A DNA stretch of 63,885 nucleotides, counting the filler, from Candidatus Nanoarchaeia archaeon (GTDB taxonomy: Archaea > Nanobdellota > Nanobdellia > Woesearchaeales > DATDTY01): assembly GCA_035290625.1 (NCBI GenBank). It is 5 parts of 4 records of this genome, joined end to end, with 100 filler letters (N's around TTAATTAATTAA, not from the genome) between each part and the next. Parts side by side here need not be neighbours in the genome. Positions count along the whole stretch, not along the records: positions 1 to 20,766 come from DATDTY010000045.1; positions 20,867 to 52,283 come from DATDTY010000046.1; positions 52,384 to 56,390 come from DATDTY010000051.1; 2 more parts are not named here. The stretch is one strand, 5' to 3'. The position numbers were made by a program, and so were the translations under genes. Shown in pieces: positions 1-63,885 of this stretch. Each line of letters begins with the position of its first letter. The stretch's first letter is position 1. The notes beneath the pieces are model-generated. The model was not told the origin of the DNA and did no database searches. It was given only the letters and a program-made list of their open reading frames with translations.

Positions 1-140
1 TCGCTCGGCAGCGCCAGGTTCGCCATGCGCAAGTCAGGCAGAATAGCGACATTCTCCGAGGGAGGCGACCCTCTTGTCGCTGTGCCGCCGCTCCGTTATA
101 ATGGCTTACAAGAGGGCGCTGCATGACTTTTCAATGCCAC
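1..140. repeat. Structured ~161-bp repeat family, copy A (5' end cut by window edge)
   Basis: Collinear with 26164-26326. Stems GCAGCGCC/GGCGCTGC, GCCAT/ATGGC and AGCGACA/TGTCGCT; ends in TIR CTTTTCAATGCCAC. Confidence 0.92.
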
Positions 141-148
141 CAAACATA

Positions 149-163
149 CGAAAGTTTATAAAA
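149..163 (+). promoter_or_regulatory. Archaeal BRE/TATA promoter (CGAAAG-TTTATAAA)
   Basis: About 22 nt upstream of ATG 186. Similar motifs precede other genes (e.g. near 26335, 54521, 57139, 60616). Confidence 0.65.
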
Positions 164-185
164 GAGCGCAGATGTCTCATTTTTG

Positions 186-389
186 ATGAGATTTGAAGGG
201 AATCCCCAAGCAGAGAAGCTGGGGTTCGTAGCAGGCTTCCTTGCAAGTTATGCAGCTATGACGGGGATACTCTACGCAGTCCTATCCTTAGGGAACAAGC
301 TGCCGGATGCCTGGTCTTTTTTTTTTGTCATGCTTATCACAGCCACTGTCATCGGAGCAGGCAAAGGAATCCAATATATACTTAGGTAA
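186..389 (+). CDS. Small two-TM membrane protein
   Basis: Two hydrophobic helices; TATA box upstream; first gene of the carbamoyltransferase cluster. Confidence 0.65.
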   Translation: MRFEGNPQAEKLGFVAGFLASYAAMTGILYAVLSLGNKLPDAWSFFFVMLITATVIGAGKGIQYILR

Positions 390-462
390 ATACAGCCAGC
401 GAAATGGAGCGAAACGCAACAACAGCGCAAAGCAATGAATAAAGAAAACAGCGAAGCGAATC

Positions 463-708
463 ATGGCTCTAAATCGGTTTTTCCATGGGTTTAGGAGGGG
501 TTTAAAGGAGACGGGCTCCGCAATTATCTCTATTATCAATTCGGTATTACTTACTGTAGTTTATCTTCTTGGTGTTGGTTTGCCATCCCTTGCCGCAAGA
601 GTATTCAAAAAGGAATTTCTTGAAACAAAAACAGGCCAAACATCAACCTACTGGTCAGAACTCAACCTCAGAAAGAACCCCATAGAAAAATACGCAAGGC
701 AGTTTTAA
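463..708 (+). CDS. SxtJ-like small membrane protein
   Basis: One TM segment, then STYW and a C-terminal YARQF, resembling SxtJ-type proteins that accompany carbamoyltransferases; 1 nt before next ATG. Confidence 0.6.
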   Translation: MALNRFFHGFRRGLKETGSAIISIINSVLLTVVYLLGVGLPSLAARVFKKEFLETKTGQTSTYWSELNLRKNPIEKYARQF

Positions 709-709
709 A

Positions 710-2470
710 ATGTACATTCTCGGAATAAGCTGTTACTATCACGACGCATCAGCAGCGCTCCTGAAAGACGGAGCTATTATAGCTGCAGCAGAAGAGGAGC
801 GGTTCACAAGGAAAAAGCACGACACTTCTTTCCCAATCAATGCAATCACGTACTGCCTGAAACAAGAAAACATATCAGTCAACGACATAAGCTACATCGG
901 ATTTTATGAAAAACCGTTCCTAAAATTTGAGCGAGTCCTCCACCAGCACTTACAGGGATTCCCATGGAGTTTTAAGACATTTCTTGCCTCAATGCCGTCT
1001 TGGATCAATGAAAAGCTTCGTGTACCAAAGACTGTCAGGAAAAAGCTTAAATACCACGGTCCCATACTGTTCATCGAGCACCATCTTGCGCACGCTGCAA
1101 GCTCATTCTTAGTAAGCCCATTCGCAAAAGCAGCGGTTCTTACAGTAGACGGAGTCGGCGAATGGACCACGACTGCATATGGCATTGCAGAAGGAAATGA
1201 TATTACCCTCCTTAAGGAGATTAAATTCCCCAGCTCCCTTGGCCTGCTCTACTCAACCATCACAGCCTATCTTGGGTTCAGCGTCAATAATTCTGAATAC
1301 AAGGTCATGGGCCTTTCTCCCTATGGAACGATGGACAGGAAAAATAATCCCTACTATGGAAAGCTCAGAAAAGTCATTGATATCAAGGGAGACGGAAGCT
1401 TTAGGTTTGACATGAGCTACTTCACATACCATTATGCAGACAGGATGCCTTCCAGGAAGCTTTGCGCTCTTCTTGATGGCCAGATCCGGAAGAAAGAGTC
1501 TGAAATAACACAGCGCCATAAGGATATAGCGGCGGCTCTTCAAATGCTCTTGGAAGACATTATGACAAAAATGCTCAATCACCTCCACCAGGAAACAAAA
1601 TGCGACAGCCTTGTTCTTGGAGGAGGAGTTGCATTAAACAGCGTCTACAATGGAAAAATTCTTCGAAATACCCCTTTCAAGCATATCTGGATACAGCCAA
1701 ACGCATCAGATGGAGGGACAAGCATCGGTGCTGCTTCGTATATTTATCATACCCTGCTCGGGAATGAGAGAACGTATGTTCTCAAAGACGCATACCTCGG
1801 TCCAGGGTTTTCAGCATCCGATATTAAGGAATTCCTTCAGGAAAACAAAATCAGGTATCATGAGCTCAAGGACAGAAACGAAATCATAGAAAAGACCGCG
1901 AAGCTCATTCATGACAATCGTGTCGTTGGTTGGTTTCAGGGAAGGATGGAATGGGGACCAAGGGCCCTAGGCGCAAGATCCATCCTCTCAAACGCCCTTA
2001 ACCCCAAGATGCAGGAAATACTCAATCTCAAGGTTAAGCACAGGGAGAGATTCAGACCCTTTGCCCCGGTTGTCTGCGAAGATGACGCTTTGAAATATTT
2101 TGAATGTGACTCGCCGATACCAGAGCCAACAGATTTCATGCTGATGGTGTATCCTGTCAAAAAGCAATGGGCACCGAAAATCCCTGCAGTGACGCACGTC
2201 GATGGCTCGGGCCGCCTGCAGACCATCCGACGCCATCAAAACCCACTTTATTATGATCTCATCAAGGTGTTTGGCAGGATCGCGGGGATTCCCATCCTCA
2301 TCAATACCTCATTCAACATCCGGGGAGAGCCAGTTGTCTGCACACCCTATGACGCGTACAAGTGCATGATGGGAACAGGAATCGATGATCTCATCATCGG
2401 TAATTTTCTGATCAGGAGAAGCGAGAACCCGAAAGACATATGGAACAGCGAGGAGTACGCAAATGATTAG
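710..2470 (+). CDS. O-carbamoyltransferase (NodU/CmcH family)
   Basis: YYHDASA, EEERFTRKKH, HHLAHAAS, DGVGE, EYKVMGL, GGVALN, EWGPRALGARS, FRPFAP, HVDGSGR, NTSFN. Confidence 0.96.
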   Translation: MYILGISCYYHDASAALLKDGAIIAAAEEERFTRKKHDTSFPINAITYCLKQENISVNDISYIGFYEKPFLKFERVLHQHLQGFPWSFKTFLASMPSWINEKLRVPKTVRKKLKYHGPILFIEHHLAHAASSFLVSPFAKAAVLTVDGVGEWTTTAYGIAEGNDITLLKEIKFPSSLGLLYSTITAYLGFSVNNSEYKVMGLSPYGTMDRKNNPYYGKLRKVIDIKGDGSFRFDMSYFTYHYADRMPSRKLCALLDGQIRKKESEITQRHKDIAAALQMLLEDIMTKMLNHLHQETKCDSLVLGGGVALNSVYNGKILRNTPFKHIWIQPNASDGGTSIGAASYIYHTLLGNERTYVLKDAYLGPGFSASDIKEFLQENKIRYHELKDRNEIIEKTAKLIHDNRVVGWFQGRMEWGPRALGARSILSNALNPKMQEILNLKVKHRERFRPFAPVVCEDDALKYFECDSPIPEPTDFMLMVYPVKKQWAPKIPAVTHVDGSGRLQTIRRHQNPLYYDLIKVFGRIAGIPILINTSFNIRGEPVVCTPYDAYKCMMGTGIDDLIIGNFLIRRSENPKDIWNSEEYAND

Positions 2471-3575
2471 AGGAGATATCAATAAGAAAAAAAGCTTTCT
2501 CCTCAATATAATCATACTTATCGTAACAATAAGCTTCCTTCTGATAATTTCTGAGGTTGCATTAAGGGCTATTGTTCCCTATTCATCCCTCTTCAAGTAT
2601 TCTAAAGATTTAGAATATGAAATGAGACCCAACAAACATATAAAATTTAATACATTCGAATTCAAAACAGACGTTCAAACAAACTCTATAGGTTTACGCG
2701 ATAAAGAATATGGTGAAAAAGATGAAGATACTTTCAGAATACTGGGATTAGGGGATTCATTTGCCTTTGGGCAAGGAGTTCAATTAAATGGAACATTCCT
2801 TAAATTGCTAGAGGAAAAACTGAACAAAGATGATGATAGGATGCAATTCGAGGTGATTAATGCCGGAGTTCCAGGTTATGACACAAAAAGGGAACTCGAA
2901 TATCTTCAGAAAAAAGGTAAGGATTTAAGTCCAGATCTTATACTATTGACCTTTGTATTGAATGATCCCTTAAGTAACTCGGGAGTATTTTACTACACAG
3001 CCATCCCTAACAATGCACTGAGATATCTGCCCTTCCATTCATTTGGTTTCCTCGCCACAAGATTCAAGAATCTCAGGTATTCTCTAAACAAATTTGGGCT
3101 TAATGTAACCTCTTCATATAAGAGTTATTGCAATAATGAAACCTCCACAAAATGGGGGACTATCCTTATGATGAAAAATCCTCCTGAATTCGTGGATCAA
3201 GCATGGAATAAAACCTATGCTATGCTGAGGAACGTCTCCATTCTGGCCAGGCGAAGCAATAGTAACTTTGTCATAGTTCTTTTGCCATTAAAACAGCACG
3301 TATTTCCAGATACAGCCGATGCCTGCTTAAAGATTAGTGACTATGATTTTGATATCCCTTCAAAAATTCTTAAAAAGTTCTCCCAGGAACATAATGTACA
3401 ATTTATAGACCTCACTCCTGAATTCAAGAAATTTGAGATAACACAAATATATCTCAAAGTGGACAACCACCTTACCAGGGAAGGGCATAGAATCGTTGCC
3501 GACTATATCTACAAAAATTTAATAAATGGCCATCATCTGGTAAGAATACCCAATGCAGTTCCTCTGCAAACGTAA
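2463..3575 (+). CDS. Membrane-anchored SGNH/GDSL hydrolase (possible O-acyl transfer component)
   Basis: N-terminal TM; LGDSFAFG, NAGVPG, LND and DNH blocks. Confidence 0.88.
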   Translation: MIRGDINKKKSFLLNIIILIVTISFLLIISEVALRAIVPYSSLFKYSKDLEYEMRPNKHIKFNTFEFKTDVQTNSIGLRDKEYGEKDEDTFRILGLGDSFAFGQGVQLNGTFLKLLEEKLNKDDDRMQFEVINAGVPGYDTKRELEYLQKKGKDLSPDLILLTFVLNDPLSNSGVFYYTAIPNNALRYLPFHSFGFLATRFKNLRYSLNKFGLNVTSSYKSYCNNETSTKWGTILMMKNPPEFVDQAWNKTYAMLRNVSILARRSNSNFVIVLLPLKQHVFPDTADACLKISDYDFDIPSKILKKFSQEHNVQFIDLTPEFKKFEITQIYLKVDNHLTREGHRIVADYIYKNLINGHHLVRIPNAVPLQT

Positions 3576-3742
3576 ACATTCAGTCATATAGCTCATAGGA
3601 GGGCAATTTTATATCAACACCTTCAGAATTCTAATTAATTCCAATTGATAGATGCCTCTGCGTGCATAATACGACTGAATAATCCAAGCCTTGACTGCAA
3701 GAACGAAGTGAACGGCTCAAATTGATGATTAATCTATTCCCA

Positions 3743-4882
3743 TCATATAAAACATTCCGCAGATACCTCTTTCCCTTGCAAGATATCATGATAATATATC
3801 ATTGCTTGTAGTGCAAACATAGAAACCCACGCATTAATATGAGGGACTTCTGTTCCACCCTCAATAAATCCATATCTGAACCCGCCTTTTTGCCTACTGT
3901 CATCCAAAACCTGAAATCTGAAAAGCCTATCAAATGCCTTTTTGATCTTTTCTCCCCTCTGGCCACAAAGAAGAGCGAGCCTCATAATTTGAGCCAGGAT
4001 ATCCATCCTCTCTATATTGACGAATCCGCCGTCTTTATACGCGCTTGGAAACCCGCCATTTGCCAGTTGGCTGGATAACGACCAAAGCATACCCTTTCTT
4101 GCCGCTTGCACATATTTCGGTTCTTTTAAGGATATTCCTGCATATAAGAGTCCTTCACAAGCATAGCAATGAGGATGCTGGTTCGTGCTTCCATCAGATG
4201 CGTTTGTAATAAACCTGCCGTCCTCTCCCTGCTGTGACAAACTCCAGTCGCACAATCGTATTGCAGACTCTTTATATAACCTCTTGCCCGTGATTCTATA
4301 CAGGTTTAATAACCCTATAGCATGCTTCGCATGAAAAGATCCTGCTTGCGTAGACCATTTCTGAAGAGTTTCAATAAACTTTCCTCTTCCTGCCTCCCAA
4401 TTTGGATGGAATGACCCATCTGATTTTTGCATGGTATTCACCAACCAATCCCCAAGCGCAATTGCCCTCTCCTTATAGATGGACGTATTATGTTTCTCAG
4501 AAAGTAATGAAAGCCCGGTTAATATCATAGAGTTATCAAAAGAACATAGATGATTAAGGAAACTCTTTTCCTCGGGGAAATATTTGCACCGATAGGCGAG
4601 CTGTGGAGAGAATATAGCCTCTTTGATTAACCATTGAGCTGCATCCTCGGCCCTCTTTATAAATACATTCTCTCCTGAGAGGTGATGGAGAAATATGAAC
4701 GCGGTAATCCCGTAGCCAGTTATTTCAGAATAGACAAAGGGATACTTTTGGTTTATAGCGTCAAACCAAGCATATAACCCTCCGAAATTAGCAGAATGAA
4801 TGTTCCTTTCCTGAATACCTGAATTTATGAACCAGTTTTTACAAAGGGCGATTCTATCTCCAAGTTCATGCGTATCTAACAT
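3743..4882 (-). CDS. (alpha/alpha)-barrel protein with prenyltransferase/squalene-cyclase-like repeats
   Basis: YSEITGY motif; repeated W(L/S)..Q..DG(S/R)F and Q..GGF units. Confidence 0.6.
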   Translation of the reverse strand: MLDTHELGDRIALCKNWFINSGIQERNIHSANFGGLYAWFDAINQKYPFVYSEITGYGITAFIFLHHLSGENVFIKRAEDAAQWLIKEAIFSPQLAYRCKYFPEEKSFLNHLCSFDNSMILTGLSLLSEKHNTSIYKERAIALGDWLVNTMQKSDGSFHPNWEAGRGKFIETLQKWSTQAGSFHAKHAIGLLNLYRITGKRLYKESAIRLCDWSLSQQGEDGRFITNASDGSTNQHPHCYACEGLLYAGISLKEPKYVQAARKGMLWSLSSQLANGGFPSAYKDGGFVNIERMDILAQIMRLALLCGQRGEKIKKAFDRLFRFQVLDDSRQKGGFRYGFIEGGTEVPHINAWVSMFALQAMIYYHDILQGKEVSAECFI

Positions 4883-5059
4883 TTTTGTACCTTCGTTAAG
4901 CTTTAATAGACTTCCGAAATATTTTGGTATTCCATCTCCACTTCAAATTTTTCTTATTGAAAATTCCCCCCCCCATTTTAGGAGACACCAGCCTGAAAAA
5001 CGCGATTAGCGGACTGGAATACTCCCTGCCAGAACTCAAGACCAGCTCAGGACACCTTA

Positions 5060-6604
5060 TTAAGCACCTTCCTCGACAGCAGGAGCCACGGATTGAGTTC
5101 TCTTCACAAGATCGGGTCGTTGCCGTAGAATCCCTCTCCTCCTGATATTCAAATGCATGAATGCTGCGATAAGATACCTCTCAAACAGCATTCCAAAAAA
5201 ATTATGCTTAATCCTAAAAAGGATAATATTGAACAGGGTCTTTGTTCCTAATTTAAGAACCCACGAGCCATATCGGTCGGGATTGAGGCAAAGGCAAAAA
5301 GAAACAGTATTGCTGATATCCTTAAGCAACTTTCTTTTTTTTATGGAGAGCCAAGGCCTCTCAGGATTCTGCCAGTCAAAGTTCCACTCCTCAAGCCGTT
5401 CAGGCAGTTTCGTCCATCCTTCACGAACGCCCAGATCAAATAATGGTGTCCCGGGATAGGGAACAAATATGTAATAGCCAACATTGGTCTTAGGATTATC
5501 CTTTTTTATCTGTGCCATGATTTTCAATGTTGCCCTAATATCCTCATCCCTCTCAAAGGGAAGCCCACCCATAAACCCAAACGTAGCATCTATCCCTGTA
5601 CCCTTTAGAACTTGGTTAGCCTTTAGAATCTGTTCTACCGTGAGATCCTTATGAAGCTTATCTAATATATACTGAGACCCAGACTCAGCCCCGACGTAAA
5701 ATGTTTTAAATCCGGCTTTTCTCAAGAGCTCAAGGTACTCCTTATCAAGCATACAAATATAGTCTGCCCGGATATCCGCATTATAAAAATCGAGGCTCAG
5801 GTTTTCTCGAATAATCAATTCACAAATTTTCTTCACTCGGTGCCTATTGATAAAGAAGAGGTCATCACGCAAATAAATCCCTGTGAGGTTGTACTGTGAA
5901 ACAAGTTTCTTAATCTGTTCTACAACCTGTTCAGCAGAAGTCGCCCTCCATTTTTGCTGATTGAATTGGAGATTGTAGCAGAACCCGCACCGAAACGTGC
6001 ACCCTCTGCTTGTCACCAGCGGCAACACTCGCTCCTCCTTGATGTTTCCTGGGTGCATAATATATTTTTCCATGTCAACAAGATGATATGCAGGCTCTGG
6101 GATCTCATTGACATTGGCAAGAGGCGCGGGGGATGTATAAAGAATGTCCCCTCCTTGCCGATACCATATCCCACTGACTTCCCTGAGTGGAGAGGCATGC
6201 TCAATTGCGTCTACAAGATTCACAAACGTTTCCTCGCCTTCTCCTACAACAATCATGTCGGGATAGCCGGATTCCATGGTCTTTTTAGGGACAAGACTGG
6301 CATGAACTCCTCCCCAAACAATCTTTGCAGAGGGGCATAGTTTTTTTGTCATTTTTGTAGCATCAACTGCACCAATTAACTGAGGTCCGGTCATAGAGGA
6401 TACGCCAACACAAAGAGGTTTCCAGTTAATCAGCTGGTCCTCAAATTCCTCTTTCCATCCTGGATTATACCTTCCCTCGATAAATCGAACCTCATGCCCC
6501 TTTTTTTCTAGCGCACTGGCAATATACAGCGTGGAAAGCGGAAGTCCCAACTCACCAAATTCCTGTTCCATAATACTAGGATACAAAAGAAGGACTCTGG
6601 CCAT
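5060..6604 (-). CDS. B12-binding-domain radical SAM protein
   Basis: N-terminal cobalamin-binding Rossmann domain (VWGGVH, GEGE); SRGCTFRCGFC; GAESGS; PYPGT. Confidence 0.92.
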   Translation of the reverse strand: MARVLLLYPSIMEQEFGELGLPLSTLYIASALEKKGHEVRFIEGRYNPGWKEEFEDQLINWKPLCVGVSSMTGPQLIGAVDATKMTKKLCPSAKIVWGGVHASLVPKKTMESGYPDMIVVGEGEETFVNLVDAIEHASPLREVSGIWYRQGGDILYTSPAPLANVNEIPEPAYHLVDMEKYIMHPGNIKEERVLPLVTSRGCTFRCGFCYNLQFNQQKWRATSAEQVVEQIKKLVSQYNLTGIYLRDDLFFINRHRVKKICELIIRENLSLDFYNADIRADYICMLDKEYLELLRKAGFKTFYVGAESGSQYILDKLHKDLTVEQILKANQVLKGTGIDATFGFMGGLPFERDEDIRATLKIMAQIKKDNPKTNVGYYIFVPYPGTPLFDLGVREGWTKLPERLEEWNFDWQNPERPWLSIKKRKLLKDISNTVSFCLCLNPDRYGSWVLKLGTKTLFNIILFRIKHNFFGMLFERYLIAAFMHLNIRRRGILRQRPDLVKRTQSVAPAVEEGA

Positions 6605-6649
6605 TCAGTAGAGTAAAAGAAAACTCTATTTAAATCTTGCTATAATGCG

Positions 6650-6810
6650 GTCGCATTGAAAAGTCATGCAATGCCCTTTGTGAGCCTTCTATTCAAAGTA
6701 CAGAACAGCGACAAAGGGGTTGCTCCATACGGGAAATGTCGCTTCCCATGAGAGTATGCGCAAGGCGAAGTCGGCATTGCCGAACGAAGTGAGCAACTTT
6801 TCAATGCCAC
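6650..6810. repeat. Structured ~161-bp repeat family, copy B (opposite orientation to A, C, D)
   Basis: TIRs GTCGCATTGAAAAGT / ACTTTTCAATGCCAC; stems GCAATGCC/GGCATTGC, GCCTT/AAGGC, AGCGACA/TGTCGCT. Confidence 0.92.
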
Positions 6811-6864
6811 CCATTTGATACTAAGTTTTATAAAATAAGCCATGATTCCCCTCTCTTATTTAAG

Positions 6865-8292
6865 ATGACAACCCTCAGCAGAAAGATTGTCCAGAACACT
6901 TCGTGGTTGTTTCTGGCGGAGGTTATAGGAAATATTTTCTCCTTTGTACTTATTGTTATTATTGCGAGGTACTTGGGGGATGCTGGCTTGGGAGTGTACT
7001 CTTTTGCATTTGCTTACGCAAACGTTTTCGTCCTTTTCACAAATTTTGGCATGACTACTTTAATGATAGGAAAACTTTCTAAGGATCTGTCAAAAGCACA
7101 GAAATACGTAAATAACATTAGCTTGTTCAAATTCGTATTAAGCGCCTTTGTCCTAGGCATTGCAATAATGGGTTCTCTATTCGTTAATGACAATAATAAT
7201 GCGGGTGCTACCATCTTAATCATACTGTTTGCGGTGTTTGTTTATTATTTTGGATTGATTTTTGCTGCATTGCTGCAATCGGCTTTCAGAATGGAATATG
7301 AAGCAATTGCTAAAATTGCCGAGAGATTTCTTGCCTTGGTTCTTGGGTGGTATTTGTTGAGCAGAGGGTTTGATGTTGTTTATTTGGCATTGGTGATTCT
7401 TGTGTCCCATGTATCCTACTTCGGGATATTGTATCTTGGATCAAAGCAGATTGTCAGGAGGATTAAGCCTGAATTTGACTTTAAGTTCTGGAAACAGGCG
7501 TTTATCGAAGGGGTTCCTTTTTGGTTTAGTATCGTCTTTATGTCCTTGTATTTCCAGATTGATATATTGATGGTTTCCTTTCTCAGAGATTATGCGATTG
7601 CTGGACAGTATGGGGCCGCAAATAAGCTTGTTGTCAGCTTCAATTTCATACCTACTGTGGTTTTGACTGTCTTATTTCCTGCAATGAGTCGACTCTTTCA
7701 TACAAATATGGGGCATTTGATCTTGTTATTTAGAAGGGCAATGAAATACCTTATTATCATTATACTCCCTATAGCATTCGGAACCACTCTATTGGCCAAG
7801 AGGATTATCCTTTTCATGTATGGTGAACAGTTCTCCTCTTCCATAATTCTGCTTAAAATATTGATTTGGGCTGAGGCGTTCTTGTTCATTGTCTATCTGC
7901 TTGGATTCCTGCTTAATGCTGCCGATATGCAGAAGAAGTTTATGTACGCAACAGGCTTAGGAATTCTCTTAAATATGATTATTAATATATTGTTAATTCC
8001 TAAGTTTGGGGCTGTTGGTGCAAGCATCGGGACTGTATCAACTGCTTTTTGCATCTTTATTATGTTAGGATATTATGTGAGGCGGTTGGGGATAAAATTA
8101 CGGTTTTTTAGAGCGTTAGCCAAGCCTTTGATCGCTTGCATGATTATGAGCATACTGATCTTTGCTTTATATGAACTACCCATTCCTGTGTTGGTTCCTT
8201 TATCATCGGTGGTTTATCTCGGAATTCTTTACTTATTCAGAGAGATTGGGAGGGAAGAACTTGATCTACTCAAGATTTTATTAAAGGATTAG
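6865..8292 (+). CDS. Oligosaccharide flippase (MOP superfamily, Wzx-like)
   Basis: Many TMs; IARYLG...G.YSFA, ID.LM, G.YGAA, LIPKFGAVGAS. Confidence 0.92.
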   Translation: MTTLSRKIVQNTSWLFLAEVIGNIFSFVLIVIIARYLGDAGLGVYSFAFAYANVFVLFTNFGMTTLMIGKLSKDLSKAQKYVNNISLFKFVLSAFVLGIAIMGSLFVNDNNNAGATILIILFAVFVYYFGLIFAALLQSAFRMEYEAIAKIAERFLALVLGWYLLSRGFDVVYLALVILVSHVSYFGILYLGSKQIVRRIKPEFDFKFWKQAFIEGVPFWFSIVFMSLYFQIDILMVSFLRDYAIAGQYGAANKLVVSFNFIPTVVLTVLFPAMSRLFHTNMGHLILLFRRAMKYLIIIILPIAFGTTLLAKRIILFMYGEQFSSSIILLKILIWAEAFLFIVYLLGFLLNAADMQKKFMYATGLGILLNMIINILLIPKFGAVGASIGTVSTAFCIFIMLGYYVRRLGIKLRFFRALAKPLIACMIMSILIFALYELPIPVLVPLSSVVYLGILYLFREIGREELDLLKILLKD

Positions 8293-8293
8293 A

Positions 8294-9016
8294 TTATTCT
8301 TGCGTATTTATTGCTGCGAGGATGAGTATGTATCCTCCTTTGTTTGTTTTGAAAAGGAAATCTGAGATACGAACCGGGTAATAGAGTAAAGGGAAGAAGA
8401 GTAATAGAAGAGGCATATTCCCTGATCTCATCCGGAGCCTTAGGATACCAGAAGAGAGGGGTGAGGTGAAGATGTATTTAGAGGATACTACCTTGAACCC
8501 GTTTCGTTCCAGTTTTTCTTTCATAGATTCTTTGGTATAGAGGCGCAGGACATGTTCCTTTCTTTGGTGCATCTTGACTGTATCAAGAGGGGTTCCTGGA
8601 TATGAGAAACTGTCTACTGATAAAATGAGCTTTCCGGATGGCTTGAGTACCCTGTTTATCTCTCTCATAGCTTTTTCGTCATTCTCGAAGTGCTGCATGG
8701 CGCATACTGAAACCACGATGTCAAAGAAATCTCTAGGATACGGCAATTTTTCTGCTTTGGCTGTTGTAAATGCGACATTAGGTTTATTGTGATATTTTCT
8801 TGCTATTTTTATTGTGTTTTCGTCTGCATCAATTCCTTTTGCCAATGCTCCTTTCTTTGCAAGTTTTTCAGTGAAGAAGCCCCCTCCACACGCTAAGTCC
8901 AGCGCATTTTTCCCTTTTAGGTTTCCTAGATGCTTATTGATTTCGCTCCATTCATACCTACGGATAAAATAGAGGTCTCCCCAGAAACGTTCATAGAGGG
9001 TTTTGAGGGATTGCAT
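8294..9016 (-). CDS. Class I SAM-dependent methyltransferase
   Basis: LDLACGGG, GID, AEKLPY...FDIV, RVLKPSG; ATG 9016 chosen over GTG 9031. Confidence 0.9.
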   Translation of the reverse strand: MQSLKTLYERFWGDLYFIRRYEWSEINKHLGNLKGKNALDLACGGGFFTEKLAKKGALAKGIDADENTIKIARKYHNKPNVAFTTAKAEKLPYPRDFFDIVVSVCAMQHFENDEKAMREINRVLKPSGKLILSVDSFSYPGTPLDTVKMHQRKEHVLRLYTKESMKEKLERNGFKVVSSKYIFTSPLSSGILRLRMRSGNMPLLLLFFPLLYYPVRISDFLFKTNKGGYILILAAINTQE

Positions 9017-9095
9017 TTTGAATAACGACACTTTAGATCCTTATATAAATTATTTGAATTCGGCAAGTATTATATATCCCCGTATTAAAAATGCT

Positions 9096-9605
9096 ATGAT
9101 GGGCAGATTGAAAGGCATACCTACAGTATCTGCGATTATTGAACGTAGACGCGGAGGGGTAACTGAGGTTCTTGTTCAAACGAGATGGAAGCCTCATGGA
9201 GATCCGACTTATTCAGGAACATTAGAGATACCTGCAGGAGCTATAGAGAGATATGAGGACGTGTATCATGCACTTAAGAGAGAAGTTTTTGAAGAAACCG
9301 GTTTACGAGTTGCTACGATTAGGCCAGAAATCAAGACTAGAAGGTTTTCTCCAAAACGAGATGCGTCTTTTGCGTTTGTTCCCTTTTGCTGCAACCAGCA
9401 AATAAAGGGCGGAAAACCGTGGATTGGCTTTGTTTTTGTATGCGAGGTCAAAGAGGGAAAATTGAAGCCGCAGAAAGACGAGGTTAAGGATGTTCTATGG
9501 ATGAAGAGATCTGACCTCAAGAAGATATTTAAGAAAAATCCTAAGAGGATTTTTACCTTTCAATTAGGTGTTTTGGAGCATTATTTTAATCGCAGAAAGG
9601 GATGA
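9096..9605 (+). CDS. NUDIX hydrolase
   Basis: Nudix box G-x5-E-x7-REVFEETG (GAIERYEDVYHALKREVFEETG). Confidence 0.9.
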   Translation: MMGRLKGIPTVSAIIERRRGGVTEVLVQTRWKPHGDPTYSGTLEIPAGAIERYEDVYHALKREVFEETGLRVATIRPEIKTRRFSPKRDASFAFVPFCCNQQIKGGKPWIGFVFVCEVKEGKLKPQKDEVKDVLWMKRSDLKKIFKKNPKRIFTFQLGVLEHYFNRRKG

Positions 9606-9659
9606 GGGGGGTTTCTACTGCTTTCTTATACAAAATGAGGGCTCCTCGCCCTAAATCTA

Positions 9660-9793
9660 ACACGGGCTATTTTCCTCGCTTGATAGGTTGTCCAGCCATC
9701 ATTCTTGCGCCTTATGGTCTCCATAAGCTTCCCTCTGGTGAGTTTCATGCTCCAATGTAACTCACCGTAGGGAAATAGTTTCGGGATAATACA
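9660..9793 (-). pseudogene. Probable left-end remnant of an IS481-like element (5' fragment of transposase)
   Basis: Minus strand starts TGTATTATCCCGAAAC (TGT terminus), then short ORF MKLTRGKLMETIRRKNDGWTTYQARKIA resembling a transposase HTH N-terminus; family assignment from recall only. Confidence 0.45.
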
Positions 9794-9843
9794 GTTGCCC
9801 TTTTTACCCAAACATTTAAAAGACATACACTGATTCTCCGACT

Positions 9844-11556
9844 ATGAAAATACTCGGGATACACCTGTCTCATGATTCAGGAGCTGCAATCATAGAAGAT
9901 GGGAAGATTTTAGTGGCTGTAAATGAGGAGCGGCTTCTTCGGATCAAGCTCTATTGGGGGATTCCGTATAAGTCCATTGACGAAGTCTTTAGGATTTCCG
10001 GAGTAAAGCCTGAGGAGATTGATGCTGTCGCGATTGCAAATATAACTCCGGGAGCAGGAGCCAACCAGGATTTCAGGATTCCGAATAAAAGGAGATTTGT
10101 CATGGATCAATTGAGCAAGATGCCTTCACTCATCGGATCCTCTGCTTTTATTTCTGCGTACCGGGTAGTGTATTCAAGGATGAAGCATGGAAAGGAGGTT
10201 ATTGAGCATATCAGAAAGAAGGGAGTTAATGCCCAGGTTGAGTTTGTGGAGCATCATGAATGCCATGCTGCGGGCGCGTTTTACACTGCTCCTTTCACTA
10301 ATTTCAAGGATTGCATTGTTGTTACAACAGACTCAAGCGGGGATGGGTTGTGCGCGACTGTAAATGTTGTAGATGAGCATAATGGATTGAAGCGGGTTGC
10401 TTGGACTCCTTTTTACCATTCGCCTGCGTCGATCTACAGTTATATCACTTTTAATATGGGATTTGTTGACGGGAGGCATGAAGGAAAGGTTACAGGATTG
10501 GCTGCGTATGGAGATGCAAAGAAGGGGTATCCTCTGTTCGAGAAGATGATGAAGACAGAGGGGATGCAATATCGAAGGACTCCTTTTGTGAAAGGATGGG
10601 GGAGGACTGCTGCTGCAAGAGTTCATCTCCTCACCCAACATATGAAAAGAGAAGATATTGCTGCCGGGCTGCAGAAGAGATTTGAAGAGGTGTGCAGGGA
10701 TCTTGTTCAGAATTCTTTAAAGGAATACCCGAGAAAGAATGTTTGTCTGGCAGGAGGAGGGTTTGCAAATGTGCGGGCGAACCAAGTTGTATCTGAGATT
10801 GAGGGTGTCGAGAAGGCCTATATCCACCCTCACATGGGAGACGGAGGATTAGCAGTCGGAGCTGCTTTAGGCTTATGGGCTAGAAAGACCATCGCAGATG
10901 GAAGAAAACCAATGCCTGTTGGGATTTCTCATGCGTACTTTGGGCCTGAATACAATGAAGAGTTTATTGAGAATGAATTGAAGAGGCATAATGTGAAGTA
11001 CCAGTATGTCAAGGATATTGAAGGATGGGTTGGCCAGCTTGTGGCAAACAAGAAGATTGTGGGAAGATTCAACGGAAGGATGGAATACGGTCCAAGGGCT
11101 TTGGGCAACAGGTCGATATTGGCTGACCCTACGGATAAGTTCATCAATGCGTGGCTGAACAAGAGGCTTAACAGGACTGAGTTCATGCCTTTCGCTCCTT
11201 CAATTTTGCGGGATGCTGCTGAGGACTATTATGCAGATTTTGGTTCTAAAGAGATCGCAACCTGGTTTATGACGATAACGCTGAATTCTACAAAACGGGC
11301 TGCTGAAGAAGCTCCTGCTGTCAACCATCTTGACAACACTGCCAGGCCGCAGACAGTATCCAGTGATCAGAACCAGAGTTATTACAAAATCCTGAAGAGC
11401 TATTATGATATAACAAGAAGGCCGTTGTTCGTAAATACCTCGTTCAATATGCATGAAGAAGCGATTGTATGCACCCCTGATGATGCCCTAAGGTCATTGA
11501 AGCTGGGAGCTGTTGATGTTCTTGCGATAGGGAATTTTTTGGCTGAGGTACGGTAA
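9844..11556 (+). CDS. Second, divergent O-carbamoyltransferase (NodU/CmcH family)
   Basis: HDSGAA, NEERLLRIK, HHECHAA, HEGKVTGLAAYG, EYGPRALGNRS, FMPFAP, HLDNTARPQ, NTSFN. Confidence 0.95.
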   Translation: MKILGIHLSHDSGAAIIEDGKILVAVNEERLLRIKLYWGIPYKSIDEVFRISGVKPEEIDAVAIANITPGAGANQDFRIPNKRRFVMDQLSKMPSLIGSSAFISAYRVVYSRMKHGKEVIEHIRKKGVNAQVEFVEHHECHAAGAFYTAPFTNFKDCIVVTTDSSGDGLCATVNVVDEHNGLKRVAWTPFYHSPASIYSYITFNMGFVDGRHEGKVTGLAAYGDAKKGYPLFEKMMKTEGMQYRRTPFVKGWGRTAAARVHLLTQHMKREDIAAGLQKRFEEVCRDLVQNSLKEYPRKNVCLAGGGFANVRANQVVSEIEGVEKAYIHPHMGDGGLAVGAALGLWARKTIADGRKPMPVGISHAYFGPEYNEEFIENELKRHNVKYQYVKDIEGWVGQLVANKKIVGRFNGRMEYGPRALGNRSILADPTDKFINAWLNKRLNRTEFMPFAPSILRDAAEDYYADFGSKEIATWFMTITLNSTKRAAEEAPAVNHLDNTARPQTVSSDQNQSYYKILKSYYDITRRPLFVNTSFNMHEEAIVCTPDDALRSLKLGAVDVLAIGNFLAEVR

Positions 11557-11985
11557 ATGCGCTGGATTTCTCTGGCCGCCCTTGTTGTTTTTTTATTGCT
11601 ATCTGCGTATTCTTTTTCCATGTATGAGAGATATTATCCGAGCATAACTGGGTTTTCAAAGAATCCTCAGATGTATGACGGAAGGATCATTGAGGCTGAA
11701 GGAAGGATTTATCAGTCAGATGGAAGGTATTTTTTGGAGACAACAAGCAATATCCCGGTTGAGATTGTATCTGATAAGGAGATAGAGGTTCCAAAATTGG
11801 GCTCAGGAGTTGTTGTTGGAAGATTGAGAGGAGATGGAACTCTGCAGGCGGAGGATATTCATATTGAAGATTATCATGATTTTAAGTATGCGGTGTCAAT
11901 AGCTGCCTTTCTTGTTTTTCTGGCGTTTTTCTTCAGGGCGTGGAGGATTTCATTACATGGGTTTGCGGTGAGGAAGCGTGCCTGA
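11557..11985 (+). CDS. Hypothetical membrane protein with extracellular beta-rich domain
   Basis: N- and C-terminal TMs; abuts upstream stop codon. Confidence 0.7.
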   Translation: MRWISLAALVVFLLLSAYSFSMYERYYPSITGFSKNPQMYDGRIIEAEGRIYQSDGRYFLETTSNIPVEIVSDKEIEVPKLGSGVVVGRLRGDGTLQAEDIHIEDYHDFKYAVSIAAFLVFLAFFFRAWRISLHGFAVRKRA

Positions 11986-12451
11986 CTGGGTAGGCCATAT
12001 CTTATTTGCATTGATCCTCTGCGAGATTGGCAGGGTCAAAAAAGGAGAGATGAGAGCTCTTGTTGTCCTTGGCGCATTATTGCCTGATATCGTGAGCAAG
12101 GCACATCTTCTGGGATTCTTTCTTCCGTTTAATGCAGAGCAGATGTTCCTGTTTTTCCATCCGACAGCTCATTCGTTATTAGGGGCGTTTTTGCTTGCCT
12201 TGATTGCCTCAGGATTGTTTGTTTATGACCAGAAGAAGGCTTTTTTGCTGTTGAGCATTGGCTCTGTTTCCCATATCCTGGCTGACATGACGAATCGGTT
12301 TTTTGTCTATGGGCCGATTCATGTGTGGCTTCCGTTCTCGTTCCAGAGCACGTTTGCAGGACTGTTCTGGAGCGATGAGTATTTATATCAAATCCTTCTG
12401 TTTCTGGTGTTGTATATGGCTCTACTTGCTGTCAAGGGATGGAAACGATGA
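11978..12451 (+). CDS. Membrane metal-dependent hydrolase (YdjM-like)
   Basis: H..F, GALLPD, HS, SHILAD motifs. Confidence 0.75.
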   Translation: MPDWVGHILFALILCEIGRVKKGEMRALVVLGALLPDIVSKAHLLGFFLPFNAEQMFLFFHPTAHSLLGAFLLALIASGLFVYDQKKAFLLLSIGSVSHILADMTNRFFVYGPIHVWLPFSFQSTFAGLFWSDEYLYQILLFLVLYMALLAVKGWKR

Positions 12452-13392
12452 AATGGGTTCATGCCCTTATGCGAATCGGGTTTGGAGTTGCTATCCTTGC
12501 TGCTTTGTTCTATACTGTCGGGATTAAGGAGGTTATTAACCATCTTGGCCAGGCTAATGTATTGGTTGTTGTGCTTGCTGTCACCTTTTTCGGCCTCGGG
12601 ATGCTCATCGGAGCAGGGAATTTCATGATGCTGGCGTGGCCGGTGAATAATAAGATTAGGTATCTTGAGTTTGTCAGAATCTTTTCCCTAAGCTGGGCGA
12701 TAAGCCTGTTCCTGCCTTCAAGGATTGGAGAGCTTTCCCTTATTTACTATCTGAAGAAGGAAGGGATAGAGATGGGCAAGGCTGCGGCATTATTTTTGAT
12801 TGATAAGATGATTACGACTGCGATCATTGTTACGCTTGCCGTGTTTGGATTCTTCTTGTTCTTTCCTGAGACGAATGCTGCATTCACAGTCTTGCTTATT
12901 CTGTTAGGAGCCGGGATTTTAGGGCTGTTGGTTTTTCTTGAGCCTGTAAGAATGTTCACCCGAAGACACGTCTTGAGGTCTTATGCAGGCAGGTTTGACA
13001 AATTTCTAGATACGTTTATTTACTATGTGAAGAATCACAAGGCAAGGCTGTCTTTGAATTTCTGCATTTCAGTCGTCAAGTGGTTTGTTCTGACGTGGTT
13101 CATGTGGTTTTTGTTTAAGAGCATTGGCGTTTCTCTGGATCTTTTTACTTTGATGGAAATCCAGGCGATGCTTGTGATCGTTGCTTTGGTTCCTATCACG
13201 TTAAATGGACTCGGGGTCAGGGAATCTGCAGGGGTCTTTCTGTATTCTCAAGTAGGGGTGAATGCTGAGGCTGCCGCTGCTTTCTTTCTTCTTTTGCTGA
13301 TATTGAACTATATCATTGCAAGCCTGATATTTCTGTTCTTTTGGGGAAGGGTTAAGGAGCATGTGAAGGCTGCTGGAGAGGAGTCGCAATGA
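12448..13392 (+). CDS. Lysylphosphatidylglycerol synthase TM-domain / UPF0104 flippase-like protein
   Basis: LPSRIGE and PITLNGLGVRE motifs, multi-TM; its TGA stop lies within repeat copy C. Confidence 0.85.
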   Translation: MKWVHALMRIGFGVAILAALFYTVGIKEVINHLGQANVLVVVLAVTFFGLGMLIGAGNFMMLAWPVNNKIRYLEFVRIFSLSWAISLFLPSRIGELSLIYYLKKEGIEMGKAAALFLIDKMITTAIIVTLAVFGFFLFFPETNAAFTVLLILLGAGILGLLVFLEPVRMFTRRHVLRSYAGRFDKFLDTFIYYVKNHKARLSLNFCISVVKWFVLTWFMWFLFKSIGVSLDLFTLMEIQAMLVIVALVPITLNGLGVRESAGVFLYSQVGVNAEAAAAFFLLLLILNYIIASLIFLFFWGRVKEHVKAAGEESQ

Positions 13393-13543
13393 AAAGTTGC
13401 TCACTTCGTTCGGCAACGCCTAGTTCGCCATGTACTGTTTCGGCTGTTGAACGACATTCCCCGTATGGGGCGTCCCCCTTGTCGTTGCTCTGCTCTCTGT
13501 TTAAATGGCTCACGGATGGCGTTGCATCGCTTTTCATTGCGAC
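13383..13543. repeat. Structured ~161-bp repeat family, copy C
   Basis: TIRs GTCGCAATGAAAAG / CTTTTCATTGCGAC; stems GCAACGCC/GGCGTTGC, GCCAT/ATGGC, AACGACA/TGTCGTT. Confidence 0.92.
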
Positions 13544-13559
13544 TTGAGGAGGAAAAGCT

Positions 13560-14117
13560 TTGAAAACAATAAAAGTCTATGCTGCAGGGAAGATTTCCAA
13601 GGAATCTGTTTTCAAAACGCATAGCTGGAGAGACGATTTCTGCAAGGAACTGTCTGCCAAGTCTGGCTTTGAGATTGTTAACCTGGACACAACAAAGGCT
13701 GATGAAGATTTTGATTTTGACCAGGGAAATCCTGAGCTGATTGTTGGAAGAAATTGCTTTATGATACAAAAAGCTGACCTGGTCATTGCCTATCTGTCTG
13801 ATGACATAAGCGTAGGAGGATCGCAGGAAATGCTCATTGCAAAATACTTCAAGAGGCCTTTGCTTGGGATTGCTCCAAAAAATGGGAAGTTTAATGCCTC
13901 AGAGAAGGAGGTGCTTGGAAGAACCTACAAGGATTATATCGATCCGTTTGTTGCAGTCTCATGCGATGCTGTTGTTGCAGACATTGATGAGGCAGCCAGG
14001 TTCATAAAAGAGTTTTTCAGCAGAGAAGCCAGGAAGGCTAAAGGATTGCATATTCTTGATGATGCCACAGCCTATTATCTCAAACAGTTCTATCCTTCTG
14101 ACCGTGTGATGCATTAA
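13560..14117 (+). CDS. Nucleoside 2-deoxyribosyltransferase-like Rossmann-fold protein
   Basis: KVYAAG, WR, IQKADLVIAYL, SVGGSQEM...AKY..RP; GAGGAGG before TTG start. Confidence 0.65.
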   Translation: MKTIKVYAAGKISKESVFKTHSWRDDFCKELSAKSGFEIVNLDTTKADEDFDFDQGNPELIVGRNCFMIQKADLVIAYLSDDISVGGSQEMLIAKYFKRPLLGIAPKNGKFNASEKEVLGRTYKDYIDPFVAVSCDAVVADIDEAARFIKEFFSREARKAKGLHILDDATAYYLKQFYPSDRVMH

Positions 14118-14156
14118 GACGGCAGTTTTAAAAAGCAAACTCAGTTCCTGTTGCTG

Positions 14157-15800
14157 ATGCATCCCAAAACAGCAGTGAGATGGCTTATTGCAGTGATGAT
14201 TGCAACCCTTGCTTTTAAGATCGCTATCAGTTTTCTGCCTGTTGAGTTCCTGCTGACAAAGACTATTGATGAGGATGCTTTTTATTATTTCATGCTGAGC
14301 CAGAACATTGCTTCTGGAAATGGAGCAACGTTTGACAGAGTCAATCCTACGAATGGGTTCCAGCCGTTATGGACATGGATGCTTGTTCCTCTGTATTGGA
14401 TATTTCCTGCATTTTCATTGCAGGCTGTTACGCTGTCTCTTGTTGTGCTGATGATATTTAGTGTTGCTACTTCATATTTTGTGTTTAGGATTGTTGAGAA
14501 ATATACGAATTCTTCTGCAGGGTTAGTTGCAGGATTGTTTTGGCTGCTGAATCCGTTTGTGTTTTTTATCGGGCTGAATGGAATGGAGACTGCAATGGCT
14601 GGATGGTTTTTTGGGTTATTGATATTTGTGTATGTAAATTTGAGGAAGGGTGTATTTGAGATGAAGGATTATTTTCTTATAGGCATTACTGCTGCGTTGG
14701 CAATCTACAGTCGTTTTGATGCTGTGCTGCTGTTTATTGTCATTCTCTTCGATATGATGGTTGCTCAGACGGGGAATATTGCGGAGAAATTTAAGCCTGC
14801 TTTTTTTACCGGGATTATTGTTACTTTGCTTATTCTTCCGTGGTTTGTGTGGAATTATGTGAACTTTGATACAATACGGCAGGTGAGCAGCGTTGCGATT
14901 CCGTTCCAGCACCATCAATGGTTCCTTGAGGAGTATGGAAGCTACTTGAGCGGCGCGTTTGTGTGGAGGGAGGTGTCCTATGCAAGTATTGCCGCAGGAA
15001 TCGCTTTCATGATCTCGGGATTCGGGGGATTGCTGCCTTTCGGGATGGTGAGATATAGTTATTACTTCTCGTCATTGAGTTCTATACTTGTGTGGGGAGG
15101 TATAGGATTGATTATCCTTTTATTCATTATCAAGACTGGGGGGAAGTTTAAAGGGTTTTATGCAAAAATAAAGAGCCTGAATTTCCTGCTTGTCTTTAGC
15201 CTGCTGATTTTCCTGTACTATCCCTTGTACCACTGGTATCTTCCGATGAGGTATTTTTATCCGTTGCTTATTGTTATTTCAATCTATTTTGGGCTGCTCT
15301 TTTATTATTTGTCTTGGGTTGCCTTGAAAAAATACCATTATAGAACTATCGCACTCGGTTTTTTAGGAGTCCTGGTGCTTTTGTCTTTTGTCCAATCCGG
15401 AAGAGAATTCTGGAGCTTTGGAAGAAGCCCTTGGCATAAGGAGTTCCTGGATGACGCCTCCTGGATTAAAGCCAATACTCCGCCGGATGCTGTGATAGGG
15501 GCGTTTAATGCAGGGATTTTAGGCTATTTCAGCGGAAGGAGGGTCGTGAACCTGGATGGGGTTATCAACAATAATGCGTTTGAGGCGATGAAAGGAGAGA
15601 GGCTTGGAGAGTTTATGCTGGAGCAGAACATCAGCTACCTTTCGGATCACCAGCACTCTGTGGATATCTTTTCTACGTTTTACGGGAAAGAATGGGGAAA
15701 AGAGCATTTACGGCTTGAAAGACAGATTCCAGGAACGTTTCATGGGGATAATCCGAGGGTGATTTATAGGGTGCTTCAAAACGCAACCCTTAAATATTAG
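14157..15800 (+). CDS. GT-C (GT39/PMT/ArnT-like) membrane glycosyltransferase
   Basis: EDAFYY, TNGFQPLW, GMET, SRFD, and C-terminal AGILGYFS..VNLDG; multi-TM. Confidence 0.8.
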   Translation: MHPKTAVRWLIAVMIATLAFKIAISFLPVEFLLTKTIDEDAFYYFMLSQNIASGNGATFDRVNPTNGFQPLWTWMLVPLYWIFPAFSLQAVTLSLVVLMIFSVATSYFVFRIVEKYTNSSAGLVAGLFWLLNPFVFFIGLNGMETAMAGWFFGLLIFVYVNLRKGVFEMKDYFLIGITAALAIYSRFDAVLLFIVILFDMMVAQTGNIAEKFKPAFFTGIIVTLLILPWFVWNYVNFDTIRQVSSVAIPFQHHQWFLEEYGSYLSGAFVWREVSYASIAAGIAFMISGFGGLLPFGMVRYSYYFSSLSSILVWGGIGLIILLFIIKTGGKFKGFYAKIKSLNFLLVFSLLIFLYYPLYHWYLPMRYFYPLLIVISIYFGLLFYYLSWVALKKYHYRTIALGFLGVLVLLSFVQSGREFWSFGRSPWHKEFLDDASWIKANTPPDAVIGAFNAGILGYFSGRRVVNLDGVINNNAFEAMKGERLGEFMLEQNISYLSDHQHSVDIFSTFYGKEWGKEHLRLERQIPGTFHGDNPRVIYRVLQNATLKY

Positions 15801-15801
15801 T

Positions 15802-15819
15802 TGTATATACGTATATACA
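15802..15819. promoter_or_regulatory. Perfect 18-bp palindrome (candidate operator)
   Basis: TGTATATAC-GTATATACA, ending at the A of ATG 15819. Confidence 0.55.
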
Positions 15820-16592
15820 TGGAAACAAAGGTTGTGCAGAGATTCGGAAACAGCGGCCATGTCGTGCTGCCCAAAGAGTATGTTGGAAAACGGATAGCAT
15901 TTCTAGGCCAGCCTAAAATCTTTGGAGACATCAAGAGGGAAGTGTTAGAGATGCTGGCTCCCTGTTCTGAGCATATTCTCGGGGTTTATCTGTATGGATC
16001 CTATGCCAGGCAAGAAGAGGCCGCTGAGTCAGATGTTGATATCCTGGTCGTTGCTGATCGCAAGCTGCAATTGGAAAAGAAGATACTGGCCTATTCGATT
16101 GCGGTTGTTACCCTCAATGAGATGGATACCTTATTGAGAGAGAATGCAGTTCTTCTGCTTCCAATAATTAAAGAGGCTAAAGCTGTCATTAACCCGATGC
16201 TCCTTGAAGGGTATAAAGAGAAGACATTTACTTTCAGGAATACTCATACATTTTTGGAGAACACTACCAAGATATTGGGGCTGAATAGGAAAGGGCTTGA
16301 TATGGATTTTGAGATTGGAAGCCTTGTATATTCCCTGATGCTGAGAATCCGGGGGCTCTTGATGATTGAGCTTATTAGGAATGGCGGCTCTTACTCGAAA
16401 TCTGCATTATTTGAGTTCTTGCGAAGCAACGGGATCTCCGCCGCTAAGATTAAGGAGTTCTACACGATTTACGGCAATGAGAGAGAAGGTGAGAGAGTAA
16501 CAGAAAGCAGCGTAATCGGCAAGAGGGATATTGAGTTATTATTGAGGACTGCTGAACAATTGCTGGGGAAGGCTGAGGCTGGAATCCGATGA
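15819..16592 (+). CDS. DUF2080/AbrB-like domain fused to minimal nucleotidyltransferase (MNT) and a helical C-terminal domain
   Basis: RFGNSGHVVLPKEYVGK; YLYGSYAR...SDVDILV. Confidence 0.8.
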   Translation: METKVVQRFGNSGHVVLPKEYVGKRIAFLGQPKIFGDIKREVLEMLAPCSEHILGVYLYGSYARQEEAAESDVDILVVADRKLQLEKKILAYSIAVVTLNEMDTLLRENAVLLLPIIKEAKAVINPMLLEGYKEKTFTFRNTHTFLENTTKILGLNRKGLDMDFEIGSLVYSLMLRIRGLLMIELIRNGGSYSKSALFEFLRSNGISAAKIKEFYTIYGNEREGERVTESSVIGKRDIELLLRTAEQLLGKAEAGIR

Positions 16593-16807
16593 GCAAGAAG
16601 AAGTATAAGAAGGGGGTTGAGAGCATACAAGGCCAGATAGATACTCATAAGGATCTTAAGTTAGCTTCAGCAATTCTGGAAGGAAATACAGAACTCGCAG
16701 GGTATTATGAAAAAGAGATTAAGCGGCTGGAAGGACAGCTTCGGGAAAAACAGATGAAATTGCTGCCTCGACGCAAGAGGGTTGCGGAACTGAAATGCCA
16801 GACATAA
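16589..16807 (+). CDS. Small basic helical protein, putative partner of the MNT
   Basis: ATGA overlap with upstream gene. Confidence 0.7.
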   Translation: MSKKKYKKGVESIQGQIDTHKDLKLASAILEGNTELAGYYEKEIKRLEGQLREKQMKLLPRRKRVAELKCQT

Positions 16808-16919
16808 ATAACCCATAAAAGTGTTATGTCTGGCAAACATTAGTAAGCGATTTATTCTATGACTTATTTTTGTCGCTTACTACTGAAGCGGAAATGATTT
16901 AAAGGGCGTCTATTTGCTT

Positions 16920-17306
16920 ATGCAAATGCAAAAACAGGACTGGAAAAAGAAGCTTACTCCAGAGCAATACCATATCCTCCGGGAAAATGGGACTGAGACT
17001 GCGTTCACTGGAAAATACTGGAATACAAAGGATAAAGGGATGTATGTGTGCGCCGGTTGCGGAGCAAAGCTGTTTTCTTCTGGCACGAAGTTTGATTCTG
17101 GAACAGGATGGCCCAGCTTCTGGAAGCCTGTTTCTGAAGAGGCTGTGGAGAAGAAATCTGATACAAGCCACTTTATGAGAAGGACTGAGGTTCTATGCAA
17201 GAAATGCGGAGGGCATCTTGGGCATGTCTTTGATGATGGGCCTAAGCCGACAGGAAAGAGGTACTGCATCAATTCTGCGTGTTTGGAATTGAAGAAGAAG
17301 GGATAG
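16920..17306 (+). CDS. msrB: Peptide-methionine (R)-S-oxide reductase
   Basis: LTPEQY, GTE.AF, Cxx[22 protein letters not shown]. Confidence 0.96.
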
Positions 17307-17399
17307 GAGTTCTTTTCGAGGTCTTCTAGTACCTTCCACCGGAGAGTGATGAATTACTTTTAAATATTATTAAAACCCTCAAGACAATATAGGGAGTTA

Positions 17400-17720
17400 A
17401 TGAAAATGATGAGAACCTGCAGTGTAGGATACCATGGAGATGGGAGGGCTCAAATAGAGATTGGAAAAGATGTCAACAGCTTTTTTTCAAAAGACAAGAG
17501 GGAGATAATCCTTAAAATAGGTAGTACTAGGTATTATACAAGATTGCCTGATTGTTTTTTCACGAATTGCAGACATTTGAGAACTGCCTATGACAAAATA
17601 GATAAAAAAGAGATTTTTTCAATGTTCTTCATGATTACAATCACTTCCTCAGCATATCAGCCAAGAATGCAAACAGCCAGACCTGGATTGATATGCTTAT
17701 CAAAAGAACTGCAAGCATGA
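17400..17720 (+). CDS. Hypothetical protein, possibly truncated or frameshifted
   Basis: GGGAG and TATA-like sequence upstream; 3' part runs 80 nt into the convergent GT2. Confidence 0.35.
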   Translation: MKMMRTCSVGYHGDGRAQIEIGKDVNSFFSKDKREIILKIGSTRYYTRLPDCFFTNCRHLRTAYDKIDKKEIFSMFFMITITSSAYQPRMQTARPGLICLSKELQA

Positions 17721-18522
17721 TGCTGGGAAAATGGCCGACAATGCCTGTTGTCAGGAAGAGGTAGGTGAGCCAGATTCCAAGAAGGAAGCCTGGCAGGAAA
17801 ATTATTGCTCCGAAAAGGCCGAAGAATTTTAACGGCTCATAATCACGGTAGATCCTGAACAGGTTGACCCCTGCCTTCAATGCGTAGTCAAACGGGCCTT
17901 TCATCAGCCTTGATTTTCCGTGCCTTCTGTTGAAGTGTACTGGAACTTCAACCACCTTGAATTTCTGCTTGACTGCCCGGATAATCTGCTCCTGGGTGTA
18001 GGTGAACCTGGAGGTTATCTTGACCTGCTCTGCGACTTCCCTTGTAAATGCCCGGAAGCCTGTCTGAAAGTCTGAGAAATGCTTCTGGATGATCCTTGAG
18101 ATGAGGCTGGAGAACGCTTTGTTTCCTATCCGCTTTATGATGGGCATATGCTCAATCTTTCCTTTGAATCTGCTTCCAAGGACAAGGTCTGCCCCTTTAT
18201 TTATCTCGTTCACTAATAAATGGATCTCTTCTGGAAGATATTGGCTGTCTGCATCAATATGGACTATAATATCTGGATTCAATAGCAGAATTTGCTCCAT
18301 CTCGGTTCGGAAGGTCTCGGCTAAGCCTAGGTTGCTGGGATGCCTGAAGACGACCGCTCCTTTGGACTTGGCTATTTCTGCTGTCCTGTCTTTGGAACCA
18401 TCATCAACAACCAGAATCTTTGCGTTATAGCCATTTTGGCGTATCACTTGCTTCAGTTTGTCAAGAAGAGCGCTTATCGTCTTCTCTTCGTTAAAGGCAG
18501 GGATGGTTATGGCTATGTTCAT
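17641..18522 (-). CDS. GT2 glycosyltransferase (DPM-synthase-like)
   Basis: IPAFNEE, VVDDGSKD, DADSQY, GSRF, two C-terminal TMs. Confidence 0.93.
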   Translation of the reverse strand: MNIAITIPAFNEEKTISALLDKLKQVIRQNGYNAKILVVDDGSKDRTAEIAKSKGAVVFRHPSNLGLAETFRTEMEQILLLNPDIIVHIDADSQYLPEEIHLLVNEINKGADLVLGSRFKGKIEHMPIIKRIGNKAFSSLISRIIQKHFSDFQTGFRAFTREVAEQVKITSRFTYTQEQIIRAVKQKFKVVEVPVHFNRRHGKSRLMKGPFDYALKAGVNLFRIYRDYEPLKFFGLFGAIIFLPGFLLGIWLTYLFLTTGIVGHFPSIMLAVLLISISIQVWLFAFLADMLRK

Positions 18523-18547
18523 AGAGGAGAAGAATCTTTGGCGTTAT

Positions 18548-19600
18548 TTATAGGTTGTGCTTGAGGCTTCTGCAGATGGACAGGATCTGTTTTCCGATAA
18601 CCCCGGGAGTTGCGTTCTTTTTGAATAAATCGTAGCCTCCTTTCGCAATCTTTTCTCGAAGCTGCTTGTTATTTTTGATGGTTAAGATTGCATCAGCCAA
18701 GCTTTTTGGATTTGCAGGCGAGCAGAAGTAGACGTTCTTTTTGTGGGTGAAGAGCTCCTCTGCTGCTTTTGTTTTTGCAGTTATCAGCGGCTTTTTCATT
18801 GCGATGACTTCATAGGCCTTGTTTGGGACCACTAAACTGGTTTTCTGGGTATCGCCAAAGATTCCCAAACCAACAGAGGCTGAAGCAATGTACTTTGGGA
18901 TTTCAATATTGGGTTTGCTTCCAAAGAACCTTAGATTTTTTAATTTAAGTTTCTTTGCAAGTTGCCTGCATTTCTTATAGGTCTGGCCATCTCCAACCAT
19001 GATGAAAATGACATCGTGTTTTTCCAGGAGCTTCGCTGCTTTTACTATGTACTCTGTTCCCTGTAATGGAATGAAGCCTCCATGAAACTCTACAATGAAC
19101 TTCTTTTCTTTTGCAGGCATCGGATAAAAGACATCATCATCTGCACCTATCCAGATCCTTTGTAGTTTTAAGCTGGGTATATTGAATTCTTTTGAGAAAT
19201 AATCACAGTGCTGGTTTGTGTCAAGAAGGATTTTGTCTGCCTGGATGCTGTTCTCATCCCAATGCCTGAAGAGCTTTGCTATGAGGGATGACTTTTTGAA
19301 TTTCTTCTTGTCAAAGGCGATTGTCTGGTAGCCTGAGAGAAAGGCATCAAGGATTAGAGGTTTGGAGGTGAGCCTGCGTATAATCGGAAGGAGAGGCTGG
19401 CTGTAAAAGCCTAGGAAGACAATATCATGAGGGGTTCCCCTCTTTGCCAGAAATTTTGCAAGGACTAACGGATAGCGGATGAGCGGATGCCTTGAGGAAG
19501 AGCACTCAATTATTTCGGCTCCGTTCTTTTTTAGGCCTTTAAGGATGATCTTGTTTCTTGCATAGGAAGGCTCTCTTCCTGAGATGAAAAGGATTCTCAT
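18548..19600 (-). CDS. GT4 glycosyltransferase
   Basis: MRILFISG start overlapping upstream stop; PNKAYE.IAMKKP.I. Confidence 0.88.
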   Translation of the reverse strand: MRILFISGREPSYARNKIILKGLKKNGAEIIECSSSRHPLIRYPLVLAKFLAKRGTPHDIVFLGFYSQPLLPIIRRLTSKPLILDAFLSGYQTIAFDKKKFKKSSLIAKLFRHWDENSIQADKILLDTNQHCDYFSKEFNIPSLKLQRIWIGADDDVFYPMPAKEKKFIVEFHGGFIPLQGTEYIVKAAKLLEKHDVIFIMVGDGQTYKKCRQLAKKLKLKNLRFFGSKPNIEIPKYIASASVGLGIFGDTQKTSLVVPNKAYEVIAMKKPLITAKTKAAEELFTHKKNVYFCSPANPKSLADAILTIKNNKQLREKIAKGGYDLFKKNATPGVIGKQILSICRSLKHNL

Positions 19601-20721
19601 TTCACAAGGCCTTTTTCTCTCAGCTCTTGGGTTGCCGCAGTTGACCTGTCCTCTGCCTTTACTGTCTGGGACCACTCTGCAAGCTCCTTCATGCCTTCTT
19701 CAAACCTCACTTTTGGCTCAAAACCGATCTTTGAGTGTATCTTTGAGATGTCTGCATAGCAGTGCCTGATGTCTCCTTTCCTGAACTTGTTCACAATTAC
19801 CGGTTTGAGCTCTTCTTTTTTGTGGAGCTTGAGCAGAGTTTGCGCTACATCGTTAATTGTGAGCTGCCTTCCTGTGCCGACATTGAACACCTCGTAGTCT
19901 GCGGCGCTGCTCTTCATTGAAAGAAGGTTTGCCTGGGTGATATCATGGACAGAGGTAAAGTCGCGGCTTTGCTTTCCGTCCTCGAAAATCATAGGAGGGT
20001 GGCTGTTCTTTATCATTGACATGAAAATTGCTGCAACGCCTGTATAGGGGTTGTTCAAAGATTGCCTTGGGCCATAGACGTTGAAATACCGTAATGCCAC
20101 TACTGGAATCCCAAATGCTTTGCCTGTGATAAGGGTTATCTCTTCCTGGTCTTTTTTTGCAAGAGCATAGATTGATGTGCATTCCTGGGCTTTGGATTCC
20201 TTTGTTGGGATTGGCTTTACTGTTTTTTTGCATTTCGGGCAGTGGAGCTCCCAGTCCTTTTTTTGCATCTGGGATTCTGTCCTTACTTTTGGAGAGACGT
20301 TTCCGCAATCCTCGCATTCATAAGAGCCTTCTCCGTAGGTGGACATGGAGGAGGCTGTGATTACTTTCTTTATATCGTGGTTATTGTTTACTAGTATATC
20401 AAAAAGGTTGGCTGTTCCCATTGTATTTACTTTCATGTACCTGCTTATCTGATACATGGACTGGCCAACGCCGACCATTGCTGCAAGATGGAAGATGATA
20501 TCCTTGTCTTTGATTGCCTGCTTTAGCTGATTGTAATCTGTTACATCTCCCCTTATCAGCTTGGCGTTTGGGTTTATGTAAGAGGGGATGCTTTTGCTGT
20601 GGACCTGCGGCTCAATGCTGTCAAAGATGGTCACTTCATGGCCTTCTTTTATCAACGCATCTACTGTGAAGGAGCCGATGAAGCCTGCCCCTCCTGTGAC
20701 GAGGATTTGCTGAGTTGCCAT
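19597..20721 (-). CDS. NAD-dependent sugar epimerase/dehydratase with CxxC...CxxC insertion
   Basis: GGAGFIG, YALAK, RYFNVYGP; CEDC and CPKC insert. Confidence 0.93.
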   Translation of the reverse strand: MATQQILVTGGAGFIGSFTVDALIKEGHEVTIFDSIEPQVHSKSIPSYINPNAKLIRGDVTDYNQLKQAIKDKDIIFHLAAMVGVGQSMYQISRYMKVNTMGTANLFDILVNNNHDIKKVITASSMSTYGEGSYECEDCGNVSPKVRTESQMQKKDWELHCPKCKKTVKPIPTKESKAQECTSIYALAKKDQEEITLITGKAFGIPVVALRYFNVYGPRQSLNNPYTGVAAIFMSMIKNSHPPMIFEDGKQSRDFTSVHDITQANLLSMKSSAADYEVFNVGTGRQLTINDVAQTLLKLHKKEELKPVIVNKFRKGDIRHCYADISKIHSKIGFEPKVRFEEGMKELAEWSQTVKAEDRSTAATQELREKGLVK

Positions 20722-20766
20722 TGAAGAAGGGTTTGAACGGGTTTTTATAAAGGTTGCTACTTGTAG

Positions 20767-20866
20767 NNNNNNNNNNNNNNNNNNNNNNNNNNNNNNNNNN
20801 NNNNNNNNNNTTAATTAATTAANNNNNNNNNNNNNNNNNNNNNNNNNNNNNNNNNNNNNNNNNNNN
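20767..20866. other. Artificial contig linker
   Basis: N44-TTAATTAATTAA-N44. Confidence 0.99.
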
Positions 20867-23800
20867 CCTCCCCCCCCTCCGCCCCCGCCCCCTCCATCAT
20901 TTGGATCGGCGCATTGCCCTGCTCCGCCTGCTCCGCCGCTTCCTCCACTTGACCCTCCTGTTCCGCTACTTCCATCACTTCCGCATGTGGGAGGATTGGA
21001 ACTTCCAGCCCCTCCATTGCCCCCATTTGGTGATCCTGCTGCGCCTGCCTGACCGAAGCATGGAGACCCTCCTCCGCACTTTCCTCCAGTCCCTCCAGTT
21101 CCGCTCGTTGCTACTGCTCCGTTGAATGTCGTATTTCCTCCAGTCCCTCCAGTTCCTCCATCTCCTGAACCCACCCCTCCGCCTCCTCCGCCTCCTCCGC
21201 CTCCTGCAACCAGCGTTATATTTACTGAAACAACTCCTGCAGGCTTTGTCCATGTTCCGTTTGCGGTGAAATTTACCTGTTGCTCTGATGTTGAAGAGAC
21301 TGTTTCTAATGAAATCCTGCCTGTGCTGAAATTAACTGATACATTTGTTGTATTCGCAATTCTTCGGGGGTCTGTGAAGGAATCAGAGAGAGACTGTTTG
21401 GAATTTTCAAGCTTTGATGCATAGAACCATGCCTCAATCGTGAGAGCAGTTACGATGTTCAAGCCTGTGTGGTTCGTAACATTGATATAATCCACATCTC
21501 CGTCAAATTGGGCCGCCCCCCCTCCTATCCTATTTCCGCCGCTCCTGTTGATAAATGTGTTTCCATTCCTTGTTCCATTATAGCTTAGCCCGTAATCATA
21601 GTAATCATTGTCAAAAGGATACCATGCAACTAACCCATTGTCAGATATAGTTCCATTAATTATTCCGGAAGAGACATTCAGTACCCCATTCCTGTACCAG
21701 GTGAAGATGCTGGTGACGTTTACGGTCCCATCTCCTGCTGTGCTTCGGTTATAGCATGTTAGGTTCTGTGTCGTTATGTTTGAAGTCTCTGTTGAGTTGA
21801 GGATAGGAGCACTTTGGGTGGGCGGTGCATTCAATGCATACGCAATAATATCATTGAACTCAAACTTGATGGCATGATGAGCTTCAACCAACCATTCATT
21901 GATAAGAACTCCTTCAGTGTAGTTCCAATCCTGTTTTGTTATTTTTATTATTTTGTTTGTTATTGGGTCTAATCCTTTTTCATGATCAATGGATGCGTAC
22001 TCATTTGATTCATTTGTTGAATTCGTATCTGATTCATTTGATATATTATTTACATTTCCAATCCTTGCCTTTAAATCAATAAACCGAAGATGATCTCGGG
22101 TTGCATTATCATCTATTGGCCATTCTCCCCAGGTTGTGTTATAGGTTTCATTGGTTATCAATGAGATTGTTAAGTTTCCAATTCCTGTTGTGTTGAAATA
22201 CACTGTCCAGTTCTCTCCTAATTTCGCAACAGAGTGAAGTGTAAGGATTTCAAGGCTTAATTCATAGGTTTGATTGCTTAATGAAGGAACTATCCATTCA
22301 ATGTAATCAATCAAGCTATTGTTATTCGTATCATAGTTTGTTGTTTCTATTTTTATTTTTGAATTATTAACAAGCCAATATAATGAGAATTGGTTATTGG
22401 AAACCTCTCTCGGCAGTTCTGTAAACGCAAGGATATCCTCATAATGGATGCCTGAGGAAATGGTGATTGTTTTTCTTGTATCTGAGATATTGAATTCCTC
22501 TGCTGCCGGGCCTTCAGTATAGTACTCCACCTCAGCCTCGGTTATGTTCTCTTCGATAATGAGCTCTGTAGTGTTTTCTTGCGCCAGTATCTCAGCAACA
22601 ACATTCCCTGTAATCGCATTCTCAGGTTTCTGGCTGTTAATGGCTTTCTCTTTTCTTTCATCCTCAAAGTCCTCAAGCGTCTTTACTGTTGCGTTTTCCC
22701 TGACTTTCAACTTCTCTTTGGCTATTTCTTTGGCTTCCTGATCCTCAATCTTTCTTACTGTGATATTTGTTGCCTCTGGATGAATCTCTATATTGAAGCT
22801 TGCAGTCTCTGTGCTCAAATTGACAATTTTCGTCCATTTTACAGGCTTGCCAACAACGACGCTTGGTTTTCTTGTTGTGATTGAAGTATTCTCAGGCAAA
22901 ACATTAATCTCAAACACATTTGAGATGAAGGAAGCAATGCCGTCTGAAACTGCAAGGTAAGCAAATTGCTGTGTTGGCGAATCGGCTGAAAGGGAGAGGA
23001 GATTGCCATTAATGCTGAAAGTTATATTCTCAATCGAAGGCAATGCATAGATGAGAGTATCATTATCAGGGTCAGAACAATACTGCGAAAGGTCAAGTTC
23101 AGTTTTTGTTCCTGCCAAAAAGCTGATGTTGGGGATGATGCTGCAGGATGGTCTTGCATTTTCAGTTGAGGTATACGCTATGGAATTGAGCATAACCTTG
23201 CCTTCCTCCAGTTCTACTTCAATCTTATACTCAGACTGGTTAAGGCTGATAGCGCATGTTTCCCTGCATTGGTCTGTAAACTCGATAATCGCATCAACGA
23301 AGGTGATGTTTACGGCTACGAGATTGCTTATAGCGCTCTGAATCGTGAGGTTTTCGATATCAAACTTATGATAAAGCACAGAGGCTGCTATTGTGTTTCT
23401 TTCTGTTGCTCCGTTTCTTCCATACTGGGCGTAATAGGTATCGTTCCATTGCTCTGATGCTGAATCAAGGCCCATCGATGCGCAGCATTCCTCCGATCCC
23501 TGGCAAGTAAATGTGGAAATCTCGGTATCGTATGAATAGGCTTCCCACCTGGTACATAGCGTTTCGGAGCTTGTGTTCCAGGAGAACGCTGCATCAATGT
23601 CCACGGTTACGGCGTCTTTCTTTGTTGCAATGCTTTTTGCAGGCTTCAGGATGATGGAGATATTGCTTGCGGTTTCATTTCCTGCCTGGATTTCAGTATG
23701 CTCTGTTGTATCATTTATTATACTCTCTTCTGCCTTGCCTATACTGTCACTTTTTCCAGTCTCGTTTGTTGTTGGTGCGCTTTCATTTGCTCCCTTCTTT

Positions 23801-24369
23801 GTAAGATCATCAACCGCATTGGTAAGATTGCTGCTTGTCTCGTTTGCGCCAATTTCAACATCTGAAACATTTGAGCTTAGATTGCTCTCATTGCTCACAG
23901 CGAATCCTGTGATAAGGATTCCTTCAGTTGTATTTGTGGGGTATTCAAAGAGCAGCAGTCTTGTGTCATTGGCTATAAAGTAGATCTTCATTGGCTTTGT
24001 TCCTATGTACGTGCCGGAGATCTTTACCCAGCCTATATCCCGCCTTACAGGTTTCCAGTCTATGATCTGAGATGAGGTGAATGACTGGTTGAGCGTCTCA
24101 GTATACACCTTTGTTTTTCCCTGAGGAACAAATCCTGTAGGGCCATTAATGATATTGGACAGGCCAAACACGATTATTATGAGGAGCACACCTATAATCC
24201 CTATTACTTTTGCCGCGCTTGCCTGCATTTCCCTCTGAACCAGGCTTTTTGCAATGTCCTCATCATAGCCATATGTGAGGATGGCTTTGTAAACAGAGCT
24301 GTATGAGTAGCCAGATCTCCGCTGCTTGCGGATATACTGCCTTAACTGCCTTTTACGCTCTTTTCTCAT
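20867..24369 (-). CDS. Large membrane-anchored surface protein (Ig/cadherin-like, LamG-like, Gly-rich), 3'-truncated by contig end
   Basis: TM near N-terminus, many N-x-S/T sequons, DPDNDTL, GLVAWYPFD...FDGDVDY...LTIEAW, FTANGTWTKPAGV..AGGGGG. Confidence 0.85.
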
Positions 24370-24826
24370 GTTTCCTTGCTTTATTGACTGTATTCCAGAT
24401 GTTTCTCTGATCCCTGTGCAGGAGTTTAGCAATCTGATGATAGGGAAGGTGGCTGAGCTCAAGTGAAATCGATTCGAGAGGCGAAAGATTTCTTTTTGCC
24501 AAGGCTTTCAAAGGAATTCCAGCTTCTCCTTTAATCCTGAATCTGGAAGGATGTTTTCGCTTTGCAGCTGTAAAGGAAGCCCATATCGTGCGTGGGTTGC
24601 GGTTCAGCTTTCTTGCAATGGATGAGAAACTCTCGGCTTTCTGCTCGTGAAGGTATTTTACTGCAGCTTCAAGAATGCCGAGCTTTGAGGTGAAGATATC
24701 AACTGGAAGCATGTCTTCTTCAAAGAATGAGAGCAACTCTTCCCTTGAGATTGAGCCAGAGGCTTTCAGGCTCTTTACCAATGAACTGAGGGCTCTCTTC
24801 AGCTCTGCCTGAGATTTCTTTTGCAC
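24353..24826 (-). CDS. Tandem-HTH DNA-binding protein
   Basis: Internal duplication ILEAAVKYL..SIARKLNRNPRTIW / PLESISLEL..QIAKLLHRDQRNIW; overlaps start of the surface-protein gene. Confidence 0.7.
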   Translation of the reverse strand: MQKKSQAELKRALSSLVKSLKASGSISREELLSFFEEDMLPVDIFTSKLGILEAAVKYLHEQKAESFSSIARKLNRNPRTIWASFTAAKRKHPSRFRIKGEAGIPLKALAKRNLSPLESISLELSHLPYHQIAKLLHRDQRNIWNTVNKARKHEKRA

Positions 24827-25027
24827 AGTACTCTCTTCTTGCCCTTATGCCTTATAAACCTTGCTATTTTAAACTTATCTTTCATGTAGAATTACCTATT
24901 ATTAATGTAATAATACTTATTAAAAATGTATATTAGTTATTTTATTACTTATCTTTAATGTAACTTCCCTACTGTAGGAGAATGATGAATAAGAACCAGA
25001 AATACTTGGGCCTGTTTGGAGGCCGGC

Positions 25028-26125
25028 TCATATCAGATGAATCTCAAGAACATCTGTATCTTTCAACACCGTGTCCAGCCTCAAAATCTTCTGGCCAGGA
25101 AACTTTGCGGTTGGGCCCCAGAGCCTTGCAAACTTGAACTTGGACTCAAACTCCCTATGGAGCTTTCTGCAGACATCCCTGATTGTGCATCCATGCGTCA
25201 TGATCAAAGGCTCTTCCATATCAGGCTTCTTGCCAGGCTCCTTCATATACATCCTTATGAAGTTTAGTTTCCTGAATATGGCCTCTTTTAGCTGTTCGAT
25301 GTTGATCCCTTTCTCCGCCGACACCAGGATATCGGCTTTAACATCCCTGGCAACAGCCTTTGCTTTCTCAGGATCAACCATGTCAATCTTGTTGACCACA
25401 GTTATTGCAGGAAGATAGATGCGGTTATCTTCGATGCAGTCAATCAACTGGTCATCACTAATATCTTCCCGAATAACAACCTCTGCGTTCATAATCCCCA
25501 TCTCTTTCATAATCCCCTGTATTGTGGCGTCTGTAAGGGTGAGCTTCTTTACTGTCTTGCCGATGCGAATCCCTCCCCGGGCAGTCTTCTTGATCTTGAC
25601 GTCAGGCCTTTTCTGGTTGATCCGGATCCCTGATTCAAATATCTCCCTGATCAGAACATTCAGGTGATCCTGGCTGTTGACATCTATAAGGATAATAACC
25701 AGGTTTGCGCTGCGCATGACGGCAAGGACCTCTTTTCCCCTGCCTGTACCTGCAGCAGCGCCTTTCACAATTCCAGGAACGTCAAGGATCTGGATTTTTG
25801 CGCCTTTATGCTCCAATAACCCCGGGATCACTGTAAGCGTGGTGAACGCGTACGCGGCTGTCTTGGATTCCTGATTGGTGAGCTTATTCAGAAGCGTGGA
25901 TTTTCCGACTGAAGGGTAACCGAGGATGACTGCTGAAGCGTCTCCGGTTTTCCTCACGTCATAGCTGTAGGTCTTCCCTTTTCCTGCAGCCCTGCTTTGC
26001 TCCTTATCGCGCAATGCTGCAATCTTTGCCTTTACTAAACCAACGTGATGCTGCGTCTTTTTATTGTATTTTGTCTTTTTGAGCTCTTCCTCAAACTCCC
26101 TTATCTTTGAGTTGTACTCAGGCAT
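25028..26125 (-). CDS. DRG/Rbg-family OBG GTPase with TGS domain
   Basis: NKKTQHH.G.VKAK, GYPSVGKST, YAFTT, DVPG, NKID; start MPEYNS at 26125 because the ORF-track extension runs into repeat D. Confidence 0.95.
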   Translation of the reverse strand: MPEYNSKIREFEEELKKTKYNKKTQHHVGLVKAKIAALRDKEQSRAAGKGKTYSYDVRKTGDASAVILGYPSVGKSTLLNKLTNQESKTAAYAFTTLTVIPGLLEHKGAKIQILDVPGIVKGAAAGTGRGKEVLAVMRSANLVIILIDVNSQDHLNVLIREIFESGIRINQKRPDVKIKKTARGGIRIGKTVKKLTLTDATIQGIMKEMGIMNAEVVIREDISDDQLIDCIEDNRIYLPAITVVNKIDMVDPEKAKAVARDVKADILVSAEKGINIEQLKEAIFRKLNFIRMYMKEPGKKPDMEEPLIMTHGCTIRDVCRKLHREFESKFKFARLWGPTAKFPGQKILRLDTVLKDTDVLEIHLI

Positions 26126-26163
26126 GGACTGAAAGGAAAGATGCGGATTTAATAAGGTTGTGG

Positions 26164-26326
26164 GTCGCATTGAAAAGTTGCTCGCTTCGCTCGGCAGCGC
26201 CATGTTCGCCATGCGCAAGTCAGGCAGAACAGCGACATTCCCCGAAGGGGGCAACCCCCCTTGTCGCTCTGCTGTCTTATTTTAAGATGGCTCACGAGAG
26301 GGCGCTGCATGACTTTTCAATGCGAC
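26164..26326. repeat. Structured repeat family, copy D (MITE-like, flanked by 10-bp direct repeat)
   Basis: Perfect 15-bp TIR GTCGCATTGAAAAGT/ACTTTTCAATGCGAC; AAGGTTGTGG at 26154-26163 and 26327-26336. Confidence 0.93.
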
Positions 26327-26372
26327 AAGGTTGTGGAAAGGTTTATAATTCACGGAGCAACCATCACCTTGT

Positions 26373-27098
26373 ATGCCAAATCAAAAAATCATCGTTGTCA
26401 TGCCTGCATACAATGCAAGCAGCACCATTGGAAGTGTTTTAGAACGAATCCCTCCTTCTCTGATGAAGAATCTCTTCCAAATCATCATAGTCAATGATGG
26501 AAGCGCTGATGATACTGGAATCGTCATAGAAGGATTGAAGGAGACATACAAAAAAATAAGGATACTGACGCATCCAAAAAATAAGGGATACGGAGCTGCA
26601 CAGAAGACTGGGTTTGAGGAAGCTGTGAAGGAAGGGGCTGATATTGGCGTGCTGCTGCATTCTGACGGCCAATATGCGCCGGAGATCATGCACACCTTGC
26701 TTGATCCATTTGAGCATGGATATGATGTTGTGCAGGGAAGCAGGATGCTTGCAGGAGGTGCAATTAAGGGAGGGATGCCGCTCTACAAATATCTTGGCAA
26801 TAAGTTCTTGACCTTTCTCGAGAATCTCGCCTATGGGCTCAATATGGCTGAGTATCACTCGGGGTATATGCTCTATTCAAAGAGGGCATTGGAAAATATC
26901 CCTTTTGAGAAATTAAGCAACACCTTCCATTTTGACGGAGAGATGCTGCTCATGGCTGCAAAGAAGAAGCTTAGGGTTAAGGAGATTCCGATCCCAACGC
27001 GCTACTCAACTGAGAAGAGCCATCTCAATCCCTTTACATACGGAATTGATGTCCTGAAGATTATCTACCGCAACTGGAGAGGGAAATACGATTTCTGA
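26373..27098 (+). CDS. GT2 glycosyltransferase
   Basis: MPAYNA, VNDGSAD, NKGYGAAQK, HSDGQY, GSR. Confidence 0.93.
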   Translation: MPNQKIIVVMPAYNASSTIGSVLERIPPSLMKNLFQIIIVNDGSADDTGIVIEGLKETYKKIRILTHPKNKGYGAAQKTGFEEAVKEGADIGVLLHSDGQYAPEIMHTLLDPFEHGYDVVQGSRMLAGGAIKGGMPLYKYLGNKFLTFLENLAYGLNMAEYHSGYMLYSKRALENIPFEKLSNTFHFDGEMLLMAAKKKLRVKEIPIPTRYSTEKSHLNPFTYGIDVLKIIYRNWRGKYDF

Positions 27099-27958
27099 TG
27101 AAATGGAAACTCGTTGTCAAGATTGCAGTCTCGGTGTTGTTGTTCCTGTTCTTTCTCACTTGGGTCGATGTGTTTACTGCATTTCAGACAGTTTCTGTCA
27201 CGTGGGGCTGGTTTTTTTTGGGATTGATCGTCTTACTTCTTTCCCAATTCCTGAAGGCCGTCAGATTTGGCATGCTGAGCAATAAGGCAGGCATTGTCCG
27301 ACCGTATTTTACGCATTTCTTGATACATAATGTTGTGACCTCATTTGGTTTAGTGACTCCGGGAAAGCTAGGAGAAGGAGGAAAGCTCTTCTATTACAAA
27401 GATGCTGACAAGAAGGCGCTTGGTGTTTGTTATATTCTGGAGAAATTCTCTGATTCTGTTGTTTTTGTTGTTTTCTCGTTGTTTTTGCTGGCTGCTTTGA
27501 ATCTTAAATTTCTTATTTTTGTTCTATTGGGCGTATTGAGCATCCTCGTTCTTGGAATTTTCTTTTTAAAGCCATTGATCACAAGGTTTTTTCCTCAATT
27601 TGATGTACATCTACTCAGAATATTCAGTATTAGCAATTTTTTAATGCTGGGAGGCCAGGCATTGCTTATCTGGCTTGCGGTTTTTTTTACGCAATACCTC
27701 TTTGCATTTGCTGTCGGGCTTGAGGCTCCTTTCTTTCTGTTTTGCCAGATCATGGCAGCTTCCTCTCTGCTCGGGATATTGAGCGGCCTGCCTGGAGGGG
27801 TTGGAAGCAGGGAGCTGACCCTAACCTTTTTATTTACCACACTATTAGCATCTGATAAAGGGATTGTTGGAGCATTTGCCATTGTGAATCTTTTTGGACA
27901 GTATACCGTGCTGGGGATACTGGCATTTGCTTCCCATTTGATGCTGAAAAGGAGATGA
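27098..27958 (+). CDS. LPG-synthase TM-domain / UPF0104 flippase-like protein
   Basis: TPGKLGE, LPGGVGSRE, multi-TM. Confidence 0.85.
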   Translation: MKWKLVVKIAVSVLLFLFFLTWVDVFTAFQTVSVTWGWFFLGLIVLLLSQFLKAVRFGMLSNKAGIVRPYFTHFLIHNVVTSFGLVTPGKLGEGGKLFYYKDADKKALGVCYILEKFSDSVVFVVFSLFLLAALNLKFLIFVLLGVLSILVLGIFFLKPLITRFFPQFDVHLLRIFSISNFLMLGGQALLIWLAVFFTQYLFAFAVGLEAPFFLFCQIMAASSLLGILSGLPGGVGSRELTLTFLFTTLLASDKGIVGAFAIVNLFGQYTVLGILAFASHLMLKRR

Positions 27959-27961
27959 ACT

Positions 27962-28585
27962 ATGGCACTACAACTGGTCTTGAGCATCCTTGGAGCTCTC
28001 TTAATTATTGGCCTTTTTGCAGCATATCGCATCCTCAAAAAAACATCTGCGTCGATATCGCTTTTTAGATTGATTTGGGATTACTTCATCCTTGAGCCAA
28101 TTGTTTTTGTGTTTCGGTGGATACCCGGAGGGTGGGGCATTATCGCAAGGTATGGGCTCTATAAGCTCTTATTCAAGAAATTAGGGAAGCGCTGCATCAT
28201 CATGGAGGGAGTAAAAATCCTTTTCCCCGAGAACATGGAAGTAGGGGATAACTGCAGCATCAATGAGCACTGCTATTTCCATGCACGAGGGGGCATCAAG
28301 CTTGGAAACTGGGTCAGGCTTGGGCCAAACATCGGGTTTTTCACCTGGAATCATGGCCATTCTGATCCTGAGAAACCGATCAAGCAGCAGGGCTTTATCC
28401 TGAAGCCGATTGTGGTTGAGGACGATGTCTGGATTGGCAATAATGCAACTATTGTGCAGGGAGTCACGATTGGCAAGCATTCCATTGTCGGAGCAGGGGC
28501 TGTTGTGACAAAAGATGTGGCTCCGTATTCCATCGTTGGAGGAGTGCCTGCAAAGGTGATAAAGGATAGAAGGGAAGCTAATTAA
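27962..28585 (+). CDS. Hexapeptide-repeat (LbH) O-acetyltransferase
   Basis: VEDDVWIG, GVTIG, GAGAVVTKDV, GGVPAK. Confidence 0.92.
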   Translation: MALQLVLSILGALLIIGLFAAYRILKKTSASISLFRLIWDYFILEPIVFVFRWIPGGWGIIARYGLYKLLFKKLGKRCIIMEGVKILFPENMEVGDNCSINEHCYFHARGGIKLGNWVRLGPNIGFFTWNHGHSDPEKPIKQQGFILKPIVVEDDVWIGNNATIVQGVTIGKHSIVGAGAVVTKDVAPYSIVGGVPAKVIKDRREAN

Positions 28586-28617
28586 TTACTATTTTTGTTG
28601 AGTGCTGGAGATAGAAT

Positions 28618-29985
28618 ATGGATATCCAAAAATCAGATTGTGGTTATATGGGGCAATGGCATCAATCCGTGCTTTCTATCAGTTTCTGGAATCTGTGGTA
28701 TAATCCTGATTTGCAGGCTAAACTTGGCTTGGCAGGCATCAAGGGAGATTTTGTTGTGCTGGACGGACATTTTTGGTACAGGTCTCTAGATTGGGAGGCA
28801 ATCCGAGAAAAGGTATGCACTGATCCCTTATTTGTCAGGAGGTTTATCCTGTATTGCAGAAAAACCTTGGATAATGCATTAAAGGCATCAGAGAGATTTA
28901 GCACAGACAGCGCAGATGGAAGCCTGCTTGAGAGAACCAGATTCTTTTTTGCAACCTTTCGTACGATTACCGCTCCTTGGATTATGATTTCTCCGATAGG
29001 TGAAGCAGTGGAAAAACAACTATCTGCATATGCCTCTGAGAAAGGAATCCCTCTTGCTGAACTGGCTCATGAGGTGTGCGTTCCTGAACCTACTTATCTT
29101 ATGAAGCAGCAACTCGATGCTCTTAGGATTTCCGCATTGATTGACTCAAAGGGCTTAAATGGGAAATCCTTGCCTGAAATAGAGAATGATGAAGAAATCT
29201 CCAGATTTTTGAATGCGCACATCTCTGAATTTGAATGGGTTGGGACGCATCATCTTGCAGGCGAACCTTTCACAAAGGAGAAACTGTTAGAAGAGATACA
29301 CAGGGGCATCCCTGCGCCATCTGAAACAAGAACTTCAACTCATCCTCCTGTTAAGTCTGCCAGCGAGCTATCATACCTGCGCCTCCTTTGCGCAGAGGTT
29401 TCTGATATTGTTGCATTTCGGGCCAGGCTTTTGCTTGATCAGGTAACCACTGCTATAGGTATGGATGCAAACTGGCTTTCTGAAGACGAGATCCTGTCTG
29501 CATTAGATGGATTCAAAAAACACCTTAGCGCCATTGATATTGTCTCAAGAAAGAATCTTTTTGGTGCTGTTATTGAAAATGGAAAGCAGAAGATTCTTAC
29601 TGGTGCTGAGGTCAATGCACTCCTTGGAGTGATGCGGCCAAAGCAGTCCTCTGATATTACTGAAGTCAGAGGCTCCGTTGCATGCAGAGGAATTGCTCGA
29701 GGGAAGGTGAGGCTTCTTATTAGAAATGAGGATGCCAAGAGATTTCATGAAGGCGAGATTCTTGTTGCTCCTGAAACGACGCCTGATTTTGTTCCTGCAT
29801 TCAAAAAAGCCAGAGCAGTTGTTACTGACAGAGGAGGCATAACCTCTCATGCTGCTGTCGTAAGCCGGGAATTTAACATTCCATGTATCATCGGGACTTC
29901 CATTGCCACACAGGTATTCAAAGATGGGGATCTTGTCGAGGTTGATGCAGAGAAGGGCATTGTGAGGAAGATCACCCCAAAATAA
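28618..29985 (+). CDS. Protein with C-terminal PEP-utilising phospho-His swivel domain
   Basis: GEILVAPETTPD, GGITSHAAVVSREFNIPC; no ATP-grasp domain recognisable. Confidence 0.85.
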   Translation: MDIQKSDCGYMGQWHQSVLSISFWNLWYNPDLQAKLGLAGIKGDFVVLDGHFWYRSLDWEAIREKVCTDPLFVRRFILYCRKTLDNALKASERFSTDSADGSLLERTRFFFATFRTITAPWIMISPIGEAVEKQLSAYASEKGIPLAELAHEVCVPEPTYLMKQQLDALRISALIDSKGLNGKSLPEIENDEEISRFLNAHISEFEWVGTHHLAGEPFTKEKLLEEIHRGIPAPSETRTSTHPPVKSASELSYLRLLCAEVSDIVAFRARLLLDQVTTAIGMDANWLSEDEILSALDGFKKHLSAIDIVSRKNLFGAVIENGKQKILTGAEVNALLGVMRPKQSSDITEVRGSVACRGIARGKVRLLIRNEDAKRFHEGEILVAPETTPDFVPAFKKARAVVTDRGGITSHAAVVSREFNIPCIIGTSIATQVFKDGDLVEVDAEKGIVRKITPK

Positions 29986-31204
29986 TCTCCTCTGCCCTCT
30001 TTCTATTTTCAGGATTGTATGCTATTTCCTGTGGGGCAATGACTCGAAATGAGAATGGGAAGAGATGCCTCTTGTCCATGTGAGGGAGGCCAGGCCTGAA
30101 CTCCTCAAGCCTTATGATTTTGGCATCCTCTGATCCTGACTGGAAAGGCTTGATATAGGTGTCAGTTGAAAGTTTTGGCTGGGCATCCGGAATCTTCTGG
30201 TCTACGCAGATCACCTGATGCCGCTCGATCTGCAACCCTTTCCTTATCTCCTCATTCAGTGTCTCAGTCTCTATGGGAGTTCCCCGCCTTCGCCTGATTT
30301 CTCTTATAGTTTCTTTATCTTCTAGACCAACAAAAAACAAATCCCGGTAGGGCTCCTGCTTCTGGAAGACCATTCTGGCAAGGTATGCCGCTGCCTGCTG
30401 TCTGGGATCTCCGTTATTCTCTTCGAGCAACTTCTTCTTCAATCCTTCCTCTGAGTAGTTCATTAGCTCTCCAATCTCTTTTTTTCTCAGCTCCAGAGCA
30501 GTGTGCAGCATCTCATCAAATGCGCAGGTGTTCCTGTTGTGATATACTCCCAAATACATATTCCTGTACACTGTGATAAACATCTCGATATTTGGAAGGC
30601 AGTCCTGTGTAAAGTAGATGATTTTTCCATCAATGCCTGAGCACTGAATAAATCTTTCATGCTTAAGGCTGTCTCCGAATCCTGTCGTATTGGTAGAATC
30701 CCTCATGAGATAATCCAGGCGGTCTACATCCAAAGAGCCTGCAATCAACTGCTGGCCATAAGGGTTTCCCCTATACTTACCGTCTATAAGCGCGATGACT
30801 TCATCAGGATCCACGTTGAATTCTTTTAATACATCCAGGATTTCCTTCGATTCTCTAATCCTCTTTACAGACTCTTTCTCGTGGTGAAAGTGGTTCTCAT
30901 TGAGGAACTTCTCAGCTGCGTGAGAGAATGGAGAATGGCCGATGTCATGGAGCATTGCTGCAGATTCTAATGTGTAAGTCTCTTGTTTAGACAGGTTCAG
31001 ATAGCGGCTAAAGAGCCCAGCAAGAATAGATGAGCCAATAAGATGTTCCCTGCGCCGATGTGTTGCATTTGGAAAGAGATTTGACGACAAGCCAAGCTGC
31101 GTGAGGCCTTCGGCTTCAAGGACAGGCTCTGTGGATTTCAGGCTGGTTTGCAATTCGTCAAGATCAACAGACCCGTATACCCTGTCAGCCAGCTGCCTGC
31201 TCAT
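29972..31204 (-). CDS. HD-domain phosphohydrolase (dNTP triphosphohydrolase-like)
   Basis: QLG...FPNATH.R.EH..G, LHDIGHSPFSH, DVDRLDYLMRD, MY..VY. Confidence 0.88.
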   Translation of the reverse strand: MSRQLADRVYGSVDLDELQTSLKSTEPVLEAEGLTQLGLSSNLFPNATHRRREHLIGSSILAGLFSRYLNLSKQETYTLESAAMLHDIGHSPFSHAAEKFLNENHFHHEKESVKRIRESKEILDVLKEFNVDPDEVIALIDGKYRGNPYGQQLIAGSLDVDRLDYLMRDSTNTTGFGDSLKHERFIQCSGIDGKIIYFTQDCLPNIEMFITVYRNMYLGVYHNRNTCAFDEMLHTALELRKKEIGELMNYSEEGLKKKLLEENNGDPRQQAAAYLARMVFQKQEPYRDLFFVGLEDKETIREIRRRRGTPIETETLNEEIRKGLQIERHQVICVDQKIPDAQPKLSTDTYIKPFQSGSEDAKIIRLEEFRPGLPHMDKRHLFPFSFRVIAPQEIAYNPENRKRAEEIILG

Positions 31205-32097
31205 CGCTTCTGGCTGATCATGTCTGCAATCAGCCCGAACAGCAAAATCTGCACGCCCATAATGATAAGGATAACTGCAGAATCATCGCCGAATCTTGTT
31301 ATTGCTCCAACCCTTACAAGGTAGCCGACCAAAAGGCCGAAGAGCAGCACAAGGCTTCCCAGAGGAACAAATATCTTTAATGGGAATGTGTGGTAATACA
31401 ATCGCAGGATATTGGGCAGCACTTTGAAGGGATATTTCAATGAGATGAATGATTTGCCGGCAGTCCTCTTATGGAAGACAACTGGAACTTCAATGACACG
31501 CATATTCTTTCTCCATGCATCAATGATCAGCTGCTGGGTCTCATTGTAGTCAGACATCATCTGCATCCTGTCAAGGTAGCGCCTGTGGAACGCCATAATC
31601 CCGGTTTGGCCGTCAGTTATCCTCAACCCAGTGAACTTTGAGGTAACCCAGCTGAAGAATGAATTCCCTGCTTTTCGATATGCGGGCATGCTATACTCTA
31701 TTGAGCCGAGAAACCTTGAGCCAAAGACTGCATCAGCCCTGTCTTCGAGTATCGGTGCAATAACCTTTTCGATATCCAGGGGATCGTGCTGATAGTCTGC
31801 ATCGATCTTGACTGCAATATCAGCTCCCATCTCTCTTGCAGTCTCCATGCCTGTCCGGGTTGCTGCACCTAAACCGCGGTTGAACGGATGCGTGATGACC
31901 CTGACTCCTTTCTCCCTGCCTATTTTTGCTGTATGGTCACGTGAGCCGTCATTCACAACAATAACCTCAACAGTATACCTTTTTCTTTCCCTGTAGGTCT
32001 CTTTGATTGTGTCTATGATCCTGCCGATTGTTGCTTCTTCGTTATATGCGGGAATATACACTACAACCTTCTTCATGCTGCTTCCATCTTTTATCAT
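31201..32097 (-). CDS. GT2 glycosyltransferase
   Basis: IPAYNEE, NDGSRD, DADYQH, GSRF. Confidence 0.93.
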   Translation of the reverse strand: MIKDGSSMKKVVVYIPAYNEEATIGRIIDTIKETYRERKRYTVEVIVVNDGSRDHTAKIGREKGVRVITHPFNRGLGAATRTGMETAREMGADIAVKIDADYQHDPLDIEKVIAPILEDRADAVFGSRFLGSIEYSMPAYRKAGNSFFSWVTSKFTGLRITDGQTGIMAFHRRYLDRMQMMSDYNETQQLIIDAWRKNMRVIEVPVVFHKRTAGKSFISLKYPFKVLPNILRLYYHTFPLKIFVPLGSLVLLFGLLVGYLVRVGAITRFGDDSAVILIIMGVQILLFGLIADMISQKR

Positions 32098-33197
32098 TGT
32101 ATCACTTCCTTAACAGCATTTACCATAAAGTCAAGCTGCTCTTGCTGCAAACCTGGGAACATAGGAAGGGTGATGCATGCCTTTGAAGCACTTTCTGTCA
32201 CAGGAAGCCTGAGTCTCTCATATGCTTTGTATGCAGGCTGCGTATGGGCAGGAGGATCAAAATGCACGGACGCCATCACTCCTCTCTTTCGCAGCTCATT
32301 GACGATCCTATCACGGCCTTTTTCCACCTGAATCACATACATCTGATAGGTGTGCCTTGCATGCTCATGCTCAAAGGGAACCTTAAGCCCAGGGATATTC
32401 TCCAACTGCCTGTTCAGATATGCAGCGTGCTGCCTCCTCTTCCCGTTGAACTGGTCAACTTTCTTCAGCTGGGAATCTCCCAACGCAGCAAGCATATTTG
32501 ACATGCGCATATTGTGGCCTGGATACAGCGAGGAGCGAATCCATGGCTTGTCCATCTTTTCCCTGTCTATTGTCTTTGAATGCATGCCATGAGCGCTCAT
32601 TGCTGCAATCTTCTCTGCAAACTCCTTATCGTTGGTTGTAATCATGCCTCCTTCGCCTGTTGTAATGTTCTTTGTCGGGAAAAATGAGAAGCACCCGATA
32701 CCGAAGGATCCAGTTTTCTTCCCTTTCCATGTGCCTCCAATGCATTCTGCGCTGTCTTCAATAACTTTAAGATTATGCTCCTCTGCAGTCTCCATAATCT
32801 GGCCCATGTTTGCAGATTGTCCAGCGTAATGGACAGGCATGATTGCTGTGGTCTTTGGAGAGATCGCCTTTCTTACTGCATCAGGATTGATGCAGAGCGT
32901 TTTAGGATCAATATCCACAAACACTGGCTTTGCTCCTGCAGCTACTACAGCATTGGCAGAGGCAGGAAATGTGAAGCTTGGAAGAATGATCTCGCCTTTC
33001 AACTCCTGGCAAGCCAGGAAAAGGGCAGATGTGCAGCTGTTGAGAGTAACTGCATGCTTCACGCCAATATATTCTGCGAAATGCTCCTCAAACTCCTTAT
33101 TTTTCTGGCCATGGGCAAGCCATCGTGAAGAAAGCACTCCTGTGACTGCCAGAATGTCGTCTTCTCCGATTTCCGGTATACACAGAGGGATGTTCAT
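32094..33197 (-). CDS. DegT/DnrJ/EryC1/StrS PLP-dependent sugar aminotransferase
   Basis: NSCTSAL, VHYAG, EDSA, FSFFPTKNITTGEGG. Confidence 0.95.
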   Translation of the reverse strand: MNIPLCIPEIGEDDILAVTGVLSSRWLAHGQKNKEFEEHFAEYIGVKHAVTLNSCTSALFLACQELKGEIILPSFTFPASANAVVAAGAKPVFVDIDPKTLCINPDAVRKAISPKTTAIMPVHYAGQSANMGQIMETAEEHNLKVIEDSAECIGGTWKGKKTGSFGIGCFSFFPTKNITTGEGGMITTNDKEFAEKIAAMSAHGMHSKTIDREKMDKPWIRSSLYPGHNMRMSNMLAALGDSQLKKVDQFNGKRRQHAAYLNRQLENIPGLKVPFEHEHARHTYQMYVIQVEKGRDRIVNELRKRGVMASVHFDPPAHTQPAYKAYERLRLPVTESASKACITLPMFPGLQQEQLDFMVNAVKEVIQ

Positions 33198-34036
33198 TTT
33201 CTGATGGTGAGCTCTGCCAAGGCTCCGAAGAGGAAAATCTGCAATGCAGCAACTATCAATACAATGACGCTGATGTCCATCAATTTATGGAGTATAAAAA
33301 ATGAATAGGCAAATACAAGCCCCGCTCCCATGATCAAGACCGCGCTGACTAGACCGAACATCCTCATTGGCCTGAAATAGGTCATAAGCCTGATAATGAG
33401 CATGCAAAAGTTCTTGAAATCCCTGAATGGCTTTACTGAAGAAACCCCTTTCCTCCTGAAATACCGTATTGGGACAAATTTTACAGTATACTCATTGGTG
33501 AGGCATGCGATTGTTAATGTTGTCGTAAATGAGAACCCTTGTGGGAAAAGGTTGAAGAATTTCATTGCAATCCCTTTTCTGAACAACCGGAGTCCTGAGT
33601 TGAGATCCGGGATATTCTTTCCTGTCAGGAATCTGGCTAATGCTGTCAGGATTTTTTTTGCAGGGATCCTGAACAAGGGGATATGGGGATTCTTTGTTCT
33701 CGCTCCTACAACCATATCATATCCTGTATAGAGAAGGAGCTTTGGAATATCCTGGATAGGATAGGTTCCGTCAGCATCAAGAATCAGGATCCATTCGTGC
33801 TCAGCAGCCACCAATGCCTTTTTGATCGACGCGCCATAGCCGAGGTTATAGGGATTATTGATTATCTTCACAAACGACATTCTTTTCAGGATTTCTAATG
33901 AGCGGTCTGTGGAGCCATCGTTTACTGCAATAATCTCATACGTTTTTCTTGTGGAGTCCATCACTCTCTTTACATGGCGGACAGTTTCCTCTACAGCCTG
34001 CTCTTCATTATACACAGGTATGATGACGCTTATCAT
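33194..34036 (-). CDS. GT2 glycosyltransferase
   Basis: IPVYNEE, NDGSTD, DADGTY, DLNSG, GFSFTTT. Confidence 0.93.
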   Translation of the reverse strand: MISVIIPVYNEEQAVEETVRHVKRVMDSTRKTYEIIAVNDGSTDRSLEILKRMSFVKIINNPYNLGYGASIKKALVAAEHEWILILDADGTYPIQDIPKLLLYTGYDMVVGARTKNPHIPLFRIPAKKILTALARFLTGKNIPDLNSGLRLFRKGIAMKFFNLFPQGFSFTTTLTIACLTNEYTVKFVPIRYFRRKGVSSVKPFRDFKNFCMLIIRLMTYFRPMRMFGLVSAVLIMGAGLVFAYSFFILHKLMDISVIVLIVAALQIFLFGALAELTIRK

Positions 34037-34986
34037 TGCATTGCTCCCTGGCTTCTTTTGTACCACCCAACAAACTCTTTTATGCCTTCTGCTATCGGCA
34101 CATTCGGCTTGTATCCAAGAAGCAGCTTTGCCTTCGTTATGTCAGCCCAGGTGTTGTCCACGTCTCCTCTCTGAACTGGCTTTCTGATAATTTTTGCCTT
34201 TTTTCCGATATTCTTTTCCAGCAGCTCAATGATTGCAGGAAGCTCCACCGGATTCCCACTTGCCACATTGATGATCTCAAATTTGAGCTCTTTGTCCAAT
34301 GCGAGGAGGATTGCCCTCACCGTATCTTTTACGTTTGTGTAGTCTCTCTTTGTGCCCTCTCCGTATATCTCGATTGGGACTCCTTTGTTGATTTTCTCTG
34401 TGAATCCATAGATTGCCATGTCAGGCCTTCCCCTTGGCCCGTAGACTGTGAAGAGCCTTAGGATTGCAATGTTCAAGCCATACTGCTTATGGTAATAGCT
34501 GCATATAAGCTCTGCAGACTTCTTGGTTGCAGCATAGATCGATTCTTGGTTCTCAGTTGATTGATCTTCTTTAAATGGCAATGAGCTGTTGCCGTAGACA
34601 GAGGACGATGAGGAAAAGACTACAGACTTGACTTTGAAATCCTTGCAAAGCTCAAGGACGTTGATTGTCCCTATCCCGTTTACCTTGGCATAGACCTGCG
34701 GTTCCTGGGAGGAGTATCTCACTCCTGCCATGGCAGCAAGATGGATGACTTTTTCAGGTGCTTCTTTTTCAAAGATGCCTTTTAATGCGTCTTTTTCGGT
34801 GATATCTTTTTTGTATACTGTGAAGTTTCTATCCTTCTTTATCCCTTCAATGTTCTTTTCCTTTATCTTAGGATTGTAGTAATCGTTGAAATTGTCAACA
34901 CAGATGACAGCATCGCCTCTTGCTATGAGGGCTTCGCATACATGAGAGCCGATGAAGCCGGCTCCGCCTGTCACAAGGATTTTCAT
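34033..34986 (-). CDS. NAD-dependent epimerase (UDP-glucuronate 4-epimerase-like)
   Basis: GGAGFIG, HLAAMAGVRYS, SSSSVYG, YAATK, FTVYGPRGRPDMA. Confidence 0.92.
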   Translation of the reverse strand: MKILVTGGAGFIGSHVCEALIARGDAVICVDNFNDYYNPKIKEKNIEGIKKDRNFTVYKKDITEKDALKGIFEKEAPEKVIHLAAMAGVRYSSQEPQVYAKVNGIGTINVLELCKDFKVKSVVFSSSSSVYGNSSLPFKEDQSTENQESIYAATKKSAELICSYYHKQYGLNIAILRLFTVYGPRGRPDMAIYGFTEKINKGVPIEIYGEGTKRDYTNVKDTVRAILLALDKELKFEIINVASGNPVELPAIIELLEKNIGKKAKIIRKPVQRGDVDNTWADITKAKLLLGYKPNVPIAEGIKEFVGWYKRSQGAMQ

Positions 34987-35019
34987 TACTGAGAAGAACC
35001 GAGAGATGTTTTTAAAGGT

Positions 35020-36444
35020 TTAGCTTGGAGAAAGCAGTATCTTCATGCCTGCAGCAGCCTTTCTTGTGAACTCTCCGACAGAGCGCACTTTAAGCACCTC
35101 CTGCCAGATGTATCTTGGCCTGAAGTAGAAGGATTTGTAGGCGTGCTCGCACATCTTGAAGAGCTCCTCTTTTGGGTAGAGGCCGCAGGTCGGAGGGTCA
35201 AATGCAGTTGTTGGGTTTTCTGCGTATTTCTTCCAGGCTTCCATGACTGAGGTGTTGCCCTGGCTAAGCAAATCGCGCCATACTTCGGTTTCAGGGAAGG
35301 GAGTAAAAACAGTAAAGTGGCAGAATGAAGGCTTAAGCTTTTTTGCAAACCTGATCGTTTCGAGCATCTCTTCTTTTGTTTCTCCGGGCAGACCAAGAAT
35401 GAAATAGCCCAAGCGATCCATTCCTACTTCCTTGCAGAGCCTAAAGGCTTTTTCTATCTGAGGAATTGTTACCCCTTTTTTTACTGTCTGCAGGCCTTTT
35501 ACTGTTCCTGATTCAACACCAAAATTGATCCTCTCGCAGCCTGCTTTTTTCATCAGCTTGAGAAGCTCTTCATCAACGCTATCAACCCTTGTCCTGCAGT
35601 CCCAGATGATCTCCAGCTTTCTGCTGAGGATCTCATCGCATATCTCCTTTGCCCTTCTCCTGTTCAATGTCCAGGTGTCATCATAAAAAAGGATCTCATT
35701 GATGCCGAGCTGCTTGCAGCTCTCCATCTCATCTACTACAAGCTTCGCTGATCTTGCCCGAAAGGTCTTTCCTCCTGCCTGTGGGCGATCACAGAATGTG
35801 CAGAGGTATGGACAGCCCCTGCTGGTGACCATTGTTGTAAGGGGATTTGCTTTTGATAATACTGAGTAGTACTTTTTGTAAGGGGTGAGGGTCCGGTCAG
35901 GCATGGGAAGCTCGTCCAAGTTCTGGATGAATGGCTTGGGAGGAGTCACGATGACCCTTCCTTCCTTGTTTTTGAAATAGATCCCGCTGACCTGCCTTAG
36001 CTTTTCATCGCTATGGAGATTCTCTATTAACTCAGTAAATGTTTTCTCTCCCTCTCCTGCCACAACAATATCCACGTTCGGCTGGCGGATCGTCTCATTT
36101 GGGAACATGGTTGCATGGGGGCCGCCAAAGACAATCTTGATGCAGGGGTTGATCTCCTTGATGGCTTTTGCAAGGTTTAAGGAGTCGAGAAGCGTGAAGG
36201 TTAAGGCAGCCATCCCTACTACGTCTGGGTTTATCTCCCTGACTTTCCTTTTCACATCCTCATAGGACATCCCTTCAACCTGAGTGTCAAGAACTAACGC
36301 TTTGTGAGAAGTCCAGGCATTGATGCAGGTTGCGAGCCAGATAAGGCCCATCGGAGGATTGTAGCCGCGGTCTGTGGTGACGAATTTTGGCGTCTCTGCC
36401 TGGATCAGATTCTGCAATGGTGGGTTGATGAAGAGGATGTTCAT
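35020..36444 (-). CDS. B12-binding-domain radical SAM protein
   Basis: PPMGL, GGPHAT, GEGE, SRGCPYLCTFC, GVESG. Confidence 0.92.
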   Translation of the reverse strand: MNILFINPPLQNLIQAETPKFVTTDRGYNPPMGLIWLATCINAWTSHKALVLDTQVEGMSYEDVKRKVREINPDVVGMAALTFTLLDSLNLAKAIKEINPCIKIVFGGPHATMFPNETIRQPNVDIVVAGEGEKTFTELIENLHSDEKLRQVSGIYFKNKEGRVIVTPPKPFIQNLDELPMPDRTLTPYKKYYSVLSKANPLTTMVTSRGCPYLCTFCDRPQAGGKTFRARSAKLVVDEMESCKQLGINEILFYDDTWTLNRRRAKEICDEILSRKLEIIWDCRTRVDSVDEELLKLMKKAGCERINFGVESGTVKGLQTVKKGVTIPQIEKAFRLCKEVGMDRLGYFILGLPGETKEEMLETIRFAKKLKPSFCHFTVFTPFPETEVWRDLLSQGNTSVMEAWKKYAENPTTAFDPPTCGLYPKEELFKMCEHAYKSFYFRPRYIWQEVLKVRSVGEFTRKAAAGMKILLSPS

Positions 36445-36519
36445 TTTCCTGGTTAGGTTTGGGCTGGTATTAAATGGTTTATGTTTTCACTATGGTTAAC
36501 TTCTCCTATAAATAAGTTA

Positions 36520-36668
36520 TGGGCCTGCGGAGATTTGAATTCCGGCTGTTCGTCTCCGGACCACCGGCTCGCTTAGAGCCATCTCCAATGGAGACACTGC
36601 CATATAAGACCGGCGCTCCATTGCCTGCGTCCAGCTTCGCTGGCAGCACCAGGCTAAGCTACAGGCCC
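36520..36668 (-). tRNA. tRNA-Ile(UAU) with three BHB introns (D-loop 36621-36648, canonical 37/38 36570-36602, T-arm 53/54 36540-36553)
   Basis: Spliced product GGGCCTG-TA-GCTT-AGCCTGGTG-GAGC-G-CCGGT-CTTATAA-GCCGG-TGGTC-CGGAG-TTCAAAT-CTCCG-CAGGCCC-A; BHB central helices GCCT/AGGC, CTTA/TAAG, CCGG/CCGG; TTTAAATA upstream. Confidence 0.88.
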
Positions 36669-36709
36669 ACGCATACTGTTATCAGAGGTTTTTATTTAAA
36701 TATTCCTTT

Positions 36710-37294
36710 TTAAGAACACTTAATTATCTTTTTATAAATCTGAACCATCCTCTCAAAAATAGGGCTGAAATCATCACCTTCATAGGTTTTTAGCCCTTTG
36801 AAACTCGTCCTAACCCTTGCTTGTGGGTCAATCCAAAAATGCGGCTCATCATAACAAAAGCCACGCTTACAATACGAGCCACACGCCAATTCTCCTTGTT
36901 CATTGAAACGGATGGCTACTGCATGATCAATGTTTTTTACCTTTAAAAACGCGCCATACACTATTAGGGTAAGCAGAGCCACATCCCTGCACGTGAGAAT
37001 CTCTCCTTTGGTTTCTAGTATATCCCTGGCAATAGGGACTTTTGGGATAGGCATATATACACTCTCAAAATAAAAGCCTGCGCCGTTTCCATCAGGAAGG
37101 ATATACGCAACCCCCTCTAAACCTGCCTCATCCAATCTACGCTGAGAAAGCAGTTCTTGCTCTTCTAATATCCCTCTAATCGCTTGGGTTACCTTGTTTT
37201 CTATACTCGGCTCGCTTCTAAGTCCTGTTGGATAGCCACTGGAGTGCCCTCTTGCCAGGAAAGTATCCCCTCTGCAGGCATGTGAATCGCTCAT
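36710..37294 (-). CDS. Hypothetical protein between tRNA genes
   Basis: Open frame of about 194 aa, TATA-like sequence upstream; no recognised motif. Confidence 0.55.
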   Translation of the reverse strand: MSDSHACRGDTFLARGHSSGYPTGLRSEPSIENKVTQAIRGILEEQELLSQRRLDEAGLEGVAYILPDGNGAGFYFESVYMPIPKVPIARDILETKGEILTCRDVALLTLIVYGAFLKVKNIDHAVAIRFNEQGELACGSYCKRGFCYDEPHFWIDPQARVRTSFKGLKTYEGDDFSPIFERMVQIYKKIIKCS

Positions 37295-37370
37295 TTTGTG
37301 AGGGAAATCTGAGGGATTATTTAAATCTCTCCACAACCTTTTTATAAGCACTTTTATTCTGTTTATATGA

Positions 37371-37486
37371 GGGTCCGTGGTCTAGCGGTTATGATGACGC
37401 CCTTACAAGGAGGCTAAGCAAGGCGTTGGTCCCCGGTTCGAATGGTGAAGGCTTAAAGCTTCGCTCTGAAAGTCCGGGCGGACCCA
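37371..37486 (+). tRNA. tRNA-Val(UAC) with two introns (37/38: 37408-37420; T-loop 59/60: 37443-37472)
   Basis: Acceptor GGGTCCG/CGGACCC, anticodon stem ACGCC/GGCGT, BHB helices CTTA/TAAG and TTCG/TGAA with 3-nt bulges. Confidence 0.92.
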
Positions 37487-37497
37487 CTTTATCAATC

Positions 37498-37788
37498 ATG
37501 GCTGAAAAACGATACCACCTCATCATTTCAGGAAGAGTGCAGGGAGTGCTTTTTAGGTATAACTCAAAGCTGAAGGCTGACCGCTTAGGCATCTATGGCT
37601 GGGTGCAGAACATGAAGGACGGCTCTGTTGAAATCGTGTGCCAGGGAGAGGCTGGTAAGCTCCGTGAGTTTATTGATTGGTGCGGGAAAGGCCCGTTTTT
37701 AGCTAAAGTAAGGGGCATCAAGATAACAGAGGAAAGGGTTAAGAAGGAGTTTCAATCCTTCTCCATCCGATATGCGATAGTAGTATAA
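37498..37788 (+). CDS. acyP: Acylphosphatase
   Basis: SGRVQGVLFR, GWVQNMKDGSVE, GP..AKV; last 15 nt overlap tRNA-Gly. Confidence 0.92.
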   Translation: MAEKRYHLIISGRVQGVLFRYNSKLKADRLGIYGWVQNMKDGSVEIVCQGEAGKLREFIDWCGKGPFLAKVRGIKITEERVKKEFQSFSIRYAIVV

Positions 37789-37875
37789 AGGCCAGTATAC
37801 AACGTTGCCAATAGCAGAACTCTGTATTTGCTACGTAAAGACGTTGGGATCCGGGTTCGATTCCCGGCTATCGCA
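37774..37875 (+). tRNA. tRNA-Gly(GCC) with canonical intron 37811-37840
   Basis: Acceptor GCGATAG/CTATCGC, anticodon stem CAACG/CGTTG, T-arm CCGGG-TTCGATT-CCCGG; BHB TTGC/GTAA. Confidence 0.93.
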
Positions 37876-37878
37876 TAA

Positions 37879-37921
37879 GCGATAGTCGGTCCGAGACGAA
37901 GTCTCACTACCGGCTATCGCA
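37879..37921 (+). repeat. Minihelix-like duplication of the tRNA-Gly ends
   Basis: GCGATAGTCGGT...ACCGGCTATCGC-A; inner hairpin GAGAC-GAA-GTCTC. Confidence 0.75.
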
Positions 37922-37947
37922 CCTTACTTCTGGGAGTATCGGTGTCA

Positions 37948-38094
37948 AGACAACTATACGCGGAAGCGGAAGATTTAGAAGTGTTAGAAGAAAGTGATGA
38001 CGAGATGAATGCAAACAAAAGAAAGATAAAGATAAGATTCAAACTAAACAAAGGAAGCTACGCAACAGAATACATAAAACCAACATTTGAATAA
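37948..38094 (+). pseudogene. truD: C-terminal remnant of TruD-family pseudouridine synthase
   Basis: Frame reads RQLYAEAEDLEVLEESDDEMNANKRKIKIRFKLNKGSYATEYIKPTFE*; F.L.KGSYAT is the TruD C-terminal motif; no N-terminal domain. Confidence 0.7.
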
Positions 38095-38095
38095 A

Positions 38096-38842
38096 ATGGC
38101 AAACTATTGGCAAGTCGTCAAAAAAGCAATAGGGGACGCAGACATACTTTTGTTAGTCCTAGACTCAAGATTCATAGAAGAGACAAGAAACGAAGAGATA
38201 GAAGAGAAAATAAGAGCAGCTGGAAAAAAACTGATCTACGTAATGACAAAGTGCGACCTTGCAGAACAAGAATACATGGAAAAAATCAAGCACAAACTAA
38301 AACCCTCAGTGTTCGTCTCATCAAAAGAATTCTTGGGAACAACAATCCTCAAAGAAAAAATATTGATAGAAGCAAAAAGGATGGACAGCAAAGAAAGAAT
38401 CAAAGTTGGAGTTTTAGGATATCCAAACGTAGGAAAATCATCACTGATAAACGCATTGAAAGGAAGAAAAGTAGCACCAACAAGCATCACAAGCGGGCAG
38501 ACAAGAGGGGTACAAAAAATAAACTTCGGATCAAGAATAGCATTCCTGGACACGCCGGGAGTCATACCCTATCGAGAAAAAGACAAAAACAAACACGCAC
38601 TTACTGGAACTATAGACTTCGCAAAAACAAAAGAACCAGACCTAGCAGTCATGCACATCATGGAACAATACCCCGGAAAAATAGAGAGACATTATGAAGT
38701 TGAAGTAACAGAAGACAAAGAACAAACACTAGAACAGATAGCGCTAAAGAAAAAAGTATTGCTAAAAGCAGGAGAGCCAGACACAGTACGCATGGCGGTA
38801 GTCATACTGAAAGAATGGCAGACAGGAAAAATAAAAACATAA
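38096..38842 (+). CDS. Circularly permuted YlqF/RbgA-type ribosome-biogenesis GTPase
   Basis: VLDSR, TKCD (G4) preceding GYPNVGKSS (G1), DTPG. Confidence 0.93.
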   Translation: MANYWQVVKKAIGDADILLLVLDSRFIEETRNEEIEEKIRAAGKKLIYVMTKCDLAEQEYMEKIKHKLKPSVFVSSKEFLGTTILKEKILIEAKRMDSKERIKVGVLGYPNVGKSSLINALKGRKVAPTSITSGQTRGVQKINFGSRIAFLDTPGVIPYREKDKNKHALTGTIDFAKTKEPDLAVMHIMEQYPGKIERHYEVEVTEDKEQTLEQIALKKKVLLKAGEPDTVRMAVVILKEWQTGKIKT

Positions 38843-39060
38843 AAAATATTTCTAAAAGAGCTATGGTCTTTGTTGATGGAAACAACTTTTATCATAATTT
38901 GAACTCAAGTTTCATTCCCTGCCTAGATCTCCTCAAATCGAGAGGCAAATGGGTAGGCTCCGCTTGCACAGCTAAATGCTATTCTTATAACCTCCGAAAT
39001 AACTTTCCTTGGTTTATTCTGGATAGAAAGTTACTTATTGATACATGTTCAAAGGACTAA
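38843..39060 (+). pseudogene. Internally deleted NYN-domain gene
   Basis: RAMVFVDGNNFYHNL (NYN N-terminus) joined directly to SFIPCLDLLKSRGK.V (NYN C-terminal part); central domain missing. Confidence 0.55.
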
Positions 39061-39167
39061 TCTTTAAATGTCCCTTATATGATCTCCTGTCTACGCATTA
39101 AATCAGAAACATCCTACACGGCTGCACGCCCACAACCTTTAAATACATCATTTCTCACCATTTCATC

Positions 39168-39896
39168 ATGCCTCAAAAGCAGCATCATGAGACGATCCTT
39201 GATCTTTTGACAGAGAAGGACGAGGTTACGTGGCAGTCTATGATTTATGATCTTGTCAGGACAGAGCAGATGGATCCCTGGGATATTGATGTTTCGAAGC
39301 TGACCAAGGTATATATCGAGACCCTAAAAAAGCTGCAGCAGATTAATTTTAGGATAACCGGAAAGGTTGTTTTGGCTGCAGCCTTATTGCTGAAGATCAA
39401 GTCAAGCAGACTGGTCGGAAGGGATATCGAGGAGCTTGACCGCTTATTCAGCCAGGCAGAGCAGGAAGAGGAGGATTTCTTCTATGAAGACTTGGTGGAC
39501 GCCGTAGGAGAGAAGCCGAAGCAGAAGGAATCCCTGTTCTTCAAAACCCCCCAGCCAAGGCAGAGAAAGGTCTCTGTCTATGACTTGATTGAGGCTTTGG
39601 AGCAGGCGCTTGAGGTTAAGAGAAGGAGGGTGCTGAACACGATTATTCCGAAGCTTCTCGATCTTCCTGAGAAGAAACGCGACATCACCCTTATCATCCT
39701 TGAACTCTATGCTAAGATTAAAGAACTCTATTCAAGAAAAAAGGGAGATCTGCTTTTTTCAGAGCTTCTTCCTTCGAACAAAAAGGAGGACAAGGTGCTT
39801 ACCTTTGTTCCTCTCCTTCATCTTACTAATGAACGGAAGGTTGATTTGGAGCAGAAAGAGGCGTTTGGTGAGATTTTTGTGAAGGTGCTGCATTAG
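39168..39896 (+). CDS. scpA: Segregation and condensation protein A (kleisin)
   Basis: MDPWDIDV, GKVVLAAALLLKIKS, RKVS..DLI.AL, F..LLHL....V.LEQ...FGEI. Confidence 0.92.
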   Translation: MPQKQHHETILDLLTEKDEVTWQSMIYDLVRTEQMDPWDIDVSKLTKVYIETLKKLQQINFRITGKVVLAAALLLKIKSSRLVGRDIEELDRLFSQAEQEEEDFFYEDLVDAVGEKPKQKESLFFKTPQPRQRKVSVYDLIEALEQALEVKRRRVLNTIIPKLLDLPEKKRDITLIILELYAKIKELYSRKKGDLLFSELLPSNKKEDKVLTFVPLLHLTNERKVDLEQKEAFGEIFVKVLH

Positions 39897-39952
39897 TGAA
39901 CGCATTTTGCAGACTCGAAACCTTTTTATACGGCGTTCTATTCGTGGAGTGT

Positions 39953-40360
39953 ATGGGAAAGAAGGAACTTGAAGCAAGATTCATGCAGTATCAGGAATTG
40001 GGTGTAGAAATCAAACAGGTCCAGCAGCAGATAGCAATCATTGAGAATCAGGCAGCAGAGCTTGAAGGGTTTGTCTCGGATCTGGATGAATTCAAGTCGC
40101 TGCAGGAGGCAGAGATCCTTGTTCCGATTATCAACGGAGTGTTTGCAAAGGCACGCCTTCCTCACGCAAATCAACTCTTTGTCAATGTTGGGTCGCAGAT
40201 TGTTGTGCCAAAAAGCATCGAGAGCACCAAGGATCTGCTGAGTGAGCAGCGAAGCAGCTTGATGGAGTTCCGCGAGCGCCTGGTGGAAGTGCTTCATGAC
40301 AAGGTGCATGCTGCAATAGCCATTGAGCAAGAATTGGTGCAAGCGAAAGACAATGTTTAA
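39953..40360 (+). CDS. pfdA: Prefoldin subunit alpha
   Basis: Coiled coils flanking EILVPI..GVF.KA...LFVNVGS.IVV.K; upstream of ftsY as is common in archaea. Confidence 0.88.
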   Translation: MGKKELEARFMQYQELGVEIKQVQQQIAIIENQAAELEGFVSDLDEFKSLQEAEILVPIINGVFAKARLPHANQLFVNVGSQIVVPKSIESTKDLLSEQRSSLMEFRERLVEVLHDKVHAAIAIEQELVQAKDNV

Positions 40361-41471
40361 GTTCCTTAAAGATACATTGAGGAAAGGGATTTCTAAGGTT
40401 TCTGAGGCGTTGGGCAAGAAAGCCGAGGAGCCTCCAAAGCAAGTTTCAGTAAAGGCCATCCCTGCAAAGCCAGCAAGCGAGATGCCAGTAGAAGCCCCAA
40501 TCAATCAGGGGCCTGCCAAGCCACTCCATGAACAGATCGCTGCCAAGCCGGTGCAACAGCCTCGGGAGTTGCCAGCCAAGCCAGCAGCGCAGCCAAAAGG
40601 CATTTTTCAATCGCTGGCTGAGAAGGTTACGACAACCACAATCTCCGATGCAAAGTTTGATGATCTGTTTTGGCCTCTGGAGGAAGGGATGCTCGAGAGC
40701 AATGTTGCTGTCGAGGTGATCGAGAAGATCAAGGGAGACCTGAAAGGTGAACTTATAGGGGTCCCTCTCAAGAGAGGGGATGTCCAGAAGATTATTGAAA
40801 CTTCTTTCGGAAAGGCTGTCAAGGATGTGCTTTCCATTGATTCCTTCTCCCTGATTGACAAGGTGAAGGCTAAGAAGCCCTCTGTGATATGTTTTGTCGG
40901 GATTAATGGCTCTGGAAAGACCACTTCAATTGCGAAGATCGCCCATCTGCTTCAGCAGAATGGCCTGTCTGTTGTCCTTTCTGCTTCTGATACCTTCAGG
41001 GCAGCTTCAATTGAGCAGCTTCAGCATCATGGCGACAAGCTTGGGATCCGCGTCATCAAGCATACGTATAAATCAGACCCCGCTGCTGTGGCTTTTGATG
41101 CAATCAGCCATGCAAAAAGCAGGCATATCGACGCTGTGCTGATTGATACTGCCGGGAGGATGCACAGCAACACCAATCTCATGGACGAGTTAAAGAAGGT
41201 TGTAAAGGTTGCAAAGCCGGATATTACTCTGTTTGTGGGTGAGAGCATAACAGGAAACGACTGCATTGAACAGGCAAAGACCTTCAATGAGGCGATTGGG
41301 ATAGACGCTATCATTCTTGCAAAAGCAGATATTGACGAGAAAGGAGGAGCTGCGCTTTCTGTCTCGTATGTGACGCAGAAGCCGATTCTTTATTTGGGGA
41401 CAGGACAGGAGTATGATGACCTTGTTCAGTTTAAGCCTGAGGATATTGTGAGGCAGCTGGGGTTGGCGTGA
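40353..41471 (+). CDS. ftsY: SRP receptor FtsY
   Basis: GINGSGKTT, DTFRAA, DTAGR, KADID.KGGA, GTGQ.Y.DL. Confidence 0.97.
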   Translation: MFKFLKDTLRKGISKVSEALGKKAEEPPKQVSVKAIPAKPASEMPVEAPINQGPAKPLHEQIAAKPVQQPRELPAKPAAQPKGIFQSLAEKVTTTTISDAKFDDLFWPLEEGMLESNVAVEVIEKIKGDLKGELIGVPLKRGDVQKIIETSFGKAVKDVLSIDSFSLIDKVKAKKPSVICFVGINGSGKTTSIAKIAHLLQQNGLSVVLSASDTFRAASIEQLQHHGDKLGIRVIKHTYKSDPAAVAFDAISHAKSRHIDAVLIDTAGRMHSNTNLMDELKKVVKVAKPDITLFVGESITGNDCIEQAKTFNEAIGIDAIILAKADIDEKGGAALSVSYVTQKPILYLGTGQEYDDLVQFKPEDIVRQLGLA

Positions 41472-41536
41472 TTCAGTGGCCTCCAATTCTGCCACCCAAA
41501 ACTATATAAACCAAGCCTTCCTGGGGTAAAACAGAG

Positions 41537-41818
41537 GTGGTTGGGATTAAGGCGATAAAACGAATCGATCCAGTCTCCCTGGCTAAGGTGACGGGGGTTG
41601 TTGCAGGAACCTTTACGTTTATCTTCGCAACTGCAGTTACTTTGATTGTCTCGTTTATCCCCGGAATGATGCCATTTGTGGGAGTCCAGGTTGGCTTTTC
41701 TTATATCCTGACAGAAACCCTGATCAGCCTCATCGGAGGATTCGTGTTTGCCATCATCATAGCCTATCTCTATAATCTTTTTGCTCCAAAGCTCGGATAC
41801 GTCATGATCGACATTTAA
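41537..41818 (+). CDS. Small membrane protein (DUF3566-like)
   Basis: IKRIDPVSLAK, two TMs, YN..A...G. Confidence 0.6.
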   Translation: MVGIKAIKRIDPVSLAKVTGVVAGTFTFIFATAVTLIVSFIPGMMPFVGVQVGFSYILTETLISLIGGFVFAIIIAYLYNLFAPKLGYVMIDI

Positions 41819-41819
41819 C

Positions 41820-42179
41820 ATGATAAGCTTCGTTGATGTTGGGTTGAGCGGAATCTCTGCGGTTCTTTTCGCAGCAGTAAACATCCCTATCTTGAGACTT
41901 ATTGTTGCTAAAATCTACAATCTGAGGGATACAACGCTTCAGACAGCATCCATTGTGGTTGGGGCTGCTACGCTTGTCTATTTTGTTTTGAGTTTTTTCC
42001 TGTCTCTGCCATACCTTCCTGGCATATCCTTTATCCTTGCAATGGCAGCTTTTCTTGTGCTGCTCAAGAAATCTTACAGCATCAACTGGTCAAAGACAGT
42101 GCTGGTGTGGCTCGTATGGGTTGGCGCCTTTGTCTTTCAGGGCATGGTCATCTTCCTTGCAGTTACTCCGTTTCTTTAA
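41820..42179 (+). CDS. Hypothetical multi-TM protein
   Basis: Four hydrophobic segments, 1 nt after upstream stop. Confidence 0.65.
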   Translation: MISFVDVGLSGISAVLFAAVNIPILRLIVAKIYNLRDTTLQTASIVVGAATLVYFVLSFFLSLPYLPGISFILAMAAFLVLLKKSYSINWSKTVLVWLVWVGAFVFQGMVIFLAVTPFL

Positions 42180-42831
42180 ACCTGATCTTTCCATTATAGT
42201 ACACTCCTTCCTTTAATTTGACCGGCCTCCAGGAGTCTTCAACCAATTCTGCCTTAAGCCAATCTGCCAGCTCCTGCGGGTTGCCTATGGTAGCTGACAG
42301 TGCCAGTATCTGCCCCTGCCTTTCCTTGAGAAGCGTCAGAAGAATCTCCAAGGTTGGGCCCCTGCCTGGATCGTTGAGAAGGTGCACTTCGTCAACAACA
42401 ACAAGGCTGACGTATTCGATCCATGGAGCCTGATGCCTGAGCAGCGAGTCAAGCTTCTCGGCAGTGGCGATGATTACATCATAACTCGCAAGGTAGCTAT
42501 CATCAGAGTCAAAGTCTCCCATGGAGAGCGCCACATTTGCCACGGCGCTGTATTTTCGCTTGAATTCCCTGAACTTTTCGCTGCCTAATGCCTTCAGGGG
42601 AACGATGTAGATCATTTTTCTATGCTGCTCAAGCACTACTTTGAGCCCTGCAAGCTCAGCAATCAAAGTCTTTCCTGATGCAGTTGGAGTGCAGATCAGG
42701 AGGTTTTTCCCTTCGAGAAGGCCTGCTTTTATGGCCTTTTCCTGGCAAGGCCTCAGCTCGTCTATACCCTCTGCTTTAAGGATGCTGAAGAGGGCTTGAG
42801 GTATTTTGTGCTGGATGTCCTTGAGCTGCAT
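42163..42831 (-). CDS. Hel308/Ski2-like helicase, N-terminal RecA1 (DEAD/DEAH) domain only
   Basis: LRPCQ, PTASGKT, PLKAL, TAEKLDS, DEVH, RGPTLE, LSATIGN, WRPV; stop at 222 aa. Confidence 0.88.
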   Translation of the reverse strand: MQLKDIQHKIPQALFSILKAEGIDELRPCQEKAIKAGLLEGKNLLICTPTASGKTLIAELAGLKVVLEQHRKMIYIVPLKALGSEKFREFKRKYSAVANVALSMGDFDSDDSYLASYDVIIATAEKLDSLLRHQAPWIEYVSLVVVDEVHLLNDPGRGPTLEILLTLLKERQGQILALSATIGNPQELADWLKAELVEDSWRPVKLKEGVYYNGKIRFKETE

Positions 42832-42876
42832 GCCTTTGTGAGTGTCTCTGCTCTTATTAAGGTTTCGAGAACTTAG

Positions 42877-43498
42877 AGCGAGCGTAGCGAGCTAGGGTCT
42901 AAACCCCCGCCCTTCAGGGCGTTTTTTCTAGAAAGGTTTTTGTGGCGGCTTCGCCGCCAGCAAGCTGGCGGACGAAACTGCGCACGCACTACCCATTCAA
43001 AGTAGCGTGAGCTCTCGTCTGTCGGAGGACGAGAGCATGAACAACATGAAGCGGTTGAGCCACAAGGTGACGATGAACTTTTGGCACTTTGAGTGGTGCA
43101 CGAAGTATCGCTACAAGATGATGCAGAGGCTGGAGATTAAAAATCTTGTGAATGCAGCAATCAGAAAAGCGGCACATGAACATGGAATCACGTTTCGTGT
43201 GCTTGGCGTACTTCCGGAACACGTTCATGCGCTTGCATCACTGCCCAACGGGATGACCGATTCACGGGCGCTTGCTTTGCTCAAAGGCCGTTCAAGCTAC
43301 CTTATCTTTCGCAACCGTGAGCACGTTGCCTTGCGCTACCCCAAGAGGCATTTCTGGGCGCCGAGCAGTTATTCAGTGACGGTAGGGGTGAATGACCTTG
43401 CCGCATGCGAGACCTACATCAAGAATCAGGAAGCACACCACAACGTGGTGTTCAGCTAGCGCGGGAAGCTCCGCCCTTTAGGGCGGGGAGGGGGTCAC
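42877..43498 (+). mobile_element. IS200/IS605-family element, TnpA-only (622 bp)
   Basis: Subterminal hairpins CGCCC-TTCA-GGGCG and CTCCGCCC-TTTA-GGGCGGGG; guide/cleavage tetramers AAAC/TTAG (left) and GAAG/TCAC (right). Confidence 0.88.
43037..43459 (+). CDS. tnpA: Y1 HUH transposase
   Basis: HFEWCTKYR, EHVH (HUH), LKGRSS, HFWAPS, YIKNQ (catalytic Tyr). Confidence 0.93.
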   Translation: MNNMKRLSHKVTMNFWHFEWCTKYRYKMMQRLEIKNLVNAAIRKAAHEHGITFRVLGVLPEHVHALASLPNGMTDSRALALLKGRSSYLIFRNREHVALRYPKRHFWAPSSYSVTVGVNDLAACETYIKNQEAHHNVVFS

Positions 43499-44067
43499 GT
43501 TTTTACATGGTATTCAAAATAATCATCCCAGGGATTCTCAAGCTTCATCATCTGCTTCATCGTAAGCTTTTCAAAATACCTCCTAAATGGCCGCATGGAG
43601 TTTCCATGGGCTGAGATTGCAACATTGATCCTTTCTTTTTTCATCTTTTTTATTAAGTCTTTTATGAATGAATTTACTCTCTTTTCAACCTGCTTCACGC
43701 TTTCTCCCTCTGGAGGCGGGAAATTGTAGGAGCGGTGCCATTTGTCAAAAAGCTTTTTTCCGTATTTCTTTATTATTGTTGTGTGATAGAGGCCTTCAAA
43801 TGAGCCGTATGAGCGCTCGATCATCCGGTCATCCTTTATTTTTTTTACTCCTTTGTGGTATTTGAGCACTTCCTTTAGTGTGTCTTTGCTTCTTGATACA
43901 TGAGTATAATAGGCAACATCGATCTTTTTTGATTTCAGCTTTTTTGCTATCTTTCTTGCCTGTTTTATTCCTAAGGGGGTCAGCTTGGAGTCTTTGAATC
44001 CAGTAAACCTATGGTCTCTGTTGAAATAGGTCTGTCCGTGCCTGAAGAGGTAGATGTTGAGGATCAT
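43495..44067 (-). CDS. gpmA: Histidine phosphatase family, 2,3-BPG-dependent phosphoglycerate mutase-like
   Basis: RHGQT, FTG..D..LT, ERSYG..EG, PPEGES, AHGNSMR. Confidence 0.85.
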   Translation of the reverse strand: MILNIYLFRHGQTYFNRDHRFTGFKDSKLTPLGIKQARKIAKKLKSKKIDVAYYTHVSRSKDTLKEVLKYHKGVKKIKDDRMIERSYGSFEGLYHTTIIKKYGKKLFDKWHRSYNFPPPEGESVKQVEKRVNSFIKDLIKKMKKERINVAISAHGNSMRPFRRYFEKLTMKQMMKLENPWDDYFEYHVKT

Positions 44068-44068
44068 T

Positions 44069-45103
44069 TTATCCACTCACATATACAGTTTTTGTCTCCC
44101 AATCAAACCCAATCTCATCAATCGTGCATTCATGCTCATCCTCTCCGCATACAGGAGCGGTGTCAAGGAAGCTAAACTTCTCATTCTTCTCATAGCATTG
44201 CCTGTGCCACCAGTTTCCTGAATCAGGATCTACTTTCTCTATGACTTTTGAGTAGCTTCCTGTGTCCTCTTTGATGTATTCCACAACAAAGTCGCCATTA
44301 TCTGCTATAGTGCATTCTGCTACAAAGGGATCAGCAGTTCTTTTCAGAACAGGAGAGTTTGCCTTTAAAGAGCCATAAGCAAGCTCTCCTGTCACATTAG
44401 CATTTCCATTCACATGCAATTTGGCTGTAGGAACAGCCAATCCCATGGCTGTCTTTCCGTTTACAATCCTGAACTCATTTGAGCCTCCTGAAGACATTTC
44501 TACGTAATTTGTCCTATTGATCCACAAGAAGTTTGAGCCAGCTGTGAAGTATAATGATCTTTCACCATAAGCAGCTATGTTTCCATAGGAAGTAGAGCCT
44601 GAGAGGGTTACATAGGGATTATAGATGGTTCCAGTCAGGTTTACATCTCCATTGACATGGAGCTTCTTTGTAGGGGTTGTTATGCCTATCCCTACATTTC
44701 CTGCGTTGTCGATAACCAATCTTGCATCTGGAGCTCCAGATGTTCCTGTCTTAAACCACATATTGCCTGAGCCGTCTGAGCCAAGACCTGCCCAGTTGGT
44801 GTCTCCTGCATCATACAATAAGATATTGGCATTTCCTCTTGGGATTGCTGTCAAACTACCAAAATTGGTTCCAATACGGGCTCCTCTTGTGACTTCAAGC
44901 ACATGGCTGGGGCCTGTGCTGTTCACTCCGAGCATTCCATCTTCTATGACAATCCCTGCTCCGCTTATTGAAATGGCTGCCAGTATGAAGAGGGCTAACG
45001 CTAGAGCAAGTCTGGATACTGAGGTGAATAATGTTTTGAGTATAGGTTGGCTGCTGAAATATTTTTCATCTGATTTGATCTCCCTAATCTTGCTTTGTTT
45101 CAT
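44069..45103 (-). CDS. Secreted beta-repeat protein (tail-fibre/adhesin-like repeats)
   Basis: Signal/TM segment; three repeats like GNVGIGITTPTKKLHVNG; GAGGTGA RBS. Confidence 0.65.
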   Translation of the reverse strand: MKQSKIREIKSDEKYFSSQPILKTLFTSVSRLALALALFILAAISISGAGIVIEDGMLGVNSTGPSHVLEVTRGARIGTNFGSLTAIPRGNANILLYDAGDTNWAGLGSDGSGNMWFKTGTSGAPDARLVIDNAGNVGIGITTPTKKLHVNGDVNLTGTIYNPYVTLSGSTSYGNIAAYGERSLYFTAGSNFLWINRTNYVEMSSGGSNEFRIVNGKTAMGLAVPTAKLHVNGNANVTGELAYGSLKANSPVLKRTADPFVAECTIADNGDFVVEYIKEDTGSYSKVIEKVDPDSGNWWHRQCYEKNEKFSFLDTAPVCGEDEHECTIDEIGFDWETKTVYVSG

Positions 45104-45114
45104 ACGCTTTCACC

Positions 45115-48100
45115 TCATGGAGCTCCATTCTGCGTCAATGTTCCTTTCATAAAAACATACCCCGACTCATTTACAACAACCTGCCATTCTCCATCTTTTC
45201 TTATTCTGAAATCAGTATCATCCAAAGAGGATGATATGGTTGACTGATTCTGGAACAAAGTTCCATCAATATACATATTGCCATCATTCTCGATAATCAG
45301 AACATCTTCTCCGTTGTTTCTTATGATGAAGGCAAAGTCAGCGTTTCTTGTGTGGGCGGAGTTCTGCTCCAAGATACCTTTAATCACGGCGTTTCCTGAG
45401 TCGCCGAGCCAGGCCATGTTGCTGCCTGAAGTATTCTTGATGGTGAATTTATTGAAGTCTGGAGGCAATATTGTGAAGTTATACATCGCAACAATCTCTG
45501 TCTGATTATAAGCCAGGAGATTATCATTTTCATCTGTTGCAGCAACCCATACCCTGTATGTGCCATTGCCGTTGTTACTTGTATTCCATGCATTTGGATT
45601 CCAAATAGCATCGAGCTTTAATGTTTGATTTATATTAACTGTTCTTGGGGATGTATCATTCTGTATTATGGCTTCGTCTACGAAGCCACTGCCATTATAG
45701 TACTGGATCTTCATCAATAAATATATGGAAACATTACTTTCTCCATTATTGATTATTTTTGACTCAGTGGATTTACAGATACCATCGCAATACGCGTTAT
45801 CAGTGCAATCTGATTGAGAAGAACAGGATGTTGGGCAGGTAGTGCCATCACATGTTACATAATAATCGCATGTTTTTACAGTTGGGCCATATTTACATCC
45901 TCCACCAGTATTAATGCCTGCATCACACACATCATCTCTTAAGTATGAGGGCGTGCTACCGCTACCTGTAACGCAAGTTTGGTCTGGGCAGTCTGCCGCA
46001 TCAGTCCAAGTGCCTCCTCCATCACATCTTCGCGGATCATCACCGGTATCTGTATCATACGCATAGTTATAGCATTGATAGTATCCATTACTCTCTATTT
46101 GAGCATCCCAATTACACTCATTTGAAGCTGTGCAAACGTAACCAGTGCTATCTCTTCCATCCAAAGAACATTGGTTGCTTGCGCAGGCACCATTTCTTTC
46201 TGACATGTTATTTGTATACGTGACCCCGCAGTCTATTCCATTCGATAGGTCTGATTGGCAATAGCCAGTTGAGTTGCAGAATTGTCCTGCTACGCAATCT
46301 GAGTTTTGATCGCAATCGACATAGGTTATTTGGAGATATGTGTTTGCATTATTTACAAGAATCTCTCCAGCAACAATATCATCCAAATCTTCCTTCCCTT
46401 TAAAATGATAATAACAATAACCATCACCGTAGCAGCCTTCTTTATGGTCAATATCGTTAGAGGACATCGTGTAGGTAGAAGTGCCAGACATCTTATTTGT
46501 TTGATAGATTAATCCTCTGCCAGGCTGGATATTCCAAGTTAGGTTACTTGGGTTATATGGACCGTCATAATAGTACACTTCAACATATCCGTCTGCTTGG
46601 GAATAATCCTGCATATCTACATAGAAGCTTAAGGTTATTCCCACTATAGCTTTATTGCTCCAATTTAGTGAGCCATTTCCAAATCGTATGGCGGCACTAT
46701 CTTCTTGTACACCAACCTCGTCATAGAAATCTGGGGAATTTACCTGATACGTAGTGCTAGGGTTGCTTTGACTTAGCTGATTGCCTTGTTTTTCTGATGT
46801 GTCATCATAGGTGACAGTTGTTGAATGTTCTCCAACAGTAAGGTTTTTCCCAAGGATTGTGTCATTAAATTTAAAATTTAATTGTTGCTTATTAGACAAT
46901 GAATTATAATTTACAGAAGTTTTTTTTGCACCATTTATTTTGACAGGAATATCTTTATTCATCTCATTCTCATCCTTGATTATTGGTTTAAATGTGATAG
47001 AAGTGTAATTAAAATCAACAATCTCCAAATCATACCTACTGTCATTCTCTAGATAAACCAGCTCAAATACGCCTTTATCCATTAAGCTTCGAGCTTTCTC
47101 GACCCTTTTCCACCCTCCACCCTCCTCAATATTTCGAGTAGAGCCATACATAGTCCTTGTTCTGCTTCCATCTTCATTGATTATTTCATCGAAGACCGCC
47201 CCATATTTCTGCCCTTCGTCTGTTGGGAGCAAATCAGATTTTTCTAGGAGTATCAGGATTGGAGGATGGTTCTCTTCGGCTGTGGAGTTTGCTGTTGTGT
47301 TTTGCTCTTCGGAAGATTGATTCGTGTTGTTTTCTTCTGGAGGGTCGGTTATGTTTACAAACTCATTGCTGGTGTAATCATCCTTTAATGTTTTTATGTT
47401 GATGTAGAGATTATATGCTGAAGCTATAGCTACAGAACTAGAGGCATTAGCATTGTATGTCTCGCCATAAGAAGATGAAGTAATGCTTACATTAAAGTTT
47501 TTTGCGCCTTCTTCTGTTGCGTTGACTGTCCATACTGCTGTTTTTGAGGAGCCGTCATTTATTGTTTCCAAATCCCGAGGATTAGCGCCCGAGATAAGTG
47601 TCAATCCAGAAGGAAGGTTTAAGGTTACACTAACTCCATGAGCATTTAAGTCTCCTGTTGGTGTTATTTGAGCGGAGATGTTGAAGAGTTGTCCTTCTTG
47701 TTTGCCTGACGGATTTGAGAGGGATGCGCTTAGGGCTGGAGGGTTTATTGTGAAATCTGTATCGGTCTCTGTAGCAACAGCAAACTCCTCATTGCCAGTC
47801 CAAACATCAGCGGAGTTTACTTTAAGAACAATATTATCATAATTAGTATCTGTTGCAACCTGTTCGACATTATCTATACCGGAGGTGGAAGAGTCAACTG
47901 TGTTTCCATCAGATTCATCATATAGATAAAGATCTATATCATGCAGAGATTCACCTTGGTGCTTAAACCAAACAAGAGTGGATGTATCCCCATTGTCTAC
48001 ATTAGTGAGTTTATAAAGTCTAACTCCATCATCGGTAAAACTCGATTCGTACCATGTGTTGTCTATATAAGTATGAGCCGATCCTAAATTAACTGAACCC

Positions 48101-49671
48101 CAACCATAATATTCGTCCCAACCAGTATCACCATAGTCCCTTGCAGTGTTTATCAATAATGCTTTGATTTCTAGAGTATTAGACAACACATCATCGAACC
48201 AAGCTGAGGCAGCCGAGACATGAGGTACAGCAAAACTAGTTCCACCCCCTACCTTCGCAATTGAAAACTCTCCCGACGCATTAGCACTCTTTATTGCAAC
48301 TCCTGGAGCCATAATGTCTGGTTTCTTTCTTCCATCACCTGTAGGCCCTCTTCCACTAGCACCCCCAGACGCAGAAATTGACCAGTTACCCCATACGTCA
48401 TCATCTCTATTAGTTGTATTTTTGTCATCCATTGCACCTACTGTTATTACATTATATCCATCACCTGGTTGGGTAAGATTCTTGCTACCTGTATTCCCTT
48501 TGTTCCCTGCTGCGACAACAATTGTAGCCCCACCTACATCTGCCTCAGTATCATAATCTGTAGTGATTAGTGATGTTCCATCTTTTTCTTCTTTATCTTT
48601 TCCTACACTTAAACTTATTACTTCTGCCTGATCTGGAGCATCCCATAATGACCAATTCATAGCTTGAATCATATTATTTTCATCAATCTCATCTCCATCT
48701 TCATCCAACTTAACATTAATCATACTGCTTATGTTGTACATAACTCCTCTGTAAGTGTCATTTGATGAGGCAATAATGCCTGCAATAAGGGTTCCGTGAT
48801 TTAAAACATCATTTGTTGCCTCTCCATCATAACTTTTGTTATACCATGTCCTCAATGTACTCCCATCAGACAAATATTTCAGATTGGGGTGACTTATGTT
48901 AATGCCTGAATCAATTATGGAGATTGTTGCAAGGGGTTCGGGTCCGTTTCCTCCTGAGTAATCATTCTGTAGGCTGCTGGCAACTATCGCTCCTGGGCTA
49001 ATATCCAAAGCAAATCCGCTTTCTTTGACATTAAGCCCAATACCTTCTATCCTGCTATCGTTCAAGAATCCTATGACTTCTCCCACTTTGATTCTGGCTA
49101 TTATTATATTGCTAATCAGAAAGTTATTAATGATATCCCCTTCCTTTGATTGAATCTCTTCTAATAACGGTTCTTGAATCTTGGCGTTACTGATTGAGAG
49201 ATTATGTTCAATATCATTTCTTAATTGCGTTTTTAATTGGTTTTTTGCTCTGGCTAAATCTTTAATCTTATCTCTATCCTCCTGTGATATACGCTGATAC
49301 AAGTCCAGGCTATGTTCCTCCTCCTGAAGAGGAGTAAGATTCCTTGGTTTATATTTCTTAAGAACATCTTTAATCTTAGCACTATAGTTTTTGATATCTG
49401 GCTCATATTCCTCTTTTATCTTACTGATAACCTGTCTGGGAGGATTGCCCTCCAGTCTGATTATTATTTCTAATTCTTCATTTGCGCCAATCTCGGCTCT
49501 TTGGTATTGGGTTATATTATCCTGTAGACGTGAACTTATCCTGGGGGTTCCAGTCTCTGTGATCACTGGCTTGTTTAAAGCGGAGACGGTTATCACTAGA
49601 GAAAGGAACATAATAATTGAGATATAAACCAGTATTCTTATCTTGGGGTATACATTATTTCTTTCAATCAA
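45115..49671 (-). CDS. Giant multidomain secreted S8 (subtilisin-like) serine protease
   Basis: IIDSG, NHGT, AAGN, GTSFAVPHV catalytic motifs; propeptide, Ig-like region, Cys-rich repeats, triplicated C-terminal beta repeat; GAGGTGA before TTG. Confidence 0.92.
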   Translation of the reverse strand: MIERNNVYPKIRILVYISIIMFLSLVITVSALNKPVITETGTPRISSRLQDNITQYQRAEIGANEELEIIIRLEGNPPRQVISKIKEEYEPDIKNYSAKIKDVLKKYKPRNLTPLQEEEHSLDLYQRISQEDRDKIKDLARAKNQLKTQLRNDIEHNLSISNAKIQEPLLEEIQSKEGDIINNFLISNIIIARIKVGEVIGFLNDSRIEGIGLNVKESGFALDISPGAIVASSLQNDYSGGNGPEPLATISIIDSGINISHPNLKYLSDGSTLRTWYNKSYDGEATNDVLNHGTLIAGIIASSNDTYRGVMYNISSMINVKLDEDGDEIDENNMIQAMNWSLWDAPDQAEVISLSVGKDKEEKDGTSLITTDYDTEADVGGATIVVAAGNKGNTGSKNLTQPGDGYNVITVGAMDDKNTTNRDDDVWGNWSISASGGASGRGPTGDGRKKPDIMAPGVAIKSANASGEFSIAKVGGGTSFAVPHVSAASAWFDDVLSNTLEIKALLINTARDYGDTGWDEYYGWGSVNLGSAHTYIDNTWYESSFTDDGVRLYKLTNVDNGDTSTLVWFKHQGESLHDIDLYLYDESDGNTVDSSTSGIDNVEQVATDTNYDNIVLKVNSADVWTGNEEFAVATETDTDFTINPPALSASLSNPSGKQEGQLFNISAQITPTGDLNAHGVSVTLNLPSGLTLISGANPRDLETINDGSSKTAVWTVNATEEGAKNFNVSITSSSYGETYNANASSSVAIASAYNLYINIKTLKDDYTSNEFVNITDPPEENNTNQSSEEQNTTANSTAEENHPPILILLEKSDLLPTDEGQKYGAVFDEIINEDGSRTRTMYGSTRNIEEGGGWKRVEKARSLMDKGVFELVYLENDSRYDLEIVDFNYTSITFKPIIKDENEMNKDIPVKINGAKKTSVNYNSLSNKQQLNFKFNDTILGKNLTVGEHSTTVTYDDTSEKQGNQLSQSNPSTTYQVNSPDFYDEVGVQEDSAAIRFGNGSLNWSNKAIVGITLSFYVDMQDYSQADGYVEVYYYDGPYNPSNLTWNIQPGRGLIYQTNKMSGTSTYTMSSNDIDHKEGCYGDGYCYYHFKGKEDLDDIVAGEILVNNANTYLQITYVDCDQNSDCVAGQFCNSTGYCQSDLSNGIDCGVTYTNNMSERNGACASNQCSLDGRDSTGYVCTASNECNWDAQIESNGYYQCYNYAYDTDTGDDPRRCDGGGTWTDAADCPDQTCVTGSGSTPSYLRDDVCDAGINTGGGCKYGPTVKTCDYYVTCDGTTCPTSCSSQSDCTDNAYCDGICKSTESKIINNGESNVSIYLLMKIQYYNGSGFVDEAIIQNDTSPRTVNINQTLKLDAIWNPNAWNTSNNGNGTYRVWVAATDENDNLLAYNQTEIVAMYNFTILPPDFNKFTIKNTSGSNMAWLGDSGNAVIKGILEQNSAHTRNADFAFIIRNNGEDVLIIENDGNMYIDGTLFQNQSTISSSLDDTDFRIRKDGEWQVVVNESGYVFMKGTLTQNGAP

Positions 49672-49697
49672 CCTTCACCTCTATCTATTATGACCTA

Positions 49698-50750
49698 TCA
49701 TCTGTTATACTTCCCACCAGTCTGCTTATTAACCAGATTACATGTGCGATTTATACATTGAGGTTCTGCTGAGCATGTCCAGTGGTCATTTGTAGATTCT
49801 TCTCTCGATTCACATCGGTCATAATTAAGACAAAACCCACTAGACTCATTTAGATACGTCTCTAAGTATATCCTATTGATAGCATGATCTTTGTCAATAT
49901 GGTTGCATTTACAGCATGCATACTTTATCTTCACACAATCTTCATCTGCCGTACATAGTCTTTCATCCCATCCAAATGGAGTAAAATTCAATTCTGTATT
50001 GCCTAAATAGAAATCTGTGCTCGGAATATCGCTCGCAAAATCAGAATGCCGAATTCTACTTATCCCAAAATACGTTCCGTCATCAAGCTGGAATATCTCT
50101 CCGTTTGTAAGATCCTCAAAATACTTGCCATTTATAGTTATTGAAAAAGAACTCCAAGCATTAAAAAAGACCCCACCTTTAATAACATTCCCGTATTCCA
50201 ATAAGTAACCTTTTCCATTAAATAGTACCCCTTTCCCATTTGGTTTTTTCTCAAATTCTGTTATTGTGTCTACAATAAAAGACACACTTTCATCTGTTCC
50301 ATTAACACCTACGGACTCATTCCCACTCGTTTCATTAGCAGTTACATTATTGCTTTCATTTGTCTCATTAATGCCAGTCTCGTTTGTTGAGTTAAGTTCT
50401 TGGTCAATGTTTTCATCAATCTCCCTTACCACACACAGCACCTGCCTGTCATCAGCCTTAATCCAGCTTGTAACACTCGTCCCATTCTCCTTAACAATAG
50501 CCCTATATATAGGAGTTACTTGAATCTCTTTTCCACACTGAGAGTTAATAGAACTTATAATCTGGTTAATCTCACCAGATGCCCAATACGTAATCTTAAT
50601 CTCAGCATCTGGGTTCTCATCAAGAAATTGTTGGATTTGAGGGATGTTTGTCACAAAAGATTCTATATCTGTAGCAGAGCAACCAGTAATAATAATACTA
50701 ACAATTACTGCTAGTAAATATTCAACTGCACCAGATCTCGTTAATTTCAC
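49698..50750 (-). CDS. Putative lipoprotein with Cys-rich C-terminal domain
   Basis: Lipobox-like ITGC; N-x-T-rich linker; C..DEDCV....ACCKC. Confidence 0.7.
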   Translation of the reverse strand: MKLTRSGAVEYLLAVIVSIIITGCSATDIESFVTNIPQIQQFLDENPDAEIKITYWASGEINQIISSINSQCGKEIQVTPIYRAIVKENGTSVTSWIKADDRQVLCVVREIDENIDQELNSTNETGINETNESNNVTANETSGNESVGVNGTDESVSFIVDTITEFEKKPNGKGVLFNGKGYLLEYGNVIKGGVFFNAWSSFSITINGKYFEDLTNGEIFQLDDGTYFGISRIRHSDFASDIPSTDFYLGNTELNFTPFGWDERLCTADEDCVKIKYACCKCNHIDKDHAINRIYLETYLNESSGFCLNYDRCESREESTNDHWTCSAEPQCINRTCNLVNKQTGGKYNR

Positions 50751-50801
50751 CCCCTTCCCCTCGCTAAAAACCTTCAGTCTTTATAAGCCTTTATCCTTTC
50801 G

Positions 50802-52055
50802 TTATTTTCCAAACCTTGCTTTTTTTCCAAGAGAACTCTCTATCTCCAGCAGCCGGTTGTATTTTGAGGTCCTGTCTGACCTGGCGGGAGCTCCGAACTT
50901 GACCTGATCTGCTCCAATGCCGACTGCAAGATCTGCGATAAATGAATCTTCTGTCTCTCCGCTCCTGTGGGAGGCGATTACCTTCCAGCCGGCTTTTTTT
51001 GCAAGCTGAGAAGCCTTGATTGCTTCAGTCACAGTTCCTATCTGGTTTGGCTTTAAGAGAAGGGCGTTTGCAGCTTTCTTTTTGATTGCTGTCCTGATCC
51101 TTTCAGGATTGGTCACAAGCAGGTCATCACCTACGATCTGGACTTGCTTTCCGATTGCAGCCTGCAAGGAAGACCACCCTTCCCAATCATCTTCTGCAAG
51201 GCCATCTTCTAATGAGATTACCGGGTATTTCTTTATGAGATCCTGATACATCTGAGCCAGGGATTCTGAGCTGTATGTTTTGCTGCCAATCCGGTAGCAA
51301 TCGCTCTTTTTATCATAAAACTCTGAAGCAGCAGCATCCAGGGCAATCTTTATTTTTCCAGTGTATCCGGCTTCATCTATACATCTCAAAAGGAATTGGA
51401 GCCTTTTCTCTACACTATCCATTGGAGCGATGAATCCTCCTTCTGCTGTGACTGAAGCTGCTGCAAATCCGTATTTTCTGGCTATTCTTTCCTTAACAAT
51501 ATGGTAAGCCTCTGTTCCTGCTCTTAATGCTTCGGAGAACGACTTAAACTTTAGTGGAACAATCATATATTCCTGGATGTCGTGCTCTGCACCAACGTGG
51601 GCCCCTCCGTCCAGGATATTCATTTGAGGAACCGGCAGCCTTATCCTCCTGTTTCTTGCAAGATTGCTGATGTGCTGAAAGAGCTCTCGGTTCCCTGCTC
51701 CAAGGCGGCAGGCAGCCATGCTGACAGCCAAGGTGGCATTTGCGCCTATCCTGGATTTGTTTGCCGATGGATCGAGGCTTCGTAAGGTATTGTCTATAAG
51801 CTTCTGGTTGGCAGTGTTTTTTCCTCTGAGAGCTCTTGCTATTCTTGTATTGATGATTGCTACTGCTTTCAGCACTCCTTTTCCGTTGAAGCGCCTTCCG
51901 CCATCTCTTAACTCATGAGCTTCGTGGATTCCTGTAGAAGCGCCGGATGGAACTGAGGCTTTGGCTGTTTTTGATGCCTTTATTGTTGCCTGGACTGTTG
52001 GGTTCCCCCTACTATCCAGAATCTCTATGGCTTTCACTTCTTGTATGGCCGGCAT
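50802..52055 (-). CDS. eno: Enolase
   Basis: ILDSRGNPTV, PSGASTG, DAAASEF, VGDDL, LLKPNQIG, SHRSGETED, KYNRLL. Confidence 0.97.
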   Translation of the reverse strand: MPAIQEVKAIEILDSRGNPTVQATIKASKTAKASVPSGASTGIHEAHELRDGGRRFNGKGVLKAVAIINTRIARALRGKNTANQKLIDNTLRSLDPSANKSRIGANATLAVSMAACRLGAGNRELFQHISNLARNRRIRLPVPQMNILDGGAHVGAEHDIQEYMIVPLKFKSFSEALRAGTEAYHIVKERIARKYGFAAASVTAEGGFIAPMDSVEKRLQFLLRCIDEAGYTGKIKIALDAAASEFYDKKSDCYRIGSKTYSSESLAQMYQDLIKKYPVISLEDGLAEDDWEGWSSLQAAIGKQVQIVGDDLLVTNPERIRTAIKKKAANALLLKPNQIGTVTEAIKASQLAKKAGWKVIASHRSGETEDSFIADLAVGIGADQVKFGAPARSDRTSKYNRLLEIESSLGKKARFGK

Positions 52056-52283
52056 TACAGTAATCTAAGAACCGAGGTATAAAAATCTTTTCTAAATCAG
52101 CCCCTTCTCCTTCCATCCAGGCTCTTTCACGATTCTCCTGTATCTTGCGTATTTGTCCTGGGGGCTGTACTTTGGAGGGCTTTTTGAGAGGGCTTTCTGG
52201 CCGCAAGTGCATACTCCTCTCATCGTATATTTATTGCAGTTGCTACACCATAGAATCCGCTTCATGCTTCTGCTCGCTTGAAT

Positions 52284-52383
52284 NNNNNNNNNNNNNNNNN
52301 NNNNNNNNNNNNNNNNNNNNNNNNNNNTTAATTAATTAANNNNNNNNNNNNNNNNNNNNNNNNNNNNNNNNNNNNNNNNNNNN
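52284..52383. other. Artificial contig linker
   Basis: N44-TTAATTAATTAA-N44. Confidence 0.99.
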
Positions 52384-52385
52384 AG

Positions 52386-52940
52386 GCTAAAACCCTTATC
52401 GAGTCGAAGATATCCTGCAGCGAGCTCACAGATGACCAGCTTGAGGAGATCGGAGATTACGCCATGGAGCAGATGCACCCTGGCGACGCGCATGAGCTCA
52501 TGGATCAAATGATGGGAGGTGAGGTGTCTGAGCAGCTGAGACAGGCGCATATCGCAATGGCAGGGAGATGGTATTGCGGTGATACCTCTGGCACTCGATA
52601 TGGGATGATGGGGGCATTTGATGGGGCAAGCTACGGAGGAATGATGGATGGATTTAATGGCATGATGGGAGGAACGATGAACATGATGGGAGGTGGAATG
52701 ATGATGGGAGGCTATCCTTATGGATATGCATACAGTTGGAGTGGAATGATTGGCGGATTTCTGTTGATGGTGTTGTTCTGGGGCCTTGTGATATGGTTCA
52801 TATTCTGGCTCATAAAATCAGGCTCAAAGCAGGAGTCAAGGCAGGAATCAGGGTCTGCAATGGATATCCTCAAGAAAAGGTACGCCAAAGGCGAGATCAG
52901 CAAGAAGCAGTTTGATGAAATGAAGAAGGAGTTAAAATGA
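52386..52940 (+). CDS. Met/Gly-rich SHOCT-domain membrane protein (5'-partial)
   Basis: GMMG repeats, TM, ILKKRYAKGEISKKQF; frame open to contig edge. Confidence 0.85.
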   Translation, partial: AKTLIESKISCSELTDDQLEEIGDYAMEQMHPGDAHELMDQMMGGEVSEQLRQAHIAMAGRWYCGDTSGTRYGMMGAFDGASYGGMMDGFNGMMGGTMNMMGGGMMMGGYPYGYAYSWSGMIGGFLLMVLFWGLVIWFIFWLIKSGSKQESRQESGSAMDILKKRYAKGEISKKQFDEMKKELK

Positions 52941-53194
52941 GGGAGCAGAAAAAGCGGCTGAATGAGGCTGCGCTTGGCTTCAGCATTGCCGTTGTTTCAG
53001 CAGCATGCATGCTGCTCCTCGGGATCTTGGCTCCGATGGGGATGTATATGGGAGCATCCAGGATGATGGCACAGTGGCATATGTTCTATTCCCTGAGCCT
53101 GACAGGCATGATTGCGGGGATTATTGAAGGCGCAATAATCGGCTTTGTTCTTGGCTACGCAATTGCCTACCTCTACAACAGGTTTAACAACTAA
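52937..53194 (+). CDS. Small two-TM membrane protein
   Basis: ATGA overlap; hydrophobic; ends AYLYNRF. Confidence 0.7.
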   Translation: MREQKKRLNEAALGFSIAVVSAACMLLLGILAPMGMYMGASRMMAQWHMFYSLSLTGMIAGIIEGAIIGFVLGYAIAYLYNRFNN

Positions 53195-53242
53195 ATCTGT
53201 TTATTCCTATTTTTTCTTATTTTTGCATTCTTAATTGCCTTA

Positions 53243-53405
53243 GGCGGCATTGGGAAGATATGCAGCGGCCTTTGTGAGGTCATGATAAGAAGATAAGCGC
53301 ATCGACAAGGGAGTTGCCCCCTACGGGGAATGTCGATATAAAGAGAGGAAAGCCCGAACCGAACCTGCCGCTGCCGAGCAACACGTGCGTCTTTTCAACC
53401 CCTCC
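53243..53405. repeat. Structured repeat family, copy E (most diverged, same orientation as B)
   Basis: TTGGGAAGA/TCTTTTCAA (with G-T pairs), GCAGCGGC/GCCGCTGC, GGT/ACC, ATCGACA/TGTCGAT, CCCC-TAC-GGGG. Confidence 0.85.
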
Positions 53406-53449
53406 CATCCATCGAAATTCTTATTAACATGCACATCCACGCCTTAATC

Positions 53450-54505
53450 ATGGATCCTGTGAGTTCTCTCCGATGGATTGAGAAGCAGCATTTGGGGTAT
53501 TACTGCAGGCCAAGTGTGGGGATATTTGAGCGGGTCCTGAAGACCTGCCTCCCAAAAGGAGAATCTATGCTGATTATCAGTGATTTTGGCCTGCCGCATC
53601 AGAACATTGCTGCCGAGATCTCCTATGCCTATTATCTTGCTGGCCAGAAGCTTGGCCTAAATCCAGGCATGATCCTGCAGTCCCAGAAGACCCGAGGCCA
53701 GGAAGCAGACAGGGACGTGATCAAAGCGCTTGAAGCTCTTCCAAGCAACAGCCTTGTTGTGGTCAATATCTCAGACAGGCTTGGGAGCATGGGCAGGCTT
53801 GGCAAAAGCTTCAGGAGCTACTGCAAGGCACAGCACCTTCCGTTTATCTCCATGCCAAGCCTTGGCTACCTCGATACACAGCAAGTTCCGCATTTGCTTG
53901 CTGCAATTGACATTGACTATAAGGCCCTCAGCCAGAAGCATGATTCAGTTAAGGCTGATATGGACTCTGCAAACACAATCCGGATTACAACAGATGCAGG
54001 AACTGATGCTGTCTTTGATGTGGAGGGAGTCATAAGCCGCAAGGCTGATGGCTTGTATGGAGGAAGCAGGCTGGGCGGCAACCTTCCTGCAGGCGAGGTC
54101 TACCTTGCTCCCAGAAATGCAGAGGGCAGGATTGTGGTGGATGCGAGCTCAAGAAACAGGCACAGCACAAGGCTAACTGGAGATGAGCCCATAGTGCTTG
54201 AAATCAGGAACGGCTCTGTTGTTCGGGTTTCAGGAGGGAAAAACGCCGAGATCCTGGAGCGCTCGCTCCTCTGGGCTGAGAAGCAGGCAGTCTACCCTGA
54301 CCGCGTGAGAAGGGTTGCTGAGCTTGGAATCGGCCTGAATCCAAGGGCAAAGGTGATAGGTTCAACGATTCTCGATGAAAAAGCCGCCGGAACAGCGCAC
54401 ATTGCCATAGGCTCAAACCACTGGTTTGGAGGGGATAATTCAACAATCATCCACCTGGACCAGGTCTTCTTCAAGCCGGAGATTGAGTTCTTAGAAAGAA
54501 TGTAG
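53450..54505 (+). CDS. M29-like (thermophilic metalloprotease) aminopeptidase
   Basis: GNLPAGEVY.AP, AELGIGLNP, DEK..GTAHIAIG.N..FGG, HLD. Confidence 0.85.
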   Translation: MDPVSSLRWIEKQHLGYYCRPSVGIFERVLKTCLPKGESMLIISDFGLPHQNIAAEISYAYYLAGQKLGLNPGMILQSQKTRGQEADRDVIKALEALPSNSLVVVNISDRLGSMGRLGKSFRSYCKAQHLPFISMPSLGYLDTQQVPHLLAAIDIDYKALSQKHDSVKADMDSANTIRITTDAGTDAVFDVEGVISRKADGLYGGSRLGGNLPAGEVYLAPRNAEGRIVVDASSRNRHSTRLTGDEPIVLEIRNGSVVRVSGGKNAEILERSLLWAEKQAVYPDRVRRVAELGIGLNPRAKVIGSTILDEKAAGTAHIAIGSNHWFGGDNSTIIHLDQVFFKPEIEFLERM

Positions 54506-54561
54506 AGACCGGCCAATAACCGAAAGGCTTATATATTTAACATTATTTAATATCGTTTAAC

Positions 54562-55065
54562 ATGCGGATTATAGCCGATGCGTGCTCTATTATACTCCTT
54601 GCAAAGGCGAGTGTGCTGGAAGCCCTTCTGGATTGGAGGGATATATCGGTCCCAAGAGAGGTATATGGTGAGGTTATTGAAGGCAAAGAAAAAAAGCATT
54701 ATGATGCCTTATTAACAGAAAGGCTTGTAAAGGATAAAAAGATGCATATCACGGACATTAAAAACAAGAGATCCTTGAAGAGGTTTGAAGAGAGTTATGG
54801 ACTAGGAAAAGGCGAGGCAGAGGTACTGGCAGGTTACCTCGAAGGAAAATTCCAGGGGTTATTAACGGACAATAAGCAAGGAAGGAAAACGGCAAAAATC
54901 TACAACATACATCCTTTGGGAAGCCCGGATGTTATTATGGGCCTCTTTAAAGCAAAAAGATTAAATAAAGAAAAGGCAATGAATGCGTTGCATACCTTAA
55001 GAAAATACGGCTGGTTTGAGAATTCCCTCATTGAGTACGCGTTGGTTGAGGTTAACAATGGCTGA
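54562..55065 (+). CDS. PIN-domain (VapC/DUF3368-like) toxin
   Basis: IIADACSII.LAK, VY.EV, LGKGEAE, LTDNK..R. Confidence 0.8.
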   Translation: MRIIADACSIILLAKASVLEALLDWRDISVPREVYGEVIEGKEKKHYDALLTERLVKDKKMHITDIKNKRSLKRFEESYGLGKGEAEVLAGYLEGKFQGLLTDNKQGRKTAKIYNIHPLGSPDVIMGLFKAKRLNKEKAMNALHTLRKYGWFENSLIEYALVEVNNG

Positions 55066-55369
55066 GACTAAATTTTTTGGAGCGAGAATTGATCCTAAGG
55101 AGTTTGAGATAATTGAGAAGGTCTCAAAAGAAAAGAAGGTTGATAGGACGTCAGCTATAAGAATTTTGATAGACAGGGGATGGAAAGGGCTTCAGTTGGA
55201 GAACGCCATGGAAGACTACAGAGATGGCAAGATTTCACTCGACAAAGCAGCAAGAAAAGCGGGCCTTACTGTGCATGAAATGATGAATGAGGCTGCTGCC
55301 AGAGGGATTACCACTGAGGAAGGGATAGAGGATTTAAGAAATGGGATTAAGATCCTTTTGGGGTCTTAG
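55058..55369 (+). CDS. UPF0175-family antitoxin
   Basis: RHH-like N-terminus; Y..GKISL.KAA..AG. Confidence 0.8.
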   Translation: MAETKFFGARIDPKEFEIIEKVSKEKKVDRTSAIRILIDRGWKGLQLENAMEDYRDGKISLDKAARKAGLTVHEMMNEAAARGITTEEGIEDLRNGIKILLGS

Positions 55370-55379
55370 GGTTGTCATT

Positions 55380-55724
55380 ATGAGCTTCAAGCAAGTAATC
55401 GTAGTCCGGCAGGATCTGAATCTTCCCAAAGGCAAGCTCGCCAGCCAGGTCGCTCATGCATCTGTAGAGGGGGTATTGCATTCAAAGAGAGACGTGCTCC
55501 AGGTATGGAGGGAGCACGGGATGAAGAAGGTTGTTCTGAAGGTGAAGGGTGAGAAAGAGCTTCTTGAGCTCAGGAAAAAGGCCCTGGCAATGAAACTCGT
55601 GGCCAATCTGATCCATGACGCCGGCAGGACCGTTGTAGCTCCCAACATGCTCACCTGTTTAGGCATCGGGCCTGATGAGGAAAAGAAGATTGACAAGCTC
55701 ACAGGAAAGCTGAAGATGGTGTAG
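55380..55724 (+). CDS. pth2: Peptidyl-tRNA hydrolase 2
   Basis: KQVIVVRQDL..PKGKLASQVAHA, KKVVLKV, DAGRT, GIGP. Confidence 0.95.
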   Translation: MSFKQVIVVRQDLNLPKGKLASQVAHASVEGVLHSKRDVLQVWREHGMKKVVLKVKGEKELLELRKKALAMKLVANLIHDAGRTVVAPNMLTCLGIGPDEEKKIDKLTGKLKMV

Positions 55725-55750
55725 ACACTCAGTTTACCAGAGTTTAATAC

Positions 55751-56095
55751 CTACTTAGTCTGAGGAGATAAAGCTTCAATAGTAACATTGTCTGATTTGT
55801 AGGTATAGAGATTACGCAAGTCCCCAAATCGAGCTTGATCTTTGGGAATTTGGTCTCCTGGTTTGTGGTTGCCAACAGCACTGACCAAAAAGTCTATGGA
55901 AGGCATAAGCACTACAGATTCAATTAAACCATATCCTTCATTAGCCATATATTCCCTTTGACGGCAAATTCCAATTACACTTAATTCAGCTGGACTCGTA
56001 GTTTTCCTTCCCGTAATTATTGCATTCTCGTGAATGATGTAAGAAGCCGCATCGCCAGTAACCTGAGGCAAATGCGCCAACTGACCTTGGTACAT
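55751..56095 (-). CDS. Hypothetical protein
   Basis: 114-aa ORF with TTTTTATA box upstream; no motif recognised. Confidence 0.5.
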   Translation of the reverse strand: MYQGQLAHLPQVTGDAASYIIHENAIITGRKTTSPAELSVIGICRQREYMANEGYGLIESVVLMPSIDFLVSAVGNHKPGDQIPKDQARFGDLRNLYTYKSDNVTIEALSPQTK

Positions 56096-56230
56096 AAAGT
56101 ATTGAGAGTCTGTTCAAGTATAAAAAGTTTTCTATGGGGACCAAGTCAAAGTTGCTGAAATTAAGGGTTGAAGCTGACGTAACCTGCGTGTAGATAGTTT
56201 TTTAAATCATAGATTTTTCTTTTGGTTTAG

Positions 56231-56316
56231 GGGCTCGTAGCTCAGTCTGGTAGAGCACTCGACTCTTAACTTTGAGAGGTATCGAGTGGTCGCGGGTTCG
56301 AATCCCGTCGGGCCCA
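56231..56316 (+). tRNA. tRNA-Lys(CUU) with 12-nt canonical intron 56269-56280
   Basis: GGGCTCG/CGGGCCC, CTCGA/TCGAG, TTCGAAT; BHB CTCT/AGAG; TTTTAAA upstream. Confidence 0.94.
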
Positions 56317-56390
56317 TGTTTCCTCAGAAAGATAAGAGAGCTTACTTCTCCCTCATCGCAGGAAAGAACAGCACATCACGGATAGAAGCC

Positions 56391-56490
56391 NNNNNNNNNN
56401 NNNNNNNNNNNNNNNNNNNNNNNNNNNNNNNNNNTTAATTAATTAANNNNNNNNNNNNNNNNNNNNNNNNNNNNNNNNNNNNNNNNNNNN
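56391..56490. other. Artificial contig linker
   Basis: N44-TTAATTAATTAA-N44. Confidence 0.99.
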
Positions 56491-57054
56491 ATAGGAGTGC
56501 TCAACCAGCGCTGGCTCCTTGTTTTCTCCACCTCGCTTATCCTGATTCTCACGTATCTCCCTTATTTTATTGAAAAGAGGTACAAGCTCTACCTGCCGAT
56601 TGAGTTTGAGTCTGTAATCATTCTGTTCATCTATGCGTCTCTTTTTCTCGGCGAGATCCGGAGCTATTACACAAAGTTCTGGTGGTGGGATATTGTGCTG
56701 CATGCAAGCTCGAGCATCGCAATCGGATTTGCCGGATTTTTGATCCTCTATGTGTTGTATTATAAGTACAGGATCGATTCAAAGCCGATATGGCTAGTCA
56801 TATTCGCCTTCTGCTTCGGCCTTGCGATTGGCAGCCTGTGGGAGATATTTGAATTCTCCATGGATCATCTGGCTGGAACAAGTATGCAGAAATCCGGCCT
56901 CAGGGATACCATGGCTGATCTCATTGTGGATGCGATTGGCTCCGGATTGACATCATCCATAGGATATTTCTATCTCCAGGGCAGGAAAGCTCCTGTCTTC
57001 AGCAGATTGCTCAAGAATTTTAAAGCAGAGAATCCGGAGTATTTCAAGACATAA
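56491..57054 (+). CDS. Membrane protein (DUF2238-like), 5'-partial
   Basis: WWDIVLH, WEIFEF, DTM.DL..D. Confidence 0.75.
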   Translation: MGVLNQRWLLVFSTSLILILTYLPYFIEKRYKLYLPIEFESVIILFIYASLFLGEIRSYYTKFWWWDIVLHASSSIAIGFAGFLILYVLYYKYRIDSKPIWLVIFAFCFGLAIGSLWEIFEFSMDHLAGTSMQKSGLRDTMADLIVDAIGSGLTSSIGYFYLQGRKAPVFSRLLKNFKAENPEYFKT

Positions 57055-57186
57055 TCAGGGATATTTTCATCCCTCATGCCCGTATCGGGTGAATGCGGCT
57101 TGTAAAGGAGGCCATATGATGAAGACGATGAGTGGAACCGAAAGGTTTAAATGTAAGCTATACTTACTTTCTTACGGTAAAGCAAA

Positions 57187-57438
57187 ATGACTGAAATAAT
57201 TACAATGTCCTCAAAAGGGCAGATCGTGGTTCCAAAGGATTTAAGGAAGCAATTCGGCTTGGATACAGGCACAAACTTTGCAATTTTTGGCAGGGATGAT
57301 ACCCTCATTTTAAAGAAGGTAAGTGTGCCTACAGCAAAGGAAGTCTTTGAGAGAGTGCATAAATGGGGGGCTCAATTAGCCAAGAAAAAAGGATGGAAAG
57401 AAGAAGACTTTACCAAAAAAGCTTCTGAGGGGCACTAA
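57187..57438 (+). CDS. AbrB/MazE-family antitoxin
   Basis: SSKGQIVVPKDLRKQFGL..G. Confidence 0.88.
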   Translation: MTEIITMSSKGQIVVPKDLRKQFGLDTGTNFAIFGRDDTLILKKVSVPTAKEVFERVHKWGAQLAKKKGWKEEDFTKKASEGH

Positions 57439-57441
57439 CAG

Positions 57442-57861
57442 GTGCAAAATCCTATTGTTGTTCTGGATACAAATATTTTTATCTCCTCTATATTCTGGGA
57501 AGGCAGCTCATATAGGATAGTCAGGAAAGCAATAGCCAGGGAGATTATAGTATTCATCTCTGATGAAATCGTAAACGAAATTCGGAGGGTTTTAGCCAGG
57601 GGTTTTTCATTGGCAAAGCAGGAAATTAAGAGTATCATAGACTCGGTGGCGTATTTCACCCATCTTATAAAGCCAAAAGAAAAGGTCGCTGTAGTTAAAG
57701 AAGACCCCGATGATGACAGGATTCTGGAGTGCGCTCTCGCCTGCGGAGCCAAATTCATCATCAGCTACAATAAGCATTTGCTTAAATTAAAGGGATTTAG
57801 AGACATTAAGATAATAACTCCGGAAGAATTCTTAAAAACAGGCAGCTTTCAAGCCGACTAA
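57442..57861 (+). CDS. PIN-domain toxin
   Basis: VVLDTNIFISS, DPDDDRILECA. Confidence 0.88.
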   Translation: MQNPIVVLDTNIFISSIFWEGSSYRIVRKAIAREIIVFISDEIVNEIRRVLARGFSLAKQEIKSIIDSVAYFTHLIKPKEKVAVVKEDPDDDRILECALACGAKFIISYNKHLLKLKGFRDIKIITPEEFLKTGSFQAD

Positions 57862-57874
57862 AGCTTATGCGCGA

Positions 57875-58864
57875 TTATACCAGCTGACCCAGGGATTGCC
57901 CTGGCTTGTATTTCGGATAAAGCCCAGGCTCCATGAACACCTTTGCTGTCTTGGCAGCAAGGCCTTTTTCCTTCTTTTTGATTTCCTCGGAATCCATTTT
58001 TGTCTCAGCAAGGCAGACCAGCTCATCTTTCAGCGTCATAACCGCAACAAGGCTCCCTTTCCGGATGCCATCATGCAGCCTGGATATTCCTGGAACAGAA
58101 AGGTCAGCGCCATGGCAGAGTGTATCGACAGTGGTGTCATGAACCCAGATCTTTTGCAGATGGGAGATTCCCTCTTCAGGAGGATGGATGCAGTGCCTGA
58201 GAAACTTCTCACCCCCCTTTTCGCGATAATAGTAGAATGCGTCGCTCAGATCATGCAGAGTAACCAAGGTTGATTCATCAAATGGCCCTGCCTTTGTTCT
58301 CCTGAGATTTGCCATATGCGCACCGCCAAGCTTTAGGCCGATGTCATGGCAGAGTTTCCTGATATAAGTTCCTGCCTCGCAGCCTACCTGAAATAAGACA
58401 TCCTTTCCATCAATCTCAAGGATGGTAAGATAATACACATTCCGCTTTCTCCTGACTCTTTTCACAGAGCTCTTCAGAGGAGGAACCTGATCAATCGTGC
58501 CTACAAAAAAGGACATGATCTTCCTCAGTTCAGCCTCTGGAACCTCCTTGTGAAGATGCATGACACAGACATATTCTTTTGGAGCCTTCAGCCACGTCTG
58601 CACAATCCGTGTTGCCTTTCCCAAAGCAACCGGAAGGACTCCGGTGACCTTAGGATCCAAAGAGCCCCCATGGCCTGACTTTTTAATGCCAAGAATTCTC
58701 TGCACAAAATCCGAAACCTGATGTGATGTCGGCCCTTCAGGCTTGTCAATGTTCACAACACCAAAATCCAAAAGCCTTTGGATGCTCCTCTTTTCAGGAA
58801 CCTCTCCGAACTCAGCTTTTGTCTCAGATGCTTTTTTCAGGATAACTGCATTTTGCATACTCAC
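57875..58864 (-). CDS. cbf5: H/ACA RNA-guided pseudouridine synthase Cbf5
   Basis: DKPEGPTSHQV, GHGGSLDPKVTG, GTYIRKLCHD, LRRT, PUA domain. Confidence 0.95.
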   Translation of the reverse strand: MSMQNAVILKKASETKAEFGEVPEKRSIQRLLDFGVVNIDKPEGPTSHQVSDFVQRILGIKKSGHGGSLDPKVTGVLPVALGKATRIVQTWLKAPKEYVCVMHLHKEVPEAELRKIMSFFVGTIDQVPPLKSSVKRVRRKRNVYYLTILEIDGKDVLFQVGCEAGTYIRKLCHDIGLKLGGAHMANLRRTKAGPFDESTLVTLHDLSDAFYYYREKGGEKFLRHCIHPPEEGISHLQKIWVHDTTVDTLCHGADLSVPGISRLHDGIRKGSLVAVMTLKDELVCLAETKMDSEEIKKKEKGLAAKTAKVFMEPGLYPKYKPGQSLGQLV

Positions 58865-59217
58865 AATTCCCCAGCAAATTTCTCAAGGCCGTCTTCAAAC
58901 TCTGCAGAGTCCTTTGAGATCTCCCTGATTTCTTTTCCAACAGAATAATACCGTACAGGCTTTCCGGTCTTCTTGGCAATCCGTATCTCTGCAAGGACTC
59001 CATCGCTTATCCTGCCAAAGACCCACACCTCATCAGCCTTCCGGAGTATGGAGTTGTTGGCATCCCTGACAACATCCCTCTCCACAGTATCCAGCATAAA
59101 ATACTCAAAATTCATAAAGGGGTTGATAGGGGCATATCCTTTCTTGAGCACAAATGCGGAGATGTGCATCCTGAAGTAGAACAGATGCTTCGAGAATGCC
59201 GGATAGACAAGCTTCAT
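58861..59217 (-). CDS. Hypothetical NDT-like/DUF4406-like protein
   Basis: PINPF, LRKADEVWVFG.ISDGVLAEI..A...GKPV; coupled to cbf5. Confidence 0.6.
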   Translation of the reverse strand: MKLVYPAFSKHLFYFRMHISAFVLKKGYAPINPFMNFEYFMLDTVERDVVRDANNSILRKADEVWVFGRISDGVLAEIRIAKKTGKPVRYYSVGKEIREISKDSAEFEDGLEKFAGEL

Positions 59218-59270
59218 CTTACCTTCAAAATCACCAAACCTTTAAATACCTTCACCTCACCGCCAATTCA

Positions 59271-60539
59271 ATGAAAATCATCGCAGACCTCCATCTCCAT
59301 GGAAGATATTCCCAGGCAACCTCAAAGAACCTCTCCATAAAAAACCTGGAAACCTACTCAGCCTACAAAGGGACAAATCTTCTTGGGACAGGAGACTTCA
59401 CCCACCCGAAATGGATTGAAGAAATAAAGAATGAATTGACAGAGGATGAAACCGGAATACTGAAAACAAAATCAGGGTTCAATTTTGTCCTTTCAACAGA
59501 GATCTCATTAATTTATTCCCAGGCAGGAAAAGGGCACAGGATCCACAACATTGTTTTGGCGCCTAACTTAGATGTCGTCAGGCAGATTACAGAGTACTTG
59601 TTGACAAAAGGCAGGGTGGATTATGACGGCAGGCCCATTTTCAAGATACCCTGCATGGATTTTGTAGAAAATCTAAGGAACATTTCCCAGGATATCGAGG
59701 TCATCCCTGCGCATTGCTGGACACCGTGGTTTTCTCTCTTCGGCTCAATGTCGGGCTTTGATTCTGTCAAGGAAGCGTTTGGCGATCAGGAAAAGCACAT
59801 CCATGCTATAGAGACAGGCCTTTCTTCAGACCCTGCAATGAACTGGAGGCTCTCCCAGCTCGACAAGTATGCAATCGTTTCCTTTTCAGATGCCCACAGC
59901 TACTGGCCCTGGAGGATTGGAAGGGAAGCAACAGTCTTTGAGCTTCCAAAACTGACCTATAAGAGTCTTATTACTGCATTAAGAACAAAAGAAGGCCTTA
60001 TGGAAACCATCGAGTTCTATCCTGAAGAGGGAAAATACCACTATGACGGCCACCGCTCCTGCAACATCTGCATGCATCCCGGGGATTCCATAAAAAATAG
60101 GAAGCTCTGCCCGAAATGCGGAAAGCAGATGACTATAGGAGTGATGCATCGGGTTGAGGAATTAGCAGACCGTCCGGAAGGCTTTAAGCCAAAAGGCGCA
60201 AAGCCATTCAGGAATGTTGTTCCTCTGGCAGAATTGATCTGCGCAGCAGCGAACATCAAGGTAGCTTCAAAAAAGATGTGGGAGGTGTACTCTCCCTTGA
60301 TCAAGCAGTTTGGAAATGAATTCAATCTTATTTTTGATGCTCCTGAAGAAGACCTGACAAAGTACACTGATGAAAAACTAAAAAACCTTATTCTCCTGAA
60401 TAGAAGCGGAAACATAAAGATGAAGCCGGGGTATGATGGAGTGTATGGAGAGATGATCCTGGATAAGGAAGGAGAGAAAAAACAGGAAACCCAGTCCTAC
60501 ACCCCGAAAGTCGTGCAGAAAGGATTGGAAGAGTTCTGA
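59271..60539 (+). CDS. PHP-family endonuclease Q-like DNA repair enzyme
   Basis: ADLHLH..YS.ATS, GTGDFTHP, PAHCWTPW, SDAHS, GKYH.DGHR.C, CPKC, GV..RV. Confidence 0.9.
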   Translation: MKIIADLHLHGRYSQATSKNLSIKNLETYSAYKGTNLLGTGDFTHPKWIEEIKNELTEDETGILKTKSGFNFVLSTEISLIYSQAGKGHRIHNIVLAPNLDVVRQITEYLLTKGRVDYDGRPIFKIPCMDFVENLRNISQDIEVIPAHCWTPWFSLFGSMSGFDSVKEAFGDQEKHIHAIETGLSSDPAMNWRLSQLDKYAIVSFSDAHSYWPWRIGREATVFELPKLTYKSLITALRTKEGLMETIEFYPEEGKYHYDGHRSCNICMHPGDSIKNRKLCPKCGKQMTIGVMHRVEELADRPEGFKPKGAKPFRNVVPLAELICAAANIKVASKKMWEVYSPLIKQFGNEFNLIFDAPEEDLTKYTDEKLKNLILLNRSGNIKMKPGYDGVYGEMILDKEGEKKQETQSYTPKVVQKGLEEF

Positions 60540-60665
60540 CGCATAGTAAGGGGGGATTCCCTCGAAGCGGAGTCAGTCCGAATAATAGACCCTAGAACCA
60601 CTCAGTTTCCTTAAAACGAAGGATTTAAATATATCTTAGGATATCATGATATACCCAATGATATT

Positions 60666-60905
60666 ATGGATATCACACCGTACGGTGTAGAGATAAAGAG
60701 GCATGCGTTTATCAGAGCTATGGAGAGAGATGTAACTCCAGATATGATTGAAGCTACATTAAAAGGCGGCAAAGTTGAGAGATTCGGAAAACACAATGTA
60801 AGGTTCATCAAGGATTGCAAAAGATTTACAGTCATATGTGTTGGCCAGATGATTGGCGCAAGAATAAAGATTTTTACAATTGAAACCAAAGGTGACAAAA
60901 AATGA
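60666..60905 (+). CDS. DUF4258/BrnT-RelE-like putative toxin
   Basis: HAFIRAMERDV...I, ends IFTI; overlaps downstream Zn-finger gene. Confidence 0.65.
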   Translation: MDITPYGVEIKRHAFIRAMERDVTPDMIEATLKGGKVERFGKHNVRFIKDCKRFTVICVGQMIGARIKIFTIETKGDKK

Positions 60906-61258
60906 AAAAGCTTCAAAAATCAGAGAGGTTTGACAGTGCTCATAAACGCAAAGCGTTTAAGACATGTTCAGAATGCAAAGGCGAAATGGAGGAATTAACC
61001 GATAAGACTCCAGAGGGTGTTGGATATACCTATTTTAAATGCGGAAAATGTGGTGAAGAAATATTGAATATGAGCCAGCTGCATACTGTTGCTGAGAAAT
61101 ATAGGGAGATGAAGAGATTTCATGCTAAGATTTCTAAATGGGGCATGAGTCTCGGGTTAAGGATACCCAAGGAATTAGTGCAGAAATACGGCCTCAAAGA
61201 TAATGAAGAAGTGGCTATGATCCCAGAGAAAGAAGGTATAAAGATAATACCTGTATAA
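60902..61258 (+). CDS. Zn-ribbon (YgiT/MqsA-like) + AbrB-domain antitoxin
   Basis: CSEC...CGKCGEE, KWGMSLGLRIPK. Confidence 0.8.
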   Translation: MKKLQKSERFDSAHKRKAFKTCSECKGEMEELTDKTPEGVGYTYFKCGKCGEEILNMSQLHTVAEKYREMKRFHAKISKWGMSLGLRIPKELVQKYGLKDNEEVAMIPEKEGIKIIPV

Positions 61259-61450
61259 AAAGATGAACAAAATGATTGGTGATACTATGGAATATTCGGA
61301 ACCATAAGAACACAAATGCTCTTCAATAAGGAGCAATCGCTTTGATTGCCTAACAAGTGACCCCAGGCGAAGGTGTTCGGAGGTAATCCGAATGAGAAGA
61401 AGATGGAAAAGGAAAAGTGGTTATGTTACGCCTGATTTGGCCATTCCTAA

Positions 61451-61550
61451 NNNNNNNNNNNNNNNNNNNNNNNNNNNNNNNNNNNNNNNNNNNNTTAATT
61501 AATTAANNNNNNNNNNNNNNNNNNNNNNNNNNNNNNNNNNNNNNNNNNNN
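61451..61550. other. Artificial contig linker
   Basis: N44-TTAATTAATTAA-N44. Confidence 0.99.
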
Positions 61551-63064
61551 TCCCTAAGCAGATCTTGAATCTTATTAATTTTTCTACGGATTTTGGCAGG
61601 TGTAGCACCATTTGAGGCAGCAACCAACTCCCTATTTGTATACCCCCTTCCATCAGCATACCCATACTTTTGAAAAAACAGGGGAATATAAGACTCAAGG
61701 GTTGGATATTCCTTGAATATCCGAGAGAGCTGATCCTTCATATTGTGCCGGTAGACTTGTTCGGTGGAAGGATACTGAAGCTTATCCCTCATCCTCTTTT
61801 TAATATTTTCTTCAACCTGACGCACACGCTCTCTGGTGACGCCAAACGCATTACCAACATCTTCCAGAATATGGGGGATACCATCTTTGATGCCTGTTCG
61901 CATTTCAAACATCTCTTTATCTCGCGGTGAGACTCGAAGGGTTTTCAAAACCTTTGTTAGTCTCTTTTGTTCTTCAGCCGCCATGGCTGGAACATAAGGC
62001 AACGGAATCTTGGTATCAGCGATAATCTCATGGAAAGTATAAGGGCCATCTTCCGTCAACAGATCATCCAGATGTATCATTCTGTTATGAATATTTAAAT
62101 CATAACCCGAAGAAGTCCTTGCCATGTATTCAACATCACTCCTGATGTGGGACTGATATTTAGGTAATGCAGAGATAATCGCTTGGATGCTGGGCTCTGC
62201 TCCATTCTGCTTTATAAATTCTATGACCCATGCTGCAATAACAGATCTCCGTTCATAGACATGAGCCGGAATCCGAATAGTGGCCCCTTGATTGACAATT
62301 GCTCTTGTTATAGAATAGTTGATCCACCATGTAGCATAGGTGCTTAATTTCGTCTGCCCACTTGTATTCGGATTAAGAGGAGTTGGATTGTACTTTAAGA
62401 TTGCATGTTGCAATCCAAGAACCCCTTCCTGAAAGAGATCCATAGGCTCGAGGCTAGGGCAATTCCTCCAATTTGCCTTTACTTTCCAATAGACGAGCCT
62501 GAAATTGGCCTCTATCAAGTCATCAACAGCACTCTCATCCCCCAGTCTCACTTGCTTCAGCAAAGCCTGCTCTTCCTCGAGGGTAAGCAAAGGCAGTTGG
62601 AAGAGGTAGTTAAGGAATCGCTGCTCAGGACTTATGCCCTTCTCAGGAAAATAAAGATTCTGCTCTCTCCGTATTCTTTCTGAACGTAGCTCCCTTCTTA
62701 GCTTTATGCCTCCATTTTCAATCTTTTTAATTAAAGGTTGGACATCTTGCGGATTAAGTAAGTAAGAATCAGTCATCGTTTCTGGCCTTTGAACAGGCAG
62801 CTCTCCTGCGCGAATAGCATCGTTGATTGCCTCATAAGGAAGCCTAGTCCTTTCCATGGCTTGAGGAATCGTGTAACCCTTAGGCTCAGGTTTTGAGTCT
62901 GGAGTGAGCCGCGTTGAGGCATAGACGGGCTCACAGCCAAGAACGCAAAGCGCGGCATAAACTACTTCCTTAGAAAGACCAGACATATCTGCAAGGATAG
63001 GGACAGGCGTGTCCTTATGGCCTTTAATCAGATTCAATATTTCCAAGGAAAGCCCCTGCACCAT
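61551..63064 (-). CDS. RpoD-like sigma-70 family protein with additional HTH modules (3'-truncated)
   Basis: Region 1.2 YL..LPLLTLEEE; 2.1 LIEANFRLV; 2.2 DLFQEGVLGL; 2.3 STYATWWI; 3.0 TIRIPAH; 4.2 LEDVGNAFGVTRERVRQ. Confidence 0.92.
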
Positions 63065-63087
63065 TCTCAGTAAGAACGTGCAAGCCC

Positions 63088-63116
63088 TATAAAAACATTT
63101 CCGCAATCTATAAATA
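63088..63116. promoter_or_regulatory. Back-to-back archaeal TATA boxes for the sigma-like gene and polX
   Basis: Minus strand GCGGAAATG-TTTTTATA about 23 nt before ATG 63064; plus strand CTATAAATA about 22 nt before ATG 63139. Confidence 0.65.
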
Positions 63117-63138
63117 GCCAGTTCTCCTCAATCGGTGT

Positions 63139-63885
63139 ATGAAGAATGCAGAAATTGCGTCTCTCTTTTATAAGATGGCTGAGTATCTTGAAATAAAAGG
63201 AGAGCAATTCAAGCCACAGGCATACCGCAAGGCAGCAATGACGATTGAGGAATTGGACGAAGACATTGCTGAAATAGCAAAGCAAGGAAAGCTTCAGGAG
63301 CTTCCAGGGATTGGAGAGTCTCTCGCAAAGAAGATTGCTGAGTACATCCAGACAGGAAGAATCCAGGCATTTGAAAGATTACGGAAGGAGCTGCCAATCG
63401 ATATTGAGGCCCTGGAGAAGATAGAGGGCATTGGACCAAAGAAAATCGCTTTTTTGTACAAGAAGTTCGGGGTGAGGAAGCCAGAAGATTTGCAGAGAAT
63501 CATTAAGAGGGGAAAGTTGAAGGGAGTAAAGGGCTTTGGAGAGAAGAGTGAAAAGAAGTTCCTTGAAGGCATCGAGTTCAGCAAGAAGGATGGAAGCAGG
63601 GTGCTTTTGGGAGTGGCATTGCCTGAGGCTGAGGCCATTCAGGAGGTTTTGCGAAAACAACAAGAGGTAAGAAAGGCCGAGATTGCAGGATCTTTAGGGA
63701 GGAAAAAAGAAACCATCGGAGATATTGACATTCTTATCCAAAGCTCTGATGCAGGGAAAACCTTTGATTTTATTTCTCAGCTCGAATCTGTCAGAAGGGT
63801 TTTGGCGAAAGGCGGGACAAAAATATCCGTCATCCTGAAATCAGGGATCCAGGTTGATGTGAGGAATGTTCCTGCTGCTTCATGG
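63139..63885 (+). CDS. polX: DNA polymerase X family (3'-partial; missing from ORF track)
   Basis: MKNAEIASLFYKMAEYLEIKGEQFKPQAYRKAA, HhH LPGIGESLAKKI, IEGIGPKK, AGSLGRKKETIGDIDIL, QVDVR. Confidence 0.93.
   Translation, partial: MKNAEIASLFYKMAEYLEIKGEQFKPQAYRKAAMTIEELDEDIAEIAKQGKLQELPGIGESLAKKIAEYIQTGRIQAFERLRKELPIDIEALEKIEGIGPKKIAFLYKKFGVRKPEDLQRIIKRGKLKGVKGFGEKSEKKFLEGIEFSKKDGSRVLLGVALPEAEAIQEVLRKQQEVRKAEIAGSLGRKKETIGDIDILIQSSDAGKTFDFISQLESVRRVLAKGGTKISVILKSGIQVDVRNVPAASW

Follow-up and report, generated by a model that had tools for sequence, protein, structure and literature searches.

A promoter-proximal MITE family with a covarying interior scaffold in an archaeal genome

The five dispersed repeats in the window (the whole stretch of DNA analysed, 63,885 nt) belong to a family of about 140-143 loci in this genome (model search, 0 decoy matches), which is assigned with hardly any doubt to MITEs by its target duplications, terminal repeats, an empty site and a probable IS5-like partner, and the interior fold of which is very likely under selection. 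The explanation favoured here, which as a whole appears fairly probable, is a non-autonomous MITE lineage with IS5-family DDE transposases borrowed in trans, a target set by the host and an interior of folded DNA. A preliminary description of this DNA had predicted many copies genome-wide, as is now found, and a selected RNA or ssDNA fold beyond an ordinary MITE; conservation of the interior does exceed that of the ends across many host families, but the element is nevertheless a MITE.

A search of the window with a covariance model recovered the five copies as its only strong matches (E 4e-23 to 7e-21), on the three contigs and at the places described before, besides one weak opposite-strand echo of copy D. 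Copies A (1..141, plus strand), B (6649..6811, minus strand) and C (13382..13544, plus strand) are located on contig C45, copy D (26163..26327, plus strand) on C46 and copy E (53243..53405, minus strand) on C51; the earlier boundaries were correct for E, while the true ends of A-D lie one base further out at each end (the left end of A is truncated by the contig start). Copy A is followed by a TATA-like box pointing away from it (155..161, plus strand; 14 nt past its right end) and by an ATG 45 nt past the same end. Copy B, with a terminal repeat of 14/15 and mixed end types, has TATA-like boxes 15 nt out on its left (6628..6634, minus strand) and on its right (6826..6835, plus strand), and the ATG of a radical-SAM gene is 45 nt from its left-side end. 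Copy C (terminal repeat 15/15) is sited at a gene junction with no clear promoter and provides the upstream ORF 12439-13392 with its stop codon, hence the description of all copies as intergenic does not fully extend to C. The young, polymorphic copy D lies 15 nt from a TATA-like box (26342..26348, plus strand) and 46 nt from the ATG of a glycosyltransferase gene, and the old copy E, with a terminal repeat of 10/15 and intact inner stems, lies 15 nt from a TATA-like box (53420..53427, plus strand) and 45 nt from an ATG. Target duplications had been overlooked before; they are present in D (8/8 matching) and, as a decayed 8-bp duplication (6/8), in C, and are absent from B and E. The latter absence and the lack of a clear promoter at C count against the favoured explanation. 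A check for copies containing an ORF gave none, those overlapping the window copies being chance ORFs only.

All elements of the architecture are given here for the plus strand of copy D. The left target-site duplication AGGTTGTG (26155..26162) is repeated on the right (26328..26335), and the left terminal inverted repeat P1 (26163..26177) is paired with 26313-26327 at 14 of 15 positions. Inside follow the stems P2 (26194..26201, partner 26301-26308) and P3 (26204..26212, partner 26287-26295), the latter carrying a conserved 2x2 mismatch, which reads TC/TC on the plus strand and GA/GA on the opposite strand. The variable loop L1 (26213..26230, 18 nt) faces loop L2 (26269-26286), and stem P4 (26231..26237, partner 26262-26268) supports the apex (26238..26261), i.e., a pyrimidine tract, a tetraloop, a purine tract, a linker and a mirror pyrimidine tract, forming a putative triple helix of 3-4 layers. 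The P1-P4 and apical variants quoted earlier are all present in the sequence; the compensatory changes claimed for every stem do not always apply to P1, with one unpaired position in B and the incomplete repeat of E. Folding of copy D is superior to that of shuffles (z = -6.2 for DNA and -5.5 for RNA; 0 of 200 shuffles equal it), and that of copy E is no better than shuffles (z = 0.16).

Mobility is evident from 53 of 121 loci in which the terminal repeat reaches 11.5/14 or more and the target duplication has at most 2 mismatches. Among these well-defined loci, with duplications tested at lengths of 8 and 9 bp only, 31 have 8 bp and 22 have 9 bp, and element length ranges from 156 to 262 nt. 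Watson-Crick pairs make up 646 of 700 terminal pairs among 50 distinct end pairs that had been picked for pairing. The empty site of copy D was found in two of four runs examined (X5 and X8, two other studies), the contigs of which skip 173 nt, corresponding to 165 + 8. Copies are mosaic with apex blocks shifting between them, and all 21 matches outside the catalogue that were obtained by searching modules as free elements represent further family copies. REP and IS200-IS605 hairpin elements are not known to have target duplications or terminal inverted repeats; such an identity is ruled out by the presence of both, as is retro-mobility by the terminal repeats and the fixed 8-9-bp duplications.

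Insertion 15-17 nt upstream of a TATA box, in either orientation, was observed for 41 of the 53 well-defined loci in this genome, and for 39 of 47 copies from 20 other genomes the promoter spacing is the same. Observed promoter spacings (30/40) compare with 6.9 expected, and even with only the space upstream of the promoter allowed, 10/12 were observed versus 1.8 expected. The right ends of IS5-like elements are found at the same spacing in 15/25 cases versus 1/25 in a control window, and once the duplication length of each is discounted, the gap to the TATA box does not differ between IS families. The use of one spot by unrelated IS families suggests that the target is set by the host, most likely next to promoter-bound TBP/TFB, where DNA would be bent or exposed. 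Such targeting could be mimicked by purifying selection in a compact genome or by an AT-rich target preference, which would agree with the short intergenic gaps and with the 12 of 53 well-defined copies missing a box at that spacing; this origin is nonetheless highly improbable in view of the excess within upstream space, the sharp and one-sided peak (a box on both sides in only 4/53) and the single gap held by differing IS families.

Of 150 other genomes belonging to the order, 40 contain matches of the model to the rod interior, from many host families, whereas BLAST with copy D alone retrieved only weak matches in 2 of 40 relatives, i.e., the covariance model was required. In a sequence-only alignment, 95.9 % of the stem cells are paired and two-sided changes occur at 17 of 24 pairs (0 of 500 shuffles as good), providing the significant covariation that had been anticipated for a larger alignment. 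The scaffold is a rod interrupted by the 2x2 mismatch and by a bubble of 18x18 nt, and capped by a small putative triple helix. Among 88 foreign copies, the mismatch is kept in 72 and replaced by AA/TT pairs in 8. The sequence of both loops is hypervariable while their length is fixed (89 and 84 distinct versions in 101 cores), and they pair less than with shuffled partners (6.04 vs 6.34 +/- 0.11). In agreement with the preliminary description, covariance-model searches assigned the family to no Rfam entry: matches in the window were two tRNAs only, with E of 2.1 and 2.7 at copy D, and 13 loci gave 0 matches at E up to 1. Viruses gave 0 matches for one exact core pattern, with none in annotated phages.

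The strand order at the apex (pyrimidine, purine, parallel pyrimidine) includes a 5-nt crossover. Of 53 distinct foreign apices, 32 carry C-G-C and 13 carry T-A-T at positions 3-13-22, and separate clades are concordant in 15/18 and 6/6 cases, with 0 opposite and 0 in off-register controls, counts which overstate independent origins because apex blocks move between copies. The three-way change from C-G·C to T-A·T is out of reach of fold-back copying and therefore suggests a triple helix of 3-4 layers. None of the four intrastrand triplex classes described in the accessible text of PMC4666352, where stems of 6 or more were searched, has this strand order; the 3-4 layers found here are shorter.

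An ordinary MITE with an unselected interior, the covariation of which arises incidentally when the arms of fold-back DNA are copied from one another or have their mismatches repaired, would account for the nearly exclusive Watson-Crick pairing, the symmetry of G-T and A-C in this genome (55 vs 56), the mosaic copies and the decay of old copies such as E. Antiparallel arm copying, however, cannot account for the change at apex positions 21 and 22, which is parallel and specific to the register, and such copying would close the loops, which instead keep their length and pair below the shuffled level; together with the persistent 2x2 mismatch, this renders such an origin of the interior quite improbable, and selection on the fold is preferred. 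With regard to the folded molecule, internal G·U pairs are rare (away from three helix-end pairs, G-T in 7 and A-C in 26 of 1,841 cells of foreign copies), of 53 apical loops, 51 conform to motifs of stable DNA tetraloops as against 25 to GNRA, and orientation in read-through contexts is unbiased (24 vs 26). On these three grounds, and by the balance of G-T and A-C in this genome, the evidence leans to folded DNA, so that DNA rather than RNA is considered the somewhat more probable form. The indications of strand are contradictory: the minus strand is favoured by tandem GA, by A-rich loops and by 12 A-C vs 2 G-T at the neighbouring pair, the plus strand by helix-end G-T pairs.

The same MITE could alternatively carry a structured RNA as cargo, such as a two-loop guide RNA or a mimic of an open promoter in the manner of 6S RNA, most likely transcribed from the minus strand relative to the orientation of copy D. 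The rod with its central bubble resembles 6S RNA, the minus strand bears the tandem GA and the A-rich loops as well as loops containing UNC, the loops vary strongly at constant length, and pyrimidine-motif triplexes are possible in RNA according to the accessible part of PMC4666352. Such a cargo is unlikely, since internal G-U is scarce on both strands, orientation is unbiased, 31 of 94 loci are flanked by divergent genes, and closed c(UNCG)g loops are limited to 19/53. Moreover, a K-turn signal is absent by loop position (loop logos lend no support to a K-turn or box C/D identity either), and five loop matches examined proved to be further copies or near-matches inside genes. Comparison of 173 loops as guides with the host genome gave 108 matches at up to 2 mismatches, with no target among the matches listed (the best 30 of 108), about half of which derive from one 13-nt loop.

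The mover of the MITE is likely an IS5-like transposase acting in trans, as judged from sequence. This genome encodes an IS5-like 284-aa ORF between GG-starting 16-bp repeats, the sole match of which is NF033579 (E 3.6e-28; 98.9 bits, below the NCBIfam cut-off of 140), with no Pfam match. By eye, its end is identical to that of copy D at 9/16 positions, i.e., merely similar, and the IS5-like ends in genomes G286 and G116 match MITE subfamily ends at 12/14. The IS5-like element of this genome lacks the MITE interior, and an autonomous element bearing the scaffold was found at 0 of 25 IS or RT loci (no model match below E 0.09). Formation of the MITE by internal deletion of an IS finds no support, the interior being matched at none of these 25 loci. 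An IS6 element in this genome shares the GG ends, 9-bp duplications and the promoter target, therefore the IS5-like mover is not pinned down; with its other ends and no scaffold, IS6 was rejected as source and is retained merely as a less likely mover. Transposases of IS1595, IS1 and Pfam DDE_Tnp_1_5 were not found in this genome, and the scaffold is absent near a 516-aa DDE ORF as well as near a reverse transcriptase that we label DGR-like by our own reading.

In the favoured explanation, the MITE lineage would borrow IS5-family DDE transposases in trans, and its interior would be selected as folded DNA, either as single strand or as cruciform arm. The weakest step is an action of the fold during transposition, and a role in this process is proposed only tentatively. 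By folding back, each strand could present the paired terminal repeat at its base, therefore the 160-bp element would not need to loop as a stiff duplex, and the bubble with the cap might be recognised by a protein. DDE transposition is not known to proceed from folded single strands. One may further speculate, though this appears rather unlikely, that IS5 transposases have in this family an old parasite, spread over the whole order, which moves as folded single DNA strands and recruits a protein by its interior, a natural functional DNA fold made of the bubble and the mini triple helix: fold-back pairing would then allow adopting the ends of different transposases, and pairing between strands of different copies would explain the mosaics. 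If true, such a parasite, together with a TBP/TFB-guided safe-harbour insertion common to several IS families, would amount to a new mode in the biology of MITEs and, as shown by covariation, to one of the rare natural tertiary structures of DNA. A MITE interior maintained across about 40 genomes from many host families, with base-triple covariation specific to the register, would be evidence from evolution that a tertiary fold of DNA or RNA is functional in an element class commonly regarded as two ends plus filler.

A literature search with thin coverage of subscription journals revealed no paper on a conserved MITE interior with base-triple covariation or on fixed insertion upstream of TATA/BRE by several IS families. 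The IS5-family elements from which the most comparable MITEs derive are those of the IS903 and ISH1 groups, with 9- and 8-bp duplications, respectively. IS5-family-derived MITEs share with the present family the GG-starting terminal repeats of about 14-16 bp, the 8-9-bp duplications, the non-coding and multi-copy nature and the co-occurrence with a related IS5-like transposase in one genome. Differences are the interior, which is not a deleted IS piece, the one scaffold common to many terminal-repeat types and host families, the fixed promoter-proximal target and the apical three-way covariation. The bcr1 repeat of the Bacillus cereus group (about 155 bp) is likewise mobile and non-coding with direct repeats and fold-keeping compensatory changes, hence such changes alone do not distinguish the present family; as far as described in the accessible text of PMC3184786, bcr1 has 5-bp repeats, is transcribed, adopts a cruciform-like fold at the RNA level and is confined to one species group, in contrast to the 8-9-bp duplications, the rod with bubble, the order-wide occurrence and the evidence leaning to DNA in the present case. 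The Sulfolobus MITEs SM1-SM4 are also archaeal and non-autonomous, but occur in tens of copies as compared to about 140 loci here, and the accessible text of the review (PMC10969869) states no conserved scaffold or TATA-spaced target ('TATA' 0 times). BoxC and TM repeats of E. coli are similarly dispersed, with G/C-rich mirror tracts capable of triplex formation; those in the accessible part of PMC4666352 belong to classes I-IV with stems of at least 6 nt, whereas the apex here has 3-4 layers in a different strand order and caps a long rod inside a transposon. Insertion by several unrelated transposase families at a fixed distance of a few bases upstream of TATA/BRE would imply that the basal transcription machinery marks a safe landing site, on which insertion tools that leave archaeal genes undisturbed could be based. 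The yeast LTR retrotransposon Ty3 is targeted by TFIIIB to Pol III start sites. Like Ty3, the MITE inserts at a set distance from what, judging from the TATA spacing, would be a TBP-bound promoter; unlike Ty3, several families of DDE DNA transposons are involved here, and insertion is upstream of the archaeal BRE.

The element family is a MITE, i.e., a miniature non-coding transposon, here with a folded interior rod. A covariance model returned exactly the five copies (A-E) of the preliminary description within the window; their locations hold, with the ends of A-D each lying one base further out than noted. Corrected ends place a perfect 8-bp duplication on the flanks of D (26163-26327) and a duplication matching at 6/8 positions on those of C; B and E have no flanking duplication. 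Copy B (6649-6811) also carries two unlike end types and is flanked on either side by a promoter at the canonical distance, possibly reflecting recombination between copies, adjacent deletion or an assembly chimera. A full IS5-like copy on contig C49 resembles B in these respects.

The anticipated abundance of copies genome-wide was confirmed. In the 1.37-Mb genome, an HMM from the five copies yielded 105 merged loci (E up to 1e-3), and an HMM of the core (interior scaffold) 127 matches (0 on a reversed-genome decoy), corresponding to 121 loci after merging. A right-half HMM contributed 22 further loci to a total of about 143, the true copy number being somewhat lower since some loci are one and the same copy, counted at two contig ends. 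Among the 121 loci, 53 combine terminal repeats scoring 11.5/14 or more with a duplication in which no more than 2 positions mismatch; of the two duplication lengths tried (8 and 9 bp), 8 bp applies to 31 (17 perfect) and 9 bp to 22 (7 perfect). Terminal repeats are very different between subfamilies, yet both ends of one copy match. Contigs of two metagenome sequencing runs from two studies (X5 and X8, not flagged as possible sources of the genome) lack 173 nt at D, i.e., the element plus one duplication; this empty-site joint is absent from two other runs examined. The nearest relatives of the genome's IS6 element suggest a Woesearchaeota-like DPANN archaeon as host, and metagenomes containing its sequence come from groundwater and soil. 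An automated census (PMC11602168) lists 105 MITEs per Mb for one Woesearchaea genome, and its supplementary files may include members of the present family.

The covariation proposed from five copies persists in a larger, sequence-only alignment of 39 copies (module-free, diverse picks from 101 parsed cores, aligned without the terminal stem): 95.9 % of cells are paired and 17 of 24 pairs show two-sided changes, while 0/500 shuffles reached this pairing and slid registers gave 31-45 %. Extension of the covariance search to other genomes, as suggested at the outset, detected the scaffold in 40/150 of the same order (including the unpublished G131, counted in this tally only); in a phylum sample 22/151 genomes matched, 22/22 of them within this order. 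A further alignment, made of 28 copies from other genomes (foreign copies) and fitted to the model, has 97 % of its cells paired. Considered singly, D greatly exceeds its shuffles in folding, whether treated as DNA or RNA and whichever strand is taken, and E shows no such advantage (z = 0.16). B folds well (z = -5.2), yet with a single-sequence structure differing from the consensus rod.

The two loops (16-21 and mostly 16-20 nt) are highly variable in sequence and pair with each other slightly less than with shuffled partners. A 2x2 TC/TC mismatch is present in 72/88 foreign copies, with AA/TT pairs instead in 8; the 100/101 cores of the own genome containing it are not independent, because the parse required the mismatch. 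Double-hairpin modules of about 41-57 nt occupy fixed insertion points in 27 and 7 of 101 cores (e.g., C53:2175-2380, C43:30004-30223 and C75:14953-15214); none was found outside the MITE family at the threshold used. Young copies display ends, loops and apices in shuffled combinations.

The apex comprises 23 nt, with pairs 3-13 and 4-12. Where T-A replaces C-G in these pairs, T also replaces C at positions 22 and 21, respectively, in the same register. For 3-13-22, 53 distinct foreign apices comprise 32 C-G-C, 13 T-A-T (11 genomes) and 8 others; for 4-12-21 in the own genome (n = 62), 53 are C-G-C and 4 T-A-T. Since the model kept 21 and 22 unpaired, this three-way change is not a fitting artefact, and since the register is parallel, fold-back copying cannot produce it. 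In a tree that leaves out the apex (171 rows, 9 dropped), concordant separate clades amount to 15/18 and 6/6 with none opposite, and off-register controls to 0. T-A-T apices occur with several different loops and linkers; the number of their origins is overstated, because blocks are exchanged between copies. Judged from sequence, the pattern fits base triples, with a pyrimidine motif on one strand and a purine motif on the other, or triples between both strands. They stay putative, since the apex belongs to none of the four intrastrand triplex classes described in PMC4666352 and has just 3-4 layers.

The fold appears somewhat more probable to act as DNA than as RNA. With three helix-end pairs excluded, G-T and A-C account for 7 and 26 of 1,841 cells; in the own genome they number 55 and 56, and orientation between co-directional gene pairs is balanced (24 vs 26). 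Moreover, stable DNA tetraloop motifs with C6-G11 closing fit 51/53 foreign and 50/65 own loops; as defined from a title in the references of PMC3201870, they span 44/256 possible loops, or 28/64 of those beginning with G. The same loop sets contain 25 (foreign) and 11 (own) GNRA loops and, read from the opposite strand, 19 and 14 c(UNCG)g. An RNA from the minus strand, the less favoured reading, would agree with the tandem GA, the A-rich loops and the excess of A-C (12) over G-T (2) beside the mismatch, whereas helix-end G-T pairs favour the plus strand instead.

A TATA-like box starts 13-18 nt outward of one end (peak 15-17) in 41/53 well-defined copies (right 25, left 20, both 4), and the start codon usually lies about 45 nt beyond the element end. 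Of the five copies in the window, four have this spacing, the exception being C at a ribosome-binding site. Based on crude longest-ORF gene calls, 30/40 rebuilt empty sites have the TATA spacing vs 6.9 expected for random positions within the same gap (13/53 excluded because genes had not been called or the gap was unusable). With the promoter set from the start codon alone and space upstream of the promoter only, it is 10/12 vs 1.8 expected (3/15 sites excluded, two with the spacing and one without). The spacing recurs in 39/47 well-defined copies of other genomes (from 88 loci), at 15/25 right ends of autonomous IS5-like elements vs 1/25 in a control window (30 loci examined), and by eye in 4/4 IS6 insertions. 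A multi-copy TGT-ended element, which we take to be IS481-like (contig ends C2, C6, C12, C19, C31, C32, C38, C49, C52, C65 and C69), has 14-16-bp duplications and, by eye, TATA about 21-22 nt out, its gap beyond the duplication equalling that of the other elements. Since the site is common to unrelated transposases, we infer a host-made target beside putatively bound TBP/TFB. IS6 relatives in Woesearchaeota and Methanosarcinales MAGs use the same promoter-edge site. At one foreign locus (G035:C54), the copy flanks extend as a long inverted repeat with a TATA-like box on both sides.

The MITE is likely mobilized by an IS5-type transposase. The genome harbours a complete IS5-like element (about C49:19040-20006, 284 aa), which recurs at contig ends and shows, by eye, an 8-bp duplication. 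Its C-terminal 39 residues retrieved relatives in 15/400 other genomes, and some relatives have termini that agree with those of MITE subfamilies at 12/14 positions (by eye). The assignment goes no further than likely, because the genome's own IS5-like end matches that of D at 9/16 (by eye), the protein scores below the family cut-off and the genome additionally carries an IS6 element flanked by 9-bp duplications. The protein had no match in Pfam, and the MITE interior was found in 0/25 IS loci (covariance model, best E 0.095). The IS6 element (C49:1-915) encodes an InsA-type zinc ribbon, with further ends at C15, C23, C41, C62 and C1 and a tiny ends-only derivative, a 32-bp palindrome, at C67:39801-39832. 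Contig C61 encodes a 516-aa DDE transposase, IS1634-like by reading, and one MITE copy, at the ends of C9 and C34, has a different IS inserted into its apex (approximately 11-bp duplication). A 360-aa reverse transcriptase of DGR-like appearance (C68:37802-38884) has a candidate template region upstream.

Folding MITEs as a class are already known, since folding is common among MITEs and the bcr1 fold is maintained through compensatory changes (PMC3184786). The fold as such hence does not set the family beyond an ordinary MITE, as originally supposed; what differs is one scaffold under many end types across an order, the base-triple covariation and insertion at a fixed promoter edge. A search of literature listings for promoter-edge insertion and for a triple-covarying MITE interior surfaced neither, and 'promoter' and 'TATA' have 0 occurrences in the main text of a 2026 archaeal IS survey (PMC13343696). 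The archaeal literature compared also included passages of PMC7986276 and PMC10969869.

The window furthermore contains a 1,198-aa ORF (20869-24462, minus strand) that lacks a Pfam match and has repeats of low complexity near 20870-21204, a protein of 1,518 aa that includes a subtilase domain (45115-49671, minus strand), and a tRNA match of 102 nt (37774-37875), suggesting an intron-containing tRNA.

What the first reader, a model, noticed from the sequence alone, without database searches (positions are those of the whole stretch)
26213..26286. Two fixed-length hypervariable 18-nt strands in the repeat's internal loop: candidate guide-like cargo
Seen (A/C/D orientation): between P3 and P4 each copy has two largely unpaired segments of constant length and mostly different sequence. 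D: GCGCAAGTCAGGCAGAAC / CTGCTGTCTTATTTTAAG. A: GCGCAAGTCAGGCAGAAT / GTGCCGCCGCTCCGTTATA (19). C: GTACTGTTTCGGCTGTTG / GCTCTGCTCTCTGTTTAA. B: GCGCATACTCTCATGGGA / GTTCTGTACTTTGAATAG. E (plus strand as written): TGATAAGAAGATAAGCGC / ATAAAGAGAGGAAAGCCC. A and D share one arm almost exactly but differ in the other, so the arms vary independently. Established: a constant scaffold with bipartite variable loop is the architecture of H/ACA pockets, C/D guides and IS110 bridge-RNA loops. Inference: possibly an undescribed programmable guide system, or simply length-constrained spacers. No cognate effector is identifiable in this window.
Basis: partly seen in the sequence, partly recalled or inferred. 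Interest (0 to 1): 0.88.

Follow-up and report, generated by a model that had tools for sequence, protein, structure and literature searches.

The report
Variable spacer loop inside archaeal mini-transposon
The two variable 18-base strands are real, but they are length-fixed spacer strands inside a hairpin-shaped miniature transposon of a tiny groundwater archaeon, and nothing tested supports the idea that they are programmable guides.

Summary
Observation confirmed. Window 26213-26230 and 26269-26286 are the two sides of a symmetric internal loop between helices P3 and P4 of a 163-nt repeat. The repeat has 173 loci in this 1.37-Mb DPANN-type genome.

- **Length and sequence:** both strands stay near 18 nt in 131 of 132 own copies and in 32 of 32 copies from 28 other genomes. 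Their sequence is almost free, at 0-0.5 bit for most columns.
- **Mobility:** three metagenome runs carry the empty site exactly. The skip is 173 nt, of which 10 nt fit both sides.
- **Family:** inverted ends and 8-9-bp target duplications point to an IS5-family origin. A 905-bp IS5-family element in a relative has a matching end. One intact IS5-like element lies in this genome.
- **Target site:** copies sit at the upstream edge of TATA-box promoters.
- **Guide tests, all negative:** no excess match to flanks, own genome, rRNA or sampled tRNAs. No orientation bias. No IS110 or TnpB gene. No RNA run holds the locus.
- **Arm turnover:** arms diverge together with their scaffold and reassort like every other segment.

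Best reading: length-constrained linker strands of a conserved fold. This scan has already found the same MITE superfamily on other DNA. The loop analysis and a possible triple-helix cap are new here.

The parts
26164..26326 (+). Copy D of the MITE, 163 nt (165 nt if the flanking G at 26163 and A at 26327 are counted as element ends).
   Evidence: Contigs in runs X1, X2 and X3 skip this stretch precisely.
26154..26163 (.). Left copy of the target-site duplication, AAGGTTGTGG. It reads as an 8-bp duplication AGGTTGTG if the element ends are taken as GG...
   Evidence: The joint 26153->26327 has 10 letters that fit both sides. One search scores it as 8 bp.
26327..26336 (.). Right copy of the target-site duplication.
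26164..26178 (+). P1 5' strand, the left terminal inverted repeat GTCGCATTGAAAAGT. It pairs with 26312-26326.
   Evidence: helix 1: 92.3% of cells paired, 13 of 16 pairs change on both sides.
26312..26326 (+). P1 3' strand, the right terminal inverted repeat ACTTTTCAATGCGAC.
26179..26193 (+). Junction between P1 and P2 with a small side hairpin (loop TTC). It exists on the 5' side only.
   Evidence: helix 2; pair 21:27 is GC 51, AT 16, GT 9, TA 5, CG 2.
26194..26201 (+). P2 5' strand GCAGCGCC. It pairs with 26301-26308.
   Evidence: helix 3 (93.8% paired, 7 of 8 pairs change on both sides).
26204..26212 (+). P3 5' strand GTTCGCCAT, with a conserved TC/TC mismatch. It pairs with 26287-26295.
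   Evidence: helix 4 (94.2% paired, 6 of 7 pairs change on both sides).
26213..26230 (+). 5' arm of the internal loop, 18 nt. Sequence is variable and length is constrained.
26231..26237 (+). P4 5' strand AGCGACA. It pairs with 26262-26268.
   Evidence: helix 5 (84.4% paired, 5 of 7 pairs change on both sides).
26238..26261 (+). Apical cap. It holds a 4-bp helix P5 (TCCC/GGGG) with a 5-nt loop, a short linker, and a second pyrimidine tract that mirrors the first. This is the most conserved part of the family.
   Evidence: helix 6.
26262..26268 (+). P4 3' strand TGTCGCT.
26269..26286 (+). 3' arm of the internal loop, 18 nt. Sequence is variable and length is constrained.
26287..26295 (+). P3 3' strand ATGGCTCAC.
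26301..26308 (+). P2 3' strand GGCGCTGC.
26342..26349 (+). TATA-like box TTTATAAT of the downstream + strand gene (ATG at 26373). It lies 6 nt past the right duplication.
1..140 (+). Copy A, cut by the contig start. It has the same 5' arm type as D and a different 3' arm.
6651..6810 (-). Copy B.
13383..13543 (+). Copy C.
53247..53399 (-). Copy E. Coordinates are derived from the 18-mer match at 53283-53300.

Best explanation
The flagged stretch is the middle of one copy of a miniature inverted-repeat transposable element (MITE).

**Shown here**
- The element has 15-16-bp inverted ends and 8-9-bp target duplications, with about 170 copies in the genome.
- An exact empty-site allele exists in other samples.
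- Copies insert at the upstream edge of TATA-box promoters, in either orientation.
- An IS5-family insertion sequence in a relative carries nearly the same end sequence but none of the MITE interior.
- The interior is a conserved single-strand fold: rod P1-P3, a symmetric loop of about 18 x 18 nt, then a head made of P4 and a small capped hairpin.
- The two 18-nt strands are the sides of that loop. Selection holds their length and excludes insertions, but hardly constrains their letters.

**Inferred**
- The strands act as spacer or ruler strands that keep the head at a fixed distance from the terminal rod. They do not base-pair with a target.
- Their diversity comes from fast point substitution without indels, plus recombination among the many copies. 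Crossovers in the conserved stems on either side make each arm look like an exchangeable cassette.
- An IS5-family DDE transposase supplies movement by recognising the double-stranded ends.

**Unknown**
- What the fold is for, and whether it forms in DNA or in RNA.
For: **Mobility**
- In runs X1, X2 and X3 a contig at full flank depth (18.6, 17.5, 30) joins 26153 to 26327. It skips 173 nt, and 10 letters fit both sides. Run X9 contigs run from both flanks into the element.
- Of 21 copies with GG-start ends and an exact duplication of at least 7 bp, the duplication is 8 bp in 14, 9 bp in 5, 10 bp in 1 and 7 bp in 1.

**Parent element**
- L079 holds a 905-bp insertion sequence with ends GGCTGCGTTGAAAA / TTTTCAACGCAGCC and a 276-aa open reading frame. 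The frame scores 148.9 bits on NF033579, IS5 family, cut-off 140.
- The MITE subfamily end here reads GGCTGCGTTCAAAATC.
- The MITE profile finds nothing in 30 transposase loci.
- The own genome has an intact 967-bp insertion sequence with 16-bp ends GGCTCGATTGCAAGTT.

**Length constraint**
- for the own genome.
- In 32 copies from 28 other genomes the 5' arm is 16-20 nt (18 in 14) and the 3' arm is 16-20 nt (18 in 15), with low information.
- Core matches occur in 47 of 151 genomes and 45 of 143 genera. The listed match lengths are mostly 109-120 nt, with two longer ones of 157 and 167 nt.

**No cassette behaviour**
- Arm identity falls together with scaffold identity: 80-83% when the scaffold is at least 95% identical, and 39-48% when it is 80-85%.
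- Pairs that share an arm have a mean scaffold identity of 0.91-0.92.
- Left and right stems correlate at 0.62. All other segment pairs, including core with stems, correlate at 0.26-0.33.

**No targets**
-.

**No strand preference**
- 68 vs 56 copies by orientation toward a promoter-facing gene.
- TATA-bearing flanks lie on the 3' side in 9 cases and on the 5' side in 12.
Against: - Predicted pairing between the two arms is lower than for shuffled arms: 0.22 vs 0.30 pairs per nt with RNA parameters (p 0.004) and 0.14 vs 0.20 with DNA parameters (p 0.001). The loop seems to be kept open, which a pure ruler does not need.
- Against shuffled or reversed arms, real arms had more near-matches in the genome: 19 and 17 of 65, against 9 and 6 shuffled and 2 and 1 reversed. 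This excess disappears only after hidden copies are removed and when ordinary intergenic words serve as the control.
- Targets outside this genome, such as host or virus, were not tested.
- No transcript data of any kind exist for this organism here, so an RNA role is untested rather than excluded.
- Why a transposon needs the head at a fixed distance is unexplained.
Confidence: 0.65

Rival explanations
1. The open loop is a landing pad. The two unpaired strands are bound without sequence preference by a protein, such as the transposase, a single-strand-binding protein or a chromatin protein, or they serve as an opening site. Under this reading both their length and their unpaired state are selected.
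For: Inter-arm pairing is depleted relative to shuffled arms. Length is conserved across 28 other genomes. No insertions occur in the arms, while other sites take 33-80-nt modules.
Against: No candidate protein was identified. The depletion is modest. Overall predicted pairing of each arm equals that of shuffles (0.53 vs 0.55 and 0.50 vs 0.54).
Confidence: 0.2
2. Programmable guide. The element is transcribed and its two arms base-pair with target nucleic acids, as in bridge RNAs, H/ACA pockets or C/D guides.
For: The element has a constant scaffold and a bipartite variable loop of fixed length. The loop appears to be kept open. The genome encodes L7Ae, a Cbf5-type TruB protein and fibrillarin.
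Against: - No excess complementarity to flanks, to the own genome, or to rRNA and sampled tRNAs.
- Arms are not conserved between genomes, as guides for conserved targets would be.
- The copy is a polymorphic insertion.
- There is no orientation bias.
- No IS110 or TnpB gene is present.
- The parent insertion sequence, which lacks arms, sits at the same kind of site.
- No Rfam family reaches its threshold.
Confidence: 0.06
3. Neutral relic. The arms are simply unconstrained remnants, and their equal length reflects shared descent rather than selection.
For: Arm information is near zero. Arm divergence tracks scaffold divergence.
Against: Arm sequences are at random-level identity between subfamilies (0.37 and 0.41, against 0.66-0.75 for the scaffold). 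Yet lengths stay at 16-21 nt in 131 of 132 own copies and 32 of 32 foreign copies. Other unpaired parts vary widely: J1/2 is 1-18 nt, and large insertions occur in J2/3 and in the cap.
Confidence: 0.08

Closest known systems
MITEs derived from IS5-family insertion sequences (IS903 group)
   Same: Short and non-coding. Inverted ends beginning GG(C)T. Target duplications of 8-9 bp. Many copies. An end sequence shared with an IS5-family transposase-bearing element. The IS903 end sequence and its 9-bp duplication are recalled, not taken from a call.
   Different: The interior is not a deletion remnant of the parent. It is a conserved fold found with several different end types and across 45 of 143 genera sampled. 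It contains a fixed-length open loop. Insertion is at promoter edges.
Structured bacterial intergenic repeats (ERIC, Correia, RUP, BOX); recalled, not searched
   Same: Imperfect palindromes of 100-160 bp. Intergenic location. Conserved hairpin potential.
   Different: Archaeal host. IS5-type ends. A symmetric 18 x 18 loop and a capped head. No evidence here of transcript processing.
IS110 bridge RNA (PMC11208160; only the search listing and the start of the abstract were seen)
   Same: A structured scaffold with internal-loop strands of variable sequence, borne by a mobile element.
   Different: No IS110 recombinase in the genome. One loop rather than two. The arms do not match the flanks or the element ends. 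The element lacks any gene.
Archaeal H/ACA guide RNA (features recalled)
   Same: Lower stem, two-sided pocket, upper stem. A Cbf5-type gene is present.
   Different: The pocket is 18+18 nt. The would-be ACA is a covarying paired RCA. The RNA would continue into P2 and P1. The arms are not conserved, and rRNA shows no excess pairing.

Membership tests
MITE (non-autonomous DDE transposon) | Terminal inverted repeats | tested here: met
   P1 is 15-16 bp, and 92.3% of cells pair across 38 copies.
MITE (non-autonomous DDE transposon) | Target-site duplication of fixed length | tested here: met
   Copy D: 10 letters fit both sides. Of 21 copies, the duplication is 8 bp in 14 and 9 bp in 5. Many older copies show none.
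MITE (non-autonomous DDE transposon) | Presence/absence polymorphism at a precise site | tested here: met
   Empty-site contigs in X1, X2 and X3; filled site in X9.
MITE (non-autonomous DDE transposon) | Small, multi-copy, no transposase gene | tested here: met
   163 nt; 173 loci. Only spurious reading frames cross it.
MITE of the IS5 family | Ends shared with an autonomous element that encodes an IS5-family transposase | tested here: met
   L079 is a 905-bp insertion sequence with ends GGCTGCGTTGAAAA and a frame scoring 148.9 bits on NF033579, cut-off 140. This matches the subfamily end GGCTGCGTTCAAAATC in this genome. For D's own subfamily (GGTSGCATTGAAAAGT) the nearest match is the own-genome insertion sequence GGCTCGATTGCAAGTT. 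That match is similar but unproven.
IS110 bridge RNA | Encoded beside an IS110 (DEDD) recombinase | tested here: not met
   PF01548: 0 matches in the genome, which is 100% complete by marker genes.
IS110 bridge RNA | Loop strands complementary to the target and to the element ends | tested here: not met
   Runs of 7 nt or more against own flanks: 5, 14, 9 and 8 of 75, against controls of 6.5-10.7%. The single excess (14) traces to mis-set ends of divergent subfamilies.
H/ACA guide RNA | Single-stranded ACA/ANA box right after the lower stem, at the 3' end | tested here: not met
   The candidate A-C is paired and covaries (42:130 is TA 68, CG 55), giving RCA. The element continues for about 30 nt beyond it.
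H/ACA guide RNA | K-turn or K-loop in the upper stem | tested here: inconclusive
   No tandem G-A pairs were seen when reading P4 and the cap. No formal motif search was run.
H/ACA or C/D guide RNA | Guide strands complementary to rRNA or tRNA and conserved among relatives | tested here: not met
   Longest pairing runs average 11.0 and 11.5, against 10.7 and 11.0 for shuffled arms. The top hits are rich in G:U pairs. The arms are not conserved across genomes. Only 15 tRNAs were parsed.
C/D box sRNA | Boxes C (RUGAUGA) and D (CUGA) near the ends | tested here: not met
   Neither box is present in copy D as read. The Rfam sR17 hit scores 10.6 bits against a gathering score of 36, E 3.4.
TnpB/IscB omega-RNA | Adjacent TnpB-type nuclease | tested here: not met
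   PF07282: 0 matches in the genome.

The most novel reading that the evidence does not exclude
The conserved core (P3, an open 18 x 18 loop, P4, and a cap whose two pyrimidine tracts mirror each other around a purine tract) may be a functional single-stranded module that several transposon end types have picked up as cargo. Its loop strands would pair with variable partners outside this genome, such as the host cell or viruses of this episymbiont-type archaeon. That would make it a transposon-spread programmable RNA or DNA with a triple-helix cap.
Probability: 0.05. Interest if true: 0.85.

Novelty: new variant of a known kind. Interest (0 to 1): 0.35.

Why it matters
It removes a tempting false lead. 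A constant scaffold with two variable loop strands looks like a guide RNA. Here it belongs to a transposon, and it shows no targets and no known RNA-guided effector gene.

What remains interesting is narrower. This MITE superfamily is spread over about a third of the sampled genera of an archaeal order. It keeps an elaborate fold that its parent insertion sequence lacks, including an open loop of fixed length and a cap with triple-helix-like covariation. It also lands with near single-base precision at promoter edges.

If the fold is a cis-requirement for moving very short elements, it would say something general about how MITEs solve end synapsis. If the fold acts as RNA, these genomes carry over a hundred copies of an undescribed structured RNA next to their promoters.

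Tried and rejected
- **RNA evidence:** no RNA holder is listed for window 25000-28000, so expression could not be examined.
- **Rfam:** only two tRNAs at gathering scores. Three chance-level hits over the element, E 1.9-4.6.
- **Viral contigs:** the core pattern has 0 matches. Single arms were not scanned there, because by my own rough estimate an 18-mer would match a collection of that size by chance.
- **First transposase found:** the only PF01609 match in the own genome (C61, 518-aa frame) has unrelated ends and was set aside. PF13737 gave no match.
- **MITE profile against 30 transposase loci of relatives:** no hit.
- **Wobble test for strand or RNA:** G:T 202 against A:C 104 overall, but 107 of the G:T cells sit at two helix-end positions. 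P1 and P4 show no preference. Because copies decay neutrally after insertion, I do not use this to decide DNA versus RNA.
- **Long-range pairing of the second pyrimidine tract with junction J3/2:** fits copies A and B but not the other genomes. Dropped.
- **TATA-like or oligo-T signal in the 3' arm:** considered from reading the arms. Not consistent across subfamilies.
- **DGR-type hypermutation:** one reverse-transcriptase gene exists (C68, group-II-intron-like, 166.8 bits, below the cut-off of 300). No repeat pair lies beside it, so no link to the arms.
- **Transposase co-distribution:** in the first 150 relatives, 20 of 46 core-positive genomes and 37 of 104 core-negative genomes have a PF01609 match. 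This is my count, and the association is weak.

Full report
**What is at the coordinates.** Window 26213-26286 lies in the middle of a 163-nt repeat at 26164-26326. Reading the sequence gives six parts:
- P1: 26164-26178 with 26312-26326.
- A 5'-side junction with a small hairpin.
- P2: 26194-26201 with 26301-26308.
- P3: 26204-26212 with 26287-26295. It carries a conserved TC/TC mismatch.
- P4: 26231-26237 with 26262-26268.
- A 24-nt cap at 26238-26261.

The arms quoted for copies A, B, C and E are also correct.

The window is several contigs joined by N...TTAATTAATTAA...N linkers. Places 20867-52283 are contig C46 of a 1.37-Mb, 84-contig genome rated 100% complete. Earlier notes of this scan call the organism a groundwater DPANN / Woesearchaeota-type archaeon. 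I did not verify the name.

**Size of the family and reality of the fold.** Three rounds of nhmmer gave 203 hits, which collapse to 173 non-overlapping loci. Together they cover 25,304 nt, or 1.85% of the genome. Eighty-nine loci are near full length, at 132-255 nt.

I aligned 38 insert-free copies (A1) and tested a structure that I wrote from copy D:
- 89.5% of 1,713 cells pair, against 73.5% in 500 shuffles (0 of 500 reach the observed value).
- Only 34-43% pair when the partner is slid by 1-3 columns.
- 36 of 46 pairs show changes on both sides.

The structure came from one of the aligned sequences, which favours it somewhat against the slid controls. The double changes are not affected by that.

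**The observation about the arms.**
- In 132 of 134 aligned own copies with intact anchors, the 5' arm is 17-21 nt in 131 (18 nt in 101).
- The 3' arm is 16-20 nt in 131 (17 nt in 32, 18 in 63, 19 in 30).
- Neither arm holds a large insertion (0 of 132 each). Junction J2/3 holds 26 insertions of 33-47 nt, and the cap holds 10 of 52-80 nt. The J1/2 region ranges from 1 to 18 nt.
- A separate regular-expression parse caught 95 of 173 loci. It gave 17 or 18 nt for 84 of 95 5' arms and 17-19 nt for 93 of 95 3' arms. The 27-28-nt outliers were the J2/3 insert caught by the pattern.
- Among 83 clean copies there are 65 distinct 5' arms and 65 distinct 3' arms. Most arm columns carry 0-0.5 bit, with a few at 0.8-1.0 bit at the arm ends.

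I then built a covariance model of the P2-to-P2 core (114 positions). It matched 47 of 151 genomes of the same order, in 45 of 143 genera. The listed match lengths are mostly 109-120 nt, with two longer ones of 157 and 167 nt. That tally includes the own genome and one genome flagged unpublished, G131. No sequence from G131 is used below.

In 32 matches from 28 other genomes (A3), the 5' arm is 16-20 nt (18 in 14) and the 3' arm is 16-20 nt (18 in 15), again with almost no sequence conservation. A3 is fitted to the model, so arm borders may be off by a base. The overall spacing does not depend on that.

**What the element is.** Copy D is flanked by AAGGTTGTGG on both sides. I laid contigs of four public metagenome runs on window 24500-28000:
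- In X1, X2 and X3, a contig at the depth of the flanks (18.6, 17.5, 30) joins 26153 to 26327. It skips 173 nt, and 10 letters fit either side.
- In X9, contigs run from both flanks into the element.
- Depth over the element is 20-30 times that of the flanks, as expected for a repeat.

Copy D is therefore a polymorphic insertion with a target duplication.

Among 21 copies with GG-start ends and an exact duplication of at least 7 bp, the duplication is 8 bp in 14 and 9 bp in 5. Many other copies show no clean duplication.

The flanks show a striking target. Of 42 flanks of those 21 copies, 21 have a TATA-like hexamer within 8-30 nt. In 18 of those 21, the hexamer begins exactly 7 or 9 nt after the duplication, behind a GAAAC-like word. 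Nine lie on the element's 3' side and 12 on its 5' side. Copy D sits between two divergent promoters.

With crude gene calls, 131 of 173 loci are intergenic. Flanking genes are tandem in 62 cases, divergent in 31 and convergent in only 11. Orientation toward a promoter-facing gene is 68 against 56.

**The mobiliser.** The own genome has one PF01609 match, a 518-aa transposase with unrelated ends. Among 301 genomes of the order, 105 have PF01609 matches. In one locus, L079, a 905-bp insertion sequence has ends GGCTGCGTTGAAAA / TTTTCAACGCAGCC. These nearly equal the end of one MITE subfamily here, GGCTGCGTTCAAAATC. Its 276-aa frame scores 148.9 bits on NCBIfam NF033579, IS5 family transposase, cut-off 140.

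Inside its ends this insertion sequence has a TATA-like word, two small hairpins and the gene. None of the MITE interior is there, and the MITE profile finds nothing in 30 such loci. Its left flank carries a TATA-like word at about the same distance as at D (one case only).

Searching with that protein found a distant relative in the own genome, 26% identical. It lies in an intact 967-bp insertion sequence at C49:19040-20006 with perfect 16-bp ends GGCTCGATTGCAAGTT. That element also sits between two TATA-like words. Its frame scores 98.9 bits on NF033579, below the cut-off, and matches no Pfam family. Its ends resemble D's GGTCGCATTGAAAAGTT, but I cannot show that it moves D.

The similarity of these ends to IS903, and IS903's 9-bp duplication, are recalled knowledge.

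**Tests of the guide idea.**

1. *Flanks.* I measured the longest exact run between each arm and 64 nt of its own left and right flank, on either strand. Arms paired with other copies' flanks served as control. Runs of 7 nt or more occur in 5, 14, 9 and 8 of 75 copies, against control rates of 7.9, 6.5, 9.7 and 10.7%. The one excess (5' arm, complement) comes from matches scattered in position. Three copies of one divergent subfamily share the same internal site because my end estimate fell inside the element.

2. *Own genome.* Against shuffled or reversed arms, real arms had more near-matches of 2 mismatches or fewer: 19 and 17 of 65, against 9 and 6 shuffled, and 2 and 1 reversed. Reading the contexts showed that many hits are undetected copies of the repeat. 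The remaining hits are scattered in coding DNA on both strands. After wider masking, 16 of 65 and 11 of 65 arms have such a hit. Natural intergenic words of matched length have one in 89 of 260 and 61 of 260 cases. Arms therefore resemble the rest of the genome no more than ordinary sequence does.

3. *rRNA and tRNA.* 16S and 23S genes are in the assembly. The longest Watson-Crick or G:U runs of arms against 16S, 23S and 15 parsed tRNAs average 11.0 and 11.5. Shuffled arms average 10.7 and 11.0. The few runs of 14-16 contain 3-9 G:U pairs and are scattered.

4. *Effectors.* There is no IS110 recombinase and no TnpB-type domain. L7Ae, a Cbf5-type protein and fibrillarin are present, as in most archaea. 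The element lacks C/D boxes. Its would-be ACA is a paired, covarying RCA.

5. *Expression.* No RNA run is listed, so this remains untested.

**How the arms vary.** Arm identity follows scaffold identity:
- For 30 pairs with scaffolds at least 95% identical, arms are 80% and 83% identical.
- For 234 pairs with scaffolds 80-85% identical, arms are 39% and 48% identical, which is near the all-pairs level of 37% and 41%.
- Pairs that share an arm at 88% or more have scaffolds 0.91-0.92 identical on average.

Arms do reassort. Nine of 12 multi-copy 5' types occur with several 3' types. Among pairs with scaffolds at least 95% identical, 30% keep only one arm.

The cap reassorts just as freely. Correlations of pairwise identity are 0.62 between the left and right stems and 0.26-0.33 for every other pair of segments. 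This is the pattern of general recombination among many copies, with crossovers in the conserved stems. It is not the pattern of a dedicated arm-exchange mechanism.

Within one subfamily the 3' arms are alignable and differ by point changes without indels.

Predicted pairing of each arm equals that of shuffled arms. Pairing between the two arms is somewhat lower than shuffled: 0.22 vs 0.30 with RNA parameters and 0.14 vs 0.20 with DNA parameters. The arms are therefore not a decayed stem, and the loop may be kept open.

**Mechanism.** I commit to the following.
- *Shown:* the element is an IS5-type MITE. The arms are length-constrained, insertion-free and nearly sequence-free sides of a symmetric loop in a fold conserved across an order.
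- *Inferred:* they work as spacers that fix the distance between the terminal rod (P1-P3) and the head (P4 plus cap). Their diversity is drift plus recombination.

What the fold serves is open. The parent insertion sequence lacks it and both orientations are equally common. I therefore lean toward a cis role special to very short elements, or toward tolerance by the host. I do not lean toward a trans-acting RNA. A protein-binding open loop is the main rival.

**Side finding.** In the cap, the first pyrimidine tract pairs with the purine tract (P5). The second pyrimidine tract is the mirror image of the first. The three tracts change together in four variants:
- TCCC / GGGA / CCCT
- TTCC / GGAG / CCTT
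- TCTC / GAGA / CTCT
- CTCC / GGAA / CCTC

These are seen in own copies and in other genomes. A mirror copy is what a third strand lying parallel to the purines would need, forming C.G-C and T.A-T triples. It cannot be ordinary pairing.

In 45 distinct own caps, the third-strand base is T in 21 of 29 positions opposite A, and in 34 of 151 positions opposite G. In 11 parsed foreign caps the count gives no support (3 of 11 vs 7 of 33), and my parsing register is shaky. The number of independent changes is small. I rate this a lead, not a result.

**Known or new.** Full-text searches found only census-level mention: a 'Woesearchaea' genome with 105 MITEs per Mb in PMC11602168 (passages seen). A second search found reviews and the bridge-RNA paper (listing only). 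Neither search turned up a description of this fold, but two searches are not proof of absence.

This scan has reported the same MITE superfamily several times on other DNA of this and other genomes. Here I re-derived its main claims independently: MITE identity, IS5-type parent, promoter-edge landing and nested modules. The new parts are the loop analysis, the negative guide tests, the empty-site allele of copy D, the intact insertion sequence in this genome, and the triple-helix lead.

Noticed in passing
window 26238-26261, and the same segment of all copies: The cap has a pyrimidine tract, a purine tract and a second pyrimidine tract that mirrors the first. The three vary together in four variants, as a parallel triple helix would require.
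   Followed up: partly
G000:C49:19040-20006 (L124): An intact 967-bp IS5-like insertion sequence with perfect 16-bp ends GGCTCGATTGCAAGTT and a 284-aa frame. It lies between two divergent TATA-like words. It is a candidate mobiliser of the D-type MITE.
   Followed up: partly
flanks of 21 copies with clean duplications, e.g. window 26337-26349: A TATA-like hexamer begins exactly 7 or 9 nt after the target duplication in 18 flanks, behind a GAAAC-like word. Insertion is therefore at the upstream edge of promoters, on either side of the element.
   Followed up: yes
e.g. G000:C53:2177-2379 and G000:C43:30006-30222: There are two optional hairpin modules. A 43-nt module sits at junction J2/3 (27 BLAST hits in the genome). 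A 57-nt module sits in the cap linker (16 hits). Nearly all hits lie inside MITE copies, at the same two sites in different subfamilies.
   Followed up: partly
window 20767-20866, 52284-52383, 56391-56490, 61451-61550: N runs around TTAATTAATTAA. These are joints between contigs, not biology. Several contigs begin or end inside a repeat copy.
   Followed up: yes
G000:C61:265-1818 (L011): A 518-aa DDE transposase (PF01609) on a 2.3-kb contig. Its ends are unrelated to the MITE.
   Followed up: partly
G000:C68:37802-38884 (L133:1273-2355, minus strand): A 360-aa reverse transcriptase. Its best match is the group II intron RT/maturase family, at 166.8 bits against a cut-off of 300. It lies beside glycine-tRNA ligase, with no repeat pair nearby.
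   Followed up: partly
window 37774-37875: A tRNA match of 102 nt, long enough to hold an intron.
   Followed up: no
window 25077-25112: Runs X2 and X9 share three base differences from the window (A>G, G>A, T>A) in the gene upstream of copy D. This is strain variation.
   Followed up: no

Follow-up and report, generated by a model that had tools for sequence, protein, structure and literature searches.

The locus lies in a stretch of DNA of 63,885 bases (the window), which consists of several contigs of the genome G000 chained by N spacers. Positions 61551-63885 represent one entire contig of this genome, C70, which is 2,335 bases long and bounded by N spacers. The genome has a size of 1.37 Mb, is distributed over 84 contigs and was rated 100% complete with 1.14% contamination. 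C70 carries the divergently oriented genes for a sigma-70 homolog and for the DNA polymerase PolX, with a promoter region between them (Table 1). The initial annotation had placed the sigma gene on a separate short contig, which is correct. The gene is not complete within the window: a metagenome contig that is 99.5% identical to C70 (L098) extends the frame by 85 codons to a total of approximately 589. Past the sigma gene, L098 carries an ORF of 146 codons with approximately 70% DNA identity to the ORF downstream of a paralogous sigma gene on contig C28 of the same genome.

Table 1. Features of contig C70, with positions counted from the first base of the window
Feature	Position	Strand	Basis
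Sigma-70 homolog, residues 1-504 of ~589	61552..63064	-	Open frame of 504 codons; 3' end cut by contig end
N-terminal three-helix HTH, residues 1-44, in place of region 1.1	62933..63064	-	AlphaFold2 model
MerR/excisionase-type winged HTH, residues 63-123	62696..62878	-	VIA-align; marginal matches to HTH_17 and mad1
Sigma regions 1.2 and 2.1-2.4, residues 146-262	62279..62629	-	RpoD, RpoS and SigA alignments; DLFQEG, STYATWWI
Sigma regions 3.0-3.2, residues 263-365	61970..62278	-	RIPAHVYE; alignment; spanned by NCBIfam alignments
Sigma region 4, residues 366-436	61757..61969	-	Pfam Sigma70_r4, 23.3 bits; recognition helix TRERVRQVEE
Start of C-terminal extension, residues 437-504	61553..61756	-	Model of the C28 paralog; collinear with L098
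Divergent promoter region, 74 bp, two TATA boxes	63065..63138	.	Sequence; genome-wide TATA peak
PolX DNA polymerase, N-terminal 249 residues, cut by contig end	63139..63885	+	NCBIfam PolX, E 7e-47; Pfam HHH_8

Judged by its sequence, the C70 protein is a divergent, bacterial-type, group 1/2-like sigma-70 homolog. The NCBIfam models RpoS (TIGR02394; 142.8 bits, E about 1.4e-41) and RpoD_Cterm (TIGR02393; 142.6 bits, E about 1.5e-41) matched below their equivalog and curated cut-offs of 378.7 and 354, respectively, and the sigma-70 superfamily model TIGR02937 matched above its cut-off of 42.9 (62.9 bits; 64.3 bits in the genome search). The Pfam models Sigma70_r2 (PF04542) and Sigma70_r4 (PF04545) reached 23.1 and 23.3 bits against gathering scores of 24 and 24.1; in the C28 paralog both gathering scores were exceeded (region 2, 32.9; region 4, 55.9). 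Pfam Sigma70_r1_1 did not match the C70 protein, and the Pfam model of region 3 (PF04539) matched neither this protein nor its two close paralogs; the NCBIfam and PDB alignments of the C70 protein do span region 3. The best relatives with a solved structure were SigA of Thermus aquaticus, a primary sigma factor (E 1.9e-30), and RpoS (E 1e-27).

The motifs named in the initial annotation (DLxQEG, STYATWWI and TRERVRQ) are all present, as DLFQEG at residues 209-214, STYATWWI at 241-248 and TRERVRQ at 410-416, in addition to RIPAHVYE at 264-271. Region 1.2 aligns weakly when taken alone (residues 146-186 with residues 4-43 of T. aquaticus SigA, 9.3 bits), and the Pfam r1_2 model matched the C28 paralog with an E-value of 5.9e-4, below its cut-off. 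Compared with bacterial SigA/RpoD and RpoS, regions 2, 3 and 4 and, more weakly, region 1.2 are collinear at 31-43% identity and the motifs of regions 2.2, 2.3-2.4, 3.0 and 4.2 are shared, whereas the C70 protein scores far below the curated cut-offs, does not contain a region 1.1, has an insert of seven residues between regions 2.2 and 2.3 and one of 13 residues ahead of the acidic 3.2 segment, and is extended at either terminus by predicted helix-turn-helix (HTH) domains; moreover, a bacterial core polymerase is missing from its genome.

Within the family of the C70 protein, D209, L210, Q212, E213, G214, S241, T242, Y243, A244 and W247 are invariant. Regarding the 43 other archaeal sigma homologs, the core-binding and region 2.3-2.4 residues were kept in 40 (D), 34 (E), 40 (G), 41 (Y), 32 (W) and 38 (W) sequences, and those of the region 4.2 pattern R-E-R-x-R-Q in 35-37. 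Position 215, the asparagine of region 2.2, which we take to lie within the core-binding helix, is N in all 19 bacterial and in 36 of the 43 other archaeal sequences, and V, I, Y or S in the C70 family.

The N-terminal part was modelled with AlphaFold2 (pLDDT 71 overall). The first module (pLDDT about 84) has helices at residues 7-15, 21-28 and 32-41 and was aligned by VIA-align, with Z values of 4.8-5.8, to the DNA-binding domain of GcrA and to Tc3, Myb and recombinase HTHs; its fold assignment is tentative because these values are middling. For the second module, which is followed by a conserved basic stretch (residues 117-135), Z values of 5.8-7.2 were obtained at an rmsd of about 2 Å over 52-60 residues. 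The 22 top rows were mostly MerR-family or excisionase domains, together with small DNA-binding and co-chaperone-binding domains. The predicted fold of this module thus resembles the MerR/excisionase HTH domains, whereas the sequence similarity to them is marginal (Pfam HTH_17 with E 0.04 in the C70 protein and 0.0016 in the paralog on contig C33; the small HTH model mad1 of PADLOC with E 8e-6), and here the module is fused to a sigma core. Foldseek alone gave no significant match to the N-terminal modules (E > 0.06).

Regarding the C-terminal extension, residues 455-618 of the C28 paralog were modelled (pLDDT 89.4) and are predicted to form two further HTH modules. Model residues 88-163 of this extension superimpose on sigma region 4 with a Z value of 8.9 and an rmsd of 1.8-3.5 Å over 61-71 residues; the last module therefore has a predicted fold like that of the free-standing region 4 HTH, here fused to the sigma core. 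Foldseek matches to the extension were not significant (E 0.04-0.2). The folds of all extra domains come with Z values of 5-9, Foldseek E-values above 0.03 and shallow alignments (4-7 rows). Z values of 5-9 can stem from common helical arrangements. The layout of the family is thus tentatively described as two HTH modules, sigma regions 1.2-4.2 and two more predicted HTH modules, the last of them sigma-4-like. In L071, the sister of the family in the tree, an independent HTH_17 protein of 554 residues is encoded 2 nt upstream of the sigma gene, an arrangement that hints at a possible origin of the HTH-sigma layout by fusion.

The promoter region contains two TATA boxes, TTTTTATA on the minus strand (63088-63095), 23 nt ahead of the ATG of the sigma gene, and TATAAATA (63109-63116), 22 nt ahead of the ATG of the divergent polX. 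Across the 1,149 predicted genes of the genome, 233 starts of TATA-like 8-mers were found at positions -32 to -29 from the ATG and nearly none elsewhere. The TATA boxes noted initially therefore agree with the genome-wide peak, and both genes have the standard archaeal, leaderless-type geometry of this genome. The paralogs on C28 and C33, the starts of which were corrected by alignment, show the same spacing between TATA box and ATG, and the TATA box on the polX side is kept together with its upstream bases in C28 and in the relative L101. A scan of the genome for pairs of TTGACA and TATAAT (at most one mismatch each), which considered the E. coli-like consensus alone, yielded no excess at spacings of 16-18 over spacings of 8-30, only a three-base periodicity.

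The sigma gene truly belongs to the chromosome of an archaeon of the DPANN type, which may be Woesearchaeota-like, judging by its genome size, its habitat and published work. With the C70 protein as query, six places in the genome were matched: C70 itself, C28 (about 55-56% identity, E 2.6e-170), C33 (47%), two tandem copies on C31, and one on C9; the superfamily model TIGR02937 found eight. C28 (34 kb) encodes OapB, OapC, TrmB, FKBP26, FtsZ and acetyl-CoA synthetase in the flanks of the paralog, and on C33 (102 kb) the paralog directly follows the archaeal nre gene and precedes the gene for AlaRS, with SecDF also encoded in the flanks. C70 aligns without gaps to positions 15221-17479 of C28 and is collinear with it on both sides; the DNA and protein identities are about 88% and 90% for polX, and about 67% and 55-56% for the sigma gene. 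Because of this collinearity, of the continuation in L098, and of the origin of L098 and of a contig identical to C28 (L100) from the same metagenome, C70 is taken to be another, diverged version of the C28 locus, which stems either from a strain living alongside or from a duplicate within the genome. In public sequencing runs of groundwater and soil from four studies, C70 appears as short unitigs of low depth with variant unitigs over the same spans, which accounts for the shortness of the contig.

The composition of C70, which had been proposed as a check, fits that of the genome: the tetranucleotide correlation with the rest of the genome was 0.923, above 99.75% of 400 random windows of equal size (mean 0.818). 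The genome encodes one RNA polymerase large subunit, of the archaeal type (1198 bits, above the cut-off), as well as one TBP, one TFB and one TFE-alpha. A bacterial core RNA polymerase was not found in it; the rpoC model matched only the archaeal RNA polymerase locus, below its cut-off. The taxonomy of PolX, which had also been suggested as a check, was uninformative (44-47% identity to CPR bacteria; 44-49% to 13 of 40 order-mates).

The caveat that C70 might be a mis-binned contig of a bacterium or phage, or that the gene might be a decaying recent transfer, is largely refuted by these data, and we regard either case as highly improbable. The contig is short, its PolX is as near to CPR bacteria as to order-mates, and one sigma homolog from the relatives (L034, whose genome is 6% contaminated) falls within the RpoD of CPR bacteria; yet both sides of C70 are collinear with an archaeal contig of 34 kb, its promoter geometry is archaeal and its composition typical, and the gene does not look like one in decay. 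Its frame is intact in three paralogs, and between C70 and C28 dN and dS were 0.34 and 1.05, a ratio of 0.32 that drops to about 0.15 in regions 1.2-2, the lowest of the protein. Paralog context, collinearity and composition agree with the assignment of the gene to the archaeon in the initial annotation.

For PolX of the same two contigs, dN was 0.05, dS 0.47 and the ratio 0.11; the sigma protein evolves about six times faster than its neighbour, and the selection on it is purifying but relaxed. Between the C70 protein and an allele that is 80% identical to it (P0003), the identity is 95% at the N-terminus, 88% in regions 1.2-2, 73% in region 3, 55% in region 4 and 65% at the C-terminus. Region 4 is the most variable part between near alleles, and the recognition helix of region 4.2 differs in P0003 as well as in the C33 paralog.

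A tree was calculated by a quick search from 69 rows and 340 columns, including 19 bacterial rows (mostly RpoD of Bacillota and CPR); one sigma ORF of less than 250 residues and an ECF-like ORF on contig C81 were left out. The C70 family forms one clade (98), and three long paralogs of the genome represent a lineage-specific expansion (99). The archaeal clade that a sigma phylogeny had been expected to test for is not recovered: at least three label changes are forced by the starred branches. Most archaeal sigma branches are very long, and because of these branches and the narrow bacterial sample the tree shows non-monophyly only, and no donor.

Sigma-70 homologs are frequent in the order. TIGR02937 matched above its curated cut-off in 102 of 251 genomes (controls above the cut-off: 10 bacteria and none of four archaea); a looser tally by E-value gave 145 of 251, which is inflated because three archaeal controls also match at that E-value. 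The tallies of sigma and TFE include 7-8 unpublished genomes (G111, G120, G131, G182, G205, G207, G209 and G244), on which none of the other results depends. With the C70 protein as query, 17 of 41 genomes matched. Forty loci of relatives were fetched, and four of these (L055, L056, L062 and L068), in which no sigma ORF was picked, were left out. Among the 239 proteins scanned in the remaining 36 loci, 42 were sigma ORFs, with lengths of 192-1741 residues. These loci are located on contigs of up to 1.3 Mb among archaeal housekeeping genes, encoding L34e, SecY, Rrp41/42 (exosome), deoxyhypusine synthase, CDC48 and RNase P p30, and further ThrRS with the archaeal editing domain, Cbf5, L31e, eIF2-alpha and Spt5. 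Both in G000 and in its relatives, sigma-70 proteins are thus co-encoded with taxonomically informative archaeal proteins.

The subfamily of the C70 protein itself is rare. When the C28 paralog was compared with 5.8 billion clustered proteins, close relatives were limited to the C70 protein, P0003 and P0004 (about 45%); the next matches were bacterial RpoD (38%). Exhaustive searching of 1.84 billion representatives gave 50,478 matching proteins at E <= 1e-3, and the alignment started within the first 15 residues for P0004, P0121 and P0122 only. Pattern scans, which are no proof of absence, found no relatives of the subfamily among the GTDB species representatives or in IMG/VR.

Archaeal sigma genes were reportedly described early by Rinke et al. 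2013. Sigma-70 class genes (fam00359) are reported by Castelle et al. 2021 (PMC8204110) from DPANN archaea and as 'particularly prevalent in Woesearchaeota'; the same paper rules out mis-binning, states that anti-sigma factors were not found, and leaves the mechanism unclear. The occurrence of sigma-70 genes in DPANN archaea is not new. The C70 protein resembles fam00359 in being a bacterial-type sigma-70 homolog among archaeal genes in a small genome; it differs in belonging to a rare subfamily with an apparently undescribed layout (two HTH modules, sigma 1.2-4.2, two HTH modules). What is new here is this rare subfamily with two N-terminal and two C-terminal predicted HTH modules, together with the pattern among its alleles. 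Literature searches turned up no study of how archaeal sigma homologs work.

Regarding function, the neighbourhoods of the sigma genes in G000 would fit a link with DNA repair, in which the factor would control, or work with, polX, nre, ogt and mutS-like genes. Every sigma locus of the genome has a repair neighbour: PolX is divergent at C70 and C28, the C33 copy comes right after nre, the C31 pair is two ORFs away from an MGMT domain, and the C9 copy has genes for an AP_endonuc_2 protein and a MutS-like protein in its surroundings. The divergent sigma-polX pair is kept in a relative with 46% identity (L101), and G167 (L064) again shows the order MGMT-sigma-sigma. This link was noticed post hoc, however, and an unambiguous repair gene (for MutL, MGMT or Vsr) was present within three ORFs in only three of the 36 loci of relatives, with two or three more being ambiguous; the allele L102 has genes for Ham1-like and GatC-like proteins upstream in place of polX. 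A general link between sigma and repair genes is not borne out in these 36 loci, and a role tied to the neighbouring repair genes is improbable.

The gene could also belong to a mobile element, a virus or a defence system within the archaeal chromosome, which we consider more improbable still. Strain-level variability, with a sigma divergence far above that of the neighbouring polX, and flanks that differ in another metagenome (L099/L102) would fit this reading, as would rpoS-like genes in DPANN viruses, reported in a 2025 paper (PMC12647753), and a match to MzaA, the sigma-70 fusion of the MZA anti-phage system (NF041931). On the other hand, integrase, capsid or other mobile-element genes were not seen in the flanks examined, the composition is typical of the genome, and the pattern scan of IMG/VR returned no relative. 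The likeness to MzaA lies in a long protein with a C-terminal sigma-70 core (E 9e-41 and 4.5e-26), and the match is confined to the sigma part (profile positions 422-705 of 726; 140.4 bits, cut-off 800), without Mza partners: none of the partner models matched among the 19 proteins of the sigma loci of G000. The sigma part of MzaA and the small HTH model mad1 were the only matches to defence systems, and an assignment to such a system was rejected. In comparison with the rpoS-like viral genes of PMC12647753, both are divergent sigma homologs linked to DPANN archaea, whereas the C70 gene is chromosomal and lies among housekeeping genes.

An effector that acts on the RNA polymerase of other, bacterial cells, be they partners or competitors, would agree with the complete bacterial sigma core of the protein. 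DPANN archaea are thought to be symbionts, according to Castelle et al. 2021 (PMC8204110), and the organism shares its groundwater with CPR bacteria. Against this, neither a signal peptide nor a secretion-linked neighbour was seen, no host is known for the organism, and the extra HTH modules and the several paralogs per genome are more in keeping with a regulator inside the cell. The probability of such an effector is very low.

A role at the cell's own polymerase deserves more weight. Sigma domain 2 might dock on the coiled coil of the archaeal Rpo1N clamp, which is unlikely but the strongest of the alternatives; the docked protein might then, with a similarly limited probability, assist in the opening or selection of some of the promoters, or compete with TFE and Spt4/5 on the same surface. 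The canonical core-binding and melting residues are kept in the family and in most of the 43 other archaeal sigma homologs, the gene family is widespread in the order, one relative has the sigma gene directly downstream of spt5 (L058), and 23 genomes of the order share an unchanged Rpo1N coiled coil; a docking surface therefore exists. Yet the clamp sequence is alike in genomes with and without sigma matches and thus gives no sign of co-adaptation, TFE-alpha was found above the cut-off in 236 of 251 genomes, G000 included, the pairs of TTGACA and TATAAT at spacings of 16-18 are not in excess, and position 215 is changed in the C70 family. Co-adaptation of the clamp and a replacement of TFE by sigma were both rejected on these grounds. 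A predicted complex of Rpo1N residues 31-436 (23 rows) with sigma residues 146-300 (45 rows), run without controls, had a score of 0.00 and is uninformative either way. The full combination, in which a sigma-70-derived protein would grip the universally conserved coiled coil of the clamp, here that of the archaeal polymerase, and use its melting residues and HTH modules to open or select some archaeal promoters, for instance those of repair genes like polX, is improbable; if true, it would be a working hybrid of bacterial and archaeal initiation in one cell.

In textbooks, bacterial and archaeal transcription are told apart by sigma factors on the one side and TBP and TFB on the other. In a cell that has only the archaeal RNA polymerase, TBP, TFB and TFE, we infer that the C70 protein most likely is an accessory, sequence-specific DNA-binding regulator with multiple HTH modules, with a probability of roughly 45%. 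A sigma-70 factor without region 1.1 can bind promoter DNA by itself, and in the C70 protein this region is absent and the N-terminus is predicted to fold as HTH modules. Conservation between near alleles is lowest in region 4 (55%, compared with 95% at the N-terminus), the recognition helix differs among paralogs, and the changed residue at position 215 points in the same direction. A canonical sigma role is further disfavoured by the missing bacterial core, the lack of an excess of sigma-70-type -35/-10 pairs, the presence of TFE in most genomes of the order and a clamp coiled coil that is invariant with or without sigma. Against a pure DNA-binding role, the family shows no variation in D-L-x-Q-E-G or in the Y and W residues of regions 2.3-2.4; a binder of double-stranded DNA alone would have no obvious need of them, and their retention fits a continued contact with RNA polymerase or with single-stranded DNA.

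The protein belongs to a small, lineage-specific family that descended from a bacterial group 1/2 sigma-70 factor, retained regions 1.2-4.2, exchanged region 1.1 for two predicted HTH modules, and acquired another two downstream of region 4, of which the final one resembles sigma region 4. The mRNA of its gene, transcribed from the archaeal TATA promoter, is probably leaderless or nearly so. As an accessory regulator, the protein would act on promoter DNA by itself through its string of HTH modules and would not be part of the RNA polymerase. Region 4 would bear the specificity that differs between paralogs and alleles, and the promoter of the divergent polX is one candidate target.

Since sigma genes are maintained, multiplied and diversified under selection in an archaeal lineage, the question arises whether a bacterial initiation factor can be re-used on the archaeal polymerase or whether the sigma scaffold serves as a ready multi-HTH DNA binder. 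The locus offers material for tests of both: a full-length sequence, three paralogs within a single genome, near alleles with most of their differences in region 4, and a candidate target region of 74 bp that is common to the sigma gene and polX.

Besides the sigma-70 gene beside polX, the source genome (G000) carries further sigma genes (see table). Two ORFs away from the tandem pair on contig C31 lies a gene with an O6-methylguanine-DNA methyltransferase (MGMT) domain, and this MGMT-sigma-sigma gene order was found again in a relative from another family (G167). The sigma gene of contig C9 is flanked on one side by a 664-codon protein with an AP_endonuc_2 domain and on the other by a DOT1-like methyltransferase and a MutS-like ATPase, which gave weak PADLOC matches to the defence models mad2 (E 8e-8) and mad8 (E 5e-6). 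The small ECF-like ORF on contig C81 is a candidate gene of this genome, and contamination may be its source.

Sigma genes and other features in G000, related genomes (other G-numbers) and metagenome contigs (L099, L102)
Feature	Location	Basis or score
Locus of the sigma-70 tandem pair (447 and 455 codons)	L020:7166-11091 (G000, C31)	
MGMT-sigma-sigma order	L064:5664-7694 (G167)	
Locus of the 529-codon sigma gene	L021:2780-8736 (G000, C9)	
ECF-like sigma ORF, 196-codon open frame	G000, C81:18984-19439	60.5 bits to TIGR02937
1741-codon ORF, full sigma-70 core at its end	L036:1516-6741 (G112)	
Four tandem sigma genes	L037:5061-10196 (G039)	
Sigma gene 3' of spt5 (NGN-KOW), same direction, 41-nt gap	L058:6019-7459 (G191)	
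PolX copy	window 63139-63885	
PolX copy	G000, C28:16733-18436	
Ham1-like and GatC-like genes, upstream of sigma	L099/L102	translations, by eye
HtpX-like and LemA-like genes, downstream of sigma	L099/L102	translations, by eye
Two adjoining ORFs, 83 and 139 codons	window 57187-57861	by eye

A near allele of the sigma gene occurs on two contigs of one metagenome with flanks quite unlike those in G000; in L102 the N-terminal module meets a stop after 118 codons. The two PolX copies of G000 are 90% identical. PolX is patchily distributed, with 14 of 41 genomes in the order carrying it, and order-mates (44-49%) and CPR bacteria (44-47%) are equally remote from it. Elsewhere in the window, the two small ORFs were read by eye as a putative AbrB/MazE-type antitoxin and PIN-domain toxin.

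The sigma encoded on L034, a 6.6-kb contig (C67) of the related genome G014, has regions 1.1 to 4 and was placed with full support within the RpoD sequences of CPR (Patescibacteria). Because that genome is rated 6% contaminated, this gene is either a recent transfer or part of a mis-binned contig.

In other relatives, exosome and deoxyhypusine synthase genes adjoin the four-gene array of G039. The spt5-sigma pair of G191 is preceded by FtsZ and FKBP26, neighbours that it has in common with the sigma paralog on contig C28 of G000.
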